Virus record (IMG/VR): IMGVR_UViG_3300037297_000066
Span: 372,001 to 436,000 of that record
Length of the DNA stretch: 64,000 nt
Reading direction: 5' to 3' (one strand)
Part shown: positions 1 to 64,000 of the stretch, in pieces
Position numbering within the stretch: position 1 is the first letter of the stretch
Layout: the number at the start of each line of letters is the position of its first letter
Position numbers and translations under genes: made by a program
Notes under the pieces: generated by a model
What the model was told of the DNA's origin: nothing
What the model saw: the letters and a program-made list of their open reading frames with translations, nothing else
Databases searched by the model: none

Positions 1-2
1 TG

Positions 3-170
3 TTTCCTGTAGCTACGGCAGATCAAGGAGACGTTGTTGCCTACGGGATCATGGATGCTCTGACAGCCGGCAACCTACTTTACTGGGCTAACTTGAACGT
101 TGCCTACCCTGTCCAAACCGACAACCAGTGGAAGTTCCCTGTAGGGACTCTTTTGGTGATCGAGGATTGA
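3..170 (+). CDS. 5'-truncated small phage fibre/baseplate-associated protein (FPVATADQGDVVAYGIMDALTAGNLLYW...LLVIED)
   Basis: Manual translation from nt 3 to TGA at 168-170. The pattern FP.AT...G.V...GI.DA.T.GNLL.W is typical of small phage tail-associated beta-sandwich proteins. Not in the ORF track. Confidence 0.6.
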   Translation, partial: FPVATADQGDVVAYGIMDALTAGNLLYWANLNVAYPVQTDNQWKFPVGTLLVIED

Positions 171-171
171 T

Positions 172-1197
172 ATGGCCCAAGCGACTATCCAGATCACTCA
201 AGGCGCAATCGTTGGCGGATCGGGGCAATCCATCATCGGCTTCGATACGACTACGGATGTGACCCTTACGGATGACGGTGGGGCAGGGGCCACCAGCTAC
301 CAATGGGAGGTTGTGTCCTATCCAGCTCCTCTAGCGTCCCCTCCAACCATCAATGACGATACAGACCAGGTGGCAACCATCACGGACGCGCTTCTTGATG
401 GGGTCTACGTGATACGTCTGACTCGGAATGACCCTGTGGACGGGGTCACGACCGATGTACGGTTCTTTGCGGTAGCCGACGAAGACGGGCTCAGCCTTCC
501 CTCATGGGGGATGAACCGTAACATGTCCAACGTGGGAGGATCCGTTGCTGCTCAGTTGGCTGGTTGGTTTGGTTCTGAGGCAGCGAGCACCAACGTTTTC
601 CTGGACGCCTACCTGCGAGACCTAAAAACCAAGGTCAAGCTAGTTCTTCCCGAAGCTCCCACGGACAATAGCAAGCTCACGTTCGCTTACAATGGGGGTT
701 CGGTCTTTGCTGCAGGGATCAGTATCATTGATCCCACGGGAGCACAGAACGGTCTCGTGCTCTCTCGGATAGAGTCTACGGAAGGGCTTGTCTTCCAAGC
801 GGGGGACATCACTGGGGCTGCGGGCAGTTCTGTGACTATCCAGGCTGGCTCTGTCTTGGCTGGGGACTTCAACGGGGGTGACGTGGTCATCTCTAGTGGA
901 GCGGGCAACGGGGCTGGAGTGGAAGGATCTGTCACCTTGAACGTGGCTTCTGCGGAGATGGTCAAGTGCAGTGCCGTAGGAATCGGCTTGTATGGGGCTG
1001 ACCCGGTTCCTCAGGCGGATGACCCGGGGGAGATTGTAGACAACACTGGGGGCTCCACAGCGGGTCCCTTGGAGGATGTGGGGGCGACTTTCAACCAGAC
1101 CACCCTCAATAACAACTTGGCTTTGTTGGCCGATGGGTTTAACAAGATACGAGCCATCCTCTCTGAAGGCTCGGGTGGGATGGGCGTCTGCAAATAG
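172..1197 (+). CDS. Short fibre/decoration protein, paralog of the N-terminus of the long fibre at 53261
   Basis: PKD/Ig-like N-terminus (SYQWEVVSYP...GVYVIRL), Gly-rich beta repeats and a C-terminal helix. Aligns by eye with 53261..54950. Confidence 0.6.
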   Translation: MAQATIQITQGAIVGGSGQSIIGFDTTTDVTLTDDGGAGATSYQWEVVSYPAPLASPPTINDDTDQVATITDALLDGVYVIRLTRNDPVDGVTTDVRFFAVADEDGLSLPSWGMNRNMSNVGGSVAAQLAGWFGSEAASTNVFLDAYLRDLKTKVKLVLPEAPTDNSKLTFAYNGGSVFAAGISIIDPTGAQNGLVLSRIESTEGLVFQAGDITGAAGSSVTIQAGSVLAGDFNGGDVVISSGAGNGAGVEGSVTLNVASAEMVKCSAVGIGLYGADPVPQADDPGEIVDNTGGSTAGPLEDVGATFNQTTLNNNLALLADGFNKIRAILSEGSGGMGVCK

Positions 1198-1244
1198 CTT
1201 TTCAGGCTGAGCCTGAAAGATGAGCATCGAATCACGAGGTAATC

Positions 1245-1673
1245 ATGCCAAGTCTGCGCAAAATTGAAGTTCCCAAACCCTTGAAAATGGTCGTCAACAA
1301 AGAAGAACAAGAGTTCGGTCTTTTTGAGCTGATTGAGCACTTCGTGAGGACTCAGTCGGCTTACAACGACGATGGAGCGGGCATCAAGTCAGCTTTGGTT
1401 TTGCTGGACAGGATCGAAAAGGCCAGGAAGGAAGCCGAAGAGCTGAAGAAGAGTCTTTCAATGAAGGAAGACGGAGAGGAAGCGGCCCAGGAGCTCACGC
1501 CGAAGCCTATGATTTTGGATGAAGAAGACTACCAACGCCTTCTGAAGACGATCCAGAAGCCTCACAAGCTCCGCAACCAGATGACTGGCGAGATGGTGTC
1601 TGGGTACCCCATTACCCCGGCCCACATTTTCGGGGATTACATCAAGGCAGTCGAAGAGGCTGAGAAGATCTAG
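1245..1673 (+). CDS. Hypothetical protein, possibly a fibre assembly chaperone
   Basis: 142 aa, charged and helical, GAGG Shine-Dalgarno, directly follows a fibre-like gene. Confidence 0.4.
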   Translation: MPSLRKIEVPKPLKMVVNKEEQEFGLFELIEHFVRTQSAYNDDGAGIKSALVLLDRIEKARKEAEELKKSLSMKEDGEEAAQELTPKPMILDEEDYQRLLKTIQKPHKLRNQMTGEMVSGYPITPAHIFGDYIKAVEEAEKI

Positions 1674-1682
1674 TGAGGGTAG

Positions 1683-2507
1683 ATGGCCTACGGGCAAGGT
1701 GAGTATGGGCAGATAGGGTACGGCGGCTCCTCTTTGGAGTCTGGCGGCCCTGCTCTGACTTTCTTTGATCCTTCAGAGGCCGAAGCCATCACTCAAGACG
1801 ACCCTTTGGAGTTCGTTGTTGAGTCTCCTGCTGAACTGGACGTCTTCAGTCTGAATCTAAGCCTGGGTGGGAAACAGGCTATCGTAGGTGGTGTGTTCCT
1901 CTCTGGGTATGAGGGGAGCATCACCTACGATCCTGAGACGAAAGTCGTCATCACCATAGAGAAACACCCTGACTTTCTGTCGAACACGGAAGTCAGCATC
2001 ACCATCACCGATCTGGCAGGGAACACAGATACCCTCGGGTACAACCTGTTGGTTCCCAATCCAATCGTTGGGCATGCAACCGTAACCGCTAGTCCAACGA
2101 TTGAGACCAGTGTTCCTGTTCGGGCCATTGTTTCGGACCCCAAGACTTTCTCGTACATGCAGAGGTTTCAACGGGGGGATCTGCCCATTCACTTCAGCAC
2201 GGCTCAGGGGTCCTATGTGCCGGCAACGGTCAGCTACACCCTCTACCAAGTCCGTGAGGATGGGACTCGGAAGCGGGTAGGGCCTCGTAACAGAGTTCCT
2301 GTGGCGGGGACCTTTGGGGAGTTCTATGTAACCGGAAGAGCTGGTGAAAGTGGACAGCCTGGGCGGTGGGTAGTCAAGTGGGAGTACCAGCGAAACTACT
2401 CATACCCCGTGGAAGAGAAAGAGATGGCATTTCAGGTCGTGGATGCAGCGACTTTGAACTGTCCTCTCGATACGACTCCACGTTGCAGAAGGTACGGGTG
2501 GAACTGA
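1683..2507 (+). CDS. Virion structural protein with GYG-rich N-terminus and Ig-like domains
   Basis: Starts MAYGQGEYGQIGYGG; Ig-like ITDLAGN motif; C-terminal domain resembles the N-terminal domain of 2906..3799. Confidence 0.55.
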   Translation: MAYGQGEYGQIGYGGSSLESGGPALTFFDPSEAEAITQDDPLEFVVESPAELDVFSLNLSLGGKQAIVGGVFLSGYEGSITYDPETKVVITIEKHPDFLSNTEVSITITDLAGNTDTLGYNLLVPNPIVGHATVTASPTIETSVPVRAIVSDPKTFSYMQRFQRGDLPIHFSTAQGSYVPATVSYTLYQVREDGTRKRVGPRNRVPVAGTFGEFYVTGRAGESGQPGRWVVKWEYQRNYSYPVEEKEMAFQVVDAATLNCPLDTTPRCRRYGWN

Positions 2508-2902
2508 TGGATAACCTCTCCAAGCGAATCGCATTTCGTTACCAGGAGGCCAACAGCCCCCTCAACCAAGACTTCTGGATGTCTCAAGACGACATACGGG
2601 AGCTCTGCCCAGCCTGTGCTGACCGGATGGCTTCGTTGAACATCCGACAGGTCAGGGCCTCGGTCTTCTTCTCCAATGCCTCTGAGCTGGCAGGTCTGAA
2701 GACAGCCAAAGGGTGGAAGTCTCTTCCCAAAGGGTGGACTCAAGACTCTCTCAAGAGCATGTGGGAGACCATCACTGGGGACGTGAAGCACAAAGTCACG
2801 AAGTGCATCAAGAAGATGGAGGGCAAGGTCGATGACCCTGGGGCCTTCTGCGCTTCGTTGGCTGACAAGATGGAGCCTGGGTGGAGAAGCCGTAGGGACT
2901 AA
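2507..2902 (+). CDS. Small Cys-containing protein, candidate head-internal protein
   Basis: Start more likely the ATG at 2507 (TGATG coupling) than 2366. Motifs KRIAFRYQEA, CPAC and CIKKMEGKVDDPGAFCA. Confidence 0.5.
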   Translation: MDNLSKRIAFRYQEANSPLNQDFWMSQDDIRELCPACADRMASLNIRQVRASVFFSNASELAGLKTAKGWKSLPKGWTQDSLKSMWETITGDVKHKVTKCIKKMEGKVDDPGAFCASLADKMEPGWRSRRD

Positions 2903-2905
2903 TCG

Positions 2906-3799
2906 ATGTCAGTCGCATTCTACAGAGGGCAACAGCTGGGTTGTGAAGACCTGAACATCTACCTGGAGAACGCCTCTGGGACTCCTACCAATGCGGCCGA
3001 GATCTGGTACTCCCTTCACGATGTGACCACGGGGCAAGAGGTGTTGTTGGGGGTTCCTCGTCGATCTCCTGTCAACCCTTCCGTGGGGCACTACTACGCT
3101 AGTGTGATCATCCCTCTTGATGCGAACATTGGGAACTACCGGGTGAGGTGGTTCTTCCGGGAAACGGTGGGGGGTCCCATTCACGAAGTGGTCCAGGAAT
3201 TCTCGGTCATCGACAAGGCAACGTGTCCTACCACTTCCTACACGGATTGTGAGACGGACATGATTCGTAGGTTGAGGATTCTGCTCCGAGACAACAATCC
3301 TGACCGAAACTACCATTTCAGACCCCCTACCCACGAAGCCACGATCAACCAGTACAACCAGGTCTTCGGATTCATTTGGGAGGATGAGGAGCTTCAGGAG
3401 TACCTGGCTAGGGGCATGGACATGATCATTGCTGCCCCGCCCAGGACTCCCTTCGCTTCCTGTGATCAGCTGGTGCAGTGTCGCCCTGAGTGGAGGACTC
3501 TCCTACTCAATGGGGCTATGATCCATGCTCTCTTGGCCTTGCAGATCAACTGGATTGCTGACGAATTCGACTACAGCATCGGGGGCGTGAGTCTGACCAT
3601 CGACAAGTCGAGCAAGTACGAGAGCGCCTACAACAGTGTCAAAGACATGTTCAATGACCAGTTGGAAAAGGCCAAAAGCACGGTCAAGATCGTTCGAGGA
3701 CTGCAGCAGCCTCGCTACGGTATCGGAATTCGCTCGTCTTTCGGCCCTTACACAGGTCGGGGTGTGTTGAGTCCTCGAAAGTTTGTAGGTTTCGGTTGA
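2906..3799 (+). CDS. Putative head-tail adaptor (neck protein 1) with N-terminal Ig-like domain
   Basis: Helical connector-like core (IRRLRILLRD...WEDEELQEYL...YSIGGVSL) and position upstream of terminator and sheath. Confidence 0.55.
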   Translation: MSVAFYRGQQLGCEDLNIYLENASGTPTNAAEIWYSLHDVTTGQEVLLGVPRRSPVNPSVGHYYASVIIPLDANIGNYRVRWFFRETVGGPIHEVVQEFSVIDKATCPTTSYTDCETDMIRRLRILLRDNNPDRNYHFRPPTHEATINQYNQVFGFIWEDEELQEYLARGMDMIIAAPPRTPFASCDQLVQCRPEWRTLLLNGAMIHALLALQINWIADEFDYSIGGVSLTIDKSSKYESAYNSVKDMFNDQLEKAKSTVKIVRGLQQPRYGIGIRSSFGPYTGRGVLSPRKFVGFG

Positions 3800-3831
3800 T
3801 ACCTAACCCCTTTGTGGGGTAAGGCTTTCGT

Positions 3832-4167
3832 ATGCCCGATGAGTCCAAGAAGAAACTGACTGTCAAAGATCCTGTTCCTAAGGAAGTGCTGGTTGTGTTG
3901 GAGCAGCTGGCTAAGGCTCGGGGGTCCTTGGCTGACCAGCTACTGGAGATGGAGCAGCGGAGGATCACTTTTTTGGCAGCTGCCAAAAGGGTTGAAGACC
4001 AGCGGAAAGCAGTTTTCGAGGAGATCTTGACTTCCCGAGGGCTGGCTCCCGGGACCCCTGTTAACATCTCCAGCTCGACTGGTGAGATCACTCTGACGAG
4101 CCCTCCTGAGGGAGGTCATCCAGAGGAAACGTCTTCGGAGGAAACGCCTTCGGAGAAAACGCGCTGA
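3832..4167 (+). CDS. Hypothetical coiled-coil protein
   Basis: 111 aa with heptad-like centre and acidic tail. Confidence 0.5.
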   Translation: MPDESKKKLTVKDPVPKEVLVVLEQLAKARGSLADQLLEMEQRRITFLAAAKRVEDQRKAVFEEILTSRGLAPGTPVNISSSTGEITLTSPPEGGHPEETSSEETPSEKTR

Positions 4168-4205
4168 GTGAGCTTTCCTTTTTTGGATTCCCTTGAGGGG
4201 AATCC

Positions 4206-5582
4206 ATGCCCTACGCTACTCAGCGAGACAGAGATCCGCACCAGCTGGAAATTGAGAGCTCCCCTTACCCGGTCTCTCCGTTGAATTTGTCCATGACTTC
4301 TGGCTACGAGCCGGGGGTCATCAATTTGACGTGGGATGACGCGGCCCAACTGTTTCAGAATTCTCGGTTTCAGATCATCGGGGTCAACGTTTGGAGGTCT
4401 TTCGACAGCGAGTTCGGTCCTTACGATCGGGTCACGACCTTGCCGGTGGGATCTAATTTCTGGCAGGACCGTACAGACAACGTGCTGATTCCAGCTGAGG
4501 ATGTTTCGGATTCGTTCATCCTCAGAGGAGTTAACTCGACCGGATCGGACTACGGTAGGTACGTATTTCAGACCCAGTATCCTATCGTGAAGGCAGGTTC
4601 CCAGGCGATACCGGCAAACAGTCCTGATGATGTGTTGGTGATGGTGGATGGGGTCCAGGCTCGGGTAAAGCGAGTTGATGGGTTCGCCAAAGAAGTCGAG
4701 CTGGATACCACCAAATACTACAACACCGAGAAGCAGAACCAGGATACCCCTGTCTATCCGGGGGACAACAGCGTGGTCACCTGTGCCTATCGGTACAACC
4801 GAACGCTTCTGAAGACAGACCTAGCACAAAGGGTCTTCTACAGAGTTACCACGGTAGGTCTTCCTGAGGCTTCTGATCTGTCGGCCGCTTGTTGTGAGGA
4901 TCTTCGGGAGACGCCTTTGGAGCGGGCTCCTGTGACCAGCACCTCAGAGATTGAGAAGCTGGACTACATCTGGAGGGAAGGTATTCGACGCAATCGTTGG
5001 ATTCTGTTCCAGGGGGGCGAGCGAGTGAAGGTCTTCATCAAGAAGCATGTAGGGCCTATTTGCCCATGCCGAGGTCCTCACTACGAGAGTTTTCATCAGC
5101 CCAAGAATGATTGCGAGCTGTGTTTTGGGGCGGGTATTTTGGGAGGGTATGAAGGCCCCTACGATATCATCATTGCTCCTGACGATGCTGAGCGTAGGAT
5201 TGCTCAACGGGACGTTGGTCGAACCGTGGAACATACCTACGAGGTCTGGACGGGTCCTTCCCCTCTCCTAAGCCAGAGAGACTTCTTGGTTAAGATCAAC
5301 GGGGAGCGCTACTCAATTGGAGCCGTACGGTTTCCGTCCAATCGAGGAATGGTGTTGCAGCAGCATTTCAATATCAGCCGTTTGGACGAACAGGACATTC
5401 GTTACAGGGTCCGGGTAACGGCTCCTTGTGGGGTGTCTGCCAACGTGGCGGGAGTTGGTCGAGCTCTTCCTGGCATACCTCCTGGCAGTAATGCGTCTGT
5501 CCCCCTCACTGAGAAGTGCAACATTCCTAATGAGCGTGAGATCAGAGGCCGCACTGTGACCTGGAAGAACATCACGTTCTGA
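4206..5582 (+). CDS. Putative head-closure protein (neck 2) with FN3-like N-terminus and CxC...CxxC Zn site
   Basis: FN3-like INLTWD/GVNVWRS/FYRVTTV; C-terminal GERVKVF...CPC...CELCFGAG...DFLVKINGERYSI beta-barrel pattern; synteny. Confidence 0.55.
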   Translation: MPYATQRDRDPHQLEIESSPYPVSPLNLSMTSGYEPGVINLTWDDAAQLFQNSRFQIIGVNVWRSFDSEFGPYDRVTTLPVGSNFWQDRTDNVLIPAEDVSDSFILRGVNSTGSDYGRYVFQTQYPIVKAGSQAIPANSPDDVLVMVDGVQARVKRVDGFAKEVELDTTKYYNTEKQNQDTPVYPGDNSVVTCAYRYNRTLLKTDLAQRVFYRVTTVGLPEASDLSAACCEDLRETPLERAPVTSTSEIEKLDYIWREGIRRNRWILFQGGERVKVFIKKHVGPICPCRGPHYESFHQPKNDCELCFGAGILGGYEGPYDIIIAPDDAERRIAQRDVGRTVEHTYEVWTGPSPLLSQRDFLVKINGERYSIGAVRFPSNRGMVLQQHFNISRLDEQDIRYRVRVTAPCGVSANVAGVGRALPGIPPGSNASVPLTEKCNIPNEREIRGRTVTWKNITF

Positions 5583-5588
5583 TTACCT

Positions 5589-6101
5589 ATGCGGCCTCCT
5601 AAAGTCAAAGTTGGCCGAGTCAACCTCAAGCCTTTGCTCCCTCCCGGGAGTCTGGAGACATTTGATGCTCAGAAGGTCCTTCGGTCTATTTCCAGGGAGG
5701 TGGTGAAGCAGCTCAGAGACAAAATCCTTCAGGAGCCTTTCTCGGACCGGGCCAAAGTAGCGTTGAGCAAGGCCATAGGTGTCACGGTGGGGCCCCGGAG
5801 CATCACTATCACAGCCAAGCACCCGGCCTTCAAGCCTCTACTGGAGGGACGCAAAGCCAGACAGATGACCTGGTTGACCAAGGCTAAGCGCCCCATTCCC
5901 ATCATCACAGAGGACGGTGAGCTGATCTTTCGTTCGGCTACTCCTCGATCGATGCAGAGGGGCAGTTGGTATCATCCTGGAAGGTCTCCCACGACTGTCA
6001 TTGAGCGTGCCCGAAAGGAGGCTCGAAAGAGCGTAAAGAAGAGAATAGTCAAGGCTTTAGCTAGCCACGTACGTAAGACGTACAAGAAGGGATCCAGATG
6101 A
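5589..6101 (+). CDS. Basic neck/tail-completion-like protein
   Basis: Very Lys/Arg-rich, with LEGRK...WYHPG; lies between neck genes and terminator. Confidence 0.45.
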   Translation: MRPPKVKVGRVNLKPLLPPGSLETFDAQKVLRSISREVVKQLRDKILQEPFSDRAKVALSKAIGVTVGPRSITITAKHPAFKPLLEGRKARQMTWLTKAKRPIPIITEDGELIFRSATPRSMQRGSWYHPGRSPTTVIERARKEARKSVKKRIVKALASHVRKTYKKGSR

Positions 6102-6102
6102 A

Positions 6103-6654
6103 ATGAGTGGTGGTATGGTTGTTTTGGGCAACGTCACGGGGACTCACTTGATAGAGGATATTCAGGTGTCTGTGCCTTATCAGGTGGCTGTGACGCTCAC
6201 ACAAGAAGACGTTGTAAGGTCTCGTGACTTGTGGGTTGCTCTTCAGCAGAGGTTCATAGTCAAGCTCCGAGATTTTCGTCAGGTACCGAATCCTCCTAGA
6301 TCGAATAATGCAACCTCGGCAGATTCTTCAGATCTGTTGAGACTGCAAGAGGAGAATCGGAAGCTTCAATCCGAGCTGAGGCAGTCGAATCAGCGGACCG
6401 ATGGTCTCGAATACAAGCTGGATGCCATCCTAGCGGCCCTAGGAAAGCTTTCTACGGTATCCCCTAGGGGAGAGACCGCTCCCGTTGAAAAGCCTCTCAG
6501 TGAGGCTGTGGGGGGTGACACGCCCATGTTCCTTCCGGAGTTTTCAGGGACTGAGTCGGAGGCTCGTATCAAGGTCAAAACTCAGCAGGAGGAGAGTGGC
6601 AGGGTACAGGAGGCGGCCGCTCTGCTGAGGAGGCTTCGCCAGCAAGAGAAGTGA
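6103..6654 (+). CDS. Coiled-coil protein with C-terminal amphipathic helix; candidate actin adaptor
   Basis: Coiled coil LQEENRKLQSEL...LDAILAAL, a linker, then terminal VQEAAALLRRLRQ. Confidence 0.5.
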   Translation: MSGGMVVLGNVTGTHLIEDIQVSVPYQVAVTLTQEDVVRSRDLWVALQQRFIVKLRDFRQVPNPPRSNNATSADSSDLLRLQEENRKLQSELRQSNQRTDGLEYKLDAILAALGKLSTVSPRGETAPVEKPLSEAVGGDTPMFLPEFSGTESEARIKVKTQQEESGRVQEAAALLRRLRQQEK

Positions 6655-6689
6655 TTCTTTTGATAGCGTTGGAATGACAGAGGTACGTT

Positions 6690-7382
6690 ATGGATCCCAA
6701 ATGGAAGGCTGTTTCCGTCCCTACCAGCAAGACGGCTTGTTCCTGTGACTCTGGAAAAGCTAAATGGCCTTCCAGTTTGGAGGCAGTGTGGCAGAATCCC
6801 ACTGCTTACGACGCTTTGGAGGACGGCCCTTCCTACATGCCCACGAAGACAGCCAGTACAACGGATCGGGCGGCTGTAGCCCGAATGGTTCAGGCCAATA
6901 CGTACGCTGGGCAAAAGTTGGCTGACGAGGTGGGGGGAACCAGGTTAGTATCTCTGCTGACGGTCATGAAGGCTTTGTACCTGATCCACCAGACTCATCA
7001 CTGGAGGACCAACGGGGCGTCCTACTATGCGGACCATTTGTTGTTCCAGCGGATCTACGAAGAGTCTCTGGAGTACATCGATGGGATGGCAGAGCGGGCT
7101 ATAGGGACGTCAAACAACCCTTGGGTGATCTGTCCTATGAAGTTGGCCAAAGGTCAGCTCAATGTCGTACACTTCTTCTGTGAGGGCAATTCTCAACCGA
7201 GCCCTGAGCAAATGGTCAACATCAGCCTCAAAGCGGAGCTGGCTTTCTTGGCTTTTCTGAAGCAGGTTGTAGAGGCTATGAGGCAAGAGGGAAGCTCGAC
7301 GGATGGCGTTGAGGACCTGATTCAGGGAACCGCCAGTAAGCATGAAGAGTTCGTTTACCTGCTGCAGCAGCGGTCCAGGTAA
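6690..7382 (+). CDS. dps: Dps/ferritin-like protein with N-terminal extension
   Basis: HQTHHW...G..YYADHLLFQRIYEE....IDGMAER matches the Dps ferroxidase signature. Confidence 0.75.
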   Translation: MDPKWKAVSVPTSKTACSCDSGKAKWPSSLEAVWQNPTAYDALEDGPSYMPTKTASTTDRAAVARMVQANTYAGQKLADEVGGTRLVSLLTVMKALYLIHQTHHWRTNGASYYADHLLFQRIYEESLEYIDGMAERAIGTSNNPWVICPMKLAKGQLNVVHFFCEGNSQPSPEQMVNISLKAELAFLAFLKQVVEAMRQEGSSTDGVEDLIQGTASKHEEFVYLLQQRSR

Positions 7383-7417
7383 AATCCAAATCCAGAATAC
7401 ATCAGACGAGGATACAG

Positions 7418-8428
7418 ATGAGCAAGAAAGAAGAAGGGCTTACTCTTGGGGTAGGTCTAGACATCGGGACCATGAACCTTGTAGGGGCCCGGGAGGTGGA
7501 AGGCAAGACCGTCTTCACACAGGTACGGGACGCCTTTCTGGACCTTGATCCGGAAGCGAAACGATCTCTCAAGATGTCGGGAGTGAACTTTCTGGAGAGC
7601 AACGGGTCCTTGGTGGTGGTTGGGGACAGTGCCTTGACCATGGCCAACCTTTTCAAGAGGGAGGCTCGTCGTCCTTTGAGTCGAGGGGTGATCTCGGCTG
7701 GGGAACTGGATGCTCAAGAGATCTTGAACGTCTTGTTGCTTGAAGTGGTGGAGCAGGCCCGGGAAGAGGGGGAGCACTGCTTCTACTCAGTTCCTGCGCC
7801 GCCTCTTGATGATCCAGGTCAAGACATCATTTTCCACACTGAGATCTTTCGTAAGATCATCAGGGGGCACAAGTACACGGCGCATCCAGCCAACGAGGCG
7901 ATGGCCATCATCTTCAGCCAGTGCGTTGAGGAGCAGTTCTCGGGTTTGGCGGTGAGTTTCGGGGCCGGGATGTGCAACGTGGCCTTGGCCTACAAGGCTG
8001 CTTCTGGAATGGAATTTTCCTTGGCTCGGGGAGGAGACTGGGTGGATTCTCAGTCGGCCCGAGCGGTGGGCAAGACTGCTAGTCAGATGTGTGCCATCAA
8101 GGAAAAGGGAGTGAACCTGGCTCAACCTCAAGGTAGAGAACAGGAGGCTCTGGCTCTCTACATTCGCTCTTTGATCAACTACTGTCTCCAGAACATCGTT
8201 GCTCAGTTCAAGAAGGTTCGAAACGATGTGTCGTTGCCTGATCCGATCCCCTTTATCGTTTCGGGAGGATCTTCGATGGCCGGCGGGTTCTTGGAGTTGT
8301 TCAAGGATGAGTTCCAGCAGGTCAAAGGGTTCCCCATCGAAATCAGTGAGATTCGAGCAGCCGCCGATCCCATGACAGCCGTGGCCGAGGGGTTGTTGGT
8401 GCTCGCCAAGCAGGAACACGAAGAGTAG
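7418..8428 (+). CDS. Actin-fold ATPase, volactin/salactin-like
   Basis: Phosphate-1 GLDIGTMN, connect NEAMA, phosphate-2 VSFGAGMCN, ARGGDWVD, adenosine VSGGSS, connect-2 DPMTAVAEG. Confidence 0.9.
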   Translation: MSKKEEGLTLGVGLDIGTMNLVGAREVEGKTVFTQVRDAFLDLDPEAKRSLKMSGVNFLESNGSLVVVGDSALTMANLFKREARRPLSRGVISAGELDAQEILNVLLLEVVEQAREEGEHCFYSVPAPPLDDPGQDIIFHTEIFRKIIRGHKYTAHPANEAMAIIFSQCVEEQFSGLAVSFGAGMCNVALAYKAASGMEFSLARGGDWVDSQSARAVGKTASQMCAIKEKGVNLAQPQGREQEALALYIRSLINYCLQNIVAQFKKVRNDVSLPDPIPFIVSGGSSMAGGFLELFKDEFQQVKGFPIEISEIRAAADPMTAVAEGLLVLAKQEHEE

Positions 8429-8429
8429 C

Positions 8430-9605
8430 GTGTACTACTTTCTCACCAACTCCCTTAGGAACCGTTTGATTCTGGAGCTGCAGGATTCGTTTTCGAAGCA
8501 TGCTCTCTACAAAAAGATCGTTCCTAACATCCAGAACAAGTACGCCTTCAAAGAGCGGCCTCAGTTTGGGGTAGTGGTCAAGGGAGCCAGCGGAAACAAA
8601 ATCCAGCTCTCGGCGGACAACTTCATTGGGGAAGTACTGAGCCATGTCATGCTGGCGTATGTGGGGGAACATCAGTTTCCCTTGGAGTGGGTGAGAGAGG
8701 ACCTGAATAGAGTTAGGGCAGCAGGAGGTTTCCCTTCTCCTCCGGGGATCTACTATATCGAGGTTCTTCAGGCTCCAACCAATCCGACAGAGCCTGGGTT
8801 TTTCGCTATCGACCCTCTTTACACGCAGCCTGATGAAGCGGTTCTGGTTTTCCAGTCGGGAATTGAGAAAGAGGCCCAGCTTCAGAACGTACCCGTTCAG
8901 GACACTGTGCGGATCTGGGAGAACAACAAGCGGCTTCTCATCGAGGGAACGGACTACATCGTCAATTATGAGACGGGGGCGGTGGCTGTCTTGCAGTCGT
9001 TCCCTCCTGGGACTACTTGGATTGCTCAATACCGTTATGCTGGGGAGTCCCAAGGTCCTATTCCCTTCTACTGGAACAGGGCGGACTTCGAGAGCATTCC
9101 GGGGGTGGTACTGGCTTTTGGAAAGAGAGCTGTTGAGGGGGATACGGTGGCTGTGGTTGTCTACCAGGATAGGGTAGGCACAGCCAAGGCTTATGGAGGG
9201 CAATTCGAAGCCTCTTTTGATTTGGATGTTATGGCTCGTGATACCGAGCAGGTGGGGGAAATCGCCGACATGATCTTCATGTACCTCATGGCGGAGAAGC
9301 GTCCGATTCTGAGTGAAGAAGGTCTAGAGATCATGGACGTCTCTATGGGGGGTGAGGCTGAAGAAGTGATGGATGAGAGTGGAGACAACTACTCCTATAC
9401 CGTTTCCATGTCGGTACAGATCCAGTCGGTGTGGGAAATTCATATTCCGCAACCTCTCACCATCAGCAGAGCTACTCCTGTGACAGCTGCGGGGGATTCC
9501 GATCCTTCTCAACCTTCAGGACTTGTGGCCAGGGCGGACAAGCTGTTTTTCCAGACCACCCCCATTCTGGCCAACAGAAATCCAGATTACGAACGCATCG
9601 GATGA
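8430..9605 (+). CDS. Putative tail terminator/completion protein with inserted beta domain
   Basis: GTG start; C-terminal SFDLDVMARD...IADMI...YTVSMSVQIQSVW resembles terminator folds; lies just upstream of the sheath. Confidence 0.55.
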   Translation: MYYFLTNSLRNRLILELQDSFSKHALYKKIVPNIQNKYAFKERPQFGVVVKGASGNKIQLSADNFIGEVLSHVMLAYVGEHQFPLEWVREDLNRVRAAGGFPSPPGIYYIEVLQAPTNPTEPGFFAIDPLYTQPDEAVLVFQSGIEKEAQLQNVPVQDTVRIWENNKRLLIEGTDYIVNYETGAVAVLQSFPPGTTWIAQYRYAGESQGPIPFYWNRADFESIPGVVLAFGKRAVEGDTVAVVVYQDRVGTAKAYGGQFEASFDLDVMARDTEQVGEIADMIFMYLMAEKRPILSEEGLEIMDVSMGGEAEEVMDESGDNYSYTVSMSVQIQSVWEIHIPQPLTISRATPVTAAGDSDPSQPSGLVARADKLFFQTTPILANRNPDYERIG

Positions 9606-9608
9606 ACC

Positions 9609-10043
9609 ATGCCCAAGTACACTTTCGAGTGTGATTCCTGCAACGTTAGGTTCACTCGGACTCTCAAAATGGGAGAACACCTGACCTGCGCCTGTCCCAA
9701 GTGCAGAGAGCAGGTTCCTAGGTTTTGGGATGGACAGGGGTTTTCCTTCGATTTTGCCGAGGGAGGGAAGGCCCCGGCAAACAGTGGGGTGACCAAGCAC
9801 GATTATCCGACGGCGGACCAGGCTGTGGGAAGGTCCGCCGACAAACGGTGGGCAGAGTACCGAGAGCGGGAAAAGGTGAAAGAAAAGGTTCGGGAGAGGG
9901 GGGGTTCCAGAGCCTTGAATCGGACAGACTCCCCGGAAATAAACGGAAATCGTAGCTATATCCAGTACACAGCCATAGGAGAAAAGGAGCTCCAGGGACG
10001 TCGGGAAGTGGTGGGTAAGCTTAAGCAGCTAGAGCCTCGATAA
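9609..10043 (+). CDS. FmdB-like zinc-ribbon protein
   Basis: MPKYTFECDSC...F...CPKC signature. Confidence 0.75.
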   Translation: MPKYTFECDSCNVRFTRTLKMGEHLTCACPKCREQVPRFWDGQGFSFDFAEGGKAPANSGVTKHDYPTADQAVGRSADKRWAEYREREKVKEKVRERGGSRALNRTDSPEINGNRSYIQYTAIGEKELQGRREVVGKLKQLEPR

Positions 10044-10085
10044 ACTATCGTTTGACTCTACTAATGTAGAGCGGTTCTGCTGCTC

Positions 10086-10135
10086 AGATTCAGATGTAGA
10101 CGTAGATCAAAAGCCCTAGATCCAGATTAAAATTG
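10086..10135 (+). repeat. 6-nt periodic AGAYNN repeat in the sheath leader
   Basis: AGATTC AGATGT AGACGT AGATCA AAAGCC ct AGATCC AGATTA AAATTG. Confidence 0.7.
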
Positions 10136-10163
10136 GCATTTTTCCTGCGAATAGGAGTGTCCA

Positions 10164-13100
10164 GTGTCTCTAGGACCATTGACGACCTACGTTCCCCCTG
10201 GCATCTACACCCGCACCCTGACCGAGGTCAACGCAGCCAACTTGGTGGCTGGCCTTCGGATCCCCGTTGTCATTGGCGTGGGACAGGAACAGCTGGAGCA
10301 ATCCGACCTGGAAATGGTCAGGGGTAGCTCGGCTACTCTGGACCAGCAAATCGTCAGCGAGGACGTCTCACAGTCTTTCGTGGTGGACAACTCCAATCCT
10401 CTGGTTCCCGTTCTGGGACCCACGGATGGGACCTTCACGACGGTTCGAGTTCGCAACTACCCCATTGTGGATGGACAGGGCTTTGGCCGAGTGACCAACG
10501 ACGTTCGTTCGGTCAGTGCCACGGTCAACGGGACGCCTGTGGCCATCGGAAGTGTGCAGGGTACCAACGGATACATCACCTTCCAGGTACCGCCTCAGGT
10601 GGGGGACGACGTTCGGGTCACCTATTACTTCCACCGAGGAGACACTGCTTTCACGGATACCGTGTCTGACCAGGTGACTCCGACCACAGCGGACCTGACC
10701 ACTCCTGCAGTGGCCAACTTCGCTTTCACGACAGGTATCAGCGACACCTTCGTGATCGGAGTGGATGGTACTGACAGTACCGTTGTCTTTACCGAGGGCA
10801 TTCACACAGCTCTAGCCGTCAAGACCATGATCGACGCCGCTCTGATCACTGGATTGACTACGGCAGTCTTCACGGACAACGAAGGCAATGACCACGTCAC
10901 TCTGACGGCGGCTCAGAAGCTGGTGATTGGTACGGGCAACGCTAATGGAGCTTTGGGCTTCACGGCGGGGGCTTCCACCAGTCGAAACGTCAACTTCCGG
11001 GTGTTCCAGCGTCCTATCGTGGATGGAACGGATGGAGGGATCACCACCACAGACCCAAGCAAGGTTGTGGTGCTAGTGAACAACTCTCAGGTCATTCCCA
11101 CTGCTGTGGATGGCACCAACGGAATCGTGACTTTGCCGATGGCCCCTGCGGCTGGAAGCACCGTCACAATTCAGTACTGGGCCAACACGTGGCAGGACAC
11201 CTTCGACTACTTGCCCAACACGCTGGTTTCGACGGTGACCCGTTGCGGGTTCTCGCCTGGTCGTTCGGACTACATCCAGAACCAGGATTTCGTCATCTCC
11301 AATCCGAGCGAGGATGTCTCGGTGGTCCACTGGGGCTCCAGTGTGGCTGTTTCCTCAGTCCTGAGAACGGCTGGGGCAACCGTCTTCGACGAGACGCAGA
11401 TCCTGGCCTCTTTGGTCGATGACAAGATGTACTTGGCGGAATGCACCCGGGTGGTAGACACCACGGTCGTTCCTGCCGAGACATCTCCCAATGAGTTCCT
11501 GCTCCCGGCTATTCCGACCACAGGCAACGGTCGAGACACGCCGCTTGGGAGCACACTCTACAACACGGTCACCAATGGCCGGATGAACCTGAACACGGAT
11601 CGTCCCGATCTCATCACGGTCTACACTGGTCGAGATCTTCGGGATGCGTTGGGTCGGGATCCCATCGATGTGATCGAAGTGGATGCCCTCAATCGCCAGA
11701 TCACGCTCAAGCAGGCCGTTCCTCCAGATCACAACGCCTACGCCACGTTCTGGTATAGCCGTCTGTCTGACGACACCTACGTGCTGACCAACAAGGTGGC
11801 TGGAGCCGTTGGTACAGGAGAGTACGAGGTATTCAGTTCCGTTCAGAACAACAACCTCTTGCAGGTTCTGTTCGGAAGCAAGACGGCTACCGAAGTCATT
11901 CAGTGGCCTCGGGGAGTGGAGAGTATTCCAGATGCCTTCCACACGGGTACGGGAACTGGGTCTCCAGTGGCCGAGACTGTCACTGTTACCTTCGCTTCTG
12001 AGGCAGCCAAGAATGCTGCTTACACTAACGAAGGGGCCGCTCCCTACGAGTTCTTCGCTGGAACTTCGGATCAGTGGGTGACCGTGCTCAACGGCGTGAC
12101 CTACCCTACGGACCTGGATACAGCCGTGGTTGGTCGAATCGTTGGGACTCGGGTGGCTGTGGATGGTTCCGACCAGATCACCTTCACCACGGGCGTCAAC
12201 GACGTTCTGAACCTGACCATCGACGGTACGGACTACACTGTGACTTTCTCAGCAGGCGCTACTGCTGTGGGGCCAGTGGGAACGCCTGGGACGGTCCTTG
12301 CTCAGATCGCTGCGGTCATTCCGACCACACCTGAACTGGTTCAGTTGGGTCCCTCGGGATCTGATGTGATGTTCATCATCCCCTCGTCTTCGACGCCTGC
12401 GGCTTTGCCTGGTGGCTTCGACCATGTCTCTGCGGTCAGCGTCCGTCAGGGTACTGCCGAGACGACTTTGGGCTTTGTGCCTTTCCAGTCGGCCTCGGGG
12501 ACTCCCACGGCAACCAACAAGCCGGCCACCCTTTTGGGTACGGAGACCGGGGACTTCATCATCACTCTTGGCGTGAACGACGAGTTCAAGTTCCGGGTCG
12601 ATGGATTGGAGTACACAGTCACTCTGACGGCGGGCACTCGTACGGCGACCCAGGTGGTTTCGGACATCACGGGTGTGGTTGCTGGGGTGGCTTCTGTGGG
12701 TACCTTGGCCAACTTGGACAAGGTTCGACTCACCAGTACCACCACCAACTCTGGCTCTAGGATCGTCATTCTCGATGGCTCAGCCAACGATACGCTGGGC
12801 TTCACCGAAGATGATTCGGCGAGCTACACGCCTGTCACGGCTCAGGAAGTGGTCAACGAGCTTCTGGCCACGGCCAGTTTCCAGACCGACGGGGTGGCTT
12901 ACGTTTCCACCATCAATGGAAGCCAGTACGTAACCATTGAGTCCAGTGATGTGGGAGCCACTACCCCATCGGCATCGAGCATCGCTTTCACGTCGGTTTC
13001 CAACTCGGCATTCAACACTACCACGGGTACAGGCATCGAGCCTGGCACCAGTGGAGACAATGGTGAGGACGCTCGGGACATTTACACCGTTGCCACGGAC

Positions 13101-14423
13101 CGAACAGACGGCCTGGGTTCTGGTGGAACCGGTGTTCCGGGGCAGACCTACACGGATGCCAAGACGGGCCTGAGATTCACGGTTCTGGAGTCTGCCACGG
13201 GGTCCTACACTCCTGGAGGCACCTTTACTCTGACTGTCAGCCCGACCTGGAAAGTCCATCCTTCGATTCCAAGCCTGCAGTTGGGCGGTCTCGAAGTCAT
13301 CGTCACGGACACGGTGGGTGTGGGAGTGGACGACACGGCCAATGTTCAGGCGTTCAATCCTGGTGGTAGCGAGCCAGCTGTCGGAGACTTCTACTACATC
13401 AGCTATCAGTACCTGAAGCAGGATTTCTCGACTCGGCTGTTCCAAACCTTCAAGGTCATCGAGGCCAACTTTGGTCGTTTGAGTCCTGAAAACAGGGTCA
13501 CCTTGGCTAGCTTCCTGGCCATTCTGAATGGTGCGGTCCTCGTGGGTATCAAACAGGTGCTCAAGGAGTCCAACACCAACCAGGCCAGTGACGCTTCGTT
13601 CTTGGCGGCCCTTCAGGAGCTGACCATTCCGCTGCCTGGCAACGTCAAGCCGGATGTATTGGTGCCTCTCACGACCTCTACGACGGTCTATGGGGCTCTG
13701 ATGCAGCACTGTGAGGTTCAGTCCAACATTCGCAACCAAGCGGAAAGGATGGGCTTCATTGGGTTCGCTTCGGGAACCTCTCCGATCACAGCCCAAACGA
13801 TTGCCAAGAGCTTGCTCAGCAACCGTATCGTGGCTGTGTACCCGGACTCGGCAGTCATTACTGTGACCAATGAACTGGGTGAGAGCAGCGAATCTCTGGT
13901 TGACGGCACCTTCCTGGCTTCAGCTTTGGCTGGTGCGATCGTCAGCCCGGCTGTGGACGTGGCGACTCCGTACACGAGGCGACAACTTGTCGGAATCGAC
14001 CGGCTTCCTCGGGTTTTGGACCCGGTGGAGGCAAGCCAGACAGCAGTGGCTGGTATCACGGTCCTGGAGGATCTCGCAACAACTGTTCGAGTCAAGCAGG
14101 GTCTGACCACGGACATGTCCACGATTCTGACTCGCCTTCCCACGGTGACTCAGATTGCGGACTTCGTGCAGCAACAGTCCCGAGCTACCTTGGATGCCTT
14201 CGTGGGCACCAAGTTCCTCAGCCAAAGGACGAACGAAGTCGAAGTCTCGATGACTTCTCTGTTCAACCAGATGTTGCAGGCAGAGATTGTTGGAGGCTTC
14301 ACGGGAATCAACGCAGAGGTGGATCCCAACGATCCGACCATCATGCGGTTCGAGGCGTTCTACGCTCCGATCTTCCCGCTTTTGTACATCGTCCTCACAT
14401 TCAACCTAAGAGCTAACGTCTAG
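10164..14423 (+). CDS. Contractile tail sheath protein with large multi-domain insertions
   Basis: N-terminal YVPPGIY; C-terminal sheath core (ERMGFIG...GITVLE...GLTTD...IADFV...FVGTKF...YAPIFPLLYIVLTF). GTG start. Confidence 0.9.
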   Translation: MSLGPLTTYVPPGIYTRTLTEVNAANLVAGLRIPVVIGVGQEQLEQSDLEMVRGSSATLDQQIVSEDVSQSFVVDNSNPLVPVLGPTDGTFTTVRVRNYPIVDGQGFGRVTNDVRSVSATVNGTPVAIGSVQGTNGYITFQVPPQVGDDVRVTYYFHRGDTAFTDTVSDQVTPTTADLTTPAVANFAFTTGISDTFVIGVDGTDSTVVFTEGIHTALAVKTMIDAALITGLTTAVFTDNEGNDHVTLTAAQKLVIGTGNANGALGFTAGASTSRNVNFRVFQRPIVDGTDGGITTTDPSKVVVLVNNSQVIPTAVDGTNGIVTLPMAPAAGSTVTIQYWANTWQDTFDYLPNTLVSTVTRCGFSPGRSDYIQNQDFVISNPSEDVSVVHWGSSVAVSSVLRTAGATVFDETQILASLVDDKMYLAECTRVVDTTVVPAETSPNEFLLPAIPTTGNGRDTPLGSTLYNTVTNGRMNLNTDRPDLITVYTGRDLRDALGRDPIDVIEVDALNRQITLKQAVPPDHNAYATFWYSRLSDDTYVLTNKVAGAVGTGEYEVFSSVQNNNLLQVLFGSKTATEVIQWPRGVESIPDAFHTGTGTGSPVAETVTVTFASEAAKNAAYTNEGAAPYEFFAGTSDQWVTVLNGVTYPTDLDTAVVGRIVGTRVAVDGSDQITFTTGVNDVLNLTIDGTDYTVTFSAGATAVGPVGTPGTVLAQIAAVIPTTPELVQLGPSGSDVMFIIPSSSTPAALPGGFDHVSAVSVRQGTAETTLGFVPFQSASGTPTATNKPATLLGTETGDFIITLGVNDEFKFRVDGLEYTVTLTAGTRTATQVVSDITGVVAGVASVGTLANLDKVRLTSTTTNSGSRIVILDGSANDTLGFTEDDSASYTPVTAQEVVNELLATASFQTDGVAYVSTINGSQYVTIESSDVGATTPSASSIAFTSVSNSAFNTTTGTGIEPGTSGDNGEDARDIYTVATDRTDGLGSGGTGVPGQTYTDAKTGLRFTVLESATGSYTPGGTFTLTVSPTWKVHPSIPSLQLGGLEVIVTDTVGVGVDDTANVQAFNPGGSEPAVGDFYYISYQYLKQDFSTRLFQTFKVIEANFGRLSPENRVTLASFLAILNGAVLVGIKQVLKESNTNQASDASFLAALQELTIPLPGNVKPDVLVPLTTSTTVYGALMQHCEVQSNIRNQAERMGFIGFASGTSPITAQTIAKSLLSNRIVAVYPDSAVITVTNELGESSESLVDGTFLASALAGAIVSPAVDVATPYTRRQLVGIDRLPRVLDPVEASQTAVAGITVLEDLATTVRVKQGLTTDMSTILTRLPTVTQIADFVQQQSRATLDAFVGTKFLSQRTNEVEVSMTSLFNQMLQAEIVGGFTGINAEVDPNDPTIMRFEAFYAPIFPLLYIVLTFNLRANV

Positions 14424-14431
14424 TTCGAAGG

Positions 14432-14465
14432 ACGGGGTGCCAAGGGATAGCCTTTGGCACCCTGT
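14432..14465 (+). terminator. Strong hairpin after the sheath (terminator or mRNA-stability element)
   Basis: ACGGGGTGCCAAGGG-ATAG-CCTTTGGCACCCTGT, about 15 bp including G-U pairs, with no U-tract. Confidence 0.5.
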
Positions 14466-14595
14466 GAGGGTTCCTTCCTAGGGGTCTGTAAATCCTGTCT
14501 TTTTTGGCAGGAGCATTCGCAGGCTAGGGCTCATGTGCTATACATGAACCTCGTAGGTCTATGCCGTTTTGGTGTAATGATCTTATCACCTAGGT

Positions 14596-17500
14596 ATGGA
14601 GATGGACGCCTCTACCGATTACGACTTCCGTGTTCAGGCAGCTCAGGACGAGGACATCAGCGAGCTAGAGGCCGCTGAGTACATCGTTTTCAACTTGGCT
14701 CTGGATACCTATTTCCGGTACATCGAAGAGGTCACAGGGGAGGAGCCCCCAGAGGATGACGAGAATACTCTGGATGAGGCCCCCGAGGGTGACACCACGA
14801 AGTTGGATTCTCTGGCTTCGGATGGCATTCGACTCTTGAAGCGAGTGGATAGCCGATTCCAAGAAGATGCGGTGTCCATGCTGGATACCAACCTGCCCTC
14901 TGAGACCCACAAGAAGATGCTTCAGAGGGCGTTTCGGCGCCCAGCCAGGTCAAGGGACGCTATCTCTCGTCGAGCTCTCTTGATGCGAACTGTGCTCTCC
15001 AGAGGAGGGCACAAGACCGTCAAAGCGGTCTTCCACAAAACTCGACCCCTTCGTGCTGTCAAAGATGCCTTGGCAGATGCCATGATGGAGGATGCAGGGC
15101 CGGCTTTGCAGAGATTTGCAGCGGTACCGATTCGGAATCCTCGGATCAAGGCTTGGATCAAGGCAGCAGCTTCCGTTACCAGGGAAAGGGATCAGCCCAA
15201 TGCTGCTCCTCTCAACCCCGTGGAGGTGGCCTCTTCGGTAGGTGCCGATCATGCGGAGGCACTTCGGAAGGACACTGTTGACGAAACAGGTCTCCAAGGG
15301 GCGGAAGAGCAAGCCGTTGCTGGGGATGAAAGGGAGAACAGGATTTCCGACATCGAGTCGGAGGCTGCCGAAGCTGCCGCTGAGGTTCTGGCTGATGCCG
15401 GTGAGCCCGATGAGGTTTTGACTCGTAGTGAGGTCATTGGCATTGCTACCGCTGCAGCGGTGGCAGCTTCTACCGACCCTACCGACCCTACCAACATCCC
15501 AGAGCCTCTTAAGCGTCTAGATGACGAGCAGAGAGCAGCGGCCATGACTGACGGCAAGGTCTTGGTGGCGGCAGGGGCCGGGTCTGGAAAGAGCTGGACT
15601 TTGGTGGCCCGGGTCGAGCATCTCATCAAGGATCGAGGCGTCAATCCTGCCAGGTGTCTAGTCACTTCCTTCAACAAGAAGGCCGCTCTAGAGCTCGACT
15701 ACAAGATCGGCAATGTCATTGGTGGGGACATGGCTGACGCTATGTCTATTGGGACCCTTCACGGGTTGTTCCGGCAGTTCATCGACAAGTATGGGACTCA
15801 GGAAGAGCGTATCGCTGTGGGGGTTGATAGGAAAGGTCCCAACGGGTTCGTGAAGGGAGGCGATTCTGTTGCTTCGGCTGTCAACCGGGTGTGGCGCAAG
15901 TGCTATGCCACCCAGAAGGCTGATGGGACGTGGAAGGATGCTGACGCTCCTAGGGTCAAGGATGGAATGCGTGCCAAGACCCAGTGGGCTGGAAACAACG
16001 TGACTCCTGCCCAGGCCATAGAGAAAGCGGCCACGCCAGAAGAGGCTCAGCTGGCTCAGTGGTATGAGTGGTACATGGGTTTCAAAGGGGACCTGGGGAA
16101 GGATTGGGAACCCCCTTGTGGTCGAAAGCTCAGGGAGTGGGAAGGGTTCCTAGCAAAGAAGCGTCTTGGGGGAAGGATTCGTCTTGGAGACTTCGACGAC
16201 ATGTTGGGTATCTTCAAAGACATCCTCAAGAGACAACCGGAAGTGAAGGCCACTGTCCAGGCGGCCTTCGACCACATTTTGGTTGACGAGTGTCAGGATC
16301 TTAATGAGACCCAGAATGAAATTATCATGATGATGTCCGAACACATCACTGATGGTTCTGATGGAAAGTCTCTTTGGATGGTGGGCGACGATAAGCAGTG
16401 CGTGGGTGTAGACACGCCTGTCCAGGTTTCAGCAACCGAGACTGTGCCCGCGGGGGAGCTTCAAGCGGGTGCCACTGTGTTGGCTTACCGCAATGGCAAA
16501 TTGCGTCCCCAGAAGGTGTTGCACGCCAAACATTCCGATTGGCGCACTGGGTACAAGGTCACTACGGAAAGCGGTAAGACGCTTACTATGTCTCCCAACC
16601 ACAAGATTTGGGCACAAGGTCCCGTTCTTGAGGAAAGGCAAGTAGCCGTCTACCTTATGTATCGTCAGGACAAGGGCTTCCGGGTTGGGATCACCAACAA
16701 GTGCCACGACGAGGATTACTACAACTCGTTTGGGGGTCGAGCCTTCATGGAGAAGGCCGAGCGTATGTGGGTTCTTACCGTATGCCAAGACCGTGAAGAA
16801 GCCTTGTTGAAGGAGGCTTCCTACTCTTTGGAATACGGTGTGCCTACGGCAGTGTTCGAGGGGGCCAGCAGGGGTATCAACCAGGATCGGTTGGATGCCT
16901 TGTTTGAGACTTTTGGACATAACGGTAGGAAACTGCTGGCTGAAAAGACTCTGGGTTTTGACCTTCCCCACTGGGTTAGCCAATCTTACACGAAGCATGG
17001 GCGTCTCCGTAGAACCGTGCAGATGACGGCTCATGGATCAAAGGGAAGCCAGGTTGCTTTGGAGTGGTCTGGGGATGACCTGGACGGGAAGTTGGAAGGC
17101 ATCCAGTTCTCCAAGCAAGCTAATGGGCGTCGCCGTCTCCGCAAATGGTTCACCAATTATCGAGAGGCTCTTGAGTTCGCTGAGCAGGTGGCAGAAAGGA
17201 CTGGAGCTGCGTTGTCTCGGCGTTTGTCTACTCCTGAAGGGCCTGTGCGGTTGCTCACTGCTTCTGGGTTGTTCTCTGGAATGCAAGTGGTTGTTAGGGA
17301 CGATGAGGATCCCGAAGCCGTTGCTTTGGAAACCATCGTGTCGGTGGAACCCGTTTCCGAGACGGCCTTCGTGGATCTGGACGTGGAAGATGCTTCCAAC
17401 TTCGTCGGAGGCGGTATTCTTTCCCACAACAGTATCTACGCCTTCCGTGGAGCTCGTCCTGATCTGTTCACCGCCCTGGATGGTAAGGAAGGCTGGAAGA

Positions 17501-19014
17501 CCCGATCCATTCGAACCAACTACCGCTGCCCCCCTGAGATTGTCGAGGCCGCCAACCTTCTCATTGCGAACAACGAGGACCAGATCCCCATGGAGGCCAC
17601 CCCCAATCCAGCTCGGATTCGAGGGATGGCAAGCATGCGGGTAGAGCAGATGCAGGACTGTGAAGGTACGGCTATCTTGGCAGCCAACACCATCAAATCC
17701 GCTCTTGATGGGGACAGTTGCGAGATCTCTGACAATGCGGTCCTGTGCCGTACCAATGCCGAATTGAACATGTTCGAGACGGCGTTGCTGCTTCGAGGCA
17801 TCCCGTACGCTCGCAAAGGAGCCAGCAGCTTCCTTGGGTCTCCAGAAACGGCGGCCTTCTTGGGCTACATCAAGATGGTTTCAGGGGGCACTGACTTTGA
17901 GGGGCAGCAGAAGGCTCTTCGATCTATTCTCAACACGCCGAATCGGTTCTTCGTAGCCCCTGATGCAGCCAAAGCTGCTGTAGACCAGGCGCTTAGAGAG
18001 TACGCTTCAATGGAAAGGATGCCTATCAAGAACGTGGACCCGATGGAAGCCTTGGGTGATGATCGGTTCCGGCGTTCTTTGGCACATGCCTTGACCAAGA
18101 TTGACCGTCCTCGTAGCCGGCGAGAAGAGTTCAAGCTGAGCAAGACGGTCGAGAAGTTAGATGCTTTCTGGGAAGAGGTAGCGGATTTGAGAGAGACCGC
18201 TCAAGCCGAGGAGACCACAACTCACCAATTGTTCGACGCCGTTCTCAGTGTCTCAGGAATCGAGTTGGAGGTGGATCCTAACACGGGAAGGATCACGGGA
18301 GAGAAGCCGGTTACTTTCCGAGAAGCCGTTTCCAACAACTTGAAGGACCAGGGTGGGGAGGACGATGACGCAGGGGCTGAGGATGAAGACAGCTCCATGC
18401 AAGGGTTGGGGAACATTTCCTTCCTCTACGAGCTGGCCAAGCCTGATCCGAATGACCCTGCAGACAAGGCAGCCGATCCTCGAACTCCCTTTGGATTCCG
18501 AGCCAAGATGGAACGAATCAAGGAGCGGGCAAAGGAGCTTCGCTACGACATCACGGCTTGGGACAAGCAACAAGAGGCCAAGCCTCCTGAAGAGCGACAG
18601 CCGCCTCCTGGGGTGTACCTTGGGACCGTGCACTCCACGAAAGGTGCACAGTGGAAGAACACCTTTGTTCAGATGCCCGCTGGCAAGTTCCCTTTCCAGC
18701 CGCCTGCCAAGCCTGGGTCTGAGCCGCCTCCCCCAGAGGTGATCGAGAAGGAGATGCAGCAGGAGCGAAGGCTGGGCTATGTGGCGATCACTCGGGCTAT
18801 CGACAACCTGACCATTCTCTGTCCAAACGAGGTCAACGGGAAGCCTGCAGGGGTTAGTCCTTTCGTAGCCGAAGCGGGGCTACACCTTGGGGAAAACATC
18901 GGAGCAGAGCCCACCTCTCCTGAAGAAGAGCCTCCTGGAGAGCCTTCAAAGGAGGCTTCCGATGATTCGGGTTCGGATTGGGATGGTTACGAAGCTGACT
19001 ACGAGAGGTCCTAG
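14596..19014 (+). CDS. uvrD: SF1A UvrD/PcrA-like helicase with intein and acidic N-terminal extension
   Basis: AGAGSGKS, SFNKKAA, GTLHG, DECQD, VGDDKQ|SIYAFRGA, TNYRC, TVHSTKG, ERRLGYVAITRA. Confidence 0.93.
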   Translation: MEMDASTDYDFRVQAAQDEDISELEAAEYIVFNLALDTYFRYIEEVTGEEPPEDDENTLDEAPEGDTTKLDSLASDGIRLLKRVDSRFQEDAVSMLDTNLPSETHKKMLQRAFRRPARSRDAISRRALLMRTVLSRGGHKTVKAVFHKTRPLRAVKDALADAMMEDAGPALQRFAAVPIRNPRIKAWIKAAASVTRERDQPNAAPLNPVEVASSVGADHAEALRKDTVDETGLQGAEEQAVAGDERENRISDIESEAAEAAAEVLADAGEPDEVLTRSEVIGIATAAAVAASTDPTDPTNIPEPLKRLDDEQRAAAMTDGKVLVAAGAGSGKSWTLVARVEHLIKDRGVNPARCLVTSFNKKAALELDYKIGNVIGGDMADAMSIGTLHGLFRQFIDKYGTQEERIAVGVDRKGPNGFVKGGDSVASAVNRVWRKCYATQKADGTWKDADAPRVKDGMRAKTQWAGNNVTPAQAIEKAATPEEAQLAQWYEWYMGFKGDLGKDWEPPCGRKLREWEGFLAKKRLGGRIRLGDFDDMLGIFKDILKRQPEVKATVQAAFDHILVDECQDLNETQNEIIMMMSEHITDGSDGKSLWMVGDDKQCVGVDTPVQVSATETVPAGELQAGATVLAYRNGKLRPQKVLHAKHSDWRTGYKVTTESGKTLTMSPNHKIWAQGPVLEERQVAVYLMYRQDKGFRVGITNKCHDEDYYNSFGGRAFMEKAERMWVLTVCQDREEALLKEASYSLEYGVPTAVFEGASRGINQDRLDALFETFGHNGRKLLAEKTLGFDLPHWVSQSYTKHGRLRRTVQMTAHGSKGSQVALEWSGDDLDGKLEGIQFSKQANGRRRLRKWFTNYREALEFAEQVAERTGAALSRRLSTPEGPVRLLTASGLFSGMQVVVRDDEDPEAVALETIVSVEPVSETAFVDLDVEDASNFVGGGILSHNSIYAFRGARPDLFTALDGKEGWKTRSIRTNYRCPPEIVEAANLLIANNEDQIPMEATPNPARIRGMASMRVEQMQDCEGTAILAANTIKSALDGDSCEISDNAVLCRTNAELNMFETALLLRGIPYARKGASSFLGSPETAAFLGYIKMVSGGTDFEGQQKALRSILNTPNRFFVAPDAAKAAVDQALREYASMERMPIKNVDPMEALGDDRFRRSLAHALTKIDRPRSRREEFKLSKTVEKLDAFWEEVADLRETAQAEETTTHQLFDAVLSVSGIELEVDPNTGRITGEKPVTFREAVSNNLKDQGGEDDDAGAEDEDSSMQGLGNISFLYELAKPDPNDPADKAADPRTPFGFRAKMERIKERAKELRYDITAWDKQQEAKPPEERQPPPGVYLGTVHSTKGAQWKNTFVQMPAGKFPFQPPAKPGSEPPPPEVIEKEMQQERRLGYVAITRAIDNLTILCPNEVNGKPAGVSPFVAEAGLHLGENIGAEPTSPEEEPPGEPSKEASDDSGSDWDGYEADYERS
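16399..17430 (+). mobile_element. Intein (344 aa) in helicase motif III, with GIY-YIG-like insert
   Basis: Starts CVGVDTPV, block B SPNHKIW, ends DLDVEDASNFVGGGILSHN followed by Ser; removal restores VGDDKQSIYAFRGA. Confidence 0.93.
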
Positions 19015-19016
19015 AC

Positions 19017-19961
19017 ATGGCTGCTCAGTACACTGAGATCACGTTGGAGGATATGGATCGCTTTTTTAAGCGAGCCTATCGAGCTTTGCGACCACGTCGA
19101 GACCTTGATCGTGGGGAGTATGTCTACACTCTCAAGCTCAGTAAGAACGTAGGTATTCGGGTCTACTCATCCATCACAAAGGAAGGAACGGGAGCTGGGG
19201 TAGGCAGTGATGCCATTCGAGTTGTCTTGTACGGGACTCGGGTTCGAAGACCTTTGGTCAAGGGGAAGGCGCCCATCGTCAAGCGCACCCAGGGATGGAG
19301 GAACAGCCTTCAGAAGCAGATTGAACAGGCCATCGAGACCTACGACGAGAAGGAAAGCTACTGGGAGGAACGAGCTGGGGGTCCGAGTCCTGAGGAGCGT
19401 GAAGAGTCTCGTCAGAAAGAAGGCAAGCCCACGCTTCGGATCGAGCCTCGACTGAAGGTCAAGCCTCTGATCCTAGCCATCCTGGAAGAGGTTGGGGGGC
19501 CTGATGACGCCATCAGTGTGTTCACAGACAGCGAGAACGTGAACACAGTGGTTGTTCTTGCCAAAGAAAGCGCTTCCCCTTCGGAGTTGATTCACTCCTT
19601 GAGCAAAGCGTTCGTGGCGAAAGGTATCAAGCCTAAGCAAACCAGGGGGAAAGTGGTTTTGCTAGACTACGATGACGTGGCTGGTTCAGACACGGCCCCG
19701 GCTCCGAAGTTGCCTCCCACAGACAAGCAGATTCGGTTCGCTCTCAAGCTGCTCAAGAAGGTCAGCGACGACAACTGGTACGACCATAGCTGGAACCAGA
19801 AGTACAAGATCCCTACGGTTCCCGACGAAGAACAACTGCGTGGGATGGAGCGGCGCCAGGTCAGTGCTCTCATTGACGACTTGCTGAAGAACGGGTTCGG
19901 CTACTACAGAAACGCTTCTACTTTGGATTTGGAATACCCTGAATACGACCAGTTGATGTAG
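19017..19961 (+). CDS. Multi-domain hypothetical protein
   Basis: N-terminal IRVYSSI...GSDAIRV...RTQGWR domain; C-terminal PTDKQIRF...VSALIDDL helical module. Confidence 0.6.
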   Translation: MAAQYTEITLEDMDRFFKRAYRALRPRRDLDRGEYVYTLKLSKNVGIRVYSSITKEGTGAGVGSDAIRVVLYGTRVRRPLVKGKAPIVKRTQGWRNSLQKQIEQAIETYDEKESYWEERAGGPSPEEREESRQKEGKPTLRIEPRLKVKPLILAILEEVGGPDDAISVFTDSENVNTVVVLAKESASPSELIHSLSKAFVAKGIKPKQTRGKVVLLDYDDVAGSDTAPAPKLPPTDKQIRFALKLLKKVSDDNWYDHSWNQKYKIPTVPDEEQLRGMERRQVSALIDDLLKNGFGYYRNASTLDLEYPEYDQLM

Positions 19962-19970
19962 ACTGAGGGT

Positions 19971-20798
19971 ATGCCGGACCTAGAGCTGCAGGTCGTCGTA
20001 AACGAAGATCTTCCGTACGAGTTGGAGTCCGGGGTCGCTTTTGGGGACTTCGAGGTTCGTGAAGGGGTTGTTTACGACGGGGGCCCTGAAAGCCTGCTTC
20101 AGCTTTACCGGAATCTCCTGGTGGGGAGAGCTCACGGCCTAACTCTCTACACTCGGAAGATCCCTTGGGTGTCGAGTCTGGTTGCCATCGCCTTGTTCTT
20201 GAGGAGGGACCTGGCAGTGCATCCCAAGATGGCACAGTTTGTGATGTCGGCCGACCTGGCTAGCACCTACGGAGCGGCTGGGTTAGCCCATGTGGAGCCC
20301 GACGTGTGTTCCTTCTTGAGACTCCTGAGGGACTACGTGGTGGACCAAAAGCTCGGAAAACCAGAGTTGGGCCGGAGACTTCATCAAGCGGTCGAGTGGA
20401 TCGGGGAGTACATTTTGGAGGACCGTCTTCCGAACCTTCGGCCTGACCCAGAACCTCCTCAGGTATTGGATGTGGGCACAGATGGGTTCGTAACGGCGCT
20501 GTCTTCCAGGCCGGAAATCACCCAAGATGATTGGATCCCTCTCTATCGGCAAGGTTTCTTGCGTGGGGTACTCTTCACTCCTCCCGAGAATGACTTCAGA
20601 GGGTACCTAGCTTCCCGCAAGAGCTCTTGGCTGACCTTCGACCTGCCCAAGGCCGCTGTTTGGCTAAACGAGGCTGAGAAGGCTCTGAGGGGCCTGGCCG
20701 GTCCGCTTTGGGAAGCGGATGGGGATTGGCTTTGGGGCCCGGAGCCTGGGACACTCCTTCCTCCTTCCTCCGTTTTGGATGTTCTGACCAGGGTCTAG
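19971..20798 (+). CDS. Hypothetical protein, possibly a degenerate DHH-like fold
   Basis: 275-aa ORF with GAGG Shine-Dalgarno; no intact catalytic motif recognised. Confidence 0.45.
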   Translation: MPDLELQVVVNEDLPYELESGVAFGDFEVREGVVYDGGPESLLQLYRNLLVGRAHGLTLYTRKIPWVSSLVAIALFLRRDLAVHPKMAQFVMSADLASTYGAAGLAHVEPDVCSFLRLLRDYVVDQKLGKPELGRRLHQAVEWIGEYILEDRLPNLRPDPEPPQVLDVGTDGFVTALSSRPEITQDDWIPLYRQGFLRGVLFTPPENDFRGYLASRKSSWLTFDLPKAAVWLNEAEKALRGLAGPLWEADGDWLWGPEPGTLLPPSSVLDVLTRV

Positions 20799-20831
20799 CG
20801 ATAGAGTTTTCGTGCCCATGTCTCTGTAGGC

Positions 20832-21878
20832 ATGCCTGCACGAGTTTTAGTCACCCTCGGAACGGATGGGATCACCAACTGGGTTCAGGCCCCGAACGGT
20901 CGAAAACTGAGTTTGGGGACCATTGCTCCTGTCAAGTTCGTAGTGGAATTGGCTTCCAACGCTAGGGCGGCTCGGCAGGCTCTGGATGGCTTTGTTCGGG
21001 ATGGGGAGGGGATGCTGAGTGTGGATCTTCAGGGGATGTTGGATTTGCTCACACCTAGACGCACTCGATGGGCCACGGATGCTTTTATTCCCTCTGATCT
21101 ACAACAGATGGAGAAGTCTAGCCTGGACCTACAGTGGGTCGATTTGTTCCTCTCAAAGGCAGAGGGACAGGTGCAGAAGTTGTCTTCGGAACCCGGAGAC
21201 CCTTCTGAACTGGAGACCCTCAACAAGTCTGTCCAGGCTCTTTGCCATCCAGAGCAGGTTTCCTTTGAGGGAAGGCTGACTGCCATCGAAGCGTGTCTTG
21301 AGAAGGTTCCTTTGTCGGAGGAGAGGGTAGCTACCTTGAGATATTTGGTAGCGAGTCTTCAAACTCCTAAGGCCGCCGTTGAGTTGGCCGAAAGCATTCT
21401 AGCTGAGGTTCGAGAGACGAATGCTCGGATTGATTCCCTGGTCGAGCAAGGAAAGCGTTTCAGTTCGGTCAAAGCCAAAACTGAACTGGCCAAGGTGGTC
21501 AATGCTGTGGCCGGCATTGCTACTCATGATGTGACGGTTCCAGAAGTTCGAGAGGAGCTGAATGCAACGGCCTGTCGAGCAGACGAGTTGCACCGTCTCT
21601 TTTTCAGCAAGAGTGCAGCTCTTCGTCCGGGAGCAGCCACTCAACTTGAGTCAGCTCTCAACAAACTCCTCCGAAAGTTCCGTGGTGTGAAGGTGTCCTT
21701 GGATTTTCGTACCCGAGGCAAGAAGCAGGAGCCTTACATCACAGTTGCTATGCCGAGCCGAGATTGGTTTGAGAACACCTTGGCTCGTGACTTGGACGCT
21801 TTGGGGGACTTCAATTCTCTAGTTGGCTCCTATGGGGCTGAGTACAAGCTGACCGGACAAGAGATCATCATCCAATGA
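20832..21878 (+). CDS. Hypothetical helical protein, candidate head-internal protein
   Basis: 348 aa; contains RWAT, RVAT and KSAA motifs. Confidence 0.55.
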   Translation: MPARVLVTLGTDGITNWVQAPNGRKLSLGTIAPVKFVVELASNARAARQALDGFVRDGEGMLSVDLQGMLDLLTPRRTRWATDAFIPSDLQQMEKSSLDLQWVDLFLSKAEGQVQKLSSEPGDPSELETLNKSVQALCHPEQVSFEGRLTAIEACLEKVPLSEERVATLRYLVASLQTPKAAVELAESILAEVRETNARIDSLVEQGKRFSSVKAKTELAKVVNAVAGIATHDVTVPEVREELNATACRADELHRLFFSKSAALRPGAATQLESALNKLLRKFRGVKVSLDFRTRGKKQEPYITVAMPSRDWFENTLARDLDALGDFNSLVGSYGAEYKLTGQEIIIQ

Positions 21879-21907
21879 GGATTTGAACCCGCCAGGGAGG
21901 ACCTACC

Positions 21908-22630
21908 GTGCCTACTGCAACCAATTCCAACAGCAACGCAAACTACATCTACCGGATGGGCACGAGCCCCAACACCCGAGCGGCCGTTTCACAAAAAAAC
22001 AAGGTCTACGGGTACATGGAGGGAGCCCAACGGTTTCAGCAGATCGGTGTTCTTTCTGAGTTCGGGCATGATGAGTCTCGGGCCATCGAGCCTATCCGTG
22101 GGGTAGGTTATGGTGATCAGGTTGCCGAGCTCATTCCGGGTGTAACGGAGCCAATGACCTTGACGGTCAACAAGACTCTGCTGTACGCCGTGAACATCTT
22201 CCAGGCACTCGGCTACAAGGGTGGGGTTCGAGGGCTGGTTCGAAGCCTCAAGCACCACCGGTGGCCGTTCGACATCCGTCAAGAACTGGTTTTCAGTGAG
22301 ATCGCTTCGGCTTGGGATACCTCTGAGTATCAAGAGAAAGCTTTGACTCAGGCAGGGGCTGTTCCGACACCTGCGTCTGTGATCAAGGCTCTGTTCACCT
22401 TCTACGAGGGTTGCTGGATGAACAGCTACTCGGCTTCCTACACATCGGATGCCTCGATCGTAGCGGAGAACTCCAGCGTCACCGTGACCGACGTTCTTGA
22501 TGGCAAGAGCACCTATGGTGAGTACATCGACAGCGGTCTGGCTCCAGTGTCTGAGAATGGTTCGGCAGGTGTTGGCTACTCCATCCGGTTCTCTGGAGGA
22601 GGCGCCGCGACACCGGCTCCTGCCGTCTAG
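21908..22630 (+). CDS. Tail tube protein
   Basis: IG.LSEF...ESRAIEPIRGVG...ELIPG...PFDI...YEGCW..SYS..Y...IVAEN is a myovirus tube pattern; GGAGG Shine-Dalgarno, GTG start. Confidence 0.8.
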   Translation: MPTATNSNSNANYIYRMGTSPNTRAAVSQKNKVYGYMEGAQRFQQIGVLSEFGHDESRAIEPIRGVGYGDQVAELIPGVTEPMTLTVNKTLLYAVNIFQALGYKGGVRGLVRSLKHHRWPFDIRQELVFSEIASAWDTSEYQEKALTQAGAVPTPASVIKALFTFYEGCWMNSYSASYTSDASIVAENSSVTVTDVLDGKSTYGEYIDSGLAPVSENGSAGVGYSIRFSGGGAATPAPAV

Positions 22631-22731
22631 TACGGTTGGACGACGATGAAGATGAGAATGCAGCAAGTACAATTGCGCCCTAGGCAGATGTAGACTTCCG
22701 CCTTCATCGCCGTCCTCAGATAAAGAAGAGG

Positions 22732-23880
22732 ATGAGGATGGCAACACTCAAGGCGACAAAGCTCCAAGCAGCTATACGCAAGGCAAAGAAGGTTGGTCTG
22801 GTTGAGGAGTTCGTAACCATTACGGGCTGCCCGATAACGCTGACCAACCTTCAGCCTGAGCAGTTTGAGCAGATCGTAGATGAATGCGAAGAACTGGAGG
22901 ATGTGGCCTACTACCACGCCTACCAGATCGGGCACATTTCTCGCAGTCTGGTTGAGGTCAACGGGATCGACCTAAGAGATGTTGACTTCGTAGAAGTTGA
23001 GGTCCAAGAGCCTGATGATTCGGGGCAGTTGGTACCCAAGACGGTCCAGATCGAGCGTCACGAATGGGTCAAGAAAGAGATCCTTTCGACATGGGGGAGA
23101 GAAGCCCTTGCTATAGCTTGGCGCAAGTTCATGGATGTCCTCCACAAGGCCGAGTTAGCGTCTAAGGAGGGGGTTACTTTCGACCTGGCGCAAGAAACTC
23201 CAGAGGAGAAGTATCGCCGTCTGTTGGACGAGGCCAGGGAAATTGAGGAGAACCTGCCTCCGGATCTGGTTCCACGCATTCTGGAGGAGAAAGGCTACCT
23301 GCTCAAGGCTTCTAAAGAGGAGTTGGAAGCCGCTGGAGAGAGGATAGATCGCCTAGCTCAGGAGCAAGAGGAGAGCTCCCCTTCTTCGGAACCTCCACCA
23401 CCCTCTCCTGAGCCTCCAGTACCCCCTCCAGTACCCCCTCCAGTGGCTTTGGCGTCTCCTACTCAGGGTTCCCCTCAGGAGGTTCCAAAACAGCCTCTAG
23501 ACGCTCCTGAGGGCCCTAGTCAGGACGTTAAGCAGAGAATGTCTAGTCGGACTCCTTTGAATCGCCAAGGAGTGCAGGCTCCGATACCGGTTCAGAGGCG
23601 TGTGGTTTCGGCTCAACAGTCAGTTCCGGTGCCCCCCAATATTGCAGCCGCTGCTATGAGTGCGTCGGACAAGGCGGAGATAGAGAGGAAGGCGTTAGAG
23701 GAGTTGGACCCTAGTTTAGCTCAGGCAGATCCTTCTCAGTCTGCCAAACGACCTTCTGCGGGGGAGATTGCGGAACTTCGAAAACAAGGGACTTTGGATG
23801 CTCGGGCTCTCGTAGGCATCACGGACACCCCTCCTCCTGCTGGGATAAACCCTAGGTACCGAAAGCCGCCTGGACTGTGA
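22732..23880 (+). CDS. Tail assembly chaperone-like protein with Pro-rich tail
   Basis: Between tube and tape measure; ITLTNL...SLVEVNG pattern; start may be 22738. Confidence 0.55.
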   Translation: MRMATLKATKLQAAIRKAKKVGLVEEFVTITGCPITLTNLQPEQFEQIVDECEELEDVAYYHAYQIGHISRSLVEVNGIDLRDVDFVEVEVQEPDDSGQLVPKTVQIERHEWVKKEILSTWGREALAIAWRKFMDVLHKAELASKEGVTFDLAQETPEEKYRRLLDEAREIEENLPPDLVPRILEEKGYLLKASKEELEAAGERIDRLAQEQEESSPSSEPPPPSPEPPVPPPVPPPVALASPTQGSPQEVPKQPLDAPEGPSQDVKQRMSSRTPLNRQGVQAPIPVQRRVVSAQQSVPVPPNIAAAAMSASDKAEIERKALEELDPSLAQADPSQSAKRPSAGEIAELRKQGTLDARALVGITDTPPPAGINPRYRKPPGL

Positions 23881-23884
23881 TCGT

Positions 23885-25141
23885 ATGAGCTACGAGGAAG
23901 ACCAGGCCAAACTCAAGCGAGAGTTGGAAGGGGCGCCCGAGGATCCGGATGACGCTTCTTTCATTCCTCCAGAGCCTGAGGTTAACCCGGAAGTATACAA
24001 GGATGTGGAGCCCTTGCTTTTTCGAGGGTTTCTATACCAAGCAGCAGAGATCAATGGGGTCCCTTTCGTTTTCAAGTCTCTCAACCAGCATGAGTTCGAT
24101 GCTTTGAATTTAGGGGGAGTTCCCTCTGGTAACCACAAGCTGGTTCAGAGGTACTACGACCGGTTTCTTTCTTACGGGGTCTTCAAGATCGATGACCAGA
24201 ATGTGCTGGTAGATCGGGAAGAGAGTCTGCCTGAACTGGTTGACTTCTTTAAGAGCCTTTCGGGCGAGGCCAAGCAAAAGGTAGTGCGTTACCTGAGTGA
24301 ATTGAATCGTAGGGCCAGTCGAGCTGTCTTGTTGTCTGAGGTCTTTGCTATGGAAAGCACCTCCAGGCATCGATGGTCTCAGTATCAGGGGATGGATCTA
24401 ACTTCTCCAGCCGTCACGGGGATTCGAGGCACTGAGTACCTGGGACTCAACTGGGGACAGTTGGCTTGGCGGGCGTTCAACTACTTCGAGGACATGAAGG
24501 TCCAAATGGAGGTGGACTGGGAAAACACGAAATTCGTAGCCAGCTCAATGGCCGGGAAGGGCATGAACAAGATTCACTCCCAGGATAAGACTCGGCGCAA
24601 GAGCGAAATGATGGAGAGGCGCGAACGAAAGGACAAGATCCTTCGTTTGGCCGTCTTAGGTGAGCCATTTGAGGATAGCAAGAAGGATAGCGCTCAACTC
24701 AAGGTAGCTCGAACGGTCGAAGAGTTGACGGACCAATTGGAAAGAGATCTTAAGGGTGAGAAAGACTGGCACGACATGGTGATTGCTGACCATGAACGGC
24801 GACTCAAAGAAGAGTACGAGGCCAAGTCCCAACGTCTGAAGGATCTGGCAGCTGCTCATCTGGCTGAGTATGGGGAGAGCCGACTAGCAGGCTCTACGGA
24901 TCGTCAAGGGTTGTCTAAGGCCCAAGTGGAAGAACGTGTTCAGCGACGACGTCAACTCATGGCTCAGCGATTGGCTCAGGGAATCGTCTACCCGGAGCTT
25001 CAAGACCCTAAGATGGCCAACCACATTGAGAAGTGGCAGAGCGCTGTTCCTCTGATTAGGACCAGTCGGGATCCGAGCACTGCTACTCCTGCTGTTACCC
25101 GTTCTCGTCCTGTGTCTCAGCCCTTCAACCTTAAGAGGTAG
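23885..25141 (+). CDS. Second tail assembly chaperone-like protein
   Basis: N-terminal region resembles the previous gene (INGVPFVFKSL); lies directly upstream of the tape measure. Confidence 0.55.
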   Translation: MSYEEDQAKLKRELEGAPEDPDDASFIPPEPEVNPEVYKDVEPLLFRGFLYQAAEINGVPFVFKSLNQHEFDALNLGGVPSGNHKLVQRYYDRFLSYGVFKIDDQNVLVDREESLPELVDFFKSLSGEAKQKVVRYLSELNRRASRAVLLSEVFAMESTSRHRWSQYQGMDLTSPAVTGIRGTEYLGLNWGQLAWRAFNYFEDMKVQMEVDWENTKFVASSMAGKGMNKIHSQDKTRRKSEMMERRERKDKILRLAVLGEPFEDSKKDSAQLKVARTVEELTDQLERDLKGEKDWHDMVIADHERRLKEEYEAKSQRLKDLAAAHLAEYGESRLAGSTDRQGLSKAQVEERVQRRRQLMAQRLAQGIVYPELQDPKMANHIEKWQSAVPLIRTSRDPSTATPAVTRSRPVSQPFNLKR

Positions 25142-25143
25142 TT

Positions 25144-28100
25144 GTGCCTACTCCTGAAGAAGTCCTGACTATTGGGTTGGACCTGGATATTACAGGGGCT
25201 CTCAAGGATCTGGCAGCCTTTCAACGGAAGATGTCTGCTCAGATGGGGGCGGTGACGGATACCGTAGACAAGCTGAGCAAGGCCAACGAAAGGATGGCTA
25301 AGAAGGCTGCCAAAGGGACCAGAGAGTGGGAAGAGTCCGTCGAAGATCTAGAAGAGTCAGTGGACAAGCTGGAGAAGGTACTGGCGAATCTGGAGCGTCG
25401 AGCCAAGAAGGCTAGTGGAGAAGAGAAAAGACGTCTTGAGCAAGAGATCGCTACTCTTCGACGGGTAGCAGAAGAGAAAAAGAAGGGAGAGAAGAAGGAG
25501 AAGGGAAAGAGAGGGGTAGGGGAGGCTGAAGCAGCTGCGAAAGGTGCTGTAGCTGGAGCTCTTGCTGGCTTGGCTGGTAGAGAGGCTAAGGACATTGGGA
25601 GGGATATCTTTGGAGGTATGAGAGGGGGCATGCAGTCCTTGTTCCAGAAGGACCTAAAGGGCTCTATCGCTGGAGGGGGAAAGCTTCTTAGCGGCATCAT
25701 GGAGGGAACCTTCAAGGTTGGTGGTGGGCTCTTCAAGCGAGGTGGGAAAGTATTTGGAGACCAGGCCGGAAGTTTCCTGATGCGCAAGTCTCAGCAGCAG
25801 ATGGCTAAGGGAGGGATGAAGGGCAAGATGGCGGGGGGTGGCCTGGCGGGCGTAGGAGCCGCCTTGAAGGGATTGGGGGGCATGTTCAAGGCAGTGGGTC
25901 CCCTTCTCAACACTCTTAGCAAGATCGGACCCTTGGTGGGAATGCTGTCTTCAGCCTTAATGGGGGTAGTTCAGCTTCTCATAGATCTAGATTCTAGGGC
26001 CAAAGACTTCAATCGATCTATCCTCCAGACGGCAGGCAATGCTGAGTTTCTGGCCAACAACTTCTACGATTCGGAGTTGGCTGCCGGGGATATGGAAGAT
26101 ACCCTGAAAGGGGTGAGAGACGCTGCCTACAGTCTCAAGAACATTGACTGGGGGATCACTGCGGACGAGCACAAGGCGGTCTACAACACTCTCAACCAAG
26201 AGGGTGTAGCCTTTGCTGATGTCTCCAAGTGGGCTAAAGCTTCCAAGAGATCGGTTGAGGACTTTTCGTTCGAGTTGGTGAAAGTGAGCGTGGGGATTTC
26301 TAGGAATCTCGGCGTACCTCTTCAAGAGATCAACCAAATGCAGGCCGAGATGATAACGGAGCTAGGTTCTAGTTTGGATGAGACCAAGCTGGCCTTTGCT
26401 CAAATGACTCGGGCAGCTACAGAGTCGGGGATTGCTGGCAACAAGTTTTTCGCCATGATTCGGGGTGTGAGTCAGGACTTGGCTCTGTACAACACTCGAA
26501 TGGGATCGGCTTCGAAGCTTCTCAAGGAAGTGGGTAAAGCCATGAATCCTCGGGCAGCTCAACAATTCATGCAGTTTGCCATGCAGGGGCTAAAGTCGAT
26601 GGATCAGGACGCTCGTATGCGTCTCAATCTGCTGACCGGAGGCAAGGGCAAAGGCATCGTCACGAAGGATTTGGAACGTAAGGGCAAGCTTCTGGTTAGA
26701 GACATTCGAGAGTCTTTCGTTCAGGGTTCTGAGGCTCTAGCGGCTTCTTGGAGTGAGGACAAGATTCAGGAGGCTTTGTCCAAAGGAGGGATCGAACGGG
26801 CCCAGCTGCTTCGTGATGTAGGGAAGATGCGTGGCGGAGGTGCTCTGGTAGGGGCAGCTGAAGAGATGAAGATCGATAGGTCTGCCGTCAAGAAAGGGGA
26901 GTACGGGGTGGCGGCTGCTATGCGAAACCTTTCTGCAGGGGGCAGCTTGGAGATGATGAGGGCGGGCATCATGAAGTTCAGTGGGGCCAAATCTCTTTCT
27001 GAGGGCATCGGAAGCATCGGTCAGGACAAGATGGCTCAGATGCTAGGCATCTCTGAAGAGCAGGTGCGGGGAATGGCCAAGCTGGAAGGCCACTTGATGC
27101 GACAGAGAGAGTTGCTCAAAGCAGACTTAGAGTCGTCAGATGAGAAGGTAAGAGAAGATGCCAAGCAGAGGCTTGAGGCAGCGGGGATAACCGAGGAGCA
27201 GCTCAAGAGCAACCAGGTGGGTATGGGTGCTCTTATGGAAACGCTGTCTGATAAGGATCGGAAGCAGGCTGAGGAAGACTCTGAAACTCAACTAGATGTA
27301 TCGAAGCGGCAAGCAGACATGCAGACGAGCATGCTTCAGAAGTTCGAGATACTCGTCAACTTCCTCATGAACCAGCTCTACAACGTACTCCTGGACATCT
27401 GGGAAGCCGTTGAATCTATCATGGATCCATTGGGTTCAGAGAAGGAGAAACGTAAGGCTAAGCGAGCTATTCTGGAGACCAAAGACCCTGAGATGATCAA
27501 GGCCATGCGAGACATGGGGGAGAATCTGGATGCCTACGCTTTGAGAGGAAAGGCTTCAGATGTGTATGGCAAGGCTTTGACGGAGAAGGTTCAAACAGAT
27601 GAGGGTCGAGCGCAGGTATTGAAGGTTGCCCAGGAGCAGTTGACTCACGAAGACATCATGGCTGCCGGAGCAATGGGAGGTGTCTCCAAGGCCAAGATGG
27701 ATAAGCTGAGGTCCAAGCTGTACAAGAAGGTAACAGCAACAGAGGCAGGTATGGCTCCTGCTGTTTCTGTTGGGGGCCCAGGCACTATGGCCCCTGCAAT
27801 GGCAATGGCAGGGGCTACCAAAGTTACGGTACCTATCGAAGGGGTGGACTTTGGTCAGGCTATGCGAGATGCTGGTTTCAGTCCCGATGAGATTTCCCAT
27901 CTCTTGGAAAAGGGAATCTGGGCTGCCGCTCCTTCTCGGGCAGTTTCTTTTGCTACCAGAGTAGGCAAGCCTGAGGCCAAGAAAGAAGCCAAGGTACAAG
28001 CTGAAGAGCAGGCCAAGGTCCAGCAGCCTTCCGCTCAGCAGCAGGCTTCGGCAAAGACGGCTGCCCCTCCAGGCCAACCTGCTGCGGCAGCGTCCGGCGT

Positions 28101-28845
28101 AGGTACTCTTGGCCAGGATGAGATGGCTCGTAGGTTAGGTGGGGGGATGAGAGGTTCTTTGGCTGCCGCTGTGGAGGCTGCCAGGGCGAAGATTCGACCC
28201 GGTGGGTCTGGGGGTACTCTGGAAGGCAAGGCTGAGGAGGTACCCGCTACGGCTAAGGGTCAAGGTCAGCTGCATGAAGACATGAGCCGGATGGAGAAAC
28301 GTCTCTCTACAAAGGGCATCCGGTACGACAAGTCCTTCCTGACCGGAGACTATGGTTCTGAGATCGAGAAGAGAGTTCTCGATGCGATGCGTGTGGCCCT
28401 CGTGGAATTCGCTATCTACAAGGACGCTGACAAGGAAGCCTTGGTTAGGTCTCTAGGAAAGGCTGATCCTAAGACCTTCGGAAAGGACCTTCTACAAGCA
28501 GCCCAGACAACCAAGAATCCTGCTGATTTCGCTAAATCTCTCACTACGGGAACTATGGGGGAGGGTACGCCTACACAGACCGGGGGGTATGTTGTGGGAC
28601 GGAACCCGGATGGCACAGCCCGTGTTCTTCGTCCACCGGCGGGCGAGTCTCCGGCCTTCGTGGGTCCTGGGGAAAGCATCATGTCCCGAGGGGCGATGGC
28701 AGCCATGGCTGGAGGGGGTCGAGGTGGGTTGCCTCCTATTCAGGTCAGCGTCAATGGTGTAGGAGGTCGGGAACTAGCTCGGATCATCGAAGCCAAGGTG
28801 GCTGATGGTGTGTACGAGTACAAGCGCAGGGAAGGGTTCTCTTGA
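25144..28845 (+). CDS. Tape measure protein
   Basis: 1233 aa, helical and Ala/Gly/Lys/Met-rich, with an N-terminal coiled coil and a C-terminal GGYV...GPGESI motif. Confidence 0.85.
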   Translation: MPTPEEVLTIGLDLDITGALKDLAAFQRKMSAQMGAVTDTVDKLSKANERMAKKAAKGTREWEESVEDLEESVDKLEKVLANLERRAKKASGEEKRRLEQEIATLRRVAEEKKKGEKKEKGKRGVGEAEAAAKGAVAGALAGLAGREAKDIGRDIFGGMRGGMQSLFQKDLKGSIAGGGKLLSGIMEGTFKVGGGLFKRGGKVFGDQAGSFLMRKSQQQMAKGGMKGKMAGGGLAGVGAALKGLGGMFKAVGPLLNTLSKIGPLVGMLSSALMGVVQLLIDLDSRAKDFNRSILQTAGNAEFLANNFYDSELAAGDMEDTLKGVRDAAYSLKNIDWGITADEHKAVYNTLNQEGVAFADVSKWAKASKRSVEDFSFELVKVSVGISRNLGVPLQEINQMQAEMITELGSSLDETKLAFAQMTRAATESGIAGNKFFAMIRGVSQDLALYNTRMGSASKLLKEVGKAMNPRAAQQFMQFAMQGLKSMDQDARMRLNLLTGGKGKGIVTKDLERKGKLLVRDIRESFVQGSEALAASWSEDKIQEALSKGGIERAQLLRDVGKMRGGGALVGAAEEMKIDRSAVKKGEYGVAAAMRNLSAGGSLEMMRAGIMKFSGAKSLSEGIGSIGQDKMAQMLGISEEQVRGMAKLEGHLMRQRELLKADLESSDEKVREDAKQRLEAAGITEEQLKSNQVGMGALMETLSDKDRKQAEEDSETQLDVSKRQADMQTSMLQKFEILVNFLMNQLYNVLLDIWEAVESIMDPLGSEKEKRKAKRAILETKDPEMIKAMRDMGENLDAYALRGKASDVYGKALTEKVQTDEGRAQVLKVAQEQLTHEDIMAAGAMGGVSKAKMDKLRSKLYKKVTATEAGMAPAVSVGGPGTMAPAMAMAGATKVTVPIEGVDFGQAMRDAGFSPDEISHLLEKGIWAAAPSRAVSFATRVGKPEAKKEAKVQAEEQAKVQQPSAQQQASAKTAAPPGQPAAAASGVGTLGQDEMARRLGGGMRGSLAAAVEAARAKIRPGGSGGTLEGKAEEVPATAKGQGQLHEDMSRMEKRLSTKGIRYDKSFLTGDYGSEIEKRVLDAMRVALVEFAIYKDADKEALVRSLGKADPKTFGKDLLQAAQTTKNPADFAKSLTTGTMGEGTPTQTGGYVVGRNPDGTARVLRPPAGESPAFVGPGESIMSRGAMAAMAGGGRGGLPPIQVSVNGVGGRELARIIEAKVADGVYEYKRREGFS

Positions 28846-28848
28846 TAG

Positions 28849-29574
28849 ATGGTTCGCATTCCGTCTCCCAACGATATGACTCCCTTCGCTCCGGCGGGCG
28901 GAGAAGTTCCGTCTGCGGATACGGGATACGTACACCCTGCTGAAATCCGTCGGGGACTCATCCCGATGGCTTTCCAAATCACGAGTCCCTTTGACCGGAG
29001 ACGAGTACTGCTCCCTCATGCGTTGGTGCTTCATGTCAACCCTTTGAGCATTCAAGAGTCCTATGTTCAAAAGGTAGAGCGCTTTCAGACCCGAGGTGGT
29101 TGGCAAGAGCAACATTGGGGTTCGGATTTGTCCGAGATCAGTGCTGACTCTACCACCGGGGCTTTCATGAACATCTACACGGGGCTCACCTCAGTGCTTC
29201 GGCAGCGGACGATAGCTTGGGACCGGTATCGAGATCTTGTAGAGCTGTTCTACAACAACGGCAGTGTTTACGATCCTTTCGGCAACATTGTGCTGCAGGG
29301 AGGGGTGATGCTCATCTACGATCGGGGGACCTACATGGGAACCTTCCGGTCCTTAGAGACTCAAGAAACAGATGACGCGCCTTTTTCCTTCAAGGTCAAT
29401 TGGAGCTTCAAGGTAGAGGAGACTATCTTGCTTGTTCCCTCTACCATGAGGAGCCCTAACATCCGACTTCCGACGTTTCAGAATCAGAACACTTTACCTG
29501 CTTCGAACGGCTCAACGGTCACCGGGTCCGCCCGAGCATTGACGGCTGAGGAAGCCAATGAATTTGGAGTGTGA
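28849..29574 (+). CDS. Baseplate tube-initiator-like protein
   Basis: LHVNP.SI...QTRGGW..QHWG...ISAD...YMGTFRSL..ETDDAPFSFKVNWSFKVE. Confidence 0.65.
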   Translation: MVRIPSPNDMTPFAPAGGEVPSADTGYVHPAEIRRGLIPMAFQITSPFDRRRVLLPHALVLHVNPLSIQESYVQKVERFQTRGGWQEQHWGSDLSEISADSTTGAFMNIYTGLTSVLRQRTIAWDRYRDLVELFYNNGSVYDPFGNIVLQGGVMLIYDRGTYMGTFRSLETQETDDAPFSFKVNWSFKVEETILLVPSTMRSPNIRLPTFQNQNTLPASNGSTVTGSARALTAEEANEFGV

Positions 29575-31544
29575 GGATGGCAACAAACGTACCAGATCCT
29601 TCTCCAGTTCAAGGAGATGTTGACCCCCAAGCTAGCAACAACGGAGCTACGGAGAGTCGTTCTCCGGTGTCTTCCAACGAACGTTTGTTGCGACAGATCG
29701 AAGCTAGTGCTGACTTCTACGACCCTCGAAAGTACGAATCTCTTCTAACCTACTACAACGATCTCGACCTCCAACCTGAGGGAGGACTCTCTATGGACTA
29801 CATCGGGTTGACGGCTTCCAAGCCTAACCCGAAAATGTTCGTGGTAGGTATACTTCCTCCGACAATGAACATCACGGGGAGGTTGCTTGACAGGTCCTCC
29901 AGTGCTGCTGCCATCACCGACCCTCTTCCGGTGAGAGCTTACGATCAGGGCAACCCTCGCCTGGTTTTGCAAGATGGTCAGTTGGTAGAAGACACGTCTG
30001 GAGATGCCACTGCTGGAGGAGGTAGTGATACTGAAGGTTCTCAAAAGTGGGGAGCTAACGCTAGAAACCTTCCTCGGTACTTCTGGGTTGAGTGGGTTAC
30101 CATGTGTAGGGACAGGTTGGGAATCGATCCTGTCGAGTTAGCGGCTGTCTGCTACAACGAAAGTGGGTTCAACCCTGGAGCTGTCAATTCTGGTTCCAAT
30201 GCCAAAGGCTTGTTTCAGTTCATGCCTGGGGTTGCTGATGACTACATGACAGACGAGCAGTTCGAGGATTTTGAAAACCTCTCTGCTAGCGAACAACTTC
30301 CTTACTTTGAGCAGTTCTTGGCGAAAGGGAAGTATCTTTGGAGGGGGCGTAAGCCTGGAGCTAGTGGGGCCGGCTCTCAGAGAGTTGGGGCCTATCAACA
30401 TGTGTTTGGTGGGCAGCAGGGCCTGAACATGTACGGGGAGTGGTACATTAGTGCTGAAGCCCAACAGAGGAATTTGGCAGCCGTTCAGGCTAAGGTTGAC
30501 CAACTAGAAGCTCAAGCAGCGGCAGCAACAGACCCTGCAGATCGTGACCATTATCTGGCCGAAGCTATTCGAACTCGCAGGTTGTTGCAGAAAGGTTATC
30601 CCGGGGGTCGCCAAGGTTGGCTGAATGATCGGGCGTATCGCCAGAACCGAGGGTTTGACAAGAATGGTGACGGAGCCATTACCTCTAGCGATATCTGGGC
30701 ATCCATCGCCAGCAAGCCTCCTATGTGGATTCAACAGATCATCCGTGAGGTAGAAGCTTCTGGGGAAAAGGCTGAGTACGAAGGTTCCTTGGGAACTCAG
30801 TTGCGTCCCATGTGGGTGGAGGATGGGAGCCCTGAAGCTGACTTGGTGAGGAAGCTACTTAGCCAGGTAGGGCAAACGGGGTACAACGCTACTCCGAACG
30901 GTATCAAGTTCTTGGAAAAACAGAAGGCCATGATTGCCCAGGCTCAGATGAAGCTGGACAACATGCGCAACACGCCCCCTCTCAAGATGCGGGTCAATCC
31001 GGCCAGCTTCACAGTCAAAGGGGAGAAGATCGTTTCGGACGGCAATTGGAGCCGCAACGGACCTATCATCGAGCATTGGGGAGACGCCCAGGACAAGATC
31101 TCGGGATCTGGGAAAGTGGCTGGCTTCTACTCCATGTACCGTAACGATGCTCGAATGCCCGGGTTGACCCGGACTGCCAAATTCTTCTCCGAATCCTTTC
31201 AGAACTTCTTGTCTCTGTTCCTGATCTACCGGAACAACGGCGGCCTTTTCCTGCAAGACCAGCAAGGAGAGGACGTTCGGCAGAACTTGTCGGTAGTAGG
31301 CACAATCTACATCTACTATGACAACACTTTGTACCTAGGGAGCTTTGACAACTTCAACATCACTGAGGATGCCACCGCTCCCCACACCTTGGAGTACAGT
31401 TTTGAGTTCACAGTGAGAGCGGCGTTCTTGCTTGATCGTCCCAATGAACAAAGCTTCACGTACGGAGCTCCTAATCTGTTTCCTTCTGAAAAAGCCCCCC
31501 TTCTTCAAGCCACGTCAGGCTCTGGAGTTCTAGGGGGTCGGTAA
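29571..31544 (+). CDS. Lytic transglycosylase (SLT) fused to a tube-initiator-like domain
   Basis: CYNESGFNPGAVN...AKGLFQFMP (catalytic Glu), EF-hand-like DKNGDGAITSSD, C-terminal paralog of 28849. Start may be 29577. Confidence 0.8.
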   Translation: MRMATNVPDPSPVQGDVDPQASNNGATESRSPVSSNERLLRQIEASADFYDPRKYESLLTYYNDLDLQPEGGLSMDYIGLTASKPNPKMFVVGILPPTMNITGRLLDRSSSAAAITDPLPVRAYDQGNPRLVLQDGQLVEDTSGDATAGGGSDTEGSQKWGANARNLPRYFWVEWVTMCRDRLGIDPVELAAVCYNESGFNPGAVNSGSNAKGLFQFMPGVADDYMTDEQFEDFENLSASEQLPYFEQFLAKGKYLWRGRKPGASGAGSQRVGAYQHVFGGQQGLNMYGEWYISAEAQQRNLAAVQAKVDQLEAQAAAATDPADRDHYLAEAIRTRRLLQKGYPGGRQGWLNDRAYRQNRGFDKNGDGAITSSDIWASIASKPPMWIQQIIREVEASGEKAEYEGSLGTQLRPMWVEDGSPEADLVRKLLSQVGQTGYNATPNGIKFLEKQKAMIAQAQMKLDNMRNTPPLKMRVNPASFTVKGEKIVSDGNWSRNGPIIEHWGDAQDKISGSGKVAGFYSMYRNDARMPGLTRTAKFFSESFQNFLSLFLIYRNNGGLFLQDQQGEDVRQNLSVVGTIYIYYDNTLYLGSFDNFNITEDATAPHTLEYSFEFTVRAAFLLDRPNEQSFTYGAPNLFPSEKAPLLQATSGSGVLGGR

Positions 31545-31547
31545 GCA

Positions 31548-34500
31548 ATGGCACGCAGTCCATACCAAGGCACTTGGCAACAAGGCATTCGTCCTACGAT
31601 AGTGACGGCGCCTGATGCCCTTGTGTTCATCAACGGGGAGATCGACGTTCTGGGGTGCTCTCAGTGTCAACGCCGCTTCGACATCCAGAAGTACATCACT
31701 AGTATTCAAGTGGACCTGAACGTCGATAGTCCGCCTGGTTCGGCTAGCATCAATCTGAGCATCCCCCGGCATACGATAGACGATTTCTACTTCGAAGGGG
31801 TCCCTCTCATCTCTCCGATGATGGAGGTAGAGATCTATGCCAAGGGCTATTTCACTCTAGAGGGCCTACCGCAGTACTACCCCATCTTTTGGGGACTCAC
31901 GACGGAAATCAGTGACCAGTATGCTGGAGGGGAACACACTGTCAGCATCAACTGCTCAGACATCCTGAAGTGGTGGGAACTGTGCAAGATGAACATCAAC
32001 CCATCCTTCACAGGAGGGCAGTTCAAGGGGCTCGCTTTCGGCAACATCTTCCACGGCATGAACCCTTATGATGTCATCTGGACGCTAGCTCAACAGTCGT
32101 TCGGAGATGTGGTTGTGGGCACCGGTTCTCTCACATCCTTCTTCAAGGAGAACTCCCAGAAGCAGACTTTCCAGTACGCTCTTCGGGACATCATGCAGTA
32201 CTGGAACGAAAGGTTCACGCGCATTCGTTCCAACATGATGCTGTACGGGACGGAGGGTGCTTCTGTCCGAGGGGACTATCTGTACGCACGGTACAAGGCT
32301 TGGCGAGCGGGTATCGGAACGTCGAAGAAAGACGCTGTCAACCAACCTTTCGCCTCTGCTGTAGTTAGAGAAGCCAACGGAGGGGCCTTAGGAAGTCAGA
32401 TGATCTTCGATCCCACCTCTTCTTCGGTGGTGGCTTTTCGCACTCAGATGATGGAGGCTGGTCAGGTCAACTTCTGGCAATCGGAGTATCAAACCAAGCT
32501 GGAGTTGGCTAATGCTGCCAAAGAAGCAATCGGCTACGAGTTCTTCATGGATGTGACGGGGGACATTGTATTCAAGCCTCCCTTCTACAACCTGGATGTG
32601 CTGAGCAACAAGCCAGTATCTTGGATTCAGGATATTGACATCATCAACTGGGACTTCTCGGAGTCTGAAGCGGAAGTAGTCACCCAGCTGTCAATTCAAG
32701 GCAACTACACGGGCGGTGTGGATTGGGGTATGGGAGAGGAGACCACTCCTTTCACCTCAGTCACAGACTATCATCTACTCCGTAAATACGGATGGCGTAC
32801 CCAGACTTTCAACTCAGAGTTCATGGCTTCCCCCAAGCTCATGTTCTACATGGGTCTGGACCTCATGGATCGTTACAACGCTCGTCGGCATCGATCTACG
32901 GTCAACATTCCTTTGCGCCCCGAGCTCCGACTTGGCTTTCCTGTCTACGTCGCTCCCAAGGATCAGATGTGGTACGTCCAGGGGATCAGCCACAACATCC
33001 AGTTTGGGGGACAAGCCCAAACTACTCTGACCTTGAGTGCTCGTCGCCAAAAGTTCGTAGCGCCTCAAGGGATTGGAACCATCCGTCTCACAAACTATGA
33101 AGGCCCACCGCCTTCTGAAGCACCTGCTACCCAGCTTCAAGACAGCAACCCGAAGCCTTCTGTTCGTCAGCTTCGAGCCGGGGGCGCTTTCAAGCTCACC
33201 ATTGGGGAAGCTGCTTTGGTTCCTCCGGTGAAAGCTCAGGATACCGGCAACTCTTTCAATCCCTACGCGCCTTTGATCTTGAGGCATCCCAAAACAGGGA
33301 GGATCGTGGGTTACCCTAATGTGGTGATGACCTACACCCGGCCCTTTGCTTCTGAGTTGTTCAGTGAAGAGCAACTGGCTCGGGCAGAAGGTCGGAAGCC
33401 TAGTCCTAGAGACAATCCCTATCTCAAAGACTACGATGAGGTCACAGCTAAGAATCTGGCGGATACCGAACGGGCCATGATCACTCAGACCACTGAGGAT
33501 CGGATTCGAGACAAACATCTTTCGAACCGTTACTCCTATGGTCTCAATTCGGCAGGGGTGTACACGTACGCTCACGATGTTTCGAAGGTCTTGGAAGAGA
33601 TTTTGCTCATCCCGAAGTCCAAGATCACGGTTGAGACTCTGGAAGAGGACGAGGCCACGGCTTCGGTTCTTGGTAAGCAGCGAGGCTCTGCCATGATTCG
33701 TCCGGTCTCTGATTCCAGAGGCTTCGAGGTCATCGGACACTACAAGTACGGCCGAGGTATCTCTCTGAGAGATGGCTCTTTGGTTTTGTCTGGGCCGAAC
33801 AACACCAACCAGCAAGCCAATGTAGATCTCCAGTTGGCTCTGAGTGGGGGTTTGTACGAGACTCTTAAGGCTCAATCCCAAGGACTCACAGGATTCGTCA
33901 ACACCTATCCCAACCCTTCTGATGCTGTAGCTCGCCTGGCTCCTGAAGAGCTCCAGACGGCCGCTGTGGTCAACCCGGACACGAAGGAGCCTGAATTTGT
34001 GGAGGTGGGTAAGAACTTCGTGGACGCAGCTCCATTGGGTTCCGCAGCCAATGAGGGGGTTCCTGTTAGTGTGGAGGCAGGGCAGCTTTCCAGGGCTTTG
34101 ACCTTGGCAGAAATGCGGGTTCGTGAAGACAGTATCGAGGCAACAGCCAACTGCAACTGTTTGTCTGGGAGGGCCGACTTGTCTTTCATCAACGTGGGTT
34201 ACCAGGTCAAGGTTTTGTCAGGGGGAAATGCTCAGGGAGATCTGTCTCAGCTACCAGGAGATCAAGGACTGGTTTCTTTCGGAGCGGGCCTTGACGAGGA
34301 AGGCCAGCAACGAAGAGAAGAGGCTCATACGGCTTACGAGGCAGCCTTGGAGCAAGCTCGGATCGAGGCTCAAGAAGTTTGGGACGAGACTTTTGCCAAG
34401 GAGATGCCAGACGCTTATGTCAGGCGTCAGGAAGAGCGCTGGAGACAGGACCAAATCACTCGGGAACAGTTAGAGCAGGTCTACGCCAACAACACGAATT

Positions 34501-35270
34501 ACAATATCGATGAGCCTTCTTCTTCAGTAGCTAAGCGAGAGACTGCTGCTAAAGCCAAAGCAGATGCTGCTGCTCAAGAGACCCGAGAGCGTTTAGAAGG
34601 GGAGGCCCTGGCGGCTTACCAAGAGGCTCTTGGTACAGAGGGTATAGACGGGACTATAGCGGAACAGGCGTTGTACGACTCCTATCAAGAGGATGGTGGC
34701 CCTATAGACCTGCGTGGGGCAGCTTTAGGACAGCAGCAGCTGAACCAGGTTGAGCAGTTCCTAGTCACTCTCTACGAGGCTCTTGACGCTCCTCACCAGC
34801 AGTATGAGAAAGCTCTTCGGGGTGAGTTACTGGATGTTCCCAACAAGACTGCGAATGAGATTCGCTTTGACAACCCTGCTGATACGGGTCTCAGTCCGTT
34901 GGAGCCTCCCTACTCTCAACCAAACCGGGCCCTGGGAGGTGATCCAATAGCTTTGGCGAACCAGATCAGTAGCAACGCTGATCAAGTAGCTGAGTCCTGG
35001 AGTACCTTTGGGACTCGTTTGCAAGAGAATGCCCAACGATCTCAGATTGAAGCAGAGATCTCCAGGGACACTCAGCGTCTCAATGGCCTTAGGGAAGAGC
35101 AGGAGCGTCTGCAAAGAGCTCAAACAGCTGGAGGGGTTCGGTATACTGGGATCCCTCTTGAGGACCTTCCGTCTCGAAGAGCTGAGGTGGATGACCAGAT
35201 CGTACGTACTGAGCAGAATATCGCTCGAAATCAGGCTCGAATCATCGAGCTGAACAACAGCAACCCGTAG
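31548..35270 (+). CDS. Baseplate hub (gp27-like) with long C-terminal extension
   Basis: SASINL...MMEVEIY...IFWG; YEFFMDVTGDIVFKPPFYN; KYGWR; RPELRLGFPVY...YVQGISH. Confidence 0.8.
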   Translation: MARSPYQGTWQQGIRPTIVTAPDALVFINGEIDVLGCSQCQRRFDIQKYITSIQVDLNVDSPPGSASINLSIPRHTIDDFYFEGVPLISPMMEVEIYAKGYFTLEGLPQYYPIFWGLTTEISDQYAGGEHTVSINCSDILKWWELCKMNINPSFTGGQFKGLAFGNIFHGMNPYDVIWTLAQQSFGDVVVGTGSLTSFFKENSQKQTFQYALRDIMQYWNERFTRIRSNMMLYGTEGASVRGDYLYARYKAWRAGIGTSKKDAVNQPFASAVVREANGGALGSQMIFDPTSSSVVAFRTQMMEAGQVNFWQSEYQTKLELANAAKEAIGYEFFMDVTGDIVFKPPFYNLDVLSNKPVSWIQDIDIINWDFSESEAEVVTQLSIQGNYTGGVDWGMGEETTPFTSVTDYHLLRKYGWRTQTFNSEFMASPKLMFYMGLDLMDRYNARRHRSTVNIPLRPELRLGFPVYVAPKDQMWYVQGISHNIQFGGQAQTTLTLSARRQKFVAPQGIGTIRLTNYEGPPPSEAPATQLQDSNPKPSVRQLRAGGAFKLTIGEAALVPPVKAQDTGNSFNPYAPLILRHPKTGRIVGYPNVVMTYTRPFASELFSEEQLARAEGRKPSPRDNPYLKDYDEVTAKNLADTERAMITQTTEDRIRDKHLSNRYSYGLNSAGVYTYAHDVSKVLEEILLIPKSKITVETLEEDEATASVLGKQRGSAMIRPVSDSRGFEVIGHYKYGRGISLRDGSLVLSGPNNTNQQANVDLQLALSGGLYETLKAQSQGLTGFVNTYPNPSDAVARLAPEELQTAAVVNPDTKEPEFVEVGKNFVDAAPLGSAANEGVPVSVEAGQLSRALTLAEMRVREDSIEATANCNCLSGRADLSFINVGYQVKVLSGGNAQGDLSQLPGDQGLVSFGAGLDEEGQQRREEAHTAYEAALEQARIEAQEVWDETFAKEMPDAYVRRQEERWRQDQITREQLEQVYANNTNYNIDEPSSSVAKRETAAKAKADAAAQETRERLEGEALAAYQEALGTEGIDGTIAEQALYDSYQEDGGPIDLRGAALGQQQLNQVEQFLVTLYEALDAPHQQYEKALRGELLDVPNKTANEIRFDNPADTGLSPLEPPYSQPNRALGGDPIALANQISSNADQVAESWSTFGTRLQENAQRSQIEAEISRDTQRLNGLREEQERLQRAQTAGGVRYTGIPLEDLPSRRAEVDDQIVRTEQNIARNQARIIELNNSNP

Positions 35271-35272
35271 TC

Positions 35273-37465
35273 ATGCCTGTAAACCGCACTGTTCCCAGAA
35301 GGCCCATAGGCACTGTTCCAAAGAAAGACTTTGCTGACGGTCCTCAGAACTTCATTGGTACCAAGATTGGTCTGATCACCCGAGTGGATGAGATCAACAT
35401 GAAGGCCGATGTGAAGATTCTGACAGGTGCAGGTTTTCGCTATGAGCTGGATCTGACCCAATCGATGGCGGGCCCTCGTAGTTTCTGGGGCGGGATCCCT
35501 GAAGTCAATTCTTTGGTCATCTTGGGGTATCGTCGAGTCCACAAGAACCTTCAAGAGGCTGTAATTCTCACCTACCTGCCGACAGGTACCAAGAGCGGTC
35601 TTCGTTTCGATCCCTTCTCTCAGTACGATCCGAACAACGTTGACCCCGACGAACTAGAACTGGTTGAGCAACTCTTGGGGAAGGCCGTCAGGTACAAGCG
35701 ACTCATGATGAAGCCGGGGGACGTGGGAGGCATGTCCTCGTCGGGGTCAGAGCTGGTGCTGTCCAAGGACGTGTCCTTCTGCAACCGAGCCGGAGATTTC
35801 GTTGAGCTAAGGGATTCAGAACGAACTTTAGTAGCACAGTCGGTCCACAGGATTGAAGCAGAGTCAGGTGTCCGCAGAGTCTCTGGGCCTATCCGTCGTA
35901 GTGCTTTCTACTTACCCGAAGACATCTTCGATGCTGATGGGAAGCTCAAGAGCGCTAGTGCAACGGCAGTCAAAGATCGCTACTACGGGCAGGATGAGCT
36001 GGAGAAGATGGGCCCTGGGCTACAGGCTGGGGAGCCCCCCAAGTACGCCAACTCTGACGGAACGGTTTCTGAGATCTTCAACGACTTCACCAACTATCCC
36101 CCCACTACCTATTCAAACGGCCGAAAGGTTCACTACGTCCCCACCTCTCCAGGGCAAGGGATAGACGACATTGGCGCAACGGCTGATGCCTTTGTGGAAC
36201 ATCGAATGGAGATGAGTCAGACCTCTGACTTGTCTCAGGAGGTCCTCGAAGAGATAGATGGGTTCCGTTTGGATCAACGGCTTCCCTACATCGAGCAAGT
36301 TCTGGGTACCGTGGTGGGCAACGACATGCTCACCTCTTTGGGGATGCGTCAGTACGCCGACATTCTCAAACCACGTATCTTTGACGAGTTCAACAGCATC
36401 CAGAGGGGTCGGTTCCGTTTGGAACGGTGCTTAAGGTCTCCTACCAATGATCTCGAAGCCTATACGAAGGCCGGGGCTTACCTGTTCCGGCTTCGAATTC
36501 CTCGGGGTCGTGGGACAGAGTACTTTGCAGCGGCGGTATCGAAGCAAGGAAAGCTCTTCCTCAACGTTCCGGCCCCAGCCACTGAGGACTATGCCTCGGG
36601 GGTGAAGAACGTCTCGGCCGAGATCAACATGGGAGGGGCTCTCAAGGCTCATTTTGGGGCAGCCCGTCCTGATGGTGTTTCCATTCACGCCACTATGGAT
36701 GGGGGCATCAAAGCAGTTATTGGACATGACTCCAGGGGCCGAGCTCTAGACATAACCTATCGGTCTTCTGTCAAGAGCACTTACGAGGCCAATAACCCTG
36801 ACGACAACGGGGTAGCCTACGAGATGCTTTGCAAAGGGGCTCGCCGTACGAACGTCACAGGGACCGACCAAGACTTCGTGGGAGCTCGTCAGTCGGTAGT
36901 AGATGGTGGGGACAAGCTTCAGTGTGATCGTAGAATGGTCAATGCCCATTCCGGTTACACTCTCAATGCGGGAGAGATGAACACTCTCATCGCCGGCAAG
37001 TCTCAGTACAACTACGCCCTTCAGGTATTGGAGAACATCATTGCGGGGGGCCGGATCTCGACCATCTTGGCGGGTGGCTTGGTTCAAAACGTGGCCGCCG
37101 GAGGGATGTCCTACAACGTTGGGGCCGGGGGCATCACGATGACGGTTCAGGCTGGAGGCATCGTGGGGAATGTCACGGCTGGAGGGGTGTCTTTTACTAC
37201 CGCTGCTGGAGCTGTGAATCTTGCAACTGCCAGTGGGGCGGTGTCTATTGGAGCAGGGGCAGGGGCCATCTCTTTGACGGCTAGCTTGGCTCTCAACTTG
37301 ACTGGAGCTCTTATCGTGGCCTCGGCTGCCCAGGTGAAGCTCGGGGCTCCTATCGCCGTTCTAGGAGTCTGCAGAGGTACTCCTACGATGCCCCCAAACA
37401 TGCCTACACTGGATCCAATCACGAACATCCCTCTCCAAGGTAGCGTGCAAGTCTGGTCCACCTGA
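35273..37465 (+). CDS. Central spike (gp5/gpV-like): OB fold plus beta-helix
   Basis: IGLITRVD...GIPEVNSLVILGY OB fold; C-terminal 9-aa Gly-rich repeats (NVAAGGMSY/NVGAGGITM/TVQAGGIVG). Confidence 0.8.
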   Translation: MPVNRTVPRRPIGTVPKKDFADGPQNFIGTKIGLITRVDEINMKADVKILTGAGFRYELDLTQSMAGPRSFWGGIPEVNSLVILGYRRVHKNLQEAVILTYLPTGTKSGLRFDPFSQYDPNNVDPDELELVEQLLGKAVRYKRLMMKPGDVGGMSSSGSELVLSKDVSFCNRAGDFVELRDSERTLVAQSVHRIEAESGVRRVSGPIRRSAFYLPEDIFDADGKLKSASATAVKDRYYGQDELEKMGPGLQAGEPPKYANSDGTVSEIFNDFTNYPPTTYSNGRKVHYVPTSPGQGIDDIGATADAFVEHRMEMSQTSDLSQEVLEEIDGFRLDQRLPYIEQVLGTVVGNDMLTSLGMRQYADILKPRIFDEFNSIQRGRFRLERCLRSPTNDLEAYTKAGAYLFRLRIPRGRGTEYFAAAVSKQGKLFLNVPAPATEDYASGVKNVSAEINMGGALKAHFGAARPDGVSIHATMDGGIKAVIGHDSRGRALDITYRSSVKSTYEANNPDDNGVAYEMLCKGARRTNVTGTDQDFVGARQSVVDGGDKLQCDRRMVNAHSGYTLNAGEMNTLIAGKSQYNYALQVLENIIAGGRISTILAGGLVQNVAAGGMSYNVGAGGITMTVQAGGIVGNVTAGGVSFTTAAGAVNLATASGAVSIGAGAGAISLTASLALNLTGALIVASAAQVKLGAPIAVLGVCRGTPTMPPNMPTLDPITNIPLQGSVQVWST

Positions 37466-38028
37466 TGCCTGCTACGATTCCGGGTGTGGTAGGGGTACTG
37501 GTACCCAACATCCTCTTTACGGGGGTGGGCGTGATCAAGTATTCCAAAGGTGTAGCCAACGGGCTGACTGCTTGGTCTAGGGCTATTCAGATCTCAACTA
37601 CGGACGCAGGTACAGTAGGCGTAGGTAAGGGGGCTCCAATACCGCTCATTGTTCCTCAACCCATTCTGTTTGGAAACATCCTGGCAGGGATGAAAGCCTA
37701 TGACTTGATAGGCTTGTTGGCGGTGCCTTTTGTACTTGGCCTATCGACTGGTCTGAGTCTGGCGTTTGCTCAGATGCTAATCAACACGACACATCCGTCG
37801 GTAGGTTCCGGGACGGCCATAGCGAAGTTCAGCGCTCCCCCAGCCTCTTCTTTCATGATCAGCGGTTTTGCCCGAGAAAACATGACCGGAGAAGGATCCG
37901 TCCGGAAGGCCAGAGCTTTGTCACAAGGTCTGGACAGATCCATCGCGAGTCTTGTTATCCCCGTCCCCATTGTAGGGCCTGCCGCCTCAGCCCCCTCTTC
38001 GGGGTCGGGTTCTGGCAAGCTCATATGA
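37465..38028 (+). CDS. Small hydrophobic Gly-rich protein, candidate spike tip or adaptor
   Basis: Coupled (TGATG) to the spike gene. Confidence 0.45.
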   Translation: MPATIPGVVGVLVPNILFTGVGVIKYSKGVANGLTAWSRAIQISTTDAGTVGVGKGAPIPLIVPQPILFGNILAGMKAYDLIGLLAVPFVLGLSTGLSLAFAQMLINTTHPSVGSGTAIAKFSAPPASSFMISGFARENMTGEGSVRKARALSQGLDRSIASLVIPVPIVGPAASAPSSGSGSGKLI

Positions 38029-38069
38029 GGATGAAAATGCAAACGTCGATTCGTTCCCAGGAGTAACCC

Positions 38070-41000
38070 GTGGGCCTTTCCGTCACTGGTTACGTAGTGG
38101 AGGCCCCAAGAGTCGGACAGGGGAACTCCCCTTTCACGGCTACCCCCAATAGTGTCATCTCGGATCAGGCGGCTTTCAACGCAGCCTATCCTTCGAACGA
38201 GTCTGCTCCTCGAACCGAATACCTGGTTTTCGTTCTGACCGACGGCAAGCTTACGGCTGCTGTTTTGGGGTGGACGAGAAACGAGGTCATCAACCGGTTT
38301 GACTACGAAGGTCAAGAGGGGCGTTTCAAGCCGTTGCCGGGAGCCGCTCTAATCGAGGTTGGGGTTCTAGCCTCTGGCTCCAACACCAACCGTCTCACCG
38401 CTCCCATCCCAATCAGCACCGACTTGGTGACCTATCCCATGCGGATCTCGGTGGGATCCGGAAGTGGGACTACGTTTACCGTCTCCCTGGTAGCCAACGA
38501 TGCTGCCTTGAACTCCCCTGACCCGCCCTCGGGGACGGTCCAGCTTTCTTTGGAGTCAGGGGATTTGGGGTGGGCCCCCGCGGATTTGGTGACCTACGAA
38601 GGGCAGGATGTTCGAGCTCAAAGACAGACGTTCTACAAGTTAGACCAGTCGGCCAGTATAGGAGCCATAGACGGAGTTTTGCTCCTCAATCCTTTGCCCG
38701 CTACAAGCCAGTCTCCGCTCGTTCGGATCGGGTTTGGCGAATACCTCACGGCGATTGAGAAAGCCACAGAGGGGGCGTTTTCAGCGAACCCAACGGCAGG
38801 TACGGTTGAGTGGGCCCGGAACACTGGAAGGCTCAAGTTCAACTCGGGAGACATTTCCTCTAATTCCGGACGTCCGGTCTACTATGACGGGGTCTTGATG
38901 TCCGCCAGTCTGACAGTACCGACCCAAACGGTGGGCACCGTTGATTCCCCGGGGTCGGTTTTTCCAGTCCCTTCCGAGGATAGCGATCTCTACTTCCGGG
39001 TCCCTGGGGTGGTGCAGTTTGAGCAGACCCAGTTCGTGGACACTCTCACATCGGGAAAGGCCGGAGTAGTCCAGATCAACCGAAGCACCGGGGTTGTGAA
39101 GCCCTCTGATGCTGACCAGGCTACCTATGCGGGGGAAACGTTGCAGGCTGTTCTCCCGGACGTTCCTATCGAGCGAGGGATGTCCCTTCGCCTGTTCCGA
39201 TCTCCTGTGGATTTGGAAGGGGCTAACCCTGCGGTCAGAGACCTGGCGGCCTTCCACGAGAGTGAGGGAGCCACGCTGTCGGATCCCATCATTGCCGTAC
39301 CTCAGGTCTACTTGCCAGCGGTTCCTGTAGATACCCTCCCTCTTTCCGTAGACGTGTCTCAAGGGACAGGCTCTTTCACACCCGGGGCTCTTCCTCGCTT
39401 GGATGTCACGTCGCCCCCGACAGGCTACGGGTATGTTCTGGATTTCGAGAATCGGCAGCTGCTTTACGCTCGTCGAGAGGAGAACCAGGTTTTGGGGGCT
39501 CCTCAGGACTACGGGGCAGTTCAGCTTCCAAATCCCCTGGTCTTCTCTTCCAACTTGGTTCTAGAGGTTGAGGACACTGCTGGTGGCGGAACCTACACGC
39601 CGTTGGTGTTGGGAACAGATGCCCTCATCGAGTATCCCCCGGGCCTCGTCACTCTGATTGCCACAGAGGGGAGCTTCGTTCTTTCGGGCACGGCTGGCTC
39701 CATCTCTGGAAGCACCTTCACGGACGCCTCCCAAGACTTCACGGTTCCCCCCGTGTTGGCTGGTGATCTGCTGGTCATTACTAGTGGATCCGCTCAAGGG
39801 GTCTACACTGTCAACACAGTAGCTGCTACCACTCTTGGTCTGGAAGAGAGCTACTCTGGTTCTGAGACTGGAGTGGCCTACGAGATTCGTAGGGGTCAGG
39901 AAATCCTGGCAGACAGGTATTTCCAGGAGGTTCTTCCTCTCGACCCTAACACGAAGGTGGAGCGTCTAAACGCTTTGGGTACCACCACCAACTCCCCCAG
40001 GCTCAACATCAATGTTTCCTTTGCCTCGGTGAGTCGGTTCAGATTCGGCAAGACAACCTTTGCCACGACGGTTTCGCTAGTCATCGATGATGGGTCTTTC
40101 ACTGCACCGTCCTTGATGACGGCGGGGCAGGTGGAGATCAGTCTCGATACGGGCAACCTGAACTTCAGTCAAGATGACGTGCTTGCTGCCGAGACGGTCT
40201 ACTGGGTGAAGGAACTGGATCTAGGGAAAGACTACAAGCTGCAGCCAGACCTGGGCTTCATTGAGTTCACCGAACGGATGTTGGAGTTGGAGGAGGTCTT
40301 GGTCACCTACAAGACCTCTGACGGGACCTTAGTTGAAGAACGAGGGACCTTTTTGGTTCGAAAAGAGGAGGTCTCACATCCGACAGCCACCTCCACCATG
40401 ACCTTCAACCCTTCAGGGAGAGAAGCCGCTGAAACGCCTGCTCCCAGGGTCTTTCGAGGGGGGCGCCCCCAGACCTCTGCTCAGGTCACCATCGATGTAG
40501 CTACTTCCACCATTACCTTCTTACCTAGCACCCAGGTGACAGATGCTCTTCCGGCTGGAATTCCAGTAGACCCTGTTGAGAGCGTCTACATCGACTACTA
40601 TCTCTACCAGGCTTTCGGAGGAGAGAAGACTCTCTCGGTTCTACAGCCTCCTATGCTGAACGTTCCGGTTCAGATCACAGAGGGAGACACTTCTTTTGAG
40701 ATGGGGGGAGATCGTACACCTGACTTCCTGGCTAACTACTTGCTCAAGGTGGATGAGTCACAGGTCTACCTCATTGCCTCGTCGAGCTACGACAGCTTGA
40801 CCGAGAAGACCACGATCAACATTGTAGCTGGTTCGGGAGACAACCAAGGCTTCCTTGATGATTTCCGGAACCCTTCCTTGGCGGTCACTTCTGGGCCCAC
40901 CCCTCTTGCTTCTTATTTCCAGGTGGAATCGGGCTCTTTTGAGGCCACTCCTCGGGGATCTAACACGCTTCGTTTGAGTGGAGATCTGACTCAGACTTAC

Positions 41001-43925
41001 ACGAAGGGAGTTGTGATCTACTTTGACGGGGGGAGCACATACACGGATCTCAATCTGGTGGACGGCTCTGTCTACGACAAGGATACGGATCGAACGGAGG
41101 TTACCTTAGCTTCCAATGGAGCTCGTCAGTACAGCTCAACTCCAGGTCTTTTGAAGCGTTCTGTGAGAGCTATTTTGGGGTCTCCAGTGGCTCAGGCCAA
41201 TACGGCTCGGGCCCCCATCCTAAGCGAACCCAGTCCAGACTCTCCTATCTTCCAAGGCTCTCTTTACGTAGTTTTCCGGAAGGCCGAGGGGGAAATCGGA
41301 ACCATCCTGACAGAAGGAGAAGACTACACCATTGACGGCTCTGGGCTGGTGGTCTTCACGGATCCGTTAGGCTCTGATGAGGAGCTTTCAATTCTTTACT
41401 CGGGCAATCGGTTGGTAGAAGCCGGCCGACGTTTCCGGGTTTCATACACCTACGGGATTGGGCCGGATGACAGCAGCAACGGGCTCTTAGATCAGGTCCT
41501 CACCATGGACTACGTGGCCTACATCCCGGATTCTTTCTTCTGGAGGGTCGAGACCTACACCAACTTCCGAGGGGAGTTGGCTGAGCAGTATGAGGATGAG
41601 GCCAAGGCTTCCGTTCCTTCTGGGGGGCCCGTTTTGGAGAATGCTCCGGCGTCCCGACTTTACGAGCAAGGGGTAGAGTCTGAGTTTTTCGATGAGAGAT
41701 ACCTGTCCAACGAAGATGTGGTGGCCCGAGCTACTCTCAAGCTCTACAACGACATGGTTAACTATCTGGAGGATGCCCTTCAGCATATGGATGGCCGGGT
41801 AGTAGGTGATCAGGATGGTCGGTTCTTGTTCGACGGGAATCTTGACAACCCTGATCGAACTTCTTTCGACGATGTCACCAACCAGATCGACGACCGCTTC
41901 AAGATCAGTCCCGCTCCCTACGAGGTCAACTTCCCTCCCTTGTCGTTGGTTTCCGTGGGGACCTACCAAGAGGTCTACAAAGCTGCCCCAACCAGTCGTT
42001 TCTATCCTACCCAGAGACAGCTGTTTTCCGGGGTGGACTATACGGGAACACCTGATACAGGAGAACCGATTGGGGCTGTAGGTTACGAGAACGTTACCGG
42101 TCTCAATGGAGTAGAAAAACGGTGGCCCTGGGCTATCGTGACGGAGACGGCAGAGGCCACAGCCACTCAGCTTTCGGTGGACTATGCTCAAGGGGATGAA
42201 ACGCTGCTACGGCCTCCTTTCTCCTCGGGGGATACGGTCACTGTGTACGCCCCCAATCGAGTCTCAGTTCTCATTTCGGCCGTAGCTGTGGTGGGGGTTC
42301 CCAACGGTACTACCATTCAGCTAGGGACCCTGGGGGTGATCGTTCCCAGGGGTTCGGCGGTGGTGCTCGACAAGTCTGACACGAACTACCGAGACAAGTA
42401 CTCTGTGGGTTGGGATCTTGGCTTGGATTCTGAGCTTGGACTACTGACCTACATTGATGCGGGCACCTTTTTCACCAACAACCCCCCTCCAACGGGAACC
42501 ATGTTGGACATGGTGGCTGGCCTTCCGGCAGCTTACACAGATCCCGAGCGTTTCCCTGCTTTGGATGGCCTTACCACGGATGACGATGGGAATCGGGCCC
42601 TGCCGCCCCTCAACCCCTACTATGAGTCTGAGCTAGGAGGATCCGAGCATATTGGGTATCTTTACCGAGAAAGAGAGGCGCTTGAAGGTGGGGGACGCTT
42701 GAGGGATGCCACTCAGGCACCGTTCTTGGGGGTGGGGGATACCACAGGCACGATCATTAACCTAACTAGCCCAGCTACTTTCCCAGCTCCGGCTCCTCAA
42801 GCAGGGGACTTGGTACGCATTCTGGATGGTAACCCTGCCAACACGGCGAACTTCCGGAGAATCATCTCGGCGACAACCAACAGTGTTACTGTTGCGGGTG
42901 GGGATAGCTACGTTTCGGACACTGGGTTCAACTTCACGGTCACAGTCAGCAACAACCTGGAGTCTGGTTCTGGGACAGTCAGCCCCGCTACTCGTCTGAC
43001 TGATGGTTCGGCTACCTTCCAAAGCAACAACGTGTTGCCAGGGCACACGGTGGTTTTGAACAACACCGAAAGACGTCAGGTGACAGCTGTGATCTCCGAG
43101 ACTCAGCTCAACATCACGGCGGCTTCTTTCACTGGGGGGGCTTCCTATCGAGTGGAAAATCCTCGAAGCACGTTTGGGGGTAGTAACTCGATTCAGGACG
43201 ACGTTGTAGACTTCCTGAACGGAGAGTTGGGAGCCCTTTCTACGAACACTCCTCCGGGCCCTTATGGGCAACGAACAGCTCTTGGGAAATACTTAGACGA
43301 AGCCTTCTCCTACATCTATGTAGCCTATGGAGGCAGCGTTAGTGGGAGCACGCTCACGAGCGGCGGAGCTCAGTTCCTAGACGATGCTCAGGCTGGGGAC
43401 TACATCTACGTCAAGACGGGGGCCAACACTGGTGTTTACCGAATAGACTCGATCACGAGTCAAACAGCTTTGGAGATCGAAGGCACTTTCCCCTCCGCCG
43501 GAGCCGTCACTTACTGGCTTGCCCAGACGAGTTTGGCTACTCAAACTGCCTTGGAAACGGTGGGAGAGGTGATGGCTCGTATTGACGACGCCATTGCTGA
43601 AACCACCACCTTCTTGAGTTTGGCCAGTACTCAGATTCCTGTTTCGGGGGATGCCGGAGCCTTTGCTCTAGGTTGGCTGACTTCGGACATGACCAGTCGG
43701 GTATCTGAGATCAACCTTCGAATCAGTGCCCTCACGACGGATGTGCCTTTACTGGAAGACATTTTGGCAGCCACTGACCGGCTCTACGACAAGAGGTACG
43801 TATGGATCGATGCAAGGATCAATCGGGAGAACGGAATCATAGTGAGGAAGGAACGGGCGCAGGAGAGCCGGTCGAAGAACAAGAGCAAGACGCTGAAGGC
43901 ACTGACGAAACTCCTGACGACGTAA
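38070..43925 (+). CDS. Very large baseplate/structural protein with repeated beta domains
   Basis: 1951 aa; recurring G.V.I...TG.L.F and DY....G.I.F motifs; C-terminal helix; lies in the baseplate cluster. Confidence 0.7.
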   Translation: MGLSVTGYVVEAPRVGQGNSPFTATPNSVISDQAAFNAAYPSNESAPRTEYLVFVLTDGKLTAAVLGWTRNEVINRFDYEGQEGRFKPLPGAALIEVGVLASGSNTNRLTAPIPISTDLVTYPMRISVGSGSGTTFTVSLVANDAALNSPDPPSGTVQLSLESGDLGWAPADLVTYEGQDVRAQRQTFYKLDQSASIGAIDGVLLLNPLPATSQSPLVRIGFGEYLTAIEKATEGAFSANPTAGTVEWARNTGRLKFNSGDISSNSGRPVYYDGVLMSASLTVPTQTVGTVDSPGSVFPVPSEDSDLYFRVPGVVQFEQTQFVDTLTSGKAGVVQINRSTGVVKPSDADQATYAGETLQAVLPDVPIERGMSLRLFRSPVDLEGANPAVRDLAAFHESEGATLSDPIIAVPQVYLPAVPVDTLPLSVDVSQGTGSFTPGALPRLDVTSPPTGYGYVLDFENRQLLYARREENQVLGAPQDYGAVQLPNPLVFSSNLVLEVEDTAGGGTYTPLVLGTDALIEYPPGLVTLIATEGSFVLSGTAGSISGSTFTDASQDFTVPPVLAGDLLVITSGSAQGVYTVNTVAATTLGLEESYSGSETGVAYEIRRGQEILADRYFQEVLPLDPNTKVERLNALGTTTNSPRLNINVSFASVSRFRFGKTTFATTVSLVIDDGSFTAPSLMTAGQVEISLDTGNLNFSQDDVLAAETVYWVKELDLGKDYKLQPDLGFIEFTERMLELEEVLVTYKTSDGTLVEERGTFLVRKEEVSHPTATSTMTFNPSGREAAETPAPRVFRGGRPQTSAQVTIDVATSTITFLPSTQVTDALPAGIPVDPVESVYIDYYLYQAFGGEKTLSVLQPPMLNVPVQITEGDTSFEMGGDRTPDFLANYLLKVDESQVYLIASSSYDSLTEKTTINIVAGSGDNQGFLDDFRNPSLAVTSGPTPLASYFQVESGSFEATPRGSNTLRLSGDLTQTYTKGVVIYFDGGSTYTDLNLVDGSVYDKDTDRTEVTLASNGARQYSSTPGLLKRSVRAILGSPVAQANTARAPILSEPSPDSPIFQGSLYVVFRKAEGEIGTILTEGEDYTIDGSGLVVFTDPLGSDEELSILYSGNRLVEAGRRFRVSYTYGIGPDDSSNGLLDQVLTMDYVAYIPDSFFWRVETYTNFRGELAEQYEDEAKASVPSGGPVLENAPASRLYEQGVESEFFDERYLSNEDVVARATLKLYNDMVNYLEDALQHMDGRVVGDQDGRFLFDGNLDNPDRTSFDDVTNQIDDRFKISPAPYEVNFPPLSLVSVGTYQEVYKAAPTSRFYPTQRQLFSGVDYTGTPDTGEPIGAVGYENVTGLNGVEKRWPWAIVTETAEATATQLSVDYAQGDETLLRPPFSSGDTVTVYAPNRVSVLISAVAVVGVPNGTTIQLGTLGVIVPRGSAVVLDKSDTNYRDKYSVGWDLGLDSELGLLTYIDAGTFFTNNPPPTGTMLDMVAGLPAAYTDPERFPALDGLTTDDDGNRALPPLNPYYESELGGSEHIGYLYREREALEGGGRLRDATQAPFLGVGDTTGTIINLTSPATFPAPAPQAGDLVRILDGNPANTANFRRIISATTNSVTVAGGDSYVSDTGFNFTVTVSNNLESGSGTVSPATRLTDGSATFQSNNVLPGHTVVLNNTERRQVTAVISETQLNITAASFTGGASYRVENPRSTFGGSNSIQDDVVDFLNGELGALSTNTPPGPYGQRTALGKYLDEAFSYIYVAYGGSVSGSTLTSGGAQFLDDAQAGDYIYVKTGANTGVYRIDSITSQTALEIEGTFPSAGAVTYWLAQTSLATQTALETVGEVMARIDDAIAETTTFLSLASTQIPVSGDAGAFALGWLTSDMTSRVSEINLRISALTTDVPLLEDILAATDRLYDKRYVWIDARINRENGIIVRKERAQESRSKNKSKTLKALTKLLTT

Positions 43926-44062
43926 GTCCGAAATGGGTCCGGAAGGAACGTTTCGCCATTCAGGATCGCATGATTGATGTGGTGAAGAAGACCATTGAAG
44001 CCGCTAAGGCTGAGAGAGACGCAGCCAAGAAGAGACTGAGGAAGCTGCAGTACGGAAGATAG
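43802..44062 (+). CDS. Small protein overlapping the upstream gene by 124 nt
   Basis: GAGGT Shine-Dalgarno before ATG 43802; basic helical C-terminus fills the gap to 44066. Alternative start 43970. Confidence 0.5.
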   Translation: MDRCKDQSGERNHSEEGTGAGEPVEEQEQDAEGTDETPDDVSPKWVRKERFAIQDRMIDVVKKTIEAAKAERDAAKKRLRKLQYGR

Positions 44063-44065
44063 TCT

Positions 44066-46375
44066 ATGGCCAATTGGCAGTCGTTCGTCATCCAGGTACC
44101 CGGCAAGGACGTTCTTGAACCAGTCAGGAATGTCCTAGAGACGCTACTCATTTACCTGGAGATCCTGAAGGCTATCCTAGACACCATCAAAGCGGCCCTG
44201 ATTGACTTCGGAAACCCGATCAAGGAACTCATCGAGGCCCTTCTTAGACTCATCGAAGAGCTTCTGCAATCTCTGAAAGCCACGGGTGTTTTCGCCTATT
44301 TCGACGTGCCTGATCCGTTGGTAGACCCCAACTTTGACGCCTACCATGGGGGCTTCCCAGCTTTCACTACTCGCTGGAAAGGTTCTTTGCTGGATTCTCA
44401 GGATCCGAATCGTCCCCAACCCAGAGCAGGTACCAAGAGTGGTTTCGTCATCCTTCTAGTGGATGCTTCTGATCCTTTCACGTTGCTGAATCGGTTGAAG
44501 AACCTTCTTCGCTTTTTCAGCAAGGAGTTCACTGCTCCTCGCTATGCCGCACCAGCCAACTTCCGAGCTGTACCGGTTGGCTCGGATGGGGATCCAATTC
44601 TGGCAGTGGCTAGCATGTTCGATAGTGAGATCGAAGCTATCGAGGTCATGTGGACGCTGCCTACTTCTCAAGAGGTTCCTGATCCGGGCTTCCAAGACGT
44701 CGTAAGCAAGGTGGCTCACGAGTTTGTTCCCCCTACCTTCTTGCTGGAACGCTCCAACATTGCTCCTAGCCGGGACCTTGATGCCACGCTACGGGGGTCT
44801 GACGGGAATCCGACTTCGGGCGTCGTTGACCAAGACATCATGCGTTCGGAGGACGATGCTGGGAAGGTAGTTTTCAGCAATGCTCAGAGCTTTGCCTTTG
44901 CCCGGGATGAGGTGGGTTACTCGATAGAGCCCCTTAAGGATGAGAATGGGGACCAGGTCCTGAAGTTCCAGAAGTACATCAAGATCGATCCCACTGATGT
45001 AGCCGCTATCTTTGGCCAGTTGGGAACTTTCCGGTACTTGGACTCGGACATCGAAAGGGATGTCACCTACTACTACCGGGTGCGAGCCTATTCAGGGGAT
45101 TTGGACATCGATGAGACGGCCAATATGGTTCGTTTCCCAGGCAGTCTTGAAGCTGGCGGAGCTTCCGGTAGAGGGGACTACTTCTTGCGGTGGCCTTCGA
45201 CCAGCGGGGGGGTAGTCACCATGGGAGAGCCCACGAGCATCGTGTCGGCTATCGTGCCTACGGTGCCCGAGGACTTCAACGTCATCGAGACTTTGAGAAG
45301 GTTGTTTCAGGCGGCTTTCTCTCTGGATTTCCACCTTCCTTTGGAGGCCAATGCCACCTTCGATGACAACGGACTGCCTACAGGTAGTACCGAGTCTTTG
45401 CAAGTGGGGCGAGGGTCTTTGCAGGACTATGCAGGTATTGTAGCTACGCTCTTTGCTTTGGGCAGCATTGAGGAATCTGGAGAAGCTCTAGGGCTGACTG
45501 AGGCAACCGCTGTCCCCAGGACGGAAGCAGAGATCTTGGAGGACATCGGAGAGGCGACGGCCAATCGTTCTTCCATCAGCTACCCTTGGCAGAACTTCGT
45601 ATTGAGAAGGCACTCTGCTCGGCTGGCGGACACGGTAGCTTCTGCCATGCTGGAGGCTTCTCATGTGGGGGCGGCTGGCAACTTCCAGGCCATCATGGAA
45701 GGTTCTTGGCCCAAGACTCCCATCCCCGACATCGACGTGACGGTGGATGGTGTAACTAGACCAGCCCAGAATATTCGGGAGCTGGTCTATGCGATGACGG
45801 GAACGGAAGACGATCCCAATCAATCAGCTGCCTACAATGCGCTCTATCCGGGGATAGCTACCGAAGAGTCCATCCGAGTCTACTTCCGGTCCTATGACAA
45901 CACAGCTCCTCGGATCAACATCTTGGCAGCCGTCAAGTTCATACTCTCTTTTACCTTGGGAGGGGTGCCCCCGGATTGGGAAGCGGTGGTCCCTTTGCGG
46001 GACATCATCCCGTGGTCAGGGCAGTACATCTACGACCTTCTTGAGCTCATCCGTAAACTGATTGCGGCCTATGAAGGGATCATCCAGGAGATCAACAACT
46101 TCATTGAGCTGCTGGAACGGAAGATTGATGCTCTGGAACGGCTCATCCAGTTCCTGATCGACATCTTGAACATCATCGAGAGTTTGCAGGTGGGTGCCTA
46201 CATGCTCAGTGCCAGCGGCCTCAGTGGGGACGTTTCCACCTGGTTGGACGTGATAGACAACGCTGGAGGGGACATTCCTCCTTCGGGGCCGGGGGGCTAT
46301 TCGGCCGGCGTTTCGTTTGCTTACGTGGCGGTAGATGTAGCCGCCTTTGAGGAAGCATTTTCGATCATCTTCTAG
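44066..46375 (+). CDS. Baseplate-region protein with amphipathic helical ends and FN3-like core
   Basis: Leu/Ile-rich helices at both ends; YYYRVRAY. Confidence 0.6.
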   Translation: MANWQSFVIQVPGKDVLEPVRNVLETLLIYLEILKAILDTIKAALIDFGNPIKELIEALLRLIEELLQSLKATGVFAYFDVPDPLVDPNFDAYHGGFPAFTTRWKGSLLDSQDPNRPQPRAGTKSGFVILLVDASDPFTLLNRLKNLLRFFSKEFTAPRYAAPANFRAVPVGSDGDPILAVASMFDSEIEAIEVMWTLPTSQEVPDPGFQDVVSKVAHEFVPPTFLLERSNIAPSRDLDATLRGSDGNPTSGVVDQDIMRSEDDAGKVVFSNAQSFAFARDEVGYSIEPLKDENGDQVLKFQKYIKIDPTDVAAIFGQLGTFRYLDSDIERDVTYYYRVRAYSGDLDIDETANMVRFPGSLEAGGASGRGDYFLRWPSTSGGVVTMGEPTSIVSAIVPTVPEDFNVIETLRRLFQAAFSLDFHLPLEANATFDDNGLPTGSTESLQVGRGSLQDYAGIVATLFALGSIEESGEALGLTEATAVPRTEAEILEDIGEATANRSSISYPWQNFVLRRHSARLADTVASAMLEASHVGAAGNFQAIMEGSWPKTPIPDIDVTVDGVTRPAQNIRELVYAMTGTEDDPNQSAAYNALYPGIATEESIRVYFRSYDNTAPRINILAAVKFILSFTLGGVPPDWEAVVPLRDIIPWSGQYIYDLLELIRKLIAAYEGIIQEINNFIELLERKIDALERLIQFLIDILNIIESLQVGAYMLSASGLSGDVSTWLDVIDNAGGDIPPSGPGGYSAGVSFAYVAVDVAAFEEAFSIIF

Positions 46376-46380
46376 TAGGC

Positions 46381-47175
46381 ATGGCTCACGACACGTATCT
46401 CGGGACCTTCAACCAGGCGCAGTTCGAACGCTTTCTGGAGTTCGCCCGCAGTCAGCTGTCCTTGATTGAGGCCAGGCAGGCCCATCTAGCGGCAGAGATG
46501 ACCCGGGTGGGGGTAGTAGTTTTCACGTACTCTTCAAATGGAGTTCCGACAGGCTACTCGGCCGATCCTTCTACCTCATACCTGGCGAAGCTTCTGGCGG
46601 CCTATGAGGTGCTCGGAGGCAATCCCTTCATTGACCTGAGAGCTCGGGTCAAAACGACCCCTGTGTTCGTGGTGGCAGGGGATGAGAACGTGTCTCCTAA
46701 CCTCATGTCGAGTGGTGACGTGATCGCCCAGAAAGGGCTTTCTGATGCCACGACGGCACAGCTGATGCGCCAGGCCCGGAGCTGGCTGGATGAGACCCTG
46801 TGGAGTCGGTCAGGGCGCCTAGAGAGGCGTATCAGGAGAGCTCTGGACTACTACGATGCTCTTCAGGAGGAGTTGGATCATCTGACGGTCATTCAGCAGG
46901 CCGTGACTACCAAGGGGAGTTTGGAGGAGGTAGCAGCCCAAATCTCAGTGTGGATCAATGACCCGAGCTATTTAGCTGTTTTGCCTTTGTCGGCAGAGAT
47001 AGACGCCTACGGTTTCCAGAATCATGCTCCCGAAGCCCCTTATGCCCCACCTGTAATGACCACTCCGGATGGGCAATCCCTCACGAACCCCAATGCTGTG
47101 GGTCGTGTGGCCGGAGTGGAGGGTACCCAGAAGTATTCTGGCGGTATTGCAGAACCAGGACAGAACCAAGGATGA
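46381..47175 (+). CDS. Hypothetical baseplate-region protein
   Basis: 264 aa, coiled-coil segments, coupled to the next gene. Confidence 0.55.
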   Translation: MAHDTYLGTFNQAQFERFLEFARSQLSLIEARQAHLAAEMTRVGVVVFTYSSNGVPTGYSADPSTSYLAKLLAAYEVLGGNPFIDLRARVKTTPVFVVAGDENVSPNLMSSGDVIAQKGLSDATTAQLMRQARSWLDETLWSRSGRLERRIRRALDYYDALQEELDHLTVIQQAVTTKGSLEEVAAQISVWINDPSYLAVLPLSAEIDAYGFQNHAPEAPYAPPVMTTPDGQSLTNPNAVGRVAGVEGTQKYSGGIAEPGQNQG

Positions 47176-48311
47176 GTTTCGACCGAAAGATCGATCAGGT
47201 ATGTCCCCACGAGGTGGTGGCAGAGCCCTTGTATTTGAGCACCGACAGGCAGACGGTTCGCCCACTTCGTCCTATCGGCTCATTTCGGTCTGTTCGGTTG
47301 CGGCTCAATGGCTTGATCGAGGTTCCAAGCGAAGGGGTACACATAGCTGCCAGGGCTATGGGTTCTAGACGGGGGCCCTTCAACATCACTTCTGGTGTCA
47401 ACGACTCGATGGTAGTGCAGGTGAATCAGGGAGACGAGCAGATACTCACGGCTCCTCCTGGCAATAGTATCCCAGCCTCTAACCTAGTTTCTGCACTGAA
47501 CCAGCAAATCAGCAAAGCTCGTTTTGAGGTCTTCAACGAGACCCTTCAGCTGAAGTCCGAAGCTATAGGCCCTTACGCCAGCCTCTTCATTGGTTCGTCA
47601 GGTAGTTTGGCTACTACTTTGGGGCTCACTCAGAATCGCCTGTGGCGTGGCGTCCAAACAGTGCCCGGTTGGTCATTGGTGAACCTGCCAGGGGCGCTTC
47701 CTGATCGACCCCTTCGTCTTGTTCTGTTTGACGAGAAGCTCAAAGGCTTTTCGGACTACGTGGAGTTGGATTACGCCACTATTCGGCAAGAGTGTCGTCG
47801 TTGTGGAGGAGTGGGGGTAGAGAACGACTGGCGCTACACTCAGCAAGGAAATACTGTCGAGGTTCGAGACGAGGCTCTTTTGATCCAGGAGATCCTCAAG
47901 TTCACCTACACAGTCAAAGGTTCCAACCGATTCCATGGCTGGTACGGAACTAGCGTCTTGACGGTGGTGGGACAGAAGTTGTCGAACGGGGGCTTGGTTC
48001 AGAACATCCTTTCATCTGAGTTGCAGGAAGGGTTTCGTCGTTGGCAGAACATCAAGAAGCAGCAGGAAGAGACCGTGGGGCAAGAGGTCTCTGACGCTGA
48101 GTATCCTCTAGCAATCTCTGCCGTCAACGTCGAGCAGAGCACGGAAGATCCAACGGTCATTTACGTTGGAACCACCGTCATCAATCGTTCTCGGCAACCT
48201 ATTCAGATAGAGCGAGGAGTCAGAGTCCCAGAACCTTTGGACCTACTTGGATCAACAGCGCAAGAAGGTGTGATTCGTCAGTCTCTCAGTGGCTACTCTC
48301 GTATCGGGTAA
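47172..48311 (+). CDS. gp25-like sheath initiator/wedge protein with extra domains
   Basis: C-terminal LLIQEILK...T.KGSN.FHGWYGT...Q...AE is gp25-like; CPH and CRRC ligands; sheath-like FNITSGVND domain. Confidence 0.7.
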   Translation: MSFDRKIDQVCPHEVVAEPLYLSTDRQTVRPLRPIGSFRSVRLRLNGLIEVPSEGVHIAARAMGSRRGPFNITSGVNDSMVVQVNQGDEQILTAPPGNSIPASNLVSALNQQISKARFEVFNETLQLKSEAIGPYASLFIGSSGSLATTLGLTQNRLWRGVQTVPGWSLVNLPGALPDRPLRLVLFDEKLKGFSDYVELDYATIRQECRRCGGVGVENDWRYTQQGNTVEVRDEALLIQEILKFTYTVKGSNRFHGWYGTSVLTVVGQKLSNGGLVQNILSSELQEGFRRWQNIKKQQEETVGQEVSDAEYPLAISAVNVEQSTEDPTVIYVGTTVINRSRQPIQIERGVRVPEPLDLLGSTAQEGVIRQSLSGYSRIG

Positions 48312-48320
48312 GTCTTTGGT

Positions 48321-48351
48321 CTCTGCTGGTGAGCCGCAGAGCTGGCTTTGT
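48321..48351 (+). terminator. Possible terminator hairpin
   Basis: CTCTGC-t-GG-tgag-CC-GCAGAG followed by ctggctttgt; weak U-tract. Confidence 0.3.
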
Positions 48352-48429
48352 TAGAACTCATTTCTCCCTGAAAGAATCTATGTCAACCCAAAATTATCCT
48401 TTTTGAGGGAAAGCCTCGGGTAAGCAACG

Positions 48430-51400
48430 ATGGCTACAGCACCACAGATCAATCTCAGAGACGGCTCGGGCACATCCCAGACGATTGAGTACTCCACCAA
48501 CATGGAGTTCGCTACGATCGAGGGGACCATCGATACCACTACGGTGGATCTTCAGGTGTCTGTCAATGGGTCTGCCTTTGTTTCTGACCCCACCCTGGTG
48601 AAGTTGGATGCTCAGACCTTCATAGTACCCAACCCTGCTTCGTTGCCTGACGGGTTGTCTCTGGACATCGGTATAAACACGATCCAACTTCGTGCCATTG
48701 GTATTTCGGGGGACGTGAGTGCGGCTTCCACGGCTACCATTACTCGGCTCGAACCTACGGATGACGACGGTACCATTCCTTCGGGGATACGGGTTCGTAG
48801 GCACCGGAACTACATTGACATTCTTGTAGCTAAGCCACAGTTTTCAGCGGGCCTTACGCTTGACCTGGCTCAGTTGCCGCTTCAATTCAGAGGCTTCAAC
48901 ATCTACGCCTCAGCGGCACCAGGAGGGACCACAGGGTACTTCAAGGTCAATGAAAGCCTCCTGACTGAGGCAGGTACCTATGAGGAAGACACCAATACCA
49001 TCCAGCAGTACAGCACGGTATTTGAGCCTGAGGCTCAGTATGTTCGGGTGGTGGTGACTCAGGAAGACGAGTTTGGAAACGAGATTCACAGGAACCTTGA
49101 TTCCTCGTTCAGTGTGTTGGGTTACTCTAACGACCTTCGTTTCTCGGGTACTCTAGATAACCGAAAGTTGACGGAGTTCATCTCCTTTTCGCACAACCGT
49201 TCTGGGGGCGCCGGAATCATCAACAGTGATAGGTTCTTGAATGTTCAGTCTACTGACCCTCTTTACTACGTTGTCACGGCTGTCTACTACGATGCAGATC
49301 TGAACCGAGAGTTCGAAACCCCTTATTCTCAAGAGGTTTTGGGAGCGCCCTTAATCATTGACACTAACATCACCGATTTGCCTGGTAGAAATCAGCTTCA
49401 GATCATTACCAGTTTCGTGGATGATGTACAGAGGGTAAACCAGGAGATCAGTCTTCTGCCAGGGTCCACTACCCGAGATGTGAGCATCGACCCCTTCTCT
49501 AGTGAGGCCGAGCGTATTTGGTTCATCATCGACTTTGTTCACCGAAGTCAGTCTTTCGTAACCCTTCTTCAGATCGATGACTCCAACGGAGATGGGGTGT
49601 CGGATTTGGTGTCGGGAAGTGCTTACAAGACAGCTCTCAAAGCAGCCCTTGGGTACTCCACGGATTCGGCTGTTCAGCAGCTAATCGATGCTCAATTCGA
49701 TAAGCTGGCCAAGAATGTGCAGAAGACTCGCCTCCCTGGGCGTCAGGCGGTAGGGGAAGCGGTTTTCTACAAGGCGGTTCGTCCTACCGAAGACATTACC
49801 ATCGCCTCAGGTACGACAGTTTCTACTAACGCAGACTCTGCCTCAGGACTTGCTTCGGTCAGGTTTGTTGTGGGGGGCACCTACGTGATGGTGGCTGCTA
49901 ATGCAGACGCCTACTACAATTTCGACAACCAACGTTACGAGATCACAACCGACATTTCAGCGGAGACCATTGGAAGTGCCGGAAACCGTCCTGCAGGAAG
50001 CATCAAGAACGTTCAGGGTTCGGTAGGGGGTCTGCAGGTCACCAACGTAGAAGCAACGGTTTTCGGTAACAACCGGGAATCCAATGCAGCCTTAGCGGCT
50101 CGGGCTCAGCTTGGATTTGTCAGTGTGGATACGGGAACCGAAGGGGGCTATCAGTCTACCTCGGCCGAACAGACTGGAATCATCAAGAGCAAGATCGTCA
50201 AGAGTGGAGATCCTCTGATGATGAGGGATTGGGACGAGGTCCGAAAGAAGCACATTGGGGGCAAGGTAGATATCTGGATTCAGGGTCTGCGGGAGCGAAC
50301 TGTCACGGAAAGGTTTGCTTTCACCTTCGAGATCGCCCGAGACATTCGGTGTGAGATCATCGATTTGGCCAACCTCATTTTCCGAGTGCAAGACTCTCGG
50401 GTCACAGTTGATACCCCCATCATGGATATCCTGAACGACTCCGTTCACGGGTTGGGCGTCAGAAATGTTACTCTAGGCTTGGACTACGATCTGACGGGGG
50501 TGACTATCCTCGACTATGAAACCTTCCAGATCGACAATTCCATTCCTCAGCCGGCTACGGCTATCGACGACATCATCACTGCAGACTACCGTTTCCGATC
50601 CATCAACCAGTTCACCTTCAGCCTTCAGCCGGTACGTCGAGTGGTGTCCGTGGTGGGGACTGAGTCCGGGGCTCTGGACAACAGCTTGGGGTACGATCTG
50701 TACAAAACTGACGATCCCCTTCTGGATGGCGAAAGCACGATCGCTCAGAACTACTTGGTCATCAACCAAGTAGGAGGCATTCCTACAGGAGCTACGATCC
50801 CGGTCAACGGGGAAGAGCATGTGCTGATTGGGTTCTTCCAAGAACCTCTTGGAAGCGTAGGTATCAATACAGCGACCCTTCGAGTCTTCAGTGAGGACGG
50901 GCTTATCGAGTATGACGGCCCCTCTGCTTCCAGCCCGGATTACGAGATCGTTGAGGGAACCTCAACCACTCCCATCAAGATCGTTCGTACAGCTTCTTCG
51001 GCGATCCTCAGTGGTCAGACAGTCAGTGTGGACTACGACCACGACGAAAACTTCACAGTCACTTACGTGATCAACGATTTGGTGCAGGAGTTGCAACGCA
51101 CGGTGAACACTCGGCGACACACAACTGCCGATGTGCTGGTCAAGCAGGCTGTCGAAAATGAGCTGGACTTGGAGACTACCGTACAGCTCAAGCTGGGGGC
51201 CAAAAAGGACAAGGCTGATCCGGCCATTCGGTCAAGTGTCTCTATTGAGACCAACTCCAAGATCATTGGGGCAGGCTTGGCGCAATCTGACGTAATCCAG
51301 GCTGTAGACTCCACAGAGGGCGTTGACTTCCAAGTTCTACCCTTGGCCCAGATGGGATACTCCGATGGCTCCTTGAGGCTCAGAGAGGCCGTATTGAGCA

Positions 51401-51882
51401 GTTATGTGCCTCTCCCCTACTACAACACCGGGGCCAATCTGGTCTACCTCCTCACCAATCCACTGCAGTACCCCACCACAGATGGTGGAGGTCTCGAAGT
51501 GGAACACAAGGGGGTGTTCCAAGACGATGAGGCCATGCTCCTTGCTACCAGTCTTGCTGTCGTCAAGTTGAATGACTTCTCGGCTTGGATCATCGGGGAC
51601 GATGGGGCTGTCATTCCCGAATACTCTGACGATGCCACCCTTGTCAGTGAAGGTTTCACGGATCCTGATGACATCGAGACTGAGCGTCTTCGTAGGACGG
51701 CCAACCACATTGTGGTGTCTATCGCTGGAGGGGGAACTCCGGTGGATACCCCAGCGAACCACAGCTATGCCGTGAGCTATGTGGTGAGAAACGACAAGGG
51801 ACCTCACAACATCGTCAGCTCGGACGTGGAGCACTTGTCCATGGGCAACTTTACCCTCACTTGTAGGGAGGTCACGAGCTAA
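48430..51882 (+). CDS. Baseplate J/gp6-like wedge protein with N-terminal Ig/FN3 domains
   Basis: PGSTTRDV.IDP; FDKLAKN...R..GR.A.G...F; GSAGN; VTN.....G.NRESN..LA.R; GGKVDIWI. Confidence 0.85.
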   Translation: MATAPQINLRDGSGTSQTIEYSTNMEFATIEGTIDTTTVDLQVSVNGSAFVSDPTLVKLDAQTFIVPNPASLPDGLSLDIGINTIQLRAIGISGDVSAASTATITRLEPTDDDGTIPSGIRVRRHRNYIDILVAKPQFSAGLTLDLAQLPLQFRGFNIYASAAPGGTTGYFKVNESLLTEAGTYEEDTNTIQQYSTVFEPEAQYVRVVVTQEDEFGNEIHRNLDSSFSVLGYSNDLRFSGTLDNRKLTEFISFSHNRSGGAGIINSDRFLNVQSTDPLYYVVTAVYYDADLNREFETPYSQEVLGAPLIIDTNITDLPGRNQLQIITSFVDDVQRVNQEISLLPGSTTRDVSIDPFSSEAERIWFIIDFVHRSQSFVTLLQIDDSNGDGVSDLVSGSAYKTALKAALGYSTDSAVQQLIDAQFDKLAKNVQKTRLPGRQAVGEAVFYKAVRPTEDITIASGTTVSTNADSASGLASVRFVVGGTYVMVAANADAYYNFDNQRYEITTDISAETIGSAGNRPAGSIKNVQGSVGGLQVTNVEATVFGNNRESNAALAARAQLGFVSVDTGTEGGYQSTSAEQTGIIKSKIVKSGDPLMMRDWDEVRKKHIGGKVDIWIQGLRERTVTERFAFTFEIARDIRCEIIDLANLIFRVQDSRVTVDTPIMDILNDSVHGLGVRNVTLGLDYDLTGVTILDYETFQIDNSIPQPATAIDDIITADYRFRSINQFTFSLQPVRRVVSVVGTESGALDNSLGYDLYKTDDPLLDGESTIAQNYLVINQVGGIPTGATIPVNGEEHVLIGFFQEPLGSVGINTATLRVFSEDGLIEYDGPSASSPDYEIVEGTSTTPIKIVRTASSAILSGQTVSVDYDHDENFTVTYVINDLVQELQRTVNTRRHTTADVLVKQAVENELDLETTVQLKLGAKKDKADPAIRSSVSIETNSKIIGAGLAQSDVIQAVDSTEGVDFQVLPLAQMGYSDGSLRLREAVLSSYVPLPYYNTGANLVYLLTNPLQYPTTDGGGLEVEHKGVFQDDEAMLLATSLAVVKLNDFSAWIIGDDGAVIPEYSDDATLVSEGFTDPDDIETERLRRTANHIVVSIAGGGTPVDTPANHSYAVSYVVRNDKGPHNIVSSDVEHLSMGNFTLTCREVTS

Positions 51883-52694
51883 TGCCCCGCTTCATGTTTG
51901 ACCCAAATCGGGTCAACTACAGCATCCACAAGAAGGGCAAAGAGTACAATCTACTGGTTTTGCAGAGGGCTCAGTCCATTTTCTCGACCTTGCTAGACCT
52001 CCTTCCCAGCAACTGGATCAGTGGAGTGCAAGGCCCGAGCTACACACTGGAACTCAAGGCTGTTGCCGTAGAACTGGCCAAAATCGAGATAGCTCTGGAG
52101 GATGTGAATCGGGATATTTCCTTCGAGACCACTCGTAGTGAGTTCCTTCAGTCGATCGTGGGCTACCTGGTTTTCGTCAACGGCAAGATCCCTCCTATGG
52201 AGTATGACGACGTTGAATTTCGTCGTTTTCTCCTCACTCTCATTCGGATCTACTTTCAAGGTTCGATTCCGGAGGCTCTCAAGGACGCTGTAGACCTATT
52301 TTTGACCGAAGAGTCGGATTTCATAGAGAACTTTCTCCTGGTTCGGCAGGGGGCTTCTGGGTACGACATCAGCGATCAGTTCGGTTTTCAGGCGACAGTG
52401 GACACAGGCGGGGTGTTCCCGGAAAACGCTTTTGCCCTCCAGGCGGCTCTAGGAACCATCATGGACGTGATCCGGCCGGCCCATACGCTCTACCGGATTC
52501 GATACCTCTTCACCGATGACTACATCCCCAATGGGGACGATATCAACCGCATTTTGGACGAGAGTCGGTGGCGTTTGGCCTGCTACTACTACGAAGATTT
52601 TCGGACCTATTGTGCTGGGATCAAGGATCGGGACCGTTTGGGGCGGAAAACTAACCAGGCGGTGGTCGGGGAAGACCACAGTCAGGATTTCTAA
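51882..52694 (+). CDS. Baseplate wedge protein (gpI/gp7-like)
   Basis: DVEFRRFL...GSIPEAL...IRPAHT; coupled to baseplate J. Confidence 0.7.
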   Translation: MPRFMFDPNRVNYSIHKKGKEYNLLVLQRAQSIFSTLLDLLPSNWISGVQGPSYTLELKAVAVELAKIEIALEDVNRDISFETTRSEFLQSIVGYLVFVNGKIPPMEYDDVEFRRFLLTLIRIYFQGSIPEALKDAVDLFLTEESDFIENFLLVRQGASGYDISDQFGFQATVDTGGVFPENAFALQAALGTIMDVIRPAHTLYRIRYLFTDDYIPNGDDINRILDESRWRLACYYYEDFRTYCAGIKDRDRLGRKTNQAVVGEDHSQDF

Positions 52695-52729
52695 CGGTTT
52701 TATGGGCCCGCTAGAGAGCAGGAGGCCCT

Positions 52730-53248
52730 ATGCAGATCAAACTCCGAGCCCGAGCCCGAGTCCGGGTTCACCAAGAGCGCCCCTATTGCTACGACAAGAA
52801 GAGGGGTCTCTGGCTTTACCGGCAGGTAGGGGAGGATGAAGAGGCGGGAAACATCGTCACAAATGCGGGTTTGGTAGCTCTTCATACCTACATCTACGGG
52901 ACAACTGCTCAACGGACAGCCGGTGGTTTGAGTGGCACAGGATTCAATTACATCGCTTTGTCCAATGATGCCGCTGCTCCAGCAGCCTCTGACACATCCC
53001 TGACCGGGGAACTTTCTGGGGATGGTCTCACTCGGGCAGCAGGGTCGGTGACATTGCCCACGGGGGCAGGCACTGCCACTGAGATTTCCCATGCCTTTAC
53101 CTACACAGGGGTCTCTCAAGGAGTCCGTAAGACAGCTCTTTTTGACGACTCCTCTAGCGGGAAGATGGCGCATGAGATTCAGTTCACCCAGCGGGTTCTA
53201 GTCACCAACGACGTTCTGACGCTCACCTTCTCGATCACGATTTCCTAG
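52730..53248 (+). CDS. Small fibre-attachment/baseplate protein
   Basis: NIVTNAG...YIALS...DTSL.GEL...ALFD..S.G.M...D.LTLT is a typical fibre-proximal domain. Confidence 0.6.
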   Translation: MQIKLRARARVRVHQERPYCYDKKRGLWLYRQVGEDEEAGNIVTNAGLVALHTYIYGTTAQRTAGGLSGTGFNYIALSNDAAAPAASDTSLTGELSGDGLTRAAGSVTLPTGAGTATEISHAFTYTGVSQGVRKTALFDDSSSGKMAHEIQFTQRVLVTNDVLTLTFSITIS

Positions 53249-53260
53249 GGGCTCTAGTCA

Positions 53261-56200
53261 ATGGCCGCCATAGCTCTCATCAAGTTCACTCAAGGGCCTA
53301 ACACAGACATTGCAGGTCGAGCCGTCGTTGGAACTCCCTACGGTGTGGACGGCTCTGTGGTGGTCTCGAACGACGACCCTACTGACATTCATCACTGGAA
53401 GGTCTACCTGGTCAGTGCCCCTCCCGGGAGCGCTCTGGAGCTAGCTACTCAGGGAGATTGGACTCTACTCAACGAAGGAGTCAGCAACACCCCGACGGCC
53501 AGCTTCAATCCGGACATTGCCGGTAGCTACCGTATCTTGCTTCAGGTTTGGGATGTCGCCAACAACCTGAACCAAGACATTCGAAACTTCATCATCCTGG
53601 ATGATGGTGACTTCATCCTGCCTCCTTTCCAGAAGCTTCCAGACCCTCTTCCGCTACCCAATCCTCAAGACCCTAGTGACGTCCAGAAACCTAATGAGAT
53701 GAACGTTGGGGGGCAGCCCTATGGCTGGATGGGCAACACCAGCTATCAGCTTCATCATCAGCTCATCAAGCATGTGGCTACTTTGGTGCCGTCTCCTGGG
53801 GCAGGCGACACAAGCAAGATCTACGTGGTCACAGGCGCCGGATCTGTAGCTTTTTCGTTCTTGGTTGATGCCAACATCGATGCTGCTGCGGCTATTGATG
53901 TTTCGAAGTTAGCTCCAGGTACGAACGGATACGTGTTGACCACGAGTGGAGGAGTCCCTGTCTGGGCGGCTCCTTCTGGTGGAGGGCTTACACCCCCTAG
54001 CGGAGCTGGGGACATAGCAAAGCTGGCCTTTGCAGATGCCGCTGGAACTGACCTGGATTATGCCGATGGTGTCAAGGTCAAGAATGCTGGGACCACTCAA
54101 AATGGTCTTGAGTTTGGTACGGCAAGCATTGAGAACGAAAGTGATGACCTCGTATTCAATGTGGCTACAGGTCAAGCCCACATCCTCCAAGAGAATACCA
54201 CGGAGTTTGCCCGGTTTGATTTAGGCTCTGGAGGGAGCACGCCTCGGCTACTGTTTGCCAACGATGGGGCGGTTGTCTTGCCCGGGGATGGGTATGTGCT
54301 TTTCGGGGATGGGACTGCACCTTCTACCGGAGCGATCCGAGTGGGCGGTGCTTTCACTACTGGAAGCCCTGTAATTATTCCAGTGATGGTTGCTTACAAG
54401 AATAGCAACGATCGCAATATCATCAGCTATATAGCTCCAGAGGGTCCTCCTTCTTCGCTAGCCTTCGGAGACTTCTCTGAGCCTACTCAGATTCTGGGGA
54501 CTTCTGTTGGGATCCAGACCGGTTACTTCGGTGTCAACTCATCCGGAGAGATCAGGTTTGCTGCCTCCAGCAATGCCACTGGCTTGCATTTGCTAGCTAG
54601 TGGGCTTGTGAAGATCGTAGGTGGTTCTACAGATCGCGTACTAGAGTTCGATGCTTCTCAGGACGCGATCGTTCGCTGCGCTGCTTGGACGGCTGGAATA
54701 CATCCTGGAGACAACCTGACGATTCTGGCTGGAGAAGCCTTCGGCTCCGGGCAGCCTGGAGGCCAACTCAGATTGGCCAGTGGTCCCGGAAGTACTCCAG
54801 GTACTAATGATGGGGATCTGGAGTTCTACGTTGGAGGAACGTCTGGGACGAAGGTTCTAGTCTTCGACGTCGATACGGTTGCCCCGACTGATGGTCAGGT
54901 GTTGACCTGGAGTGCCACGAACGCTGCTGCTGAGTGGGTTACACCTGGAGGTGGATCTGGGGACGTAGTTGGCCCAGCTTCAGCTACAGACAACGCTGTT
55001 GCCCGTTTTGACACCACAACAGGGAAGCTGATTCAGGACTCCGTCTTCCTGGTTGACGATAGCGGCAACGTTACCGGAGCTGGGACTTACAACGGGGAAA
55101 CCGTTGCTAACCTGATCCATGACAATGTAGCGGGAGAGATCGCAGCCGTTACAGAGAAGGCCAGTCCGGTTTCAGCGGACCTAGTGCTGATTGAAGACTC
55201 GGCAGATTCGAACAACAAGAAGAGAGTCCAAGTTGGGAACCTTCCAGGTGGTGGATCTGGAGACGTAGTTGGCCCAGCTTCAGCTACGGACAACGCTGTT
55301 GCTCGTTTTGACACCACAACAGGGAAGCTGATCCAGGATTCGGTCTTCTTGGTTGACGACAGCGGAAACGTCACTGGTGCTGGCACCTACAATGGTGAGA
55401 CAGTCGCTAACCTGATCCATGACAACGTGGCCGGAGAAATTGCGGCTGTCACGGAGAAGGCTACTCCTGTCTCAGCTGATGTTCTCCTGATCGAAGACTC
55501 GGCAGATTCGAACAACAAAAAGAGGATCCAGATTGGAAACCTTCCGGCCTCTTCTGGAGACGTGGTCGGGCCCGGGTCGGCCACGGACAATGCCGTAGCC
55601 AGATTCGACACAACCACAGGGAAGCTCATCCAGGACTCCGTCTTCCTGATTGACGATAGTGGAAACGTCACAGGAGCGGGTACTTACAATGGTGAGACGG
55701 TTGCTAACCTGATCCATGACAACGTGGCAGGGGAGATCATAGCTGTCACAGAGAAGGCTACCCCGGTTTCTGGAGATGTTCTCCTGATCGAGGACTCAGC
55801 TGATTCCAACAACAAGAAGAGAGTCCAGGTCGGCAACCTTCCTACGGGAGGAGCTGGCTCCGATACTACAGCCATTCATGATGACACGGCAGCTGAGATC
55901 TCTGCCATTACAGAGAAAGCAACTCCCGTCAGTGCTGACCTTCTATTGATTGAGGACTCGGCAGATTCGAACAACAAGAAGAGGGTTCAAGTTGGGAACC
56001 TCCCCTCTTCCTCTGGGGACGTTGTAGGCCCAGCTTCTGCCACCGATAACGCTGTTGCCCGGTTCGACACAACCACAGGGAAGCTCATCCAGGATTCGGT
56101 CTTCCTGGTTGACGATAGTGGAAATGTCACAGGTGCAGGGACTTACAACGGGGAAACAGTAGCCAACCTGATCCATGACAATGTGGCAGGGGAGATCACT

Positions 56201-59200
56201 GCTGTCACTCTGAAAGCTACCCCGGTTTCTGGAGATGTTCTCCTGATCGAGGACTCGGCAGATTCCAACAACAAGAAGAGGATCACGGTTGGAAGTCTCC
56301 CCTCTTCCTCTGGGGACGTAGTTGGCCCAGCTTCAGCTACAGACAACGCTGTTGCCCGGTTTGATACCACAACCGGGAAACTGATTCAGGACTCTGTTTT
56401 CCTGGTGGATGATAGTGGCAACGTCACAGGGGCAGGGACTTACAACGGGGAAACCGTAGCAAATCTGATCCATGACAACGTGGCAGGAGAGATCACTGCT
56501 GTCACCGAGAAAGCAACTCCCGTCAGTGCTGACGTTCTATTGATTGAGGACTCGGCAGACTCAAACAACAAGAAGAGGGTTCAAGTTGGGAACCTCCCCA
56601 CGGGAGGGGCTGGTTCTGATACAACGGCTATTCACGATGACACTGCTGGAGAGATCTCAGCCGTTACAGAGAAGGCAACTCCCGTCAGTGCTGACCTCCT
56701 CTTGATCGAGGATTCAGCAGATTCCAACAACAAGAAACGAGTTCAGGTAGGCAACCTCCCGAGCTCCTCAGGGGATGTGGTGGGTCCTGCTTCGGCGACA
56801 GACAATGCCGTTGCCAGGTTTGACACGACTACCGGAAAACTCATCCAGGATTCGGTCTTCCTGGTTGACGATAGCGGGAATGTCACGGGAGCAGGAACCT
56901 ACAACGGGGAAACGGTAGCCAATCTCCTACATGACAACGTAGCTGGGGAAATCGCAGCTGTCACAGAGAAGGCTACCCCAGTCTCGGCTGACCTTGTTCT
57001 GATTGAAGACTCGGCAGACTCAAACAACAAGAAGAGGGTCCAGGTTGGGAACCTCCCTGGAGGGGGCTCTGGGGACGTGGTAGGTCCCGCTTCTGCTACG
57101 GACAACGCTATTGCCCGGTTCGACACGACCACTGGAAAGCTGATTCAAGACTCCGTTTTCTTGGTTGACGACAGTGGCAACGTCACCGGGGCTGGGACTT
57201 ACAACGGAGAAACGGTTGCGAATCTGATCCATGACAATGTAGCGGGAGAGATCTCAGCTGTTACTCTGAAGGCCACTCCGGTCAGTGCTGACCTTCTTCT
57301 GATTGAAGACTCGGCAGACTCGAACAACAAGAAGAGGATCACGGTTGGAAGCCTCCCCTCTTCCTCTGGAGACGTTGTGGGGCCGGCTTCAGCGACAGAC
57401 AACGCTGTTGCCCGGTTTGATACGACCACAGGCAAGCTCATCCAAGACTCAGTCTTCCTGGTGGATGATAGTGGCAACGTCACAGGCGCCGGCACATACA
57501 ATGGTGAGACGGTAGCGAACCTGATTCACGACAACGTGGCAGGGGAGATCACAGCTGTCACTCTGAAGGCCACTCCGGTCAGTGCCGACGTTCTTTTGAT
57601 CGAGGATTCGGCAGACTCGAACAACAAGAAGAGGATTACGGTTGGAAGCCTGCCTTCTTCCTCTGGGGACGTAGTTGGCCCAGCTTCGGCCACGGACAAT
57701 GCTGTTGCCCGTTTTGATACTACCACTGGCAAACTCATTCAAGACTCTGTCTTCTTGGTTGACGACAGCGGCAACGTCACTGGTGCGGGAACATACAATG
57801 GTGAGACGGTTGCTAACCTAATCCATGATAACGTAGCCGGGGAGATCACAGCTGTCACTGAAAAGGCTACCCCCGTTTCAGCAGACGTTCTTCTGATCGA
57901 GGACTCGGCTGATTCAAACAACAAGAAGAGAGTCCAGATTGGGAACCTCCCCACAGGATCAGATCCGGACGCCATCCATGACAATGTGGCCTCTGAGATC
58001 TCAGCCGTTACAGAGAAGACCACTCCCGTCTCGGCAGATTTGATCCTGATCGAGGACTCGGCTGATTCAAACAACAAGAAGAGAGTCCAGATTGGGAACC
58101 TCCCCTATTCTTCAGGGGACGTGGTAGGTCCTGCTTCAGCTACGGACAACGCTGTTGCCCGTTTTGACACCACAACCGGGAAACTGATTCAGGACTCCGT
58201 CTTCCTGGTGGATGATAGCGGCAACGTCACCGGGGCTGGGACTTACAACGGAGAGACAGTAGCAAATCTGATCCACGATAACGTGGCAGGGGAGATCACA
58301 GCTGTTTCTCTGAAGGCCACTCCGGTTTCCGGAGATGTTCTCCTCATTGAGGACTCAGCTGATTCTAACAACAAGAAGAGGATCACGGTTGGGAGTCTCC
58401 CGAGCTCTTCCGGGGACGTTGTGGGACCGGCGAGTGCCACGGATAATGCAGTTGCTCGCTATGACACTACCACCGGGAAGCTCATCCAGGACTCAGTCTT
58501 CCTGGTTGATGATAGTGGAAATGTCACGGGTGCGGGAACATACAACGGAGAGACTGTTGCCAATCTGATTCACGACAACGTGGCCGGAGAGATCACAGCG
58601 GTAACAGAGAAGGCAACTCCTATCAGTGCTGACGTTCTCCTGATCGAGGACTCAGCTGATTCGAACAACAAGAAGAGGGTTCAGATCGGAAACCTCCCCA
58701 CGGGAGGGGCTGGCTCTGATACCACTGCCATCCATGATGACACAGCGGGAGAGATCGCAGCTGTCACGGAGAAGGCCACTCCGGTCTCGGCAGATTTGAT
58801 CCTGATCGAGGACTCAGCTGATTCGAACAACAAGAAGAGGGTTCAGATCGGAAACCTTCCTGGAGGTGGCTCAGGAGACGTAGTTGGCCCAGCTAGCGCT
58901 ACAGACAATGCAGTAGCCAGGTTCGACACCACAACAGGGAAACTAATCCAAGACTCAGTTTTCCTAGTTGACGACAGTGGGAATGTCACGGGTGCGGGAA
59001 CATACAACGGTGAGACTGTTGCCAATCTGATTCACGACAATGTGGCAGGAGAGATCTCAGCTGTTACTCTGAAGGCCACTCCTGTCAGTGCTGATGTTAT
59101 CCTGATCGAAGACTCAGCCGATTCGAACAACAAGAAAAGGATCACGGTTGGAAGCCTCCCGAGCTCTTCTGGGGATGTTGTAGGGCCGGCGAGTGCCACA

Positions 59201-61006
59201 GACAACGCTGTAGCAAGGTTCGACACGACCACCGGGAAGCTGATTCAGGACTCAGTATTCTTGGTTGATGACAGTGGAAACGTTACGGGCGCCGGTACCT
59301 ACAACGGGGAAACGGTTGCCAATCTGATTCATGACAATGTAGCAGGGGAAATCTCGGCTGTTACAGAGAAGGCAACTCCTGTCAGTGCTGACGTTCTCCT
59401 GATTGAGGACTCGGCAGACTCCAACAACAAGAAGAGGGTCCAGGTTGGAAACCTTCCAGGAGGAGGGGCTGGTTCTGACACTACAGCCATCCATGATGAC
59501 ACTGCTGGAGAGATCTCAGCCATCACGGAGAAGGCAACTCCGGTCTCGGCCGATCTAATTCTGATTGAGGATTCAGCTGATTCGAACAACAAGAAGAGAG
59601 TCCAAGTTGGGAACCTGCCCTCTTCCTCTGGGGACGTTGTAGGACCTGCCAGTGCTACGGACAACGCAGTAGCCAGATTCGACACAACCACAGGGAAGCT
59701 CATCCAAGATTCAGTCTTCCTCGTTGACGACAGCGGGAACGTTACCGGGGCAGGAACCTACAACGGAGAAACCGTAGCGAACCTGATTCACGATAACGTG
59801 GCGGGAGAGATCACGGCTGTCACTCTGAAAGCAACCCCGGTCAGTGCCGACGTTCTTCTGATTGAAGACTCCGCAGACTCCAACAACAAGAAGAGGATCA
59901 CGGTTGGGAGTCTCCCGAGCTCTTCCGGGGATGTAGTTGGACCCTCTTCAGCCACAGACAATGCAGTGGCTAGGTTCGACACAACCACTGGAAAACTCAT
60001 TCAGGACTCTGTTTTCCTGGTTGACGACAGTGGAAATGTCACAGGGGCAGGGACCTACAATGGAGAGACCGTTGCCAATCTAATTCACGACAACGTGGCC
60101 TCTGAGATCTCAGCCATTACGGAGAAGGCTACTCCAGTCTCGGCAGACCTTCTCTTGATTGAGGATTCTGCGGACTCGAACAACAAGAAGAGAGTCCAAG
60201 TTGGGAACCTCCCAGGTGGTGGCTCAGGAGATGTTGTAGGGCCGGCTTCGGCCACGGACAATGCAGTAGCCAGGTTCGACACCACAACAGGGAAGCTGAT
60301 TCAGGACTCTGTCTTCTTGGTTGACGACAGTGGAAATGTCACGGGGGCGGGCACCTACAATGGTGAAACAGTCGCCAACTTGATCCATGACAATGTGGCA
60401 GGAGAGATCACAGCTGTCACAGAGAAGGCTACGCCGGTCTCAGCTGACGTTCTTCTGATCGAGGATTCAGCCGATTCCAACAACAAGAAGAGGGTTCAGG
60501 TTGGCAACCTTCCGGGCGGGGGTGCTGGTTCTGATACCACTGCCATTCACGATGACACGGCAGCTGAGATCTCTGCCATTACAGAGAAAGCAACGCCGGT
60601 CAGTGCTGACCTCCTATTGATTGAGGACTCGGCAGATTCGAACAACAAGAAGAGGGTTCAAGTTGGGAACCTCCCCTCGGGAGGCAGTACTGTAACCTTC
60701 ATCAGTCCTTCTCAAATCACTTCCGATCAGAACAACTACGCTCCGACAGACTGGAGTACGGCGAATGCCGTAAGGTTGAGCTCCGATGCTTCTCGTAACA
60801 TCACGGGGTTGAATGGGTCTGCTAGTGTGGTCAAGAAGATTCTGATTAACGTGGGGTCCTACAACATTGTTTTGCAGCATGAGAACAGTAGTTCTACGGC
60901 TGCCAATCGGCTCATTGTGTCTGGAGGGTCTGACTTGACAGTACAACCAAATGATGCTGTGACTGTGCTATACGACCCTGTAACGACCCGTTGGAGGGTT
61001 GTCTAA
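53261..61006 (+). CDS. Long tail fibre-like protein with two-module repeat shaft
   Basis: 2581 aa; N-terminal Ig-like domain, fibre motifs (TDGQVLTW), 16 A and 22 B modules, C-terminal ~100-aa beta domain. Confidence 0.85.
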   Translation: MAAIALIKFTQGPNTDIAGRAVVGTPYGVDGSVVVSNDDPTDIHHWKVYLVSAPPGSALELATQGDWTLLNEGVSNTPTASFNPDIAGSYRILLQVWDVANNLNQDIRNFIILDDGDFILPPFQKLPDPLPLPNPQDPSDVQKPNEMNVGGQPYGWMGNTSYQLHHQLIKHVATLVPSPGAGDTSKIYVVTGAGSVAFSFLVDANIDAAAAIDVSKLAPGTNGYVLTTSGGVPVWAAPSGGGLTPPSGAGDIAKLAFADAAGTDLDYADGVKVKNAGTTQNGLEFGTASIENESDDLVFNVATGQAHILQENTTEFARFDLGSGGSTPRLLFANDGAVVLPGDGYVLFGDGTAPSTGAIRVGGAFTTGSPVIIPVMVAYKNSNDRNIISYIAPEGPPSSLAFGDFSEPTQILGTSVGIQTGYFGVNSSGEIRFAASSNATGLHLLASGLVKIVGGSTDRVLEFDASQDAIVRCAAWTAGIHPGDNLTILAGEAFGSGQPGGQLRLASGPGSTPGTNDGDLEFYVGGTSGTKVLVFDVDTVAPTDGQVLTWSATNAAAEWVTPGGGSGDVVGPASATDNAVARFDTTTGKLIQDSVFLVDDSGNVTGAGTYNGETVANLIHDNVAGEIAAVTEKASPVSADLVLIEDSADSNNKKRVQVGNLPGGGSGDVVGPASATDNAVARFDTTTGKLIQDSVFLVDDSGNVTGAGTYNGETVANLIHDNVAGEIAAVTEKATPVSADVLLIEDSADSNNKKRIQIGNLPASSGDVVGPGSATDNAVARFDTTTGKLIQDSVFLIDDSGNVTGAGTYNGETVANLIHDNVAGEIIAVTEKATPVSGDVLLIEDSADSNNKKRVQVGNLPTGGAGSDTTAIHDDTAAEISAITEKATPVSADLLLIEDSADSNNKKRVQVGNLPSSSGDVVGPASATDNAVARFDTTTGKLIQDSVFLVDDSGNVTGAGTYNGETVANLIHDNVAGEITAVTLKATPVSGDVLLIEDSADSNNKKRITVGSLPSSSGDVVGPASATDNAVARFDTTTGKLIQDSVFLVDDSGNVTGAGTYNGETVANLIHDNVAGEITAVTEKATPVSADVLLIEDSADSNNKKRVQVGNLPTGGAGSDTTAIHDDTAGEISAVTEKATPVSADLLLIEDSADSNNKKRVQVGNLPSSSGDVVGPASATDNAVARFDTTTGKLIQDSVFLVDDSGNVTGAGTYNGETVANLLHDNVAGEIAAVTEKATPVSADLVLIEDSADSNNKKRVQVGNLPGGGSGDVVGPASATDNAIARFDTTTGKLIQDSVFLVDDSGNVTGAGTYNGETVANLIHDNVAGEISAVTLKATPVSADLLLIEDSADSNNKKRITVGSLPSSSGDVVGPASATDNAVARFDTTTGKLIQDSVFLVDDSGNVTGAGTYNGETVANLIHDNVAGEITAVTLKATPVSADVLLIEDSADSNNKKRITVGSLPSSSGDVVGPASATDNAVARFDTTTGKLIQDSVFLVDDSGNVTGAGTYNGETVANLIHDNVAGEITAVTEKATPVSADVLLIEDSADSNNKKRVQIGNLPTGSDPDAIHDNVASEISAVTEKTTPVSADLILIEDSADSNNKKRVQIGNLPYSSGDVVGPASATDNAVARFDTTTGKLIQDSVFLVDDSGNVTGAGTYNGETVANLIHDNVAGEITAVSLKATPVSGDVLLIEDSADSNNKKRITVGSLPSSSGDVVGPASATDNAVARYDTTTGKLIQDSVFLVDDSGNVTGAGTYNGETVANLIHDNVAGEITAVTEKATPISADVLLIEDSADSNNKKRVQIGNLPTGGAGSDTTAIHDDTAGEIAAVTEKATPVSADLILIEDSADSNNKKRVQIGNLPGGGSGDVVGPASATDNAVARFDTTTGKLIQDSVFLVDDSGNVTGAGTYNGETVANLIHDNVAGEISAVTLKATPVSADVILIEDSADSNNKKRITVGSLPSSSGDVVGPASATDNAVARFDTTTGKLIQDSVFLVDDSGNVTGAGTYNGETVANLIHDNVAGEISAVTEKATPVSADVLLIEDSADSNNKKRVQVGNLPGGGAGSDTTAIHDDTAGEISAITEKATPVSADLILIEDSADSNNKKRVQVGNLPSSSGDVVGPASATDNAVARFDTTTGKLIQDSVFLVDDSGNVTGAGTYNGETVANLIHDNVAGEITAVTLKATPVSADVLLIEDSADSNNKKRITVGSLPSSSGDVVGPSSATDNAVARFDTTTGKLIQDSVFLVDDSGNVTGAGTYNGETVANLIHDNVASEISAITEKATPVSADLLLIEDSADSNNKKRVQVGNLPGGGSGDVVGPASATDNAVARFDTTTGKLIQDSVFLVDDSGNVTGAGTYNGETVANLIHDNVAGEITAVTEKATPVSADVLLIEDSADSNNKKRVQVGNLPGGGAGSDTTAIHDDTAAEISAITEKATPVSADLLLIEDSADSNNKKRVQVGNLPSGGSTVTFISPSQITSDQNNYAPTDWSTANAVRLSSDASRNITGLNGSASVVKKILINVGSYNIVLQHENSSSTAANRLIVSGGSDLTVQPNDAVTVLYDPVTTRWRVV
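54956..60676 (+). repeat. Intragenic tandem repeat: 16 x 53-aa module A and 22 x 44-aa module B
   Basis: A = SGDVVGPASATDNAVARFDTTTGKLIQDS...ANL; B = IHDNVAGEI...IEDSADSNNKKRVQVGNLP. Period 297-300 nt for AB and about 450-462 nt for ABB. Confidence 0.97.
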
Positions 61007-61722
61007 TGACTTTTTTGCTGAAGCAGTTGTCTGGGGGCGGGGCTGGCTCGATTCTGACTCAAGTTTCAATTCCAGGTTTTAGTGGGGAGGCTTCCAACAC
61101 GTATACTACATGGGGGGTTATAGGATCATTTGCTCTAGATCCTTCCGACTTTCCAGGAACCTACACGTTTGAGTCGGTACTTGAAGTGACGGATACCTAC
61201 ACTGCGGAGGTTCGGTTGTATGATGTGACCGCTGCCGCAGCTGTATCTGGATCTACTCTGAGTTCCACGTCCGATACTCCTGAGATAGTTTCTGCTTCGA
61301 TCACTCCTGCCAGTGGGGCCCGTGTTTACGAGGTGCAGCTGAGAGTAACCGCTACAGGAGGAACAGCTGTCTGCAAGTTCGCTACGCTGAGGGTGGGACA
61401 GTTTGCGAGCCTTACGATCTCCCCCGCTCAGATCACAGCAAACCAGAACAACTACTCACCGACTGACTGGAGCACAGCGACACATGTTCGGTTGAATACG
61501 GACGCTTCGAGGGATATCACCGGGTTCAGTGCGACTGCAGACATGAAACTCAAGGTCATCATCAATGTAGGGTCCTCAGATCTGGTTCTGAAGCATGAGA
61601 GCGCTAGTTCAGATGCTTCAAACCGAATACTTGTCCCGAGTGCTTCTGATCTCACCCTGGGAGCCGGAGATGCGGTGAACCTGTACTATGATGATACTTC
61701 CTCTCGGTGGAGGTGTGTCTGA
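61006..61722 (+). CDS. Fibre-associated protein sharing the fibre's C-terminal domain
   Basis: Start probably 61006 (TAATG coupling); ends ISPAQITANQNNYSPTDWSTA...SRWRCV. Confidence 0.75.
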   Translation: MTFLLKQLSGGGAGSILTQVSIPGFSGEASNTYTTWGVIGSFALDPSDFPGTYTFESVLEVTDTYTAEVRLYDVTAAAAVSGSTLSSTSDTPEIVSASITPASGARVYEVQLRVTATGGTAVCKFATLRVGQFASLTISPAQITANQNNYSPTDWSTATHVRLNTDASRDITGFSATADMKLKVIINVGSSDLVLKHESASSDASNRILVPSASDLTLGAGDAVNLYYDDTSSRWRCV

Positions 61723-61781
61723 TGACGTTCATACTAGTCAGGGCAGTAACGGTGAGTGGGTGTTGGGAACACGTTAGATAG
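61722..61781 (+). pseudogene. 19-codon remnant MTFILVRAVTVSGCWEHVR
   Basis: TGATG-coupled; its junction mirrors the one at 61006 (MTFLL). Confidence 0.3.
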
Positions 61782-61824
61782 GGGCAAAAGGACCCCCCGA
61801 GCAGCTGAATAGACTGGAGAAAAT

Positions 61825-62739
61825 ATGGCAATCGTAACTACAGGGGCAGGAATAACCACCGACGTTGCTCACGAAGGCCCCTCGTTGATTTTCGAGCTAG
61901 TCGATCTTTTACGGACCAGTACCAATTGGACCGTTGATGGTTCGGGGAATGGAACCAGTGGGGGGATGGGTGGCGACTACATCACGACGGCGGCAGATCT
62001 AGAGGATTCTGGTGCTTGGGTGTGCATGGGGTGTCCGGGAAGCGGTCCTCAGATCTTGTTTTCTCGCTACACCGCCACGGATACCCAGTGGAGAGTGGCG
62101 GTTGCTCCGGATGCGGATTACACGGGAGGCGGTGCTTCTACCATTCCGACAGCGACCTCCGAGGCATTGTTCTTCGCGACGACTATGATCGGTACAAGTT
62201 CGACCAGGTTGCACATTACCGCAGAAAATGGATCAACAGTAGCAACAGCTGGATGGTCCGTGTATGCTCACGCGGAGGGAACTCCTGCCACAGCAAAAGC
62301 TGCGTTTGCTTTTTGTCCTACGGTGTACTCATTTGCTGAGGATACAGACCCGTGGATACTGTATATTGGGTCTTACACTGGGGGACATGATCAGAGCGGG
62401 TGGAATGAGACTACTACATCTACTACCCAAGGAGGTGCTCGTGGAATTGCTACGGATTCCTCAATGCAGACTGTACCGGCGGCTCTCCTCCAACACGAAA
62501 CTACCATTGCTGCTCCGAACAACAGCCCCAGTTCTCCAACCTCGCAAGATCTGGCACTACCTATGATGCATATACGGGCACCCTCTCTTGGGACGGGGTG
62601 TTGGAAGGGGGCCAATACCTTCGCTTACTGGAATGGGACTACGAGAGCTCCTTTGGAGACTTACGCATCGAAAACACGTGTCTCGTTCGGAGATGTCAAC
62701 TTCCCGTGGGACGGGACCAGCACCCCTTCGGCTAGCTAA
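61825..62739 (+). CDS. Fibre-associated Thr/Gly/Trp-rich beta protein, candidate receptor-binding protein
   Basis: GGAG Shine-Dalgarno, composition and position after the fibre genes. Confidence 0.55.
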   Translation: MAIVTTGAGITTDVAHEGPSLIFELVDLLRTSTNWTVDGSGNGTSGGMGGDYITTAADLEDSGAWVCMGCPGSGPQILFSRYTATDTQWRVAVAPDADYTGGGASTIPTATSEALFFATTMIGTSSTRLHITAENGSTVATAGWSVYAHAEGTPATAKAAFAFCPTVYSFAEDTDPWILYIGSYTGGHDQSGWNETTTSTTQGGARGIATDSSMQTVPAALLQHETTIAAPNNSPSSPTSQDLALPMMHIRAPSLGTGCWKGANTFAYWNGTTRAPLETYASKTRVSFGDVNFPWDGTSTPSAS

Positions 62740-63011
62740 TGGCTGACTGGACTCAGAGAATCCCGATAGCTGCATCAGACGTCTCTATGGAGCGTCTAAC
62801 TAGGGATGGCCATGGTGGTTGGGTGGTAGCGTTCGGGGGTTCCGCTATCACCGCTTACTACAAGATGCGAGCCCTGGACGATACACAGAGCTACTACGTG
62901 ACATGGGTAGTGTCTAACGAACCAGATCCCCTAGGGACCTACGCTCCTGAGGAAATCCATGCAGGGTCTGCAGTAGTTGCTGCAAGATGGACGGATCCTC
63001 CAACAGGTTAG
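62739..63011 (+). CDS. Small hypothetical fibre accessory protein
   Basis: 90 aa, TAATG-coupled. Confidence 0.55.
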   Translation: MADWTQRIPIAASDVSMERLTRDGHGGWVVAFGGSAITAYYKMRALDDTQSYYVTWVVSNEPDPLGTYAPEEIHAGSAVVAARWTDPPTG

Positions 63012-63050
63012 TGGACTGTTTCTGATTAGGGTAATAGGTTGTAACAGGTA

Positions 63051-64000
63051 ATGTCTGGAGGCGGATACGGTGGTGGTGCATGGGGCGGGGCCCCGTACGG
63101 ATACGGTTCCGTAATAGGGGGCTCTGCAGATGTACCCCTATCGGAATCCCTTTCCATAGCGGAAGGGTTGTCCGTCAGTATCGGATTGCTGAAAGTCGAG
63201 ATCACCGGAGGCCGCTACATCACAGCTACTCCAGTCACCGAGCTCCGATTTCACAAGATCCGAGACTTTCAGCGCTACAGTCTCTTTACGGTGGTCGAAG
63301 GGAGCACAGTTCTTCCTAGAATCCTGAGCATCGATCCCGTTTATACAATCTTAGAGTCAGGCTCAGGAGGAGCAGTCGTAAACACGGGGAGCTCCTATTC
63401 CACCCGAGCTCTTCAGGTTGATGGCCCTATTGCTGCCAACGACTACTACAAATACATCGAGATCGAAAACGGTCCCAACACTGGTCGCTACCAGATCTTG
63501 TCAGTACTGGTTCCTGGAAACCCTGGGACAGTCCTCTTAGATCGTGAGCTTGTTCTGAGAGATGCCTACAGTGGAGCTCTTTCTTGGAAGTTGACTACAG
63601 CGGTTCAAGCCATCGAAATGGAGGTCACCAAGGTCACGAACAACGTAGAGTATCAACTGGAAGTCAACCACCTCTGGACCGATTCAGGGTCGGTGTTCAG
63701 CGCTTCGGGTAAGTTCGAGACAGCCGCTGCTCCCAAGCCACAAGTGGCCTCAGCAAGCGCTTTGGAGGATGGGGTTGTCCTAGTGACCTTCAACGAGCCT
63801 ATGCGCTCAGAAAACGATCTCGTTGACCCTGCGGACTATGAGATCACTGGGCCCACAACGGTTCGGGTAAAGCGGGCATGGACCCTGACTGACACAGAGG
63901 TGGCTCTGGACACCGTAGGGTTGGACGCTGGAAGCTACACTCTGGAGGTAAACACTTCAGGAACGCCAAAGGACATTGCTGGAAATCCTCTGGACCCGAT
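63051..64000 (+). CDS. 3'-truncated structural protein with GYG-rich N-terminus and Ig-like domain
   Basis: Manual translation is open to the window end: MSGGGYGGGAWGGAPYGYG...VTFNEPM...YTLEV...KDIAGNPL. Not in the ORF track. Confidence 0.75.
   Translation, partial: MSGGGYGGGAWGGAPYGYGSVIGGSADVPLSESLSIAEGLSVSIGLLKVEITGGRYITATPVTELRFHKIRDFQRYSLFTVVEGSTVLPRILSIDPVYTILESGSGGAVVNTGSSYSTRALQVDGPIAANDYYKYIEIENGPNTGRYQILSVLVPGNPGTVLLDRELVLRDAYSGALSWKLTTAVQAIEMEVTKVTNNVEYQLEVNHLWTDSGSVFSASGKFETAAAPKPQVASASALEDGVVLVTFNEPMRSENDLVDPADYEITGPTTVRVKRAWTLTDTEVALDTVGLDAGSYTLEVNTSGTPKDIAGNPLDP

What the first reader, a model, noticed from the sequence alone, without database searches (positions are those of the whole stretch)
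2507..21878. Recurring K/R-x-A motifs mark the non-tail proteins: possible head-packaged, protease-processed cargo
Seen, mostly near termini or domain boundaries: 2507 (KRIAFRYQEA-N, QVRA-S, LKTA-K), Dps (SKTA-C, TKTA-S, VARMVQA-N just before the ferritin core), helicase (FRVQA-A at the N-terminus, SKEA-S at the C-terminus), 19017 (YRNA-S) and 20832 (RWA-T, RVA-T, SKSA-A). Established: T4 and phiKZ prohead proteases trim internal head proteins at short motifs ending in Glu. Inference: an Ala-ending equivalent here, meaning the virion may carry a helicase and a Dps. The motif is short and could be chance.
Basis: inference. Interest (0 to 1): 0.6.

Follow-up and report, generated by a model that had tools for sequence, protein, structure and literature searches.

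The report
Ala-ending protease motif, unproven cargo
The short K/R-x-Ala strings seen in a giant phage's Dps, helicase and neighbouring proteins occur at about chance level and are not conserved. The same motif is a real, conserved signal in the phage's scaffold and head-maturation protease outside the window, where it probably marks the cleavage site.

Summary
The window is part of a complete 437-kb phage-G-like megaphage.

**The observation.**
- In the five named proteins the motif occurs 41 times against 33 expected from composition (p about 0.08-0.26).
- It shows no bias towards the termini.
- It is almost never conserved in orthologues.

**The region.** Bases 2507-21878 are not a non-tail block. 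They are the neck-tail operon, containing the sheath, a terminator-like gene and an actin-like gene, with the tube gene next. Into this operon are inserted the 2507 ORF, a Dps-like miniferritin, and a cassette of a UvrD helicase (with intein) plus three ORFs. The close relative LR745208.1 has neither the Dps gene nor the helicase cassette at these sites.

**The motif elsewhere.**
- K/R-x-A is 2-3.5 times enriched in the scaffold candidates of seven relatives, and also in Tunturi_5, phage G and Myrna. Control arrangements of the same residues are not enriched.
- Ser is favoured at the position after the Ala.
- The motif is near-invariant at two predicted-disordered sites flanking the catalytic core of the head protease in 120 homologues.
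- That protease has the T4 gp21 / herpesvirus assemblin fold, and assemblins cut Ala|Ser.

**Verdict.** An Ala-ending cleavage motif is plausible. Cargo status for the Dps and helicase is unsupported.

The parts
2507..2902 (+). Small four-Cys ORF (131 aa), an accessory gene
   Evidence: Homologues are present in only 2 of 5 related contigs at this position (L007, L009). The Cys pattern CPxC...C...C is conserved. No family match.
2906..3799 (+). Conserved virion-module protein (297 aa)
   Evidence: 75-77% identical in relatives. Weak PHROG hit to head-tail connector. It contains no [KR].A at all.
4206..5582 (+). Virion structural or minor tail protein (458 aa)
   Evidence: PHROG virion structural protein. 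Homologue of Tunturi_5 gp322, annotated minor tail protein. Kept in LR745208.1.
6690..7382 (+). Dps-like miniferritin with an N-terminal extension of about 85 aa; an accessory insertion
   Evidence: Pfam Ferritin and PHROG 3636. Best solved relatives are Dps proteins, e.g. 1JIG, E = 2e-8, over residues 94-225. H104, H116, D131 and E135 align with conserved Dps residues. The extension motif is conserved in about 45 homologues. Absent from this position in LR745208.1.
7418..8428 (+). Actin-fold ATPase of the Volactin family, part of the conserved core
   Evidence: Pfam Volactin, E = 5e-69. One base separates it from the next gene. The adjacency is kept in five relatives and in LR745208.1.
8430..9605 (+). 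Tail-terminator-like neck/tail protein (391 aa)
   Evidence: Homologue of Tunturi_5 gp324, annotated tail terminator.
9609..10043 (+). Zinc-ribbon protein (144 aa)
   Evidence: Pfam Zn_ribbon_8, below the curated cut-off. Syntenic in all relatives.
10164..14423 (+). Tail sheath (1419 aa)
   Evidence: tblastn matches annotated tail sheath genes of Tunturi_5 and more than 200 cluster-C mycobacteriophages. The Pfam sheath models do not match.
14596..19014 (+). UvrD/PcrA-type superfamily-1 helicase (1472 aa) with a 300-aa N-terminal extension; first gene of an inserted cassette
   Evidence: Pfam UvrD-helicase 7e-40 and UvrD_C 1e-21; PHROG DNA helicase 3e-78. Lies between sheath and tube only in this subclade.
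16399..17430 (+). Intein (344 aa) in helicase motif III
   Evidence: Pfam Intein_splicing. Junctions are GDDKQ|C and SHN|S. Homologues in L021 and L022 lack it.
19017..19961 (+). Cassette ORF (314 aa), function unknown
   Evidence: Only residues 1-130 are conserved. No family or Atlas hit.
19971..20798 (+). Cassette ORF (275 aa), function unknown
   Evidence: Syntenic in six relatives. No family hit.
20832..21878 (+). Cassette ORF (348 aa): small alpha/beta domain, helical middle, extra C-terminal domain
   Evidence: AF2 model, pLDDT 70. No informative fold match. Family-level [KR].A is 1.8 times expectation. Not detected in LR745208.1.
21908..22630 (+). Tail tube protein (240 aa), marks the end of the inserted cassette
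   Evidence: Homologue of Tunturi_5 gp329 and of phage G gp180. gp180 is called tail tube subunit 2 and was found in particles in PMC12484599.

Best explanation
Bases 2507-21878 are the neck-to-tail part of the late morphogenesis operon of a 437-kb phage-G-like megaphage.

Its conserved core is the 2906 and 4206 proteins, an actin-like ATPase, a terminator-like protein, a zinc-ribbon protein and the tail sheath, with the tail tube gene directly downstream (21908-22630). Accessory genes are inserted into this core:
- a small Cys-rich ORF (2507);
- a Dps-like miniferritin;
- a cassette of a UvrD-type helicase (carrying an intein) plus three ORFs.

These accessory genes are probably co-expressed late (inferred from gene spacing only). 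They most likely act on phage DNA or iron in the cell (inferred).

The K/R-x-A strings in them are chance-level occurrences. The motif itself is real elsewhere. K/R-x-A, preferably followed by Ser or Ala, is a conserved short linear motif of the lineage's scaffold and of its gp21/assemblin-fold head-maturation protease. It is most likely the site that this protease cuts. That step is inferred, not shown.
For: **Map of the region**
- The genome is complete with terminal repeats. The head module (terminase, portal, protease, scaffold candidate, MCP) lies 19-32 kb upstream of the window.
- Sheath, terminator-like and tube assignments come from homology to annotated genes.
- LR745208.1 (MCP 83% identical) has sheath and tube 740 nt apart. 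It has no Dps gene before the actin gene, and its UvrD gene is elsewhere on the other strand.

**Chance level in the window**.

**Motif real in head proteins**
- Scaffold candidates of seven relatives: 8-15 sites against 2.8-6.0 expected, each p = 0.015 to below 0.00025. Five control arrangements of the same residues are at or below expectation.
- Tunturi_5 gp332: 20 against 7.8. Phage G gp19 protease: 10 against 3.4. Phage G gp21: 8 against 4.0. Myrna gp97 protease fusion: 31 against 15.4.
- The scaffold candidate is the top-ranked of 545 proteins in this genome.
- Ser follows the Ala in 13 of 64 independent sites against a 6% background, p = 1e-4.
- In 120 protease homologues, K5-x-A7 is kept in 119 and [KR]289-A-A291 in about 114-117, next to variable sequence.
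- Four of the five conserved flanking sites lie in low-confidence, probably disordered segments of the model (1-17, 32-45, 267-282, 291-313); the fifth, K365-E-A, starts a helix just after 345-359.
- Protease fold: T4 gp21, Z = 8.6, followed by 29 herpesvirus protease entries at Z = 5.7-7.9, then unrelated folds.
Against: - No cleavage has been observed. The motif could serve another role.
- Proteins with a single site would escape every enrichment test.
- [KR].AS occurs 6 times against 2.0 expected in the five proteins.
- The 20832 family is 1.8 times enriched.
- Many Dps homologues have K/R-x-A-S/T just after the invariant GPPY[LM]P motif, and [KR]-x-A-C-G-C near the N-terminus.
- Phage G particle proteomics lists a ferritin-like protein (gp346) and helicase ps201, which by my inference from the paper's ps/gp numbering (ps202 = gp300) is gp299. 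gp299 is the best phage G match to this helicase. However, that data set also found 55% of all nucleic-acid-metabolism proteins in the particles.
- The Pfam protease families S77 and S78 do not match.
Confidence: 0.6

Rival explanations
1. One reading: the Dps, the helicase and the 2507, 19017 and 20832 proteins are packed into the head and trimmed by the prohead protease at the quoted K/R-x-A sites.
For: - The motif class does look like the protease's site.
- [KR].AS occurs 6 times against 2.0 expected in the five.
- TKTA|S and YRNA|S resemble the conserved scaffold site [RK]-[TN]-A-S.
- The genes lie in a tightly spaced late operon.
- Phage G particle proteomics lists a ferritin-like protein and helicases.
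Against: - The quoted sites are not conserved.
- There is no family-level enrichment for the helicase, 19017 or 2507, and the Dps enrichment is unspecific.
- The genes are indel cassettes in the tail part of the operon. At these sites LR745208.1 lacks the Dps gene and the helicase cassette; the 2507 ORF is present in only 2 of 5 related contigs.
- No shared targeting peptide was found.
- The helicase carries an intein and looks like an ordinary DNA-metabolism enzyme.
Confidence: 0.1
2. Only the Dps-like protein is loaded into the capsid. Its conserved N-terminal extension would act as a targeting peptide that is then removed at K-x-A|S, much as encapsulins load ferritin-like cargo.
For: - An 85-aa extension with the invariant motif VW.DP..YD...HGPPY[LM]P is present in about 45 homologues.
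- It is followed by [KRV]-[LT]-A-[ST], and a [KR]-x-A-C-G-C motif lies near the N-terminus in about a third.
- A ferritin-like protein is reported in phage G particles.
Against: - The position three residues before the cut is Val, not Lys or Arg, in the largest subgroup, whereas it is Lys or Arg in 117-119 of 120 of the protease's own sites.
- The gene is not in the head module and is elsewhere in LR745208.1.
- The Cys-rich extension could equally bind metal or DNA.
- No binding test was run.
Confidence: 0.12
3. The K/R-x-A excess in scaffold and protease is not a cleavage site. It would instead be a compositional or helical-periodicity effect, or a binding motif.
For: - Scaffold candidates are low-complexity Q/E/K/A-rich helices, and one carries tandem repeats that add three or four copies.
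- No proteolysis data exist.
- Ser after the Ala is not enriched in Myrna.
Against: - Five control arrangements of the same residues are not enriched in the same proteins.
- The Ser preference is independent of the search pattern.
- The motif turns over at new positions in non-homologous middle regions.
- It is near-invariant inside otherwise variable, disordered flanks of the protease.
Confidence: 0.25

Closest known systems
T4 gp21 prohead protease with (L/I)-x-E sites, and phiKZ gp175 / SPN3US gp245 with A-x-E sites
   Same: - Same fold: 5JBL, Z = 8.6, rmsd 3.2 A over 127 residues.
- A three-residue motif that recurs many times in scaffold or core proteins and flanks the protease's own catalytic domain. 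SPN3US cleavages follow AXE, gp245 cleaves itself, and apart from its self-cleavage all identified gp245 cleavages give N-terminal propeptides (PMC10052503).
   Different: - The residue before the cut would be Ala, not Glu, and Lys or Arg lies two residues further back.
- The Pfam S77 model does not match.
- No experimental cleavage data exist.
Herpesvirus assemblin (maturational protease), which cuts (V/L/I)-x-A|S
   Same: Same fold: 29 entries at Z = 5.7-7.9. Ala before the cut and Ser after it (my own knowledge of assemblin specificity, compared).
   Different: Here the position three residues before the cut is basic rather than aliphatic. Sequence identity is only 7-12%. The host is a bacterium.
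T4 internal proteins and phiKZ inner-body proteins (packaged, N-terminally trimmed cargo)
   Same: The sites would lie near termini.
   Different: Those genes lie with the head genes and have conserved propeptides. Here the candidates are indel cassettes among tail genes and their sites are not conserved.
Bacterial Dps miniferritins (e.g. Bacillus anthracis Dlp-2, 1JIG)
   Same: Four-helix core. The residues aligning with the ferroxidase ligands are kept.
   Different: A phage-specific 85-aa N-terminal extension with Cys and GPPYLP motifs.
Encapsulin ferritin-like cargo
   Same: A ferritin-type protein next to an HK97-fold shell system; a terminal peptide could target it.
   Different: No targeting interaction was shown or tested. 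The extension is N-terminal and long.

Membership tests
Prohead (capsid maturation) serine protease, T4 gp21 / HK97 gp4 / assemblin fold | Assemblin-like fold of the catalytic domain | tested here: met
   AF2 core residues 50-260 are confident. The top match is T4 gp21 (Z = 8.6), then 29 herpesvirus protease entries, then a drop to unrelated folds. Foldseek alone is weak, E = 0.018.
Prohead (capsid maturation) serine protease, T4 gp21 / HK97 gp4 / assemblin fold | Gene lies between portal and major capsid protein, next to a scaffold gene | tested here: met
   The order portal, 1079-aa protein, 235-aa protein, protease, scaffold candidate, 207-aa protein, MCP is seen here and in six relatives.
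Prohead (capsid maturation) serine protease, T4 gp21 / HK97 gp4 / assemblin fold | Conserved catalytic Ser and His | tested here: inconclusive
   H56, H127, S62, S134 and S178 are invariant in 117 sequences. Which of them are catalytic was not established.
Prohead (capsid maturation) serine protease, T4 gp21 / HK97 gp4 / assemblin fold | Match to curated family models (Pfam S77, S78) | tested here: not met
   No match in the genome. Only PHROG 18299, head maturation protease, at 3e-10.
Prohead (capsid maturation) serine protease, T4 gp21 / HK97 gp4 / assemblin fold | Cleaves scaffold, itself or capsid proteins at a defined motif | not testable with these tools
   Only indirect evidence: motif enrichment and conservation.
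Head-packaged, protease-trimmed cargo (T4 internal-protein / phiKZ inner-body type) | Conserved cleavage site that delimits a propeptide | tested here: not met
There is no stand-out site in 57 helicase N-termini. Dps is ambiguous.
Head-packaged, protease-trimmed cargo (T4 internal-protein / phiKZ inner-body type) | Gene belongs to the head-assembly gene set | tested here: not met
   The genes lie between neck, sheath and tube genes, and at these sites LR745208.1 lacks both the Dps gene and the helicase cassette.
Head-packaged, protease-trimmed cargo (T4 internal-protein / phiKZ inner-body type) | Protein present in purified virions | not testable with these tools
   The only data are a loose particle proteome of distant phage G.
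Dps (DNA-binding ferritin-like protein) | Ferritin-like four-helix domain with Dps ferroxidase ligands | tested here: met
   Pfam Ferritin scores 24.6 against a cut-off of 24.5. There are 26 Dps chains with E below 0.01. HW104, H116, D131 and E135 are conserved.
UvrD/Rep/PcrA superfamily-1 helicase | UvrD N- and C-terminal helicase domains | tested here: met
   Pfam 6.8e-40 and 1.1e-21.

The most novel reading that the evidence does not exclude
Phage-G-like megaphages mature their heads with an assemblin-fold protease that cuts after K/R-x-Ala, preferably before Ser, which would be a bacterial-virus counterpart of the herpesvirus Ala|Ser specificity. In the window's subclade the protease would also trim and release a Dps-like miniferritin loaded into the capsid through its conserved N-terminal extension, making the phage head act like an encapsulin with ferritin cargo.
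Probability: 0.1. Interest if true: 0.8.

Novelty: new variant of a known kind. Interest (0 to 1): 0.45.

Why it matters
If K/R-x-A(S) is the cleavage motif, the processed head proteins of a large and almost entirely uncultivated megaphage clade could be predicted from sequence. More than 1,295 protease homologues were found, on contigs of up to 536 kb. It would also add a specificity link between phage and herpesvirus maturation proteases beyond their shared fold.

The idea is directly testable. Phage G and Tunturi_5 grow in culture, and phage G particle mass-spectrometry data already exist.

The negative result also matters. Lying next to structural genes and containing a three-residue motif is not evidence that a Dps or a helicase travels in the virion.

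Tried and rejected
- **DNA search against phages.** A megablast of 20 kb found nothing.
- **Pfam and PHROG scans.** Most window proteins stayed unnamed.
- **Pfam sheath models.** PF04984 and PF17482 do not match. The sheath call rests on tblastn to annotated genes.
- **Promoter and terminator scan.** Uninformative, with fewer sites than in shuffles.
- **Shared targeting peptide.** The Dps N-terminal motif occurs in no other protein of the genome.
- **ESM Atlas.** No usable hit for 19017 or 20832.
- **Fold of 20832.** The model gave only generic helical and designed-protein matches.
- **Protease against PDB by sequence.** No match.
- **Literature.** No report of an Ala-ending phage prohead protease motif in the searched library. 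The Gonzalez 2020 phage G structure paper is not held.
- **Coiled-coil periodicity.** Considered as the cause of the scaffold excess and rejected, because the mirror pattern A.[KR] and the one- and three-residue spacings are not enriched.
- **Tandem repeats.** Considered as the sole cause in the window phage's scaffold and rejected, because six relatives without that repeat show the same excess.
- **Complex prediction.** Not used. Only shallow alignments were available for the capsid protein, and no binding claim is made.
- Not used, as they have no bearing on virion content.

Full report
**What the window is**

The window is bases 372001-436000 of a single 437,331-bp virus record with direct terminal repeats, judged complete. 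All long ORFs in the window are on the + strand.

By major capsid protein (MCP) identity its nearest named relatives are:
- the uncultured 485-kb phage LR745208.1 (83%);
- Tunturiibacter phage Tunturi_5 (47%);
- Bacillus phage G (38%);
- cluster-C mycobacteriophages (about 30%).

The head module lies just upstream of the window:
- terminase, 340449-342449;
- portal, 343203-345029;
- a 1079-aa and a 235-aa protein;
- head-maturation protease, 349021-350514;
- an acidic Q-rich 473-aa scaffold candidate, 350558-351979;
- a 207-aa protein;
- a 292-aa MCP without a delta domain, 352702-353580.

**What lies in 2507-21878**

It is not.
- 10164-14423 is the tail sheath. tblastn hits annotated sheath genes of Tunturi_5 and more than 200 mycobacteriophages, although the Pfam sheath models fail.
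- 8430-9605 matches the Tunturi_5 tail terminator, and 4206-5582 matches its minor tail protein.
- 21908-22630, just after the stretch, matches Tunturi_5 gp329 and phage G gp180. The phage G multi-omics paper calls gp180 tail tube subunit 2 (PMC12484599).
- 6690-7382 is a Dps-family miniferritin. It has a Pfam Ferritin match and Dps structures as its best solved relatives, and the residues aligning with the ferroxidase ligands are kept.
- 7418-8428 is an actin-fold ATPase of the Volactin family, E = 5e-69.
- 14596-19014 is a UvrD-type helicase with a 344-residue intein in motif III.

**Synteny**

Five related IMG/VR contigs keep the whole order from 1683 to 25144, including the Dps gene, the actin gene and the helicase cassette. 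The 2507 ORF is present in only two of them.

LR745208.1 keeps only the core: 4206 homologue, actin, terminator-like gene, zinc ribbon, sheath, tube.
- It leaves 1.2 kb where the window has 5589, 6103 and the Dps gene.
- It leaves 740 nt where the window has the helicase, 19017, 19971 and 20832.
- Its Dps-like gene is about 143 kb away.
- Its UvrD-like gene is at 301-304 kb on the other strand.
- No 20832 homologue is detectable.

In phage G the best match to the helicase, gp299, lies about 105 kb from the tail genes.

In Tunturi_5, structural and replication genes are also interleaved. In this lineage, position next to virion genes says little about function.

**The observation, tested in the window**

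All 13 strings are there, but four of them are not K/R-x-A.

| Test | Result |
|---|---|
| [KR].A in the five proteins | 41 observed, 33.1 +/- 5.2 in shuffles, p = 0.08 |
| Random protein sets of equal size reaching the same ratio | 26% |
| Sites within 60 residues of a terminus | 11 against 7.7, p = 0.14 |
| Observed/expected: the five proteins | 1.23 |
| Observed/expected: whole genome | 1.09 |
| Observed/expected: tail proteins | 0.91 |

The visible contrast with tail proteins is mainly their low Lys, Arg and Ala content.

In orthologues the quoted sites are lost.
- Dps SKTA lies in an N-terminal stretch that the five syntenic homologues lack.
- TKTA is 0/5 at the aligned columns.
- Helicase FRVQA and SKEA are 0/3. 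In 57 helicase homologues FRVQA falls in a mostly gapped region.
- RVA is 0/6.
- SKSA is 1/6 and lies where the shorter homologues simply end.
- Only RWA (4/6) persists, inside a conserved block.

Family-level observed/expected ratios, with the mean of five control arrangements in brackets:
- helicase 1.09 (1.04);
- 19017, 1.03 (0.81);
- 2507, 1.25 (0.89);
- Dps 1.59 (1.42, so unspecific);
- 20832, 1.80 (1.23).

*Scaffold candidates.*
- The scaffold candidate is the most [KR].A-enriched of 545 proteins in this genome: 11 against 4.2. Part of that is a four-fold tandem repeat.
- Six further scaffold candidates from related contigs lack that repeat. Their middle regions do not align, yet they show the same excess: 8-15 sites against 2.8-6.0 expected, each p between 0.015 and below 0.00025.
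- The arrangements [KR]A, [KR]..A, A[KR], A.[KR] and A..[KR] stay at or below expectation in the same proteins.

*Independent lineages.*
- Tunturi_5 gp332, between protease and MCP: 20 against 7.8, p below 2e-4.
- Tunturi_5 gp328, annotated DNA ejection protein: 25 against 13.2.
- Phage G protease gp19: 10 against 3.4, p = 4e-4.
- Phage G gp21: 8 against 4.0.
- Myrna gp97 is an N-terminal protease domain fused to a long tail and is mis-annotated as a tape measure. It shows 31 against 15.4.
- MCPs and the Tunturi_5 sheath show no excess.

*The residue after the Ala.* Collapsing homologous columns leaves 64 roughly independent scaffold sites. Ser follows in 13 of them against a 6% background (p = 1e-4), and Ala follows in 11. 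This preference is not built into the search pattern.

*The protease itself.* A word search found more than 1,295 homologues, and the best 120 (50-79% identical) were aligned.
- K5-[YF]-A7 is kept in 119 of 120.
- [KR]289-A-A291 is kept in about 114-117 of 120, directly before a variable, gapped acidic linker.
- R38-x-A40, R280-x-A282 and K365-E-A367 are also conserved far above their flanks.
- The sites at residues 5, 38 and 280 align with K-x-A in the Tunturi_5 and phage G proteases.
- In the AlphaFold model the core (residues 50-260) is confident. The low-confidence segments are 1-17, 32-45, 267-282, 291-313 and 345-359, which is where four of these five sites lie; K365-E-A starts the helix just after 345-359.
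- The core aligns best with T4 gp21 (Z = 8.6, rmsd 3.2 A, 127 residues). Next come 29 herpesvirus protease entries (Z = 5.7-7.9), before a drop to unrelated folds. Foldseek ranks the same families first, but weakly.

*MCP and scaffold.* The MCP N-terminus carries IKTA|A and AKLA|A within its first 28 residues, conserved in Tunturi_5. The scaffold has sites conserved in all or nearly all seven relatives: [KR]-x-A|[ED]-D-P near the N-terminus, C-x-[KR]-[VL]-A, and [RK]-[TN]-A-S near the C-terminus.

**Reading**

Established:
- T4 gp21 and the phiKZ-type proteases cut after short motifs ending in Glu. These sites recur in core proteins and flank the protease itself. For SPN3US gp245 the motif is AXE, and apart from its self-cleavage all identified gp245 cleavages give N-terminal propeptides (PMC10052503).
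- Herpesvirus assemblins, which share the fold, cut (V/L/I)-x-A|S (my own knowledge).

Inference: the distribution seen here has the same pattern. The motif occurs many times in scaffolds, turns over in variable regions, is invariant in the disordered flanks of the protease, and is absent from sheath and MCP bodies. K/R-x-A, then Ser or Ala, is therefore most likely the cleavage motif. I put this at about 0.55. No report of it turned up in the searched library.

**Does this rescue the cargo idea?**

Not on present evidence.
- The scaffold-derived motif [KR].AS occurs 6 times against 2.0 expected in the five proteins (p about 0.02-0.04). Those proteins were picked because such strings were seen in them.
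- One of the six sites lies inside the intein, one lies in the conserved helicase core, and the rest are not conserved.

The Dps is the least unlikely candidate. About 45 homologues share an N-terminal extension with the invariant motif VW.DP..YD...HGPPY[LM]P, followed by [KRV]-[LT]-A-[ST]. About a third carry [KR]-x-A-C-G-C near the N-terminus.

Three points weigh against it:
- The basic residue is replaced by Val in the largest subgroup, whereas the protease's own sites keep it strictly.
- The extension could as well bind metal or DNA.
- The motif is found in no other protein of the genome.

The phage G paper reports ferritin-like gp346 and several helicases in particles. It also reports 55% of all nucleic-acid-metabolism proteins there, so the preparation is not selective.

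**Verdict**

The strings are real, but in these proteins they are no more than chance. The region is a neck-tail operon with inserted accessory genes. The Ala-ending motif is a worthwhile, testable prediction for the head proteins outside the window. Cargo status for the Dps and helicase remains speculation.

Noticed in passing
window 7418-8428: A phage-encoded actin-fold ATPase (Pfam Volactin, 5e-69) lies one base upstream of the terminator-like gene. The order actin, terminator-like, zinc ribbon, sheath is kept in five relatives and in LR745208.1. A 27% homologue exists in the 595-kb phage LR756511.1. It may have a role in tail or virion assembly, or in intracellular positioning.
   Followed up: partly
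window 16399-17430: A 344-residue intein sits in helicase motif III (GDDKQ|C ... SHN|S). Homologues in L021 and L022 lack it. The L025 homologue carries an intein at a different site (VDE|C).
   Followed up: partly
L005:1792-4019; G001:C1:68056-70833; L032:9442-10167; L033:9033-9980: Mobile elements are scattered through the structural genes of relatives. The 2906 homologue is split by 1.3 kb. One protease gene has an in-frame insert of about 410 aa. LAGLIDADG genes lie just after the MCP.
   Followed up: no
genome 350558-351979 (outside window, L002:14558-15979): The scaffold candidate has four tandem 21-aa units, GKEAAQQKQQQDQAEDQEGQE. Its Q/E-rich middle is unalignable between relatives while both ends are conserved.
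   Followed up: partly
window 6690-7382: The public gene call for this record starts the Dps at Met66 (165 aa). The conserved N-terminal extension in about 45 homologues argues for the 230-aa form. The extension holds a CxC motif and an invariant GPPY[LM]P motif of unknown role.
   Followed up: partly
L035:4701-8336 (Mycobacterium phage Myrna gp97): The gene is annotated tape measure, but it lies just before the MCP, and its residues 35-214 are a homologue of the head protease (31% identity). It looks like a protease-scaffold fusion.
   Followed up: partly
window 29571-31544: A 657-aa protein with a lysozyme/transglycosylase-like segment (PHROG baseplate hub, lytic tail protein). It points to a peptidoglycan-bearing bacterial host.
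   Followed up: no
window 53261-61006 and 38070-43925: Very large ORFs (2581 and 1951 aa) poor in Lys and Arg, probably fibre or baseplate proteins. No family match for the 1951-aa ORF; the 2581-aa ORF was not scanned against any family library.
   Followed up: no
window 8430-9605: The terminator-like protein has 7 [KR].A sites against 2.5 expected, and 1.95 times expectation across its family. Only two or three of the sites are conserved. The significance is unclear.
   Followed up: partly

Follow-up and report, generated by a model that had tools for sequence, protein, structure and literature searches.

Does a huge phage encode its own actin cytoskeleton, complete with an adaptor that links the filament to a cargo? 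The question is raised by a 64,000-nucleotide stretch of DNA (here called the window) that forms part of a 437-kb huge-phage contig from wetland and sediment metagenomes. A first-pass annotation, made from the sequence alone, proposed that an actin-fold ATPase at 7418 to 8428 and a coiled-coil protein at 6103 to 6654, both embedded among neck and tail genes, form a candidate cytomotive system. The two open reading frames are real and have the features that were described for them, apart from two points noted below (the character of the terminal helix and the labels given to the flanking genes). The interpretation attached to them is partly supported: the family assignment and the partnership of the two genes are well supported by comparative genomics, while filament formation, binding and the nature of the cargo are inferred.

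A volactin-family actin in a clade of huge phages

ORFs 6103 to 6654 (183 aa), 6690 to 7382 (230 aa) and 7418 to 8428 (336 aa) lie on the + strand, 35 nt apart, in an unbroken row of + strand genes. The 7418 to 8428 protein belongs to the Pfam family Volactin (PF25216; E value 5e-69; 233.7 bits against a gathering threshold of 35), with residues 12 to 330 aligned to profile positions 3 to 321 of 321. The motifs listed in the first-pass annotation are all present (GLDIGTMN at residue 13, RRP at 84, YSVPAPPLD at 123, NEAMA at 159, SFGAGMCN at 180, and FSLARGGDWVD at 200), and the family motifs GxDxGT, RRP, SVPAxPxD, NEAxA, S[FC]GxGM.N, RGGDW.D and SGGTS fall in invariant or nearly invariant columns of the family alignment. 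The key residues are D15, G17 and T18 in phosphate 1, E160 in connect 1, S180 in the phosphate-2 SFGAG loop, the GGDW motif at 205 to 210, and G283 and G284 in the adenosine motif. A profile alignment to Escherichia coli MreB places S180 on the phosphate-2 Asp (VSFGAG against VDIGGG) and E160 on the catalytic Glu, and also aligns the GGD..D motif. The Ser had been singled out as a departure from the usual Asp, which coordinates metal in other actins. It is real, but it is a trait of the family and not an anomaly, being found in 126 of about 150 representatives.

The annotation had favored volactin or salactin over MreB, ParM or FtsA. We found support for volactin only: the protein has no hit to the Salactin family (PF25229) at an E value of ≤0.01, and even a Haloarcula volactin scores only 17.5 bits against that family's cutoff of 27.1. 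Scores for MreB_Mbl (PF06723; 18.6 bits against 27) and MamK (NF040964; 17.7 bits against 400) are below their cutoffs, and the hhalign probability of 88.6% with MreB indicates kinship only at the superfamily level. PHROGs gave no family for the actin, and a PDB sequence search returned nothing meaningful. The AlphaFold2 model is confident (pLDDT, 93.7; pTM, 0.91), and its best Foldseek matches are the filament-forming actins MamK, MreB and BeeR (TMq, 0.67 to 0.74), at about 17% identity. The top 30 matches comprised MamK, MreB, BeeR, actin, crenactin and FtsA, whereas the nonpolymerizing EutJ and PilM ranked 31st and 39th; no Pfam hit to nonpolymerizing ASKHA ATPases was found. No N- or C-terminal membrane-targeting amphipathic helix is visible in the sequence.

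The actin is a core gene of a widespread clade of uncultured phages with genomes of 200 to 500 kb. At least 1,573 homologues were found, those on contigs bearing the conserved gene block (which reach 512 kb) being 54 to 71% identical, and the actin is the second most conserved protein of the block, with a median identity of 63%. In 68 of 68 loci that were seeded by the neighboring tail-terminator-like gene, the actin lies directly upstream of that gene. A haloarchaeal virus was ruled out as the source by an SLT lysozyme domain, by the wetland and sediment origins of the contigs, and by their huge-phage character; the host is presumably bacterial and bears peptidoglycan. A megablast search of positions 5500 to 10100 against GenBank phages found no match. 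The nearest cellular relatives, at 39 to 43% identity, are chromosomal genes of Planctomycetota. In our tree, which did not include ParM or FtsA, the phage clade and the Planctomycetota clade are separate (each supported at 98), and the phage sequences are not nested among those of Planctomycetota.

The companion protein and the conserved gene block

The AlphaFold2 model of the 6103 to 6654 protein shows the architecture that had been proposed for it: a β-rich N domain (residues 1 to 57; pLDDT, 94 to 97), a long, predicted coiled-coil helix (75 to 116), a disordered linker (118 to 164) and a C-terminal helix (165 to 182). The terminal helix had been called amphipathic, but its hydrophobic moment is not above that of shuffled sequences, and it is best described as a basic helix with a short A..LL..L stripe. 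The family alignment has invariant residues D19, S40, D42, L43, P141, P145 and L175. PHROGs gave no family for this protein, and fold searches with the model gave no significant match (best E value, 0.39 in PDB and 0.0075 in BFVD).

Conservation of the gene pair in related phages and beyond was one of the checks proposed in advance. The 6103 to 6654 gene is upstream of the actin gene in 61 of 61 clade loci with enough flanking sequence. Its C-terminal module (6508 to 6651, + strand), which consists of the GGDxPxF[IL]P motif at residues 136 to 147, the xARIxV stretch and the AAxLRxLRK helix, is the only part shared with the partners of cellular volactin-family genes. A profile of the last 40 residues, built from phage sequences only, detected ORFs adjacent to the actin gene at three Planctomycetota loci (L152, 1.2e-6; L145, 1.5e-4; L117, 8e-4) and in other phage lineages (L067, 4.9e-5; L073 to L075, 1.7e-3). 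After iteration, there were 72 hits among 10,359 ORFs. Of these, 68 lie less than 400 nt from the actin gene on the same strand, 2 lie in the gene block with a Dps-like gene in between, and 2 lie directly upstream of a volactin gene that had been missing from our table; there was no hit elsewhere. Hits within Planctomycetota are related to each other, and the independent support comes from the few cross-lineage hits of the phage-only profile. The N-terminal parts differ by lineage while the tail is shared, as expected for an adaptor.

Between the adaptor candidate and the actin, positions 6690 to 7382 encode a Dps/ferritin-like protein (Pfam Ferritin, 24.6 bits against a cutoff of 24.5; phrog_3636 “DNA binding protein,” 1.3e-10; NCBIfam DpsA, 2.7e-10, below its cutoff). 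It is part of the cassette in most of the clade but not in all relatives: it was found by BLAST in 63 loci but is absent from L067, L083 and L248. In L067, L083 and LR745208, which keep the pair without the Dps-like gene, as well as in other phages and in Planctomycetota, the adaptor and actin genes are directly adjacent.

The labels “neck” and “tail terminator” for the flanking genes rest only on feature and fold leads. The 8430 to 9605 gene (+ strand; 391 aa), whose start codon adjoins the stop codon of the actin gene, encodes a tail-terminator-like protein that had a feature-based match to SP10_terminator clusters (0.92; 180 shared features). Models of a close relative resemble Phage_tail_terminator_9 and the E217_gp29 gateway protein, but no Pfam, PHROG or PDB sequence hit was obtained. 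The 4206 to 5582 gene (+; 458 aa) encodes a neck- or head-completion-like protein with a Cys cluster and a weak match to phrog_1004 “virion structural protein” (3.4e-4); the model of a close relative aligns at residues 241 to 376 (approximately) with the SPP1 head-tail adaptor, Minor_capsid_1 and the T4 neck protein. The most conserved protein of the block (2906 to 3799, +; 297 aa; median identity, 68%) is possibly a connector, given a weak match to phrog_17327 “head-tail connector” (1.5e-3). PDB searches with profiles of the 8430, 4206 and 2906 families gave nothing meaningful. The 5589 to 6101 gene (+; 170 aa), directly upstream of the adaptor, is syntenic in 61 loci and has no family hit. 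Downstream, positions 9609 to 10043 (+) encode an FmdB-type zinc-ribbon protein found in 68 loci (TIGR02605, 1.2e-9; Zn_ribbon_8, 1.8e-7), and positions 10164 to 14423 (+) encode a large protein (1,419 aa; median identity, 61%) that is probably structural. The latter shares a domain with the 4206 and 8430 proteins, as indicated by cross-hits between the family HMMs, and had only a subthreshold hit to DUF2460.

Possible roles of the pair

We postulate that the two proteins make up a virus-encoded actin cytoskeleton, a reading to which we assign a probability of about 0.5. Our analysis establishes the volactin-family membership of the actin, its intact nucleotide site, a predicted fold closest to filament-forming actins, its status as a core syntenic gene, and the constant companionship of a protein whose C-terminal module recurs beside volactin-family genes in other phages and in Planctomycetota. 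Polymerization, ATP hydrolysis, binding between the two proteins and the identity of the cargo are inferences. In this view, the actin would polymerize into dynamic cytoplasmic filaments, as reported for volactin in Haloferax, where the filaments touch the membrane by their tips (PMC10869688). The adaptor would dimerize through its coiled coil, hold the filament through its C-terminal FIP-plus-basic-helix module, as ParR holds ParM, and bind a phage-specific cargo with its N-terminal β domain. Both genes lie in one tight row between a neck-like and a tail-terminator-like gene, so they are probably made late, although this timing is inferred from gene packing alone. The cargo would then most likely be a virion assembly intermediate (filled heads or finished tails) or the site where these meet, and the system would resemble PhuZ-driven capsid trafficking but be built from actin. 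The first-pass annotation had proposed the traffic or positioning of heads, tails or DNA, by analogy with PhuZ; gene position is the only evidence for trafficking of virion parts. The Ser at phosphate 2, where other actins have a metal-coordinating Asp, and the lack of measurable amphipathicity in the terminal helix count against this reading. Position alone does not fix the cargo, because the same row holds nonstructural genes (the Dps-like gene and a UvrD helicase gene at 14596) and the actin lies in other contexts in more distant phages. In one such lineage (L071 to L078), we had suspected a portal-protease-capsid order upstream of the actin, but comparison with PHROGs showed a NUDIX hydrolase there instead (in L072).

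An alternative hypothesis, which we consider unlikely but the strongest of the rivals, is that the pair positions DNA, moving or anchoring phage genomes or a replication compartment, and that its place among neck and tail genes is incidental. Known actin-adaptor pairs of mobile elements act on DNA (ParM/ParR, AlfA/AlfB, and AlpC/AlpA of prophage CGP3 [PMC4446434]), salactin, another haloarchaeal actin, aids DNA partitioning (PMC10746226), and a Dps-like DNA-binding protein is encoded between the two genes. However, a search of positions 4000 to 10200 found only scattered two- or three-copy matches of 12 to 24 nt inside coding sequence, with no repeat array that could serve as a centromere, and the intergenic gaps are only 1 to 35 nt. 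The N domain of the adaptor is β rich, has a median net charge of 0, and matches no ribbon-helix-helix (RHH) or other DNA-binding fold, so it is not an obvious DNA binder, and the Dps-like gene is missing from L067, L083 and LR745208, which keep the pair.

Less likely still is that the phage actin remodels the host by reshaping, enlarging or stiffening the infected cell or by interfering with a volactin-type host cytoskeleton. Volactin governs shape transitions in Haloferax (PMC10869688), the virions of 400-kb phages are very large, and the nearest cellular relatives have the same kind of partner, so a phage copy could plug into a host system if the host is of that kind. The separation of the phage and Planctomycetota clades, the phage-specific N domain conserved across the clade, and the location of the genes with late structural genes and not with early takeover genes argue against this hypothesis. 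Finally, the 6103 protein could be an ordinary neck assembly or scaffolding protein linked only by synteny to an actin that acts alone or as a nonpolymerizing ATPase or chaperone, since every block gene co-occurs with the actin within the clade, coiled coils are common in morphogenesis modules, and a feature-based lead to a GPO scaffold cluster was obtained (at a low score of 0.68), but we consider this the least likely explanation. The C-terminal module recurs beside volactin-family genes in cellular chromosomes that lack the phage block altogether, and nowhere else in about 19,400 ORFs, and the best structural matches of the actin are all polymerizing actins.

Related cytoskeletal systems

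Phage-encoded cytoskeletons are known so far from tubulins (PhuZ and TubZ) and from one prophage actin (AlpC), and in the literature we searched, which was incomplete, we found no paper describing volactin-family actins in phages. If the main reading is correct, very large phages have solved intracellular logistics with actin as well, and the pair would supply a compact system for reconstitution in vitro. Among the closest known systems is volactin of Haloferax volcanii (VolA; HVO_2015), represented in our comparisons by members from Haloarcula, Halogeometricum and Natrinema. The Haloarcula pNG700 member (447 bits on the Volactin model) shares 37% identity and all motifs, including SFGAGM, with the phage protein. 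Haloarchaeal volactin genes also have an upstream neighbor that ends in a linker and a basic helix, but that neighbor is a membrane protein with a four-TM DUF7139 domain, whereas the phage partner has a predicted soluble β domain and a coiled coil. We speculate that the DUF7139 protein could be the unknown membrane anchor of volactin filament tips and that a coiled-coil neighbor would play this role in Planctomycetota, a phylum whose cell biology lacks the usual MreB and FtsZ explanations. With somewhat less confidence than in the main reading, we suggest that volactin-family actins in haloarchaea, in Planctomycetota and related phyla, and in huge phages may all work as two-gene modules, each an actin plus a lineage-specific anchor that grips the filament with a shared C-terminal linker-and-basic-helix peptide. 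In the phages, the module would organize virion assembly, making it the first actin counterpart of the PhuZ spindle and this clade the first phage clade defined in part by an actin gene.

Like ParM/ParR/parC and AlfA/AlfB, the phage system pairs an actin-like protein with a small adaptor gene whose conserved C-terminal end is presumably the filament-binding part; ParR binds ParM by its C-terminal helix. It differs in its actin family, in the absence of parC-like repeats, in the non-RHH N domain, and in gene order, since the adaptor lies upstream and, in this clade, is separated from the actin by the Dps-like gene. AlpC/AlpA of Corynebacterium glutamicum prophage CGP3 (PMC4446434) is likewise a phage-encoded actin and adaptor that support the viral cycle; AlpC belongs to another Alp lineage and acts on viral DNA replication in a small temperate prophage. 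The PhuZ spindle of nucleus-forming jumbo phages (PMC7950403, PMC8314001, PMC9067925), which organizes late infection and moves capsids, is the functional analogue of the proposed role, but it has a tubulin fold, no adaptor of this kind, and a different phage group as its source. Saltatorellin, a MamK-like, non-MreB actin homologue from the Planctomycetota-related phylum Saltatorellota, forms filaments when expressed (bioRxiv 10.1101/817700) and may belong to the same family as the cellular relatives found here. The most acidic relatives of the phage actin were suspected to be haloarchaeal, but their contig carries GGDEF/EAL and GatB genes and looks bacterial.

A volactin-family protein in a huge-phage gene row

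The first 21 kb of the window is an unbroken row of + strand genes. The genes of interest, 6103-6654 (183 aa), 6690-7382 (230 aa), and 7418-8428 (336 aa), are separated from one another by 35 nt and are preceded and followed by genes at distances of 1 to 7 nt. The 336-aa protein encoded at 7418-8428 matches the Pfam family Volactin (PF25216) from end to end (E value of 5e-69; 233.7 bits against a cutoff of 35), whereas MreB_Mbl reaches only 18.6 bits, below its cutoff, and Salactin (PF25229) is not hit. NCBIfam has no model for this protein (MamK scores 17.7 bits against 400), and searches of PHROGs and of PDB sequences with it found nothing. The observation made in the first-pass annotation holds: all of the motifs that it listed are present, at residues 13, 84, 123, 159, 180, and 200. 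It had compared the protein with haloarchaeal volactin and salactin; the volactin assignment is borne out by the profile scores, while the salactin one is not.

With a 28-sequence alignment, AlphaFold2 gave a confident model of the protein (pLDDT 93.7; pTM 0.91). Foldseek searches of the PDB with this model ranked MamK (filament form 5ljv; TMq 0.74), MreB from several species, and the BeeR filament (TMq 0.72) first, followed by actin, crenactin, and FtsA, with nonpolymerizing relatives such as EutJ and PilM appearing later; sequence identity to all of these is about 17%. A profile alignment with Escherichia coli MreB (probability 88.6%) placed S180 on the phosphate-2 Asp, E160 on the catalytic Glu, RGGDWVD on IGGDRFD, and SGGSS on TGGGA. 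The Ser remarked on in the first-pass annotation is therefore truly in the Asp position. However, it is nearly invariant across the whole family, with S in 126 of about 150 representatives, and is present in the haloarchaeal members; it is a family trait and not a defect of this gene. No terminal membrane-targeting helix is visible in the protein sequence.

The window is part of IMGVR_UViG_3300037297_000066, a 437,331-bp viral contig, and the same sequence occurs in a second sample. Public runs that hold it are wetland and marine-sediment metagenomes, and no RNA run was listed for it. The window also encodes an SLT lytic transglycosylase domain, a Baseplate_J protein, and several giant open reading frames (ORFs). 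It therefore belongs to a tailed huge phage of a peptidoglycan-bearing, presumably bacterial, host and not to a haloarchaeal virus. Only two GenBank phage records hold a relative, both of them unannotated metagenomic huge phages: LR745208 (485 kb; 50% identity) and LR756511 (595 kb; 27% identity).

Distribution and cellular relatives of the actin

A word-indexed search returned 1573 homologues, of which the best 120 are 64 to 100% identical and lie on contigs of up to 465 kb. An exhaustive search of representatives clustered at 50% identity found 1032 clusters at an E value of ≤1e-3 and 303 at ≤1e-30. In viral contigs, 85 loci were confirmed, and in about 60 to 70 of the 80 loci that were kept, the actin lies in one syntenic block, in the order 1683, 2906, 3832, 4206, 5589, 6103, 6690, 7418 (actin), 8430, 9609, 10164 (genes are named here by their start positions in the window). 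The median identity of the actin to the window's copy is 63%, which makes it the second most conserved protein of the block. As a test independent of the actin, we seeded a scan with the family of the 8430-9605 protein; in all 68 loci with at least 1.5 kb of upstream sequence, the actin gene lies directly upstream, 20 apparent misses being ORF-boundary overlaps of a few bases. The actin is thus a core gene of this clade. Some homologues in other huge phages (proteins P0121, P0125, P0136, and P0122) are interrupted by inteins with LAGLIDADG or HNH endonuclease domains at three different insertion sites (after about residues 174-217, 187, and 206), close to the phosphate-2 and GGDW motifs; interruption by inteins is typical of highly conserved proteins.

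A scan of one cellular genome per species found 561 confirmed loci. Among the best 80, apart from three probably misbinned phage contigs, nearly all are from Planctomycetota at 39 to 43% identity, including a closed 7.2-Mb chromosome, along with some from Omnitrophota and Acidobacteria. Three contigs (loci L081, L082, and L083), filed under Thermoplasmata, Betaproteobacteria, and Legionellales metagenome-assembled genomes, hold actins 49 to 58% identical to that of the window. L082 and L083 also carry phage block genes (only the 8430 homologue in L082), and L081 groups with L083 in the actin tree; these are most likely misbinned huge-phage contigs. Haloarchaeal megaplasmids of Haloarcula, Halogeometricum, and Natrinema carry members at 36 to 37% identity that score 437 to 447 bits on the Volactin model. 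Tandem or nearby paralogous volactin-family genes occur within single bacterial loci (L106, L150, L158, and L161 [7217-8770]). A bacterial protein of 1160 aa (P0170) fuses a volactin domain to Wzz/GNVR and a ParA/MinD-like (BY-kinase type) ATPase, linking the family to polysaccharide chain-length machinery.

In a quick maximum likelihood tree (LG+G4, SH-aLRT support only, MreB as a long-branched outgroup), the block-bearing phages form one clade (support 100), which lies inside a larger group of 53 rows (support 98) that also contains other viral contigs. The sister group of 49 rows (support 98) holds the Planctomycetota and Omnitrophota genes. This tree, which does not include the three haloarchaeal megaplasmid genes, resolves neither the root nor the direction of any transfer.

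The upstream partner and its C-terminal tail

The AlphaFold2 model of the 6103-6654 protein confirms the architecture described in the first-pass annotation (a globular head, a coiled coil, a linker, and a terminal helix): a beta-rich N-domain at residues 1-57 (pLDDT 94-97), a helix at 75-116, a disordered stretch at 118-164, and a helix at 165-182. In the family alignment, the N-domain (D19, S40, D42, and L43), a GGDxPxF[IL]P motif (P141 and P145), and the tail AxxLRxLRK (L175) are conserved, while the coiled coil varies in length. The N-domain has no significant fold match and carries no net charge.

The decisive result concerns the tail. A hidden Markov model (HMM) of the last 42 residues, built from phage sequences only, was searched against all 10,359 stop-to-stop ORFs of at least 60 aa in the loci that lack the block or are divergent. 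Its significant hits were all ORFs next to the actin gene, with the motif at the very C terminus; they were found in Planctomycetota (loci L152, 1.2e-6; L145, 1.5e-4; and L117, 8e-4), in a divergent block phage (L067, 4.9e-5), and in an unrelated low-GC phage lineage (L073-75, 1.7e-3). The hits obtained within Planctomycetota are homologous to each other, so the independent evidence is the handful of cross-lineage hits of the phage-only profile. After four iterations there were 72 hits, of which 68 lie within 400 nt of the actin gene on the same strand, mostly upstream, 2 lie in block loci with the Dps-like gene in between, and 2 lie directly upstream of a volactin gene that was absent from our locus table; there was no hit anywhere else among these ORFs. 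In the block clade, the same profile hits one ORF per locus in 64 loci, always upstream of the actin, and nothing else among 9,042 ORFs. In LR745208, the partner is directly adjacent to the actin.

Chromosomal volactin-family genes are widespread in Planctomycetota and also occur in Omnitrophota and Acidobacteria (loci L084-L160; for example, L136:6425-7858, upstream of the actin at 8001), each paired with a coiled-coil protein that ends in ...LESNMDNI.VKQK.GGGIAANLAKLKKLKGG. The Planctomycetota consensus is LESNMDNI.VKQK.GGGIAANLA+LKKLKGG, at the end of coiled-coil proteins of 190 to 570 aa. One subgroup (L084-L091 and L097) instead has a downstream ORF that ends in ...QLTAILSILQRR. Lineages that the profile missed have look-alike tails by eye, such as ...DLKKLKKLRVS and ...SKRKLSRLLGGK.

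The three haloarchaeal volactin genes (L167:3917-4825, L168:3791-4690, and L169:1471-2394) are each preceded by a four-TM DUF7139 protein with a long acidic linker and a conserved C-terminal helix of the form GL[LM]x[RS][LVI]RSL[FV]. The similarity of these tails to the phage profile is not statistically supported (E value of 0.5). This protein is a candidate membrane anchor for volactin filament tips, an inference that fits the published observation that volactin filaments touch the membrane by their tips (PMC10869688).

Gene context and possible roles of the pair

The 8430-9605 protein resembles tail terminator or gateway proteins by language-model features (SP10_terminator, 0.92) and by the predicted structure of a close relative. 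A relative of the 4206-5582 protein has a segment like the SPP1 head-tail adaptor and T4 neck proteins, and 2906 and 4206 have weak PHROG hits to connector and virion proteins. The "neck module" and "tail terminator" labels of the first-pass annotation are therefore plausible leads and not assignments. HMMs of the 4206-5582, 8430-9605, and 10164-14423 families cross-hit each other weakly (E values of 1e-5 to 6e-15 in related loci), suggesting a shared domain among the neck-like, terminator-like, and 1419-aa proteins. The gene between the adaptor and the actin in most of the clade, 6690-7382, encodes a Dps/ferritin-like protein that could act in DNA compaction or iron handling or could be cargo. 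It is missing in L067, L083, and LR745208, which keep the pair, and so it is not essential to the pair. In a distant low-GC phage lineage (L071-L078), the actin and its small partner lie next to a NUDIX hydrolase (L072:8889-9446) rather than in the neck/tail block. No repeat array that could act as a centromere is present within 4000-10200.

The analyses described above establish that the protein is a member of the volactin family, that its predicted fold is of the polymerizing kind, that it is a core gene product in a large huge-phage clade, and that it has a partner gene whose tail is conserved across phages and bacteria. Filament formation, binding of the tail to the filament, dimerization through the coiled coil, late expression, and the identity of the cargo are inferences from sequence, predicted structure, and gene position, with binding proposed by analogy to the established binding of ParR to ParM. 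The interpretation offered in the first-pass annotation, an actin filament and adaptor that position or traffic heads, tails, or DNA late in infection, is thus supported only in part. We assign a probability of about 0.7 to the reading of the two genes as an actin plus its adaptor; any claim about the cargo deserves less confidence and remains doubtful. We favor a role in organizing virion assembly because of the fixed position between neck-like and terminator-like genes and the uncharged, phage-specific N-domain. Alternative hypotheses are that the pair positions DNA or a compartment or that it remodels the host, and both remain possible.

Literature searches for volactin, for actin-like proteins in huge or jumbo phages, and for phage-encoded actins found the Haloferax and Halobacterium work, the study of AlpC from prophage CGP3, and the PhuZ literature but, in the library searched, no description of this phage family or of the conserved partner. 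Saltatorellin, a MamK-like filament-forming actin of Saltatorellota, may be a cellular member of the family.

Other genes in the window include a UvrD/REP-type helicase of 1472 aa (14596-19014), interrupted by an intein (Intein_splicing domain at residues 617-945), which lies directly after the structural-looking block and is present at this position in only about 10 related loci. Two giant ORFs, 38070-43925 and 53261-61006, encode proteins of 1951 and 2581 aa, the first of which has no Pfam hit. The 1233-aa protein encoded at 25144-28845 has a subthreshold Pfam hit (E value of 0.005; 17.1 bits against 27) to RdfA, the Haloferax rod-determining factor described in the same paper as volactin; this is probably coiled-coil noise, but it is a curious coincidence.

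What the first reader, a model, noticed from the sequence alone, without database searches (positions are those of the whole stretch)
7382..38052. Dispersed 6-nt-periodic RRAYNN repeat in the leaders of actin, sheath, tube, chaperone and baseplate genes
Seen in five intergenic gaps. 7382: AAATCC AAATCC AGAATA, then 7404 AGACGA GGATAC AGATGA. 10086: AGATTC AGATGT AGACGT AGATCA, then AGATCC AGATTA AAATTG. 21873: CAATGA GGATTT GAACCC. 22638: GGACGA CGATGA AGATGA GAATGC, then 22686 AGATGT AGACTT and 22718 AGATAA AGAAGA GGATGA GGATGG. 38023: ATATGA GGATGA AAATGC AAACGT CGATTC. All are on the sense strand, next to or overlapping the ribosome-binding site. Inference: an operator for an oligomeric RNA-binding regulator (TRAP/HutP-style periodic recognition) that coordinates tail-part stoichiometry, or DNA iterons for a partition-like adaptor. 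I do not recognise it as a described element.
Basis: partly seen in the sequence, partly recalled or inferred. Interest (0 to 1): 0.8.

Follow-up and report, generated by a model that had tools for sequence, protein, structure and literature searches.

The report
Periodic RRAY repeats in phage leaders
A clade of huge (300-500 kb) environmental phages carries conserved sense-strand arrays of a 4-base core (RRAY, mostly AGAT) repeated every 5-6 bases just upstream of, or across, the start sites of its capsid-operon, tail-sheath, actin and a few other late genes; this is most likely an undescribed RNA operator for a still unidentified multi-site RNA-binding regulator.

Summary
The repeat is real. 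All quoted strings are at the stated coordinates. Four of the five gaps (7382, 10086, 22638-22741, 38023) carry arrays that recur at the orthologous leaders of dozens of related huge-phage contigs. The fifth gap (21873) is not supported.

The unit is RRAY plus 1-2 variable bases, so the period is 5 or 6, not strictly 6. Two more arrays lie outside the window: upstream of the major-capsid operon (genome 352003) and upstream of a DUF5659 gene (genome 370967).

- In relatives the RRAY-RRAY spacing excess is large: g22732 leader z 20 (lag 5) and 27 (lag 6), actin leader z 8 and 9. A motif-free autocorrelation of sheath leaders gives z 10 at lag 6.
- Coding and other intergenic controls show no excess.
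- All 67 strong hits in 71 relatives are on the sense strand. Two more distant relatives have none.
- The arrays often run in register into the Shine-Dalgarno sequence and the AUG (RRAUG). In one leader they sit inside a conserved long-range RNA helix.

My best reading (about 0.5) is a single-stranded RNA operator read by an oligomeric or cooperative RNA-binding factor, working like TRAP but not a TRAP-family member. No trans factor was identified. A DNA operator and a factor-independent leader element remain open. No match in Rfam or in the literature searched.

The parts
7382..7421 (+). Actin-leader array: AAATCC AAATCC AGAATA, a 4-nt gap, then AGACGA GGATAC AGATGA. The last three units cover the SD (GAGGA) and the ATG at 7418.
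   Evidence: (top chain score in the 437-kb genome, 29.8 against a shuffled-genome maximum of 20.5). Conserved at the orthologous leader in relatives.
10056..10071 (+). Small hairpin CTCTAC-TAAT-GTAGAG between the Zn-ribbon gene stop and the sheath-leader array. Relatives have a comparable hairpin or a GTAGA box here.
   Evidence: Read. Function not tested.
10086..10109 (+). Sheath-leader cluster 1: AGATTC AGATGT AGACGT AGATCA.
   Evidence: the only 4-unit strict RRAY chain in any leader of the genome. The same cluster architecture is seen in the large majority of 52 distinct relatives.
10110..10117 (+). Linker AAAGCCCT between the two clusters, conserved in the closer relatives.
10118..10135 (+). 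Sheath-leader cluster 2: AGATCC AGATTA AAATTG. It ends 17 nt before the SD (AGGAG, 10153-10157) and 28 nt before the GTG at 10164.
22638..22661 (+). g22732-leader array 1: GGACGA CGATGA AGATGA GAATGC. Bases 22638-22651 also form the 5' arm of a long-range helix.
   Evidence: P=0.015; relatives z=20-27.
22686..22697 (+). g22732-leader array 2: AGATGT AGACTT. It lies within the 11-mer CAGATGTAGAC, which this leader shares only with the sheath leader.
22702..22715 (+). 3' arm (CTTCATCGCCGTCC) of the long-range helix that encloses arrays 1-2.
   Evidence: own duplex -25 kcal/mol, z=-2.5; z<-2 in 19 of 36 relatives, with different arm sequences; self duplex -32.2 against non-self -24.9 kcal/mol; the own partner ranks in the top 3 in 14 of 36.
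22718..22741 (+). g22732-leader array 3: AGATAA AGAAGA GGATGA GGATGG. It covers the SD and the two in-frame ATGs at 22732 and 22738.
   Evidence: RRAUG start in 11 of 13 distinct relatives.
38023..38052 (+). g38070-leader array: ATATGA GGATGA AAATGC AAACGT CGATTC. It begins on the stop codon of gene 37465-38028 and also reads as a 13-codon linker ORF (38025-38066).
   Evidence: P=0.001; 2-4 units ending in RGAUG in at least 10 of 36 relatives; z=5.3 and 4.1.
21873..21890 (+). Claimed site CAATGA GGATTT GAACCC upstream of gene 21908-22630. Not supported as a member of the class.
   Evidence: P=0.12; relatives z=3.1 at lag 5, 0.0 at lag 6. Only about 7 of 45 relatives show a short array here.

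Best explanation
The arrays are cis-acting elements in the 5' leaders of a set of late genes in one clade of huge phages: the capsid operon, a DUF5659 gene, the actin gene, the tail sheath, g22732 and g38070. Each array presents 2-9 copies of a 4-nt core, RRAY (mostly AGAU), spaced 5-6 nt apart on the mRNA. I propose that a homo-oligomeric or cooperatively binding single-strand RNA-binding factor reads one core per subunit.

Where the array runs in register into the SD and the AUG (actin, g22732, g38070, and some sheath genes), binding would directly control 30S access. That would give translational repression or timing control. Where the array lies 20-60 nt upstream (sheath, capsid operon), it would nucleate binding or remodel the flanking hairpins.

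Shown: the existence, periodicity, strand, conservation and position of the arrays, and the enclosing RNA helix. Inferred: that the ligand is RNA rather than DNA, that a protein binds, and the direction of the effect.
For: - Core conserved, spacers free. The unit profile is A/G, G/A, A, T/C, followed by two variable bases (C 52-54%).
- Independent recurrence. The element is the top-scoring hit at the same orthologous leaders in whole-genome scans of G000, G001, G003 and G004. It also recurs in 71 actin loci, 50 g21908 loci and 40 g38070 loci and in the capsid-operon leader of 4 genomes.
- Sense strand only: 67 of 67 strong hits, none antisense.
- Mixed 5- and 6-nt spacing within arrays.
- Register with the start codon. 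RRAUG starts are 11/14 for actin and 11/13 for g22732, against 22% of all ATG genes in the genome. Canonical SD cores are retained (sheath 45/46, actin 11/14), which is what a regulated rather than an SD-less leader would look like.
- In the g22732 leader the arrays are enclosed by a long-range helix. Its arms change between relatives but stay complementary, so this region functions as RNA.
- Whole-genome scans of the two more distant relatives (Tunturi_5 and LR745208) find nothing above shuffles. The element is therefore a clade-specific acquisition, consistent with a clade-specific trans factor.
Against: - No binding factor was identified. There are no TRAP, HutP, Hfq or CsrA families in the phage genome.
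- The one suggestive candidate, DUF5659, has its own array-bearing leader and is a single copy in 9 of 9 array-bearing genomes. But it shares that phyletic profile with 76 other ORFs. Its AF2 model (pLDDT 91) has no informative fold match. Unrelated DUF5659 genes have no arrays.
- Predicted RNA accessibility of the arrays is not higher than that of base-shuffled arrays (0.485 against 0.52).
- No transcript data: no RNA run was listed. Transcription start sites are unknown, so a DNA-level role cannot be excluded.
- The relatives are phylogenetically related, so the z-scores overstate the number of independent events.
Confidence: 0.5

Rival explanations
1. Factor-independent or host-read leader element. 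The arrays act directly on the mRNA as a translational enhancer or ribosome standby site (for example read by ribosomal protein S1 or cold-shock-type OB folds), or as an mRNA stability or processing signal. This would boost or time expression of very abundant late proteins, with no dedicated phage regulator.
For: - The arrays precede genes expected to be highly expressed: the sheath, the capsid operon and the actin gene.
- They are G-poor and slightly less paired than the rest of the leader (0.485 against 0.441, P=0.002).
- They are flanked by hairpins.
- The analogous TAACTGA repeats were proposed to bind S1, Csp or CsrA.
- No phage-encoded RNA-binding family was found.
Against: - A merely unstructured spacer would not keep a 4-nt core at 5-6-nt spacing across six leaders and more than 50 genomes.
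- Strong SDs are already present.
- The probable tube gene, which should be as abundant as the sheath, mostly lacks arrays.
- The more distant relatives express the same genes without arrays.
Confidence: 0.2
2. DNA-level element. The arrays are operators or iterons on double-stranded DNA for a phage transcription factor (activator or repressor of late promoters). Alternatively they are centromere-like sites for an adaptor that couples DNA to the phage actin.
For: - Tandem direct repeats next to an actin gene recall the parC/ParR/ParM arrangement. Arrays flank the actin-p391-Zn-ribbon block.
- Some arrays contain TGTAGA, which resembles the -10-like TGTAG of the genome's abundant early-promoter motif.
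- In the capsid-operon leader a conserved ACCCCAG box follows the array at a distance that would suit a promoter and start site.
- Transcription start sites are unknown.
Against: - The 5/6-nt mixed spacing is incompatible with phased binding on B-DNA.
- Orientation is always sense.
- Arrays overlap the SD and the AUG in register.
- Arrays lie inside a covarying RNA helix.
- TGTAG is absent from most sheath arrays.
- Arrays occur 27 kb from the actin gene, and LR745208 keeps the actin gene with no arrays.
- No ParR-like or other DNA-binding domain was found in p391 or the Zn-ribbon protein by Pfam.
Confidence: 0.17
3. Slippage-generated simple-sequence repeats. These would either have no specific function or act as length-variable (phase-variable) expression tuners, as with the AGAT tract upstream of Moraxella uspA2.
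For: - Some neighbouring units are exact duplicates: AAATCC AAATCC in the window, and AGACCC three times in G003.
- Unit number differs between relatives.
- An AGAT tetranucleotide tract upstream of uspA2 is known to modulate expression.
Against: - The units are imperfect, with a conserved core and free spacers. That is the signature of selection on the core rather than of recent slippage.
- The arrays persist at orthologous sites across proteins only 45-70% identical.
- The 98-100% identical contigs show no length change in the g22732 leader (L167 and L168 identical).
Confidence: 0.06
4. Coding artefact. The 'gaps' are really coding sequence: mini-ORFs, frameshifted gene ends, or a recoded stop. 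The period would then reflect dipeptide repeats.
For: - Units of the AGATGA/AGATGT type create short ORFs. Examples are AUG-AAG-AUG-UAG in the capsid-operon leader and a 13-codon ORF at 38025-38066.
- G001 and G004 have a real 80-100-aa ORF starting at the 38023-type array.
Against: - The most common units (AGATCC, AGACCC, AAATCC) contain no start codon.
- 5-nt units break any reading frame.
- All three frames of the sheath leader are closed (read).
- Coding controls show period 3 in base identity but no RRAY spacing excess.
Confidence: 0.03

Closest known systems
[quoted passage not shown]
   Same: A short core is repeated with 2-3 variable spacer bases (period 5-6) on the sense strand of 5' leaders, and some sites overlap the SD and start codon. 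[quoted passage not shown] That TRAP sites at other genes overlap the start region is my own knowledge.
   Different: - The core here is 4 nt, RRAY (AGAU), not (G/U)AG.
- There are 2-9 units, often in two or more clusters.
- No TrpBP-family protein is encoded by the phage.
- The setting is late genes of a phage, not amino-acid metabolism.
TAACTGA heptamer direct repeats of Beggiatoaceae, Cyanobacteria and Bacteroidetes
   Same: Dispersed sets of 2-6 short direct repeats, mostly within a few nucleotides upstream of start codons. [quoted passage not shown]
   Different: - Those are exact 7-nt units; here the unit is a degenerate 4-nt core plus 1-2 spacer bases.
- In the BOGUAY genome canonical RBSs are rare in repeat-bearing gaps; here the SD is retained.
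- There are 169 sets per bacterial genome; here there are about 6-8 leaders in a phage, at orthologous positions.
HutP binding sites (Bacillus hut operon)
   Same: A ring-shaped RNA-binding protein reads spaced triplets in a leader (own knowledge).
   Different: - HutP reads UAG triplets with 4-nt spacers in two sets of three.
- There is no HutP family in the phage.
- UAG is not conserved in the units here (CCAGAU dominates).
parC centromere of type II (ParM/ParR) partition systems
   Same: Clusters of tandem direct repeats lie immediately upstream of an actin-like gene (own knowledge of R1 parC).
   Different: - parC iterons are about 10-20 bp and act on dsDNA. Here the units are 5-6 nt with mixed spacing, on the sense strand only.
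- The arrays are dispersed over 58 kb and sit in front of capsid and sheath genes.
- No ParR-like protein was found.
- The actin gene persists without arrays in LR745208.
AGAT tetranucleotide tract upstream of Moraxella catarrhalis uspA2
   Same: The same AGAT core is repeated upstream of an ORF, and its length modulates expression (PMC7302503).
   Different: That tract is a perfect period-4 microsatellite of 12-19 copies acting by phase variation. Here the units are imperfect, period 5-6, 2-9 copies, and conserved across distant relatives.

Membership tests
TRAP regulon (TrpBP-type RNA operator) | A TrpBP-family protein is available to bind | tested here: not met
   PF02081 search of the whole phage genome found no match at E<=0.1, and the control hit B. 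subtilis. The host genome is unknown and could not be tested.
TRAP regulon (TrpBP-type RNA operator) | 9-11 (G/U)AG triplets separated by 2-3 nt | tested here: not met
   The core is RRAY, with A/G at position 1 and C or T after the invariant A. The common unit CCAGAT has CAG/AGA, not GAG/UAG, and there are 2-9 units.
TRAP regulon (TrpBP-type RNA operator) | Sites in the 5' leader on the sense strand, some overlapping the SD or start | tested here: met
HutP-type operator | HutP protein, and two sets of three UAG spaced by 4 nt | tested here: not met
   No PF09021 match. The spacing peak is at 5-6, not 7, and UAG is not conserved.
CsrA/RsmA or Hfq sites | CsrA or Hfq protein, with GGA-in-loop or (ARN)n motifs | tested here: not met
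   No PF02599 or PF17209 match in the phage. The units lack a GGA core, and only every second triplet fits ARN. Host proteins are not testable.
TAACTGA heptamer repeats | Exact TAACTGA units in direct repeat | tested here: not met
   The unit here is RRAY plus 1-2 nt. For the family definition.
ParMRC-type centromere (parC) | Iterons of about 10 bp or more on dsDNA, adjacent to the actin operon only, with a ParR adaptor gene | tested here: not met
   The units are 5-6 nt. Arrays also lie at the capsid operon, g22732 and g38070. Pfam finds no ParR or RHH domain in the neighbouring genes. Binding itself is not testable here.
Phase-variable simple-sequence repeat | Perfect repeats with copy-number polymorphism among near-identical genomes | tested here: not met
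   The units are imperfect. The 98-100% identical contigs L167 and L168 have identical g22732 leaders. Only two near-identical contigs were available, so the test is weak.
Known Rfam cis-regulatory RNA | A match to a curated covariance model | tested here: not met
   cmscan of window 7300-10250 at E<=1 returned only a sub-threshold chance hit inside the actin ORF. The g22732 and g38070 leaders were not scanned.

The most novel reading that the evidence does not exclude
The arrays are the operator of a new, phage-encoded family of ring- or filament-forming RNA-binding proteins. The protein would be one of the 18 or so small clade-specific proteins, which include DUF5659, the Zn-ribbon protein and the products of 5589 and 6103. 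It would read one RRAY core per subunit every 5-6 nt. Through this it would run a dedicated post-transcriptional programme for the capsid, sheath and a phage actin cytoskeleton in 300-500-kb phages.
Probability: 0.3. Interest if true: 0.8.

Novelty: new variant of a known kind. Interest (0 to 1): 0.66.

Why it matters
Almost nothing is known about gene regulation in the uncultured huge phages. This is a compact cis-element that can be scored by computer. It marks a small conserved regulon (capsid operon, sheath, actin and a few others) across dozens of genomes from wetland, soil and sediment.

If a protein reads it, that protein would be a new example of periodic single-strand RNA recognition, a mechanism so far known from only a few systems such as TRAP, HutP, Hfq and Rho. 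It would also provide a handle on how a phage-encoded actin is co-regulated with virion assembly.

The element is short and modular. Reporter and binding tests in E. coli are therefore feasible even though the host is uncultured.

Tried and rejected
- **Genome-wide period-6 signal in all intergenic DNA:** absent. The element is not a general property of leaders.
- **The shared 11-mer CAGATGTAGAC, or TGTAGA, as the essential late-promoter core:** TGTAG is part of an abundant early-promoter-like motif but is missing from most sheath arrays in relatives. Rejected as the defining feature.
- **Dam/GATC sites as the conserved core:** common unit types such as AGACCC, AAATCC and AGATGT lack GATC. Rejected.
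- **Pairing to the 16S 3' tail (GAUC/GGAUC):** only 4-5 nt could pair, and the common variants break it. Rejected by inspection; the host rRNA is unknown.
- **RNA accessibility test:** arrays are slightly less paired than the flanks but not less than base-shuffled arrays. Uninformative.
- **DUF5659 as the binding protein.** Co-occurrence is 9 of 9 in array-bearing genomes and 0 of 6 in array-less ones. However:
  - G010 has the gene with no arrays seen.
  - 76 other ORFs share the same profile.
  - The confident AF2 model has no fold match (Foldseek E>0.3, VIA Z<=4.3).
  - There is no PDB sequence match.
  - Unrelated DUF5659 genes have no arrays.
  - It is kept only as one candidate among 18.
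- **Transcript evidence:** DNA runs only (wetland and marine-sediment metagenomes); no RNA run was listed.
- **Pfam and PHROGs on the alleged tube, chaperone and baseplate genes:** no hits. Gene 21908 matches 'virion structural protein' of Tunturi_5 and Bacillus phage G. Gene 22732 has no match in the phage collection.
- **My initial dismissal of the 22638 and 38023 sites:** I first read them as an unrelated purine tract and a stop-start overlap. I reversed this after 40-50 relatives showed extensive arrays there.
Full report
**Context**

The window is bases 372001-436000 of a 437,331-bp single-contig virus genome with direct terminal repeats. GC content is about 54% and all genes in the window are on the + strand.

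Gene identities checked:
- Gene 7418-8428 is a Volactin-family actin (5e-69).
- Gene 10164-14423 (1419 aa) matches, over its N-terminal 550 aa, the annotated tail sheath of the Acidobacteria phage Tunturi_5 at 33% identity.
- Gene 9609-10043 carries a Zn-ribbon domain, and gene 6690-7382 is Dps/ferritin-like.
- The major capsid protein gene lies 19 kb upstream of the window (genome 352702-353580, PF05065).

DNA of this phage is found in wetland and marine-sediment metagenomes. No RNA run was listed.

All quoted strings are at the quoted coordinates.

Within the window's 16 intergenic gaps, RRAY followed by RRAY 6 nt later occurs 11 times against 1.5 expected (0 of 500 dinucleotide shuffles). 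Periods 4, 5 and 7-11 show nothing. Across all oriented intergenic regions of the genome there is no such excess (32 observed, 28.3 expected). So this is not a general leader property.

I built a unit weight matrix from relatives only and chained it with 5- or 6-nt steps. Exactly three places in the 437-kb genome, on either strand, score above five shuffled genomes (maximum 20.5):
- the actin leader (29.8);
- a site 1 kb before the window, at genome 370967 (28.6);
- the sheath leader (27.4).

Local shuffles give P<0.0005 for 7382 and 10086, 0.001 for 38023, 0.015 for 22631-22731 and 0.12 for 21873. With a strict, spacer-agnostic count, 12 leaders in the genome have at least 3 chained units against 4.2 expected. 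Six of these lie in the 352-410-kb late block.

**Conservation**

This is the strongest evidence. The actin gene retrieved 80 related loci from IMG/VR, mostly from 200-500-kb contigs. The gene order Dps-like, actin, p391, Zn-ribbon, sheath is conserved in about 65 of them.

*Sheath leader.*
- In the large majority of 52 distinct sheath leaders, the otherwise unalignable gap contains sense-strand runs such as AGATCC AGACCC AGATCC. They usually form two clusters separated by a short linker, 20-60 nt before a strong SD.
- With the own genome excluded, AGAY-AGAY distances peak at 6 (53 pairs) and 12 (29), with minor peaks at 5 and 11. For RRAY the counts are 89 at lag 5 and 140 at lag 6.
- A motif-free base-identity autocorrelation gives z=10.0 at lag 6, 6.3 at lag 12 and 3.9 at lag 5. 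The genome's other 160 gaps give z=0.7 at lag 6.

*Scan of the 71 distinct actin loci (587 kb, both strands).* This yields 45 strong hits in sheath leaders, 18 in or straddling actin leaders, 2 in Zn-ribbon leaders, 2 elsewhere on the sense strand and none on the antisense strand. The sheath hits are partly circular, because the matrix came from those leaders. The others are independent.

*Whole-genome scans of three relatives* put the same orthologous leaders on top:
- G001: sheath 33.0, actin 29.9, DUF5659-gene leader 26.2, Zn-ribbon leader 24.6.
- G004: sheath 30.1.
- G003: DUF5659-gene leader 35.6.

*The other three claimed sites.* I first thought these were different things. I then retrieved 50 loci around gene 21908 and 40 around gene 38070.
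- The gap upstream of the g22732 homologue is packed with arrays in most relatives, often three or four clusters. RRAY pair z-scores are 20.1 (lag 5) and 26.6 (lag 6).
- The g38070 leader carries 2-4 units ending in RGAUG in at least 10 of 36 relatives (z=5.3 and 4.1).
- The actin leader gives z=8.3 and 9.1.
- The g21908 leader (the 21873 site) gives 3.1 and 0.0. This site is not supported.
- Coding and other upstream controls are near zero.

*Additional sites.* The leader of the two-gene capsid operon has a conserved three-unit array followed by an ACCCCAG box in all four genomes examined.

*Distribution.* Two more distant relatives have the same sheath and structural genes (LR745208 also has the actin gene). 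Neither has anything above shuffles anywhere in its genome. The element is therefore specific to one clade.

**Anatomy**

- *Unit.* Position 1 is A (81%) or G. Position 2 is G (68%) or A. Position 3 is A. Position 4 is T (71%) or C. These are followed by one or two weakly constrained bases, with C at about 53%. GA and GT spacers are common in the g22732, g38070 and capsid-operon leaders.
- *Array size.* Arrays have 2-9 units in one to four clusters.
- *Relation to the start site.* Arrays are not SD substitutes. SD cores are present in 45 of 46 sheath leaders and 11 of 14 actin leaders. Many arrays end in register on the start codon, so that AU of AUG is the AY of the last unit. RRAUG starts are 11/14 for actin, 11/13 for g22732 and 17/48 for the sheath. 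This compares with 11-20% for the two array-poor neighbouring genes and 22% genome-wide.
- *Flanking structure.* Arrays are typically flanked by small hairpins.
- *Enclosing helix.* In the g22732 leader, a long-range helix (window 22638-22651 with 22702-22715) closes around the arrays.
  - The predicted 5'/3' duplex is -25 to -47 kcal/mol in most relatives, with z<-2 in 19 of 36.
  - The arm sequences differ between relatives.
  - A leader's own 3' segment pairs better than other genomes' segments (-32.2 against -24.9 kcal/mol) and ranks in the top 3 in 14 of 36.

**Mechanism**

Four features point to recognition on single-stranded RNA:
- strict sense orientation;
- tolerance of 5- or 6-nt spacing within one array;
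- purine/purine/A/pyrimidine degeneracy of the core;
- register with the SD and AUG, and embedding in a covarying RNA helix.

The factor would have many equivalent binding pockets or would bind cooperatively. In working principle this resembles TRAP, which reads 11 (G/U)AG repeats. I put about 0.5 on this.

What is shown is the cis anatomy. RNA as the ligand, a protein partner and the sign of the effect are inferred.

The phage encodes no TRAP, HutP, Hfq or CsrA homologue. Rfam has nothing.

DUF5659 looked attractive. It has its own array-bearing leader and is a single copy in 9 of 9 array-bearing genomes. It is absent from six array-less ones, and some homologues carry 2-12 tandem domains. 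However, 76 other ORFs share its phyletic profile. Its confident model (pLDDT 91) has no informative structural neighbour. Unrelated DUF5659 genes lack arrays. It remains one candidate among 18 small clade-specific proteins.

**Rivals**

- *Host-read or factor-independent leader element* (0.2). This fits the high-expression targets. It does not explain the conserved core, the retained strong SDs or the array-poor tube gene.
- *DNA operator, promoter-associated repeat or centromere-like iteron* (0.17). This cannot be excluded without transcription start sites. TGTAGA-containing units resemble the -10-like part of an abundant early-promoter motif. But the mixed spacing, the strand bias, the AUG register, the RNA helix, the 58-kb dispersion and the array-less but actin-bearing LR745208 all argue against it.
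- *Neutral or phase-variable microsatellites* (0.06) and *coding artefacts* (0.03). These fit poorly.

**Comparison with known systems**

It works like TRAP or HutP operators, but it fails their membership tests on both the core motif and the protein. The closest descriptive analogue is the dispersed TAACTGA heptamer repeats upstream of start codons in Beggiatoaceae and Cyanobacteria, which are also only hypothesised to bind a post-transcriptional regulator. Those are exact 7-mers in SD-poor gaps. The AGAT tract of Moraxella uspA2 shares the core but is a perfect period-4 phase-variable microsatellite.

I found no description of this element. I rate it a new variant of a known kind.

**Caveats**

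- Gene calls came from a home-made ORF scorer.
- Relatives are not phylogenetically independent, so the z-scores overstate independent support.
For that reason the decisive tests were run on other genomes.
- Host and transcripts are unknown.

Noticed in passing
Outside the window: genome 65-230 kb, for example 65401, 140409, 198264, 199836, 200363, 207516, 214418: About 20 intergenic gaps carry a bipartite motif, GGGTTAAGATC - 13 nt - (C/G)GTGTAGT(A/G)G, ending about 12 nt before the start codon. It looks like an early-promoter class giving leaderless or near-leaderless mRNAs.
   Followed up: partly
window 14596-19014: The UvrD-like helicase (1472 aa) is interrupted by an intein (Pfam Intein_splicing, aa 617-945).
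   Followed up: no
window 22638-22651 with 22702-22715; relatives L167-L216: A long-range helix in the g22732 leader is conserved, with changed but complementary arms in many relatives. It may be a structured leader RNA in its own right.
   Followed up: partly
window 38025-38066: A 13-codon ORF overlaps the stop of gene 37465-38028 (ATGA) and ends 3 nt before the GTG of gene 38070. It may act as a translational coupling linker. Relatives G001 and G004 have an 80-100-aa ORF at this position.
   Followed up: partly
window 10090-10100 and 22684-22694; genome 352012-352020: CAGATGTAGAC occurs only twice in the genome, both times inside arrays. AGATGTAGA (which contains an AUG-UAG start-stop) is shared by three array-bearing leaders and recurs in relatives.
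   Followed up: partly
L006, L037, L061, L027, L041 (between the Zn-ribbon gene and the sheath leader): Five relatives carry 500-900-nt ORF-bearing insertions just upstream of the sheath array. They may be mobile homing-endonuclease-type genes. The array stays with the sheath gene.
   Followed up: no
window 6690-10043 and L003-L082: A Volactin-like actin gene is conserved in more than 60 huge-phage contigs, in the fixed order Dps-like, actin, 391-aa protein, Zn-ribbon protein, directly before a very large (1419-aa) tail sheath gene.
   Followed up: partly
P0010-P0012, P0137, P0052 (homologues of the DUF5659 protein, genome 371028-371291): The DUF5659 domain occurs as 2, 4 and up to 12 tandem copies in some proteins. 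The single-domain AF2 model (beta-alpha-beta-beta-alpha-alpha, pLDDT 91) has no clear PDB neighbour.
   Followed up: partly
Outside the window: genome about 277.6-279.7 kb: Sequences that look like a tRNA gene cluster appeared in the intergenic listing. They were not scanned.
   Followed up: no
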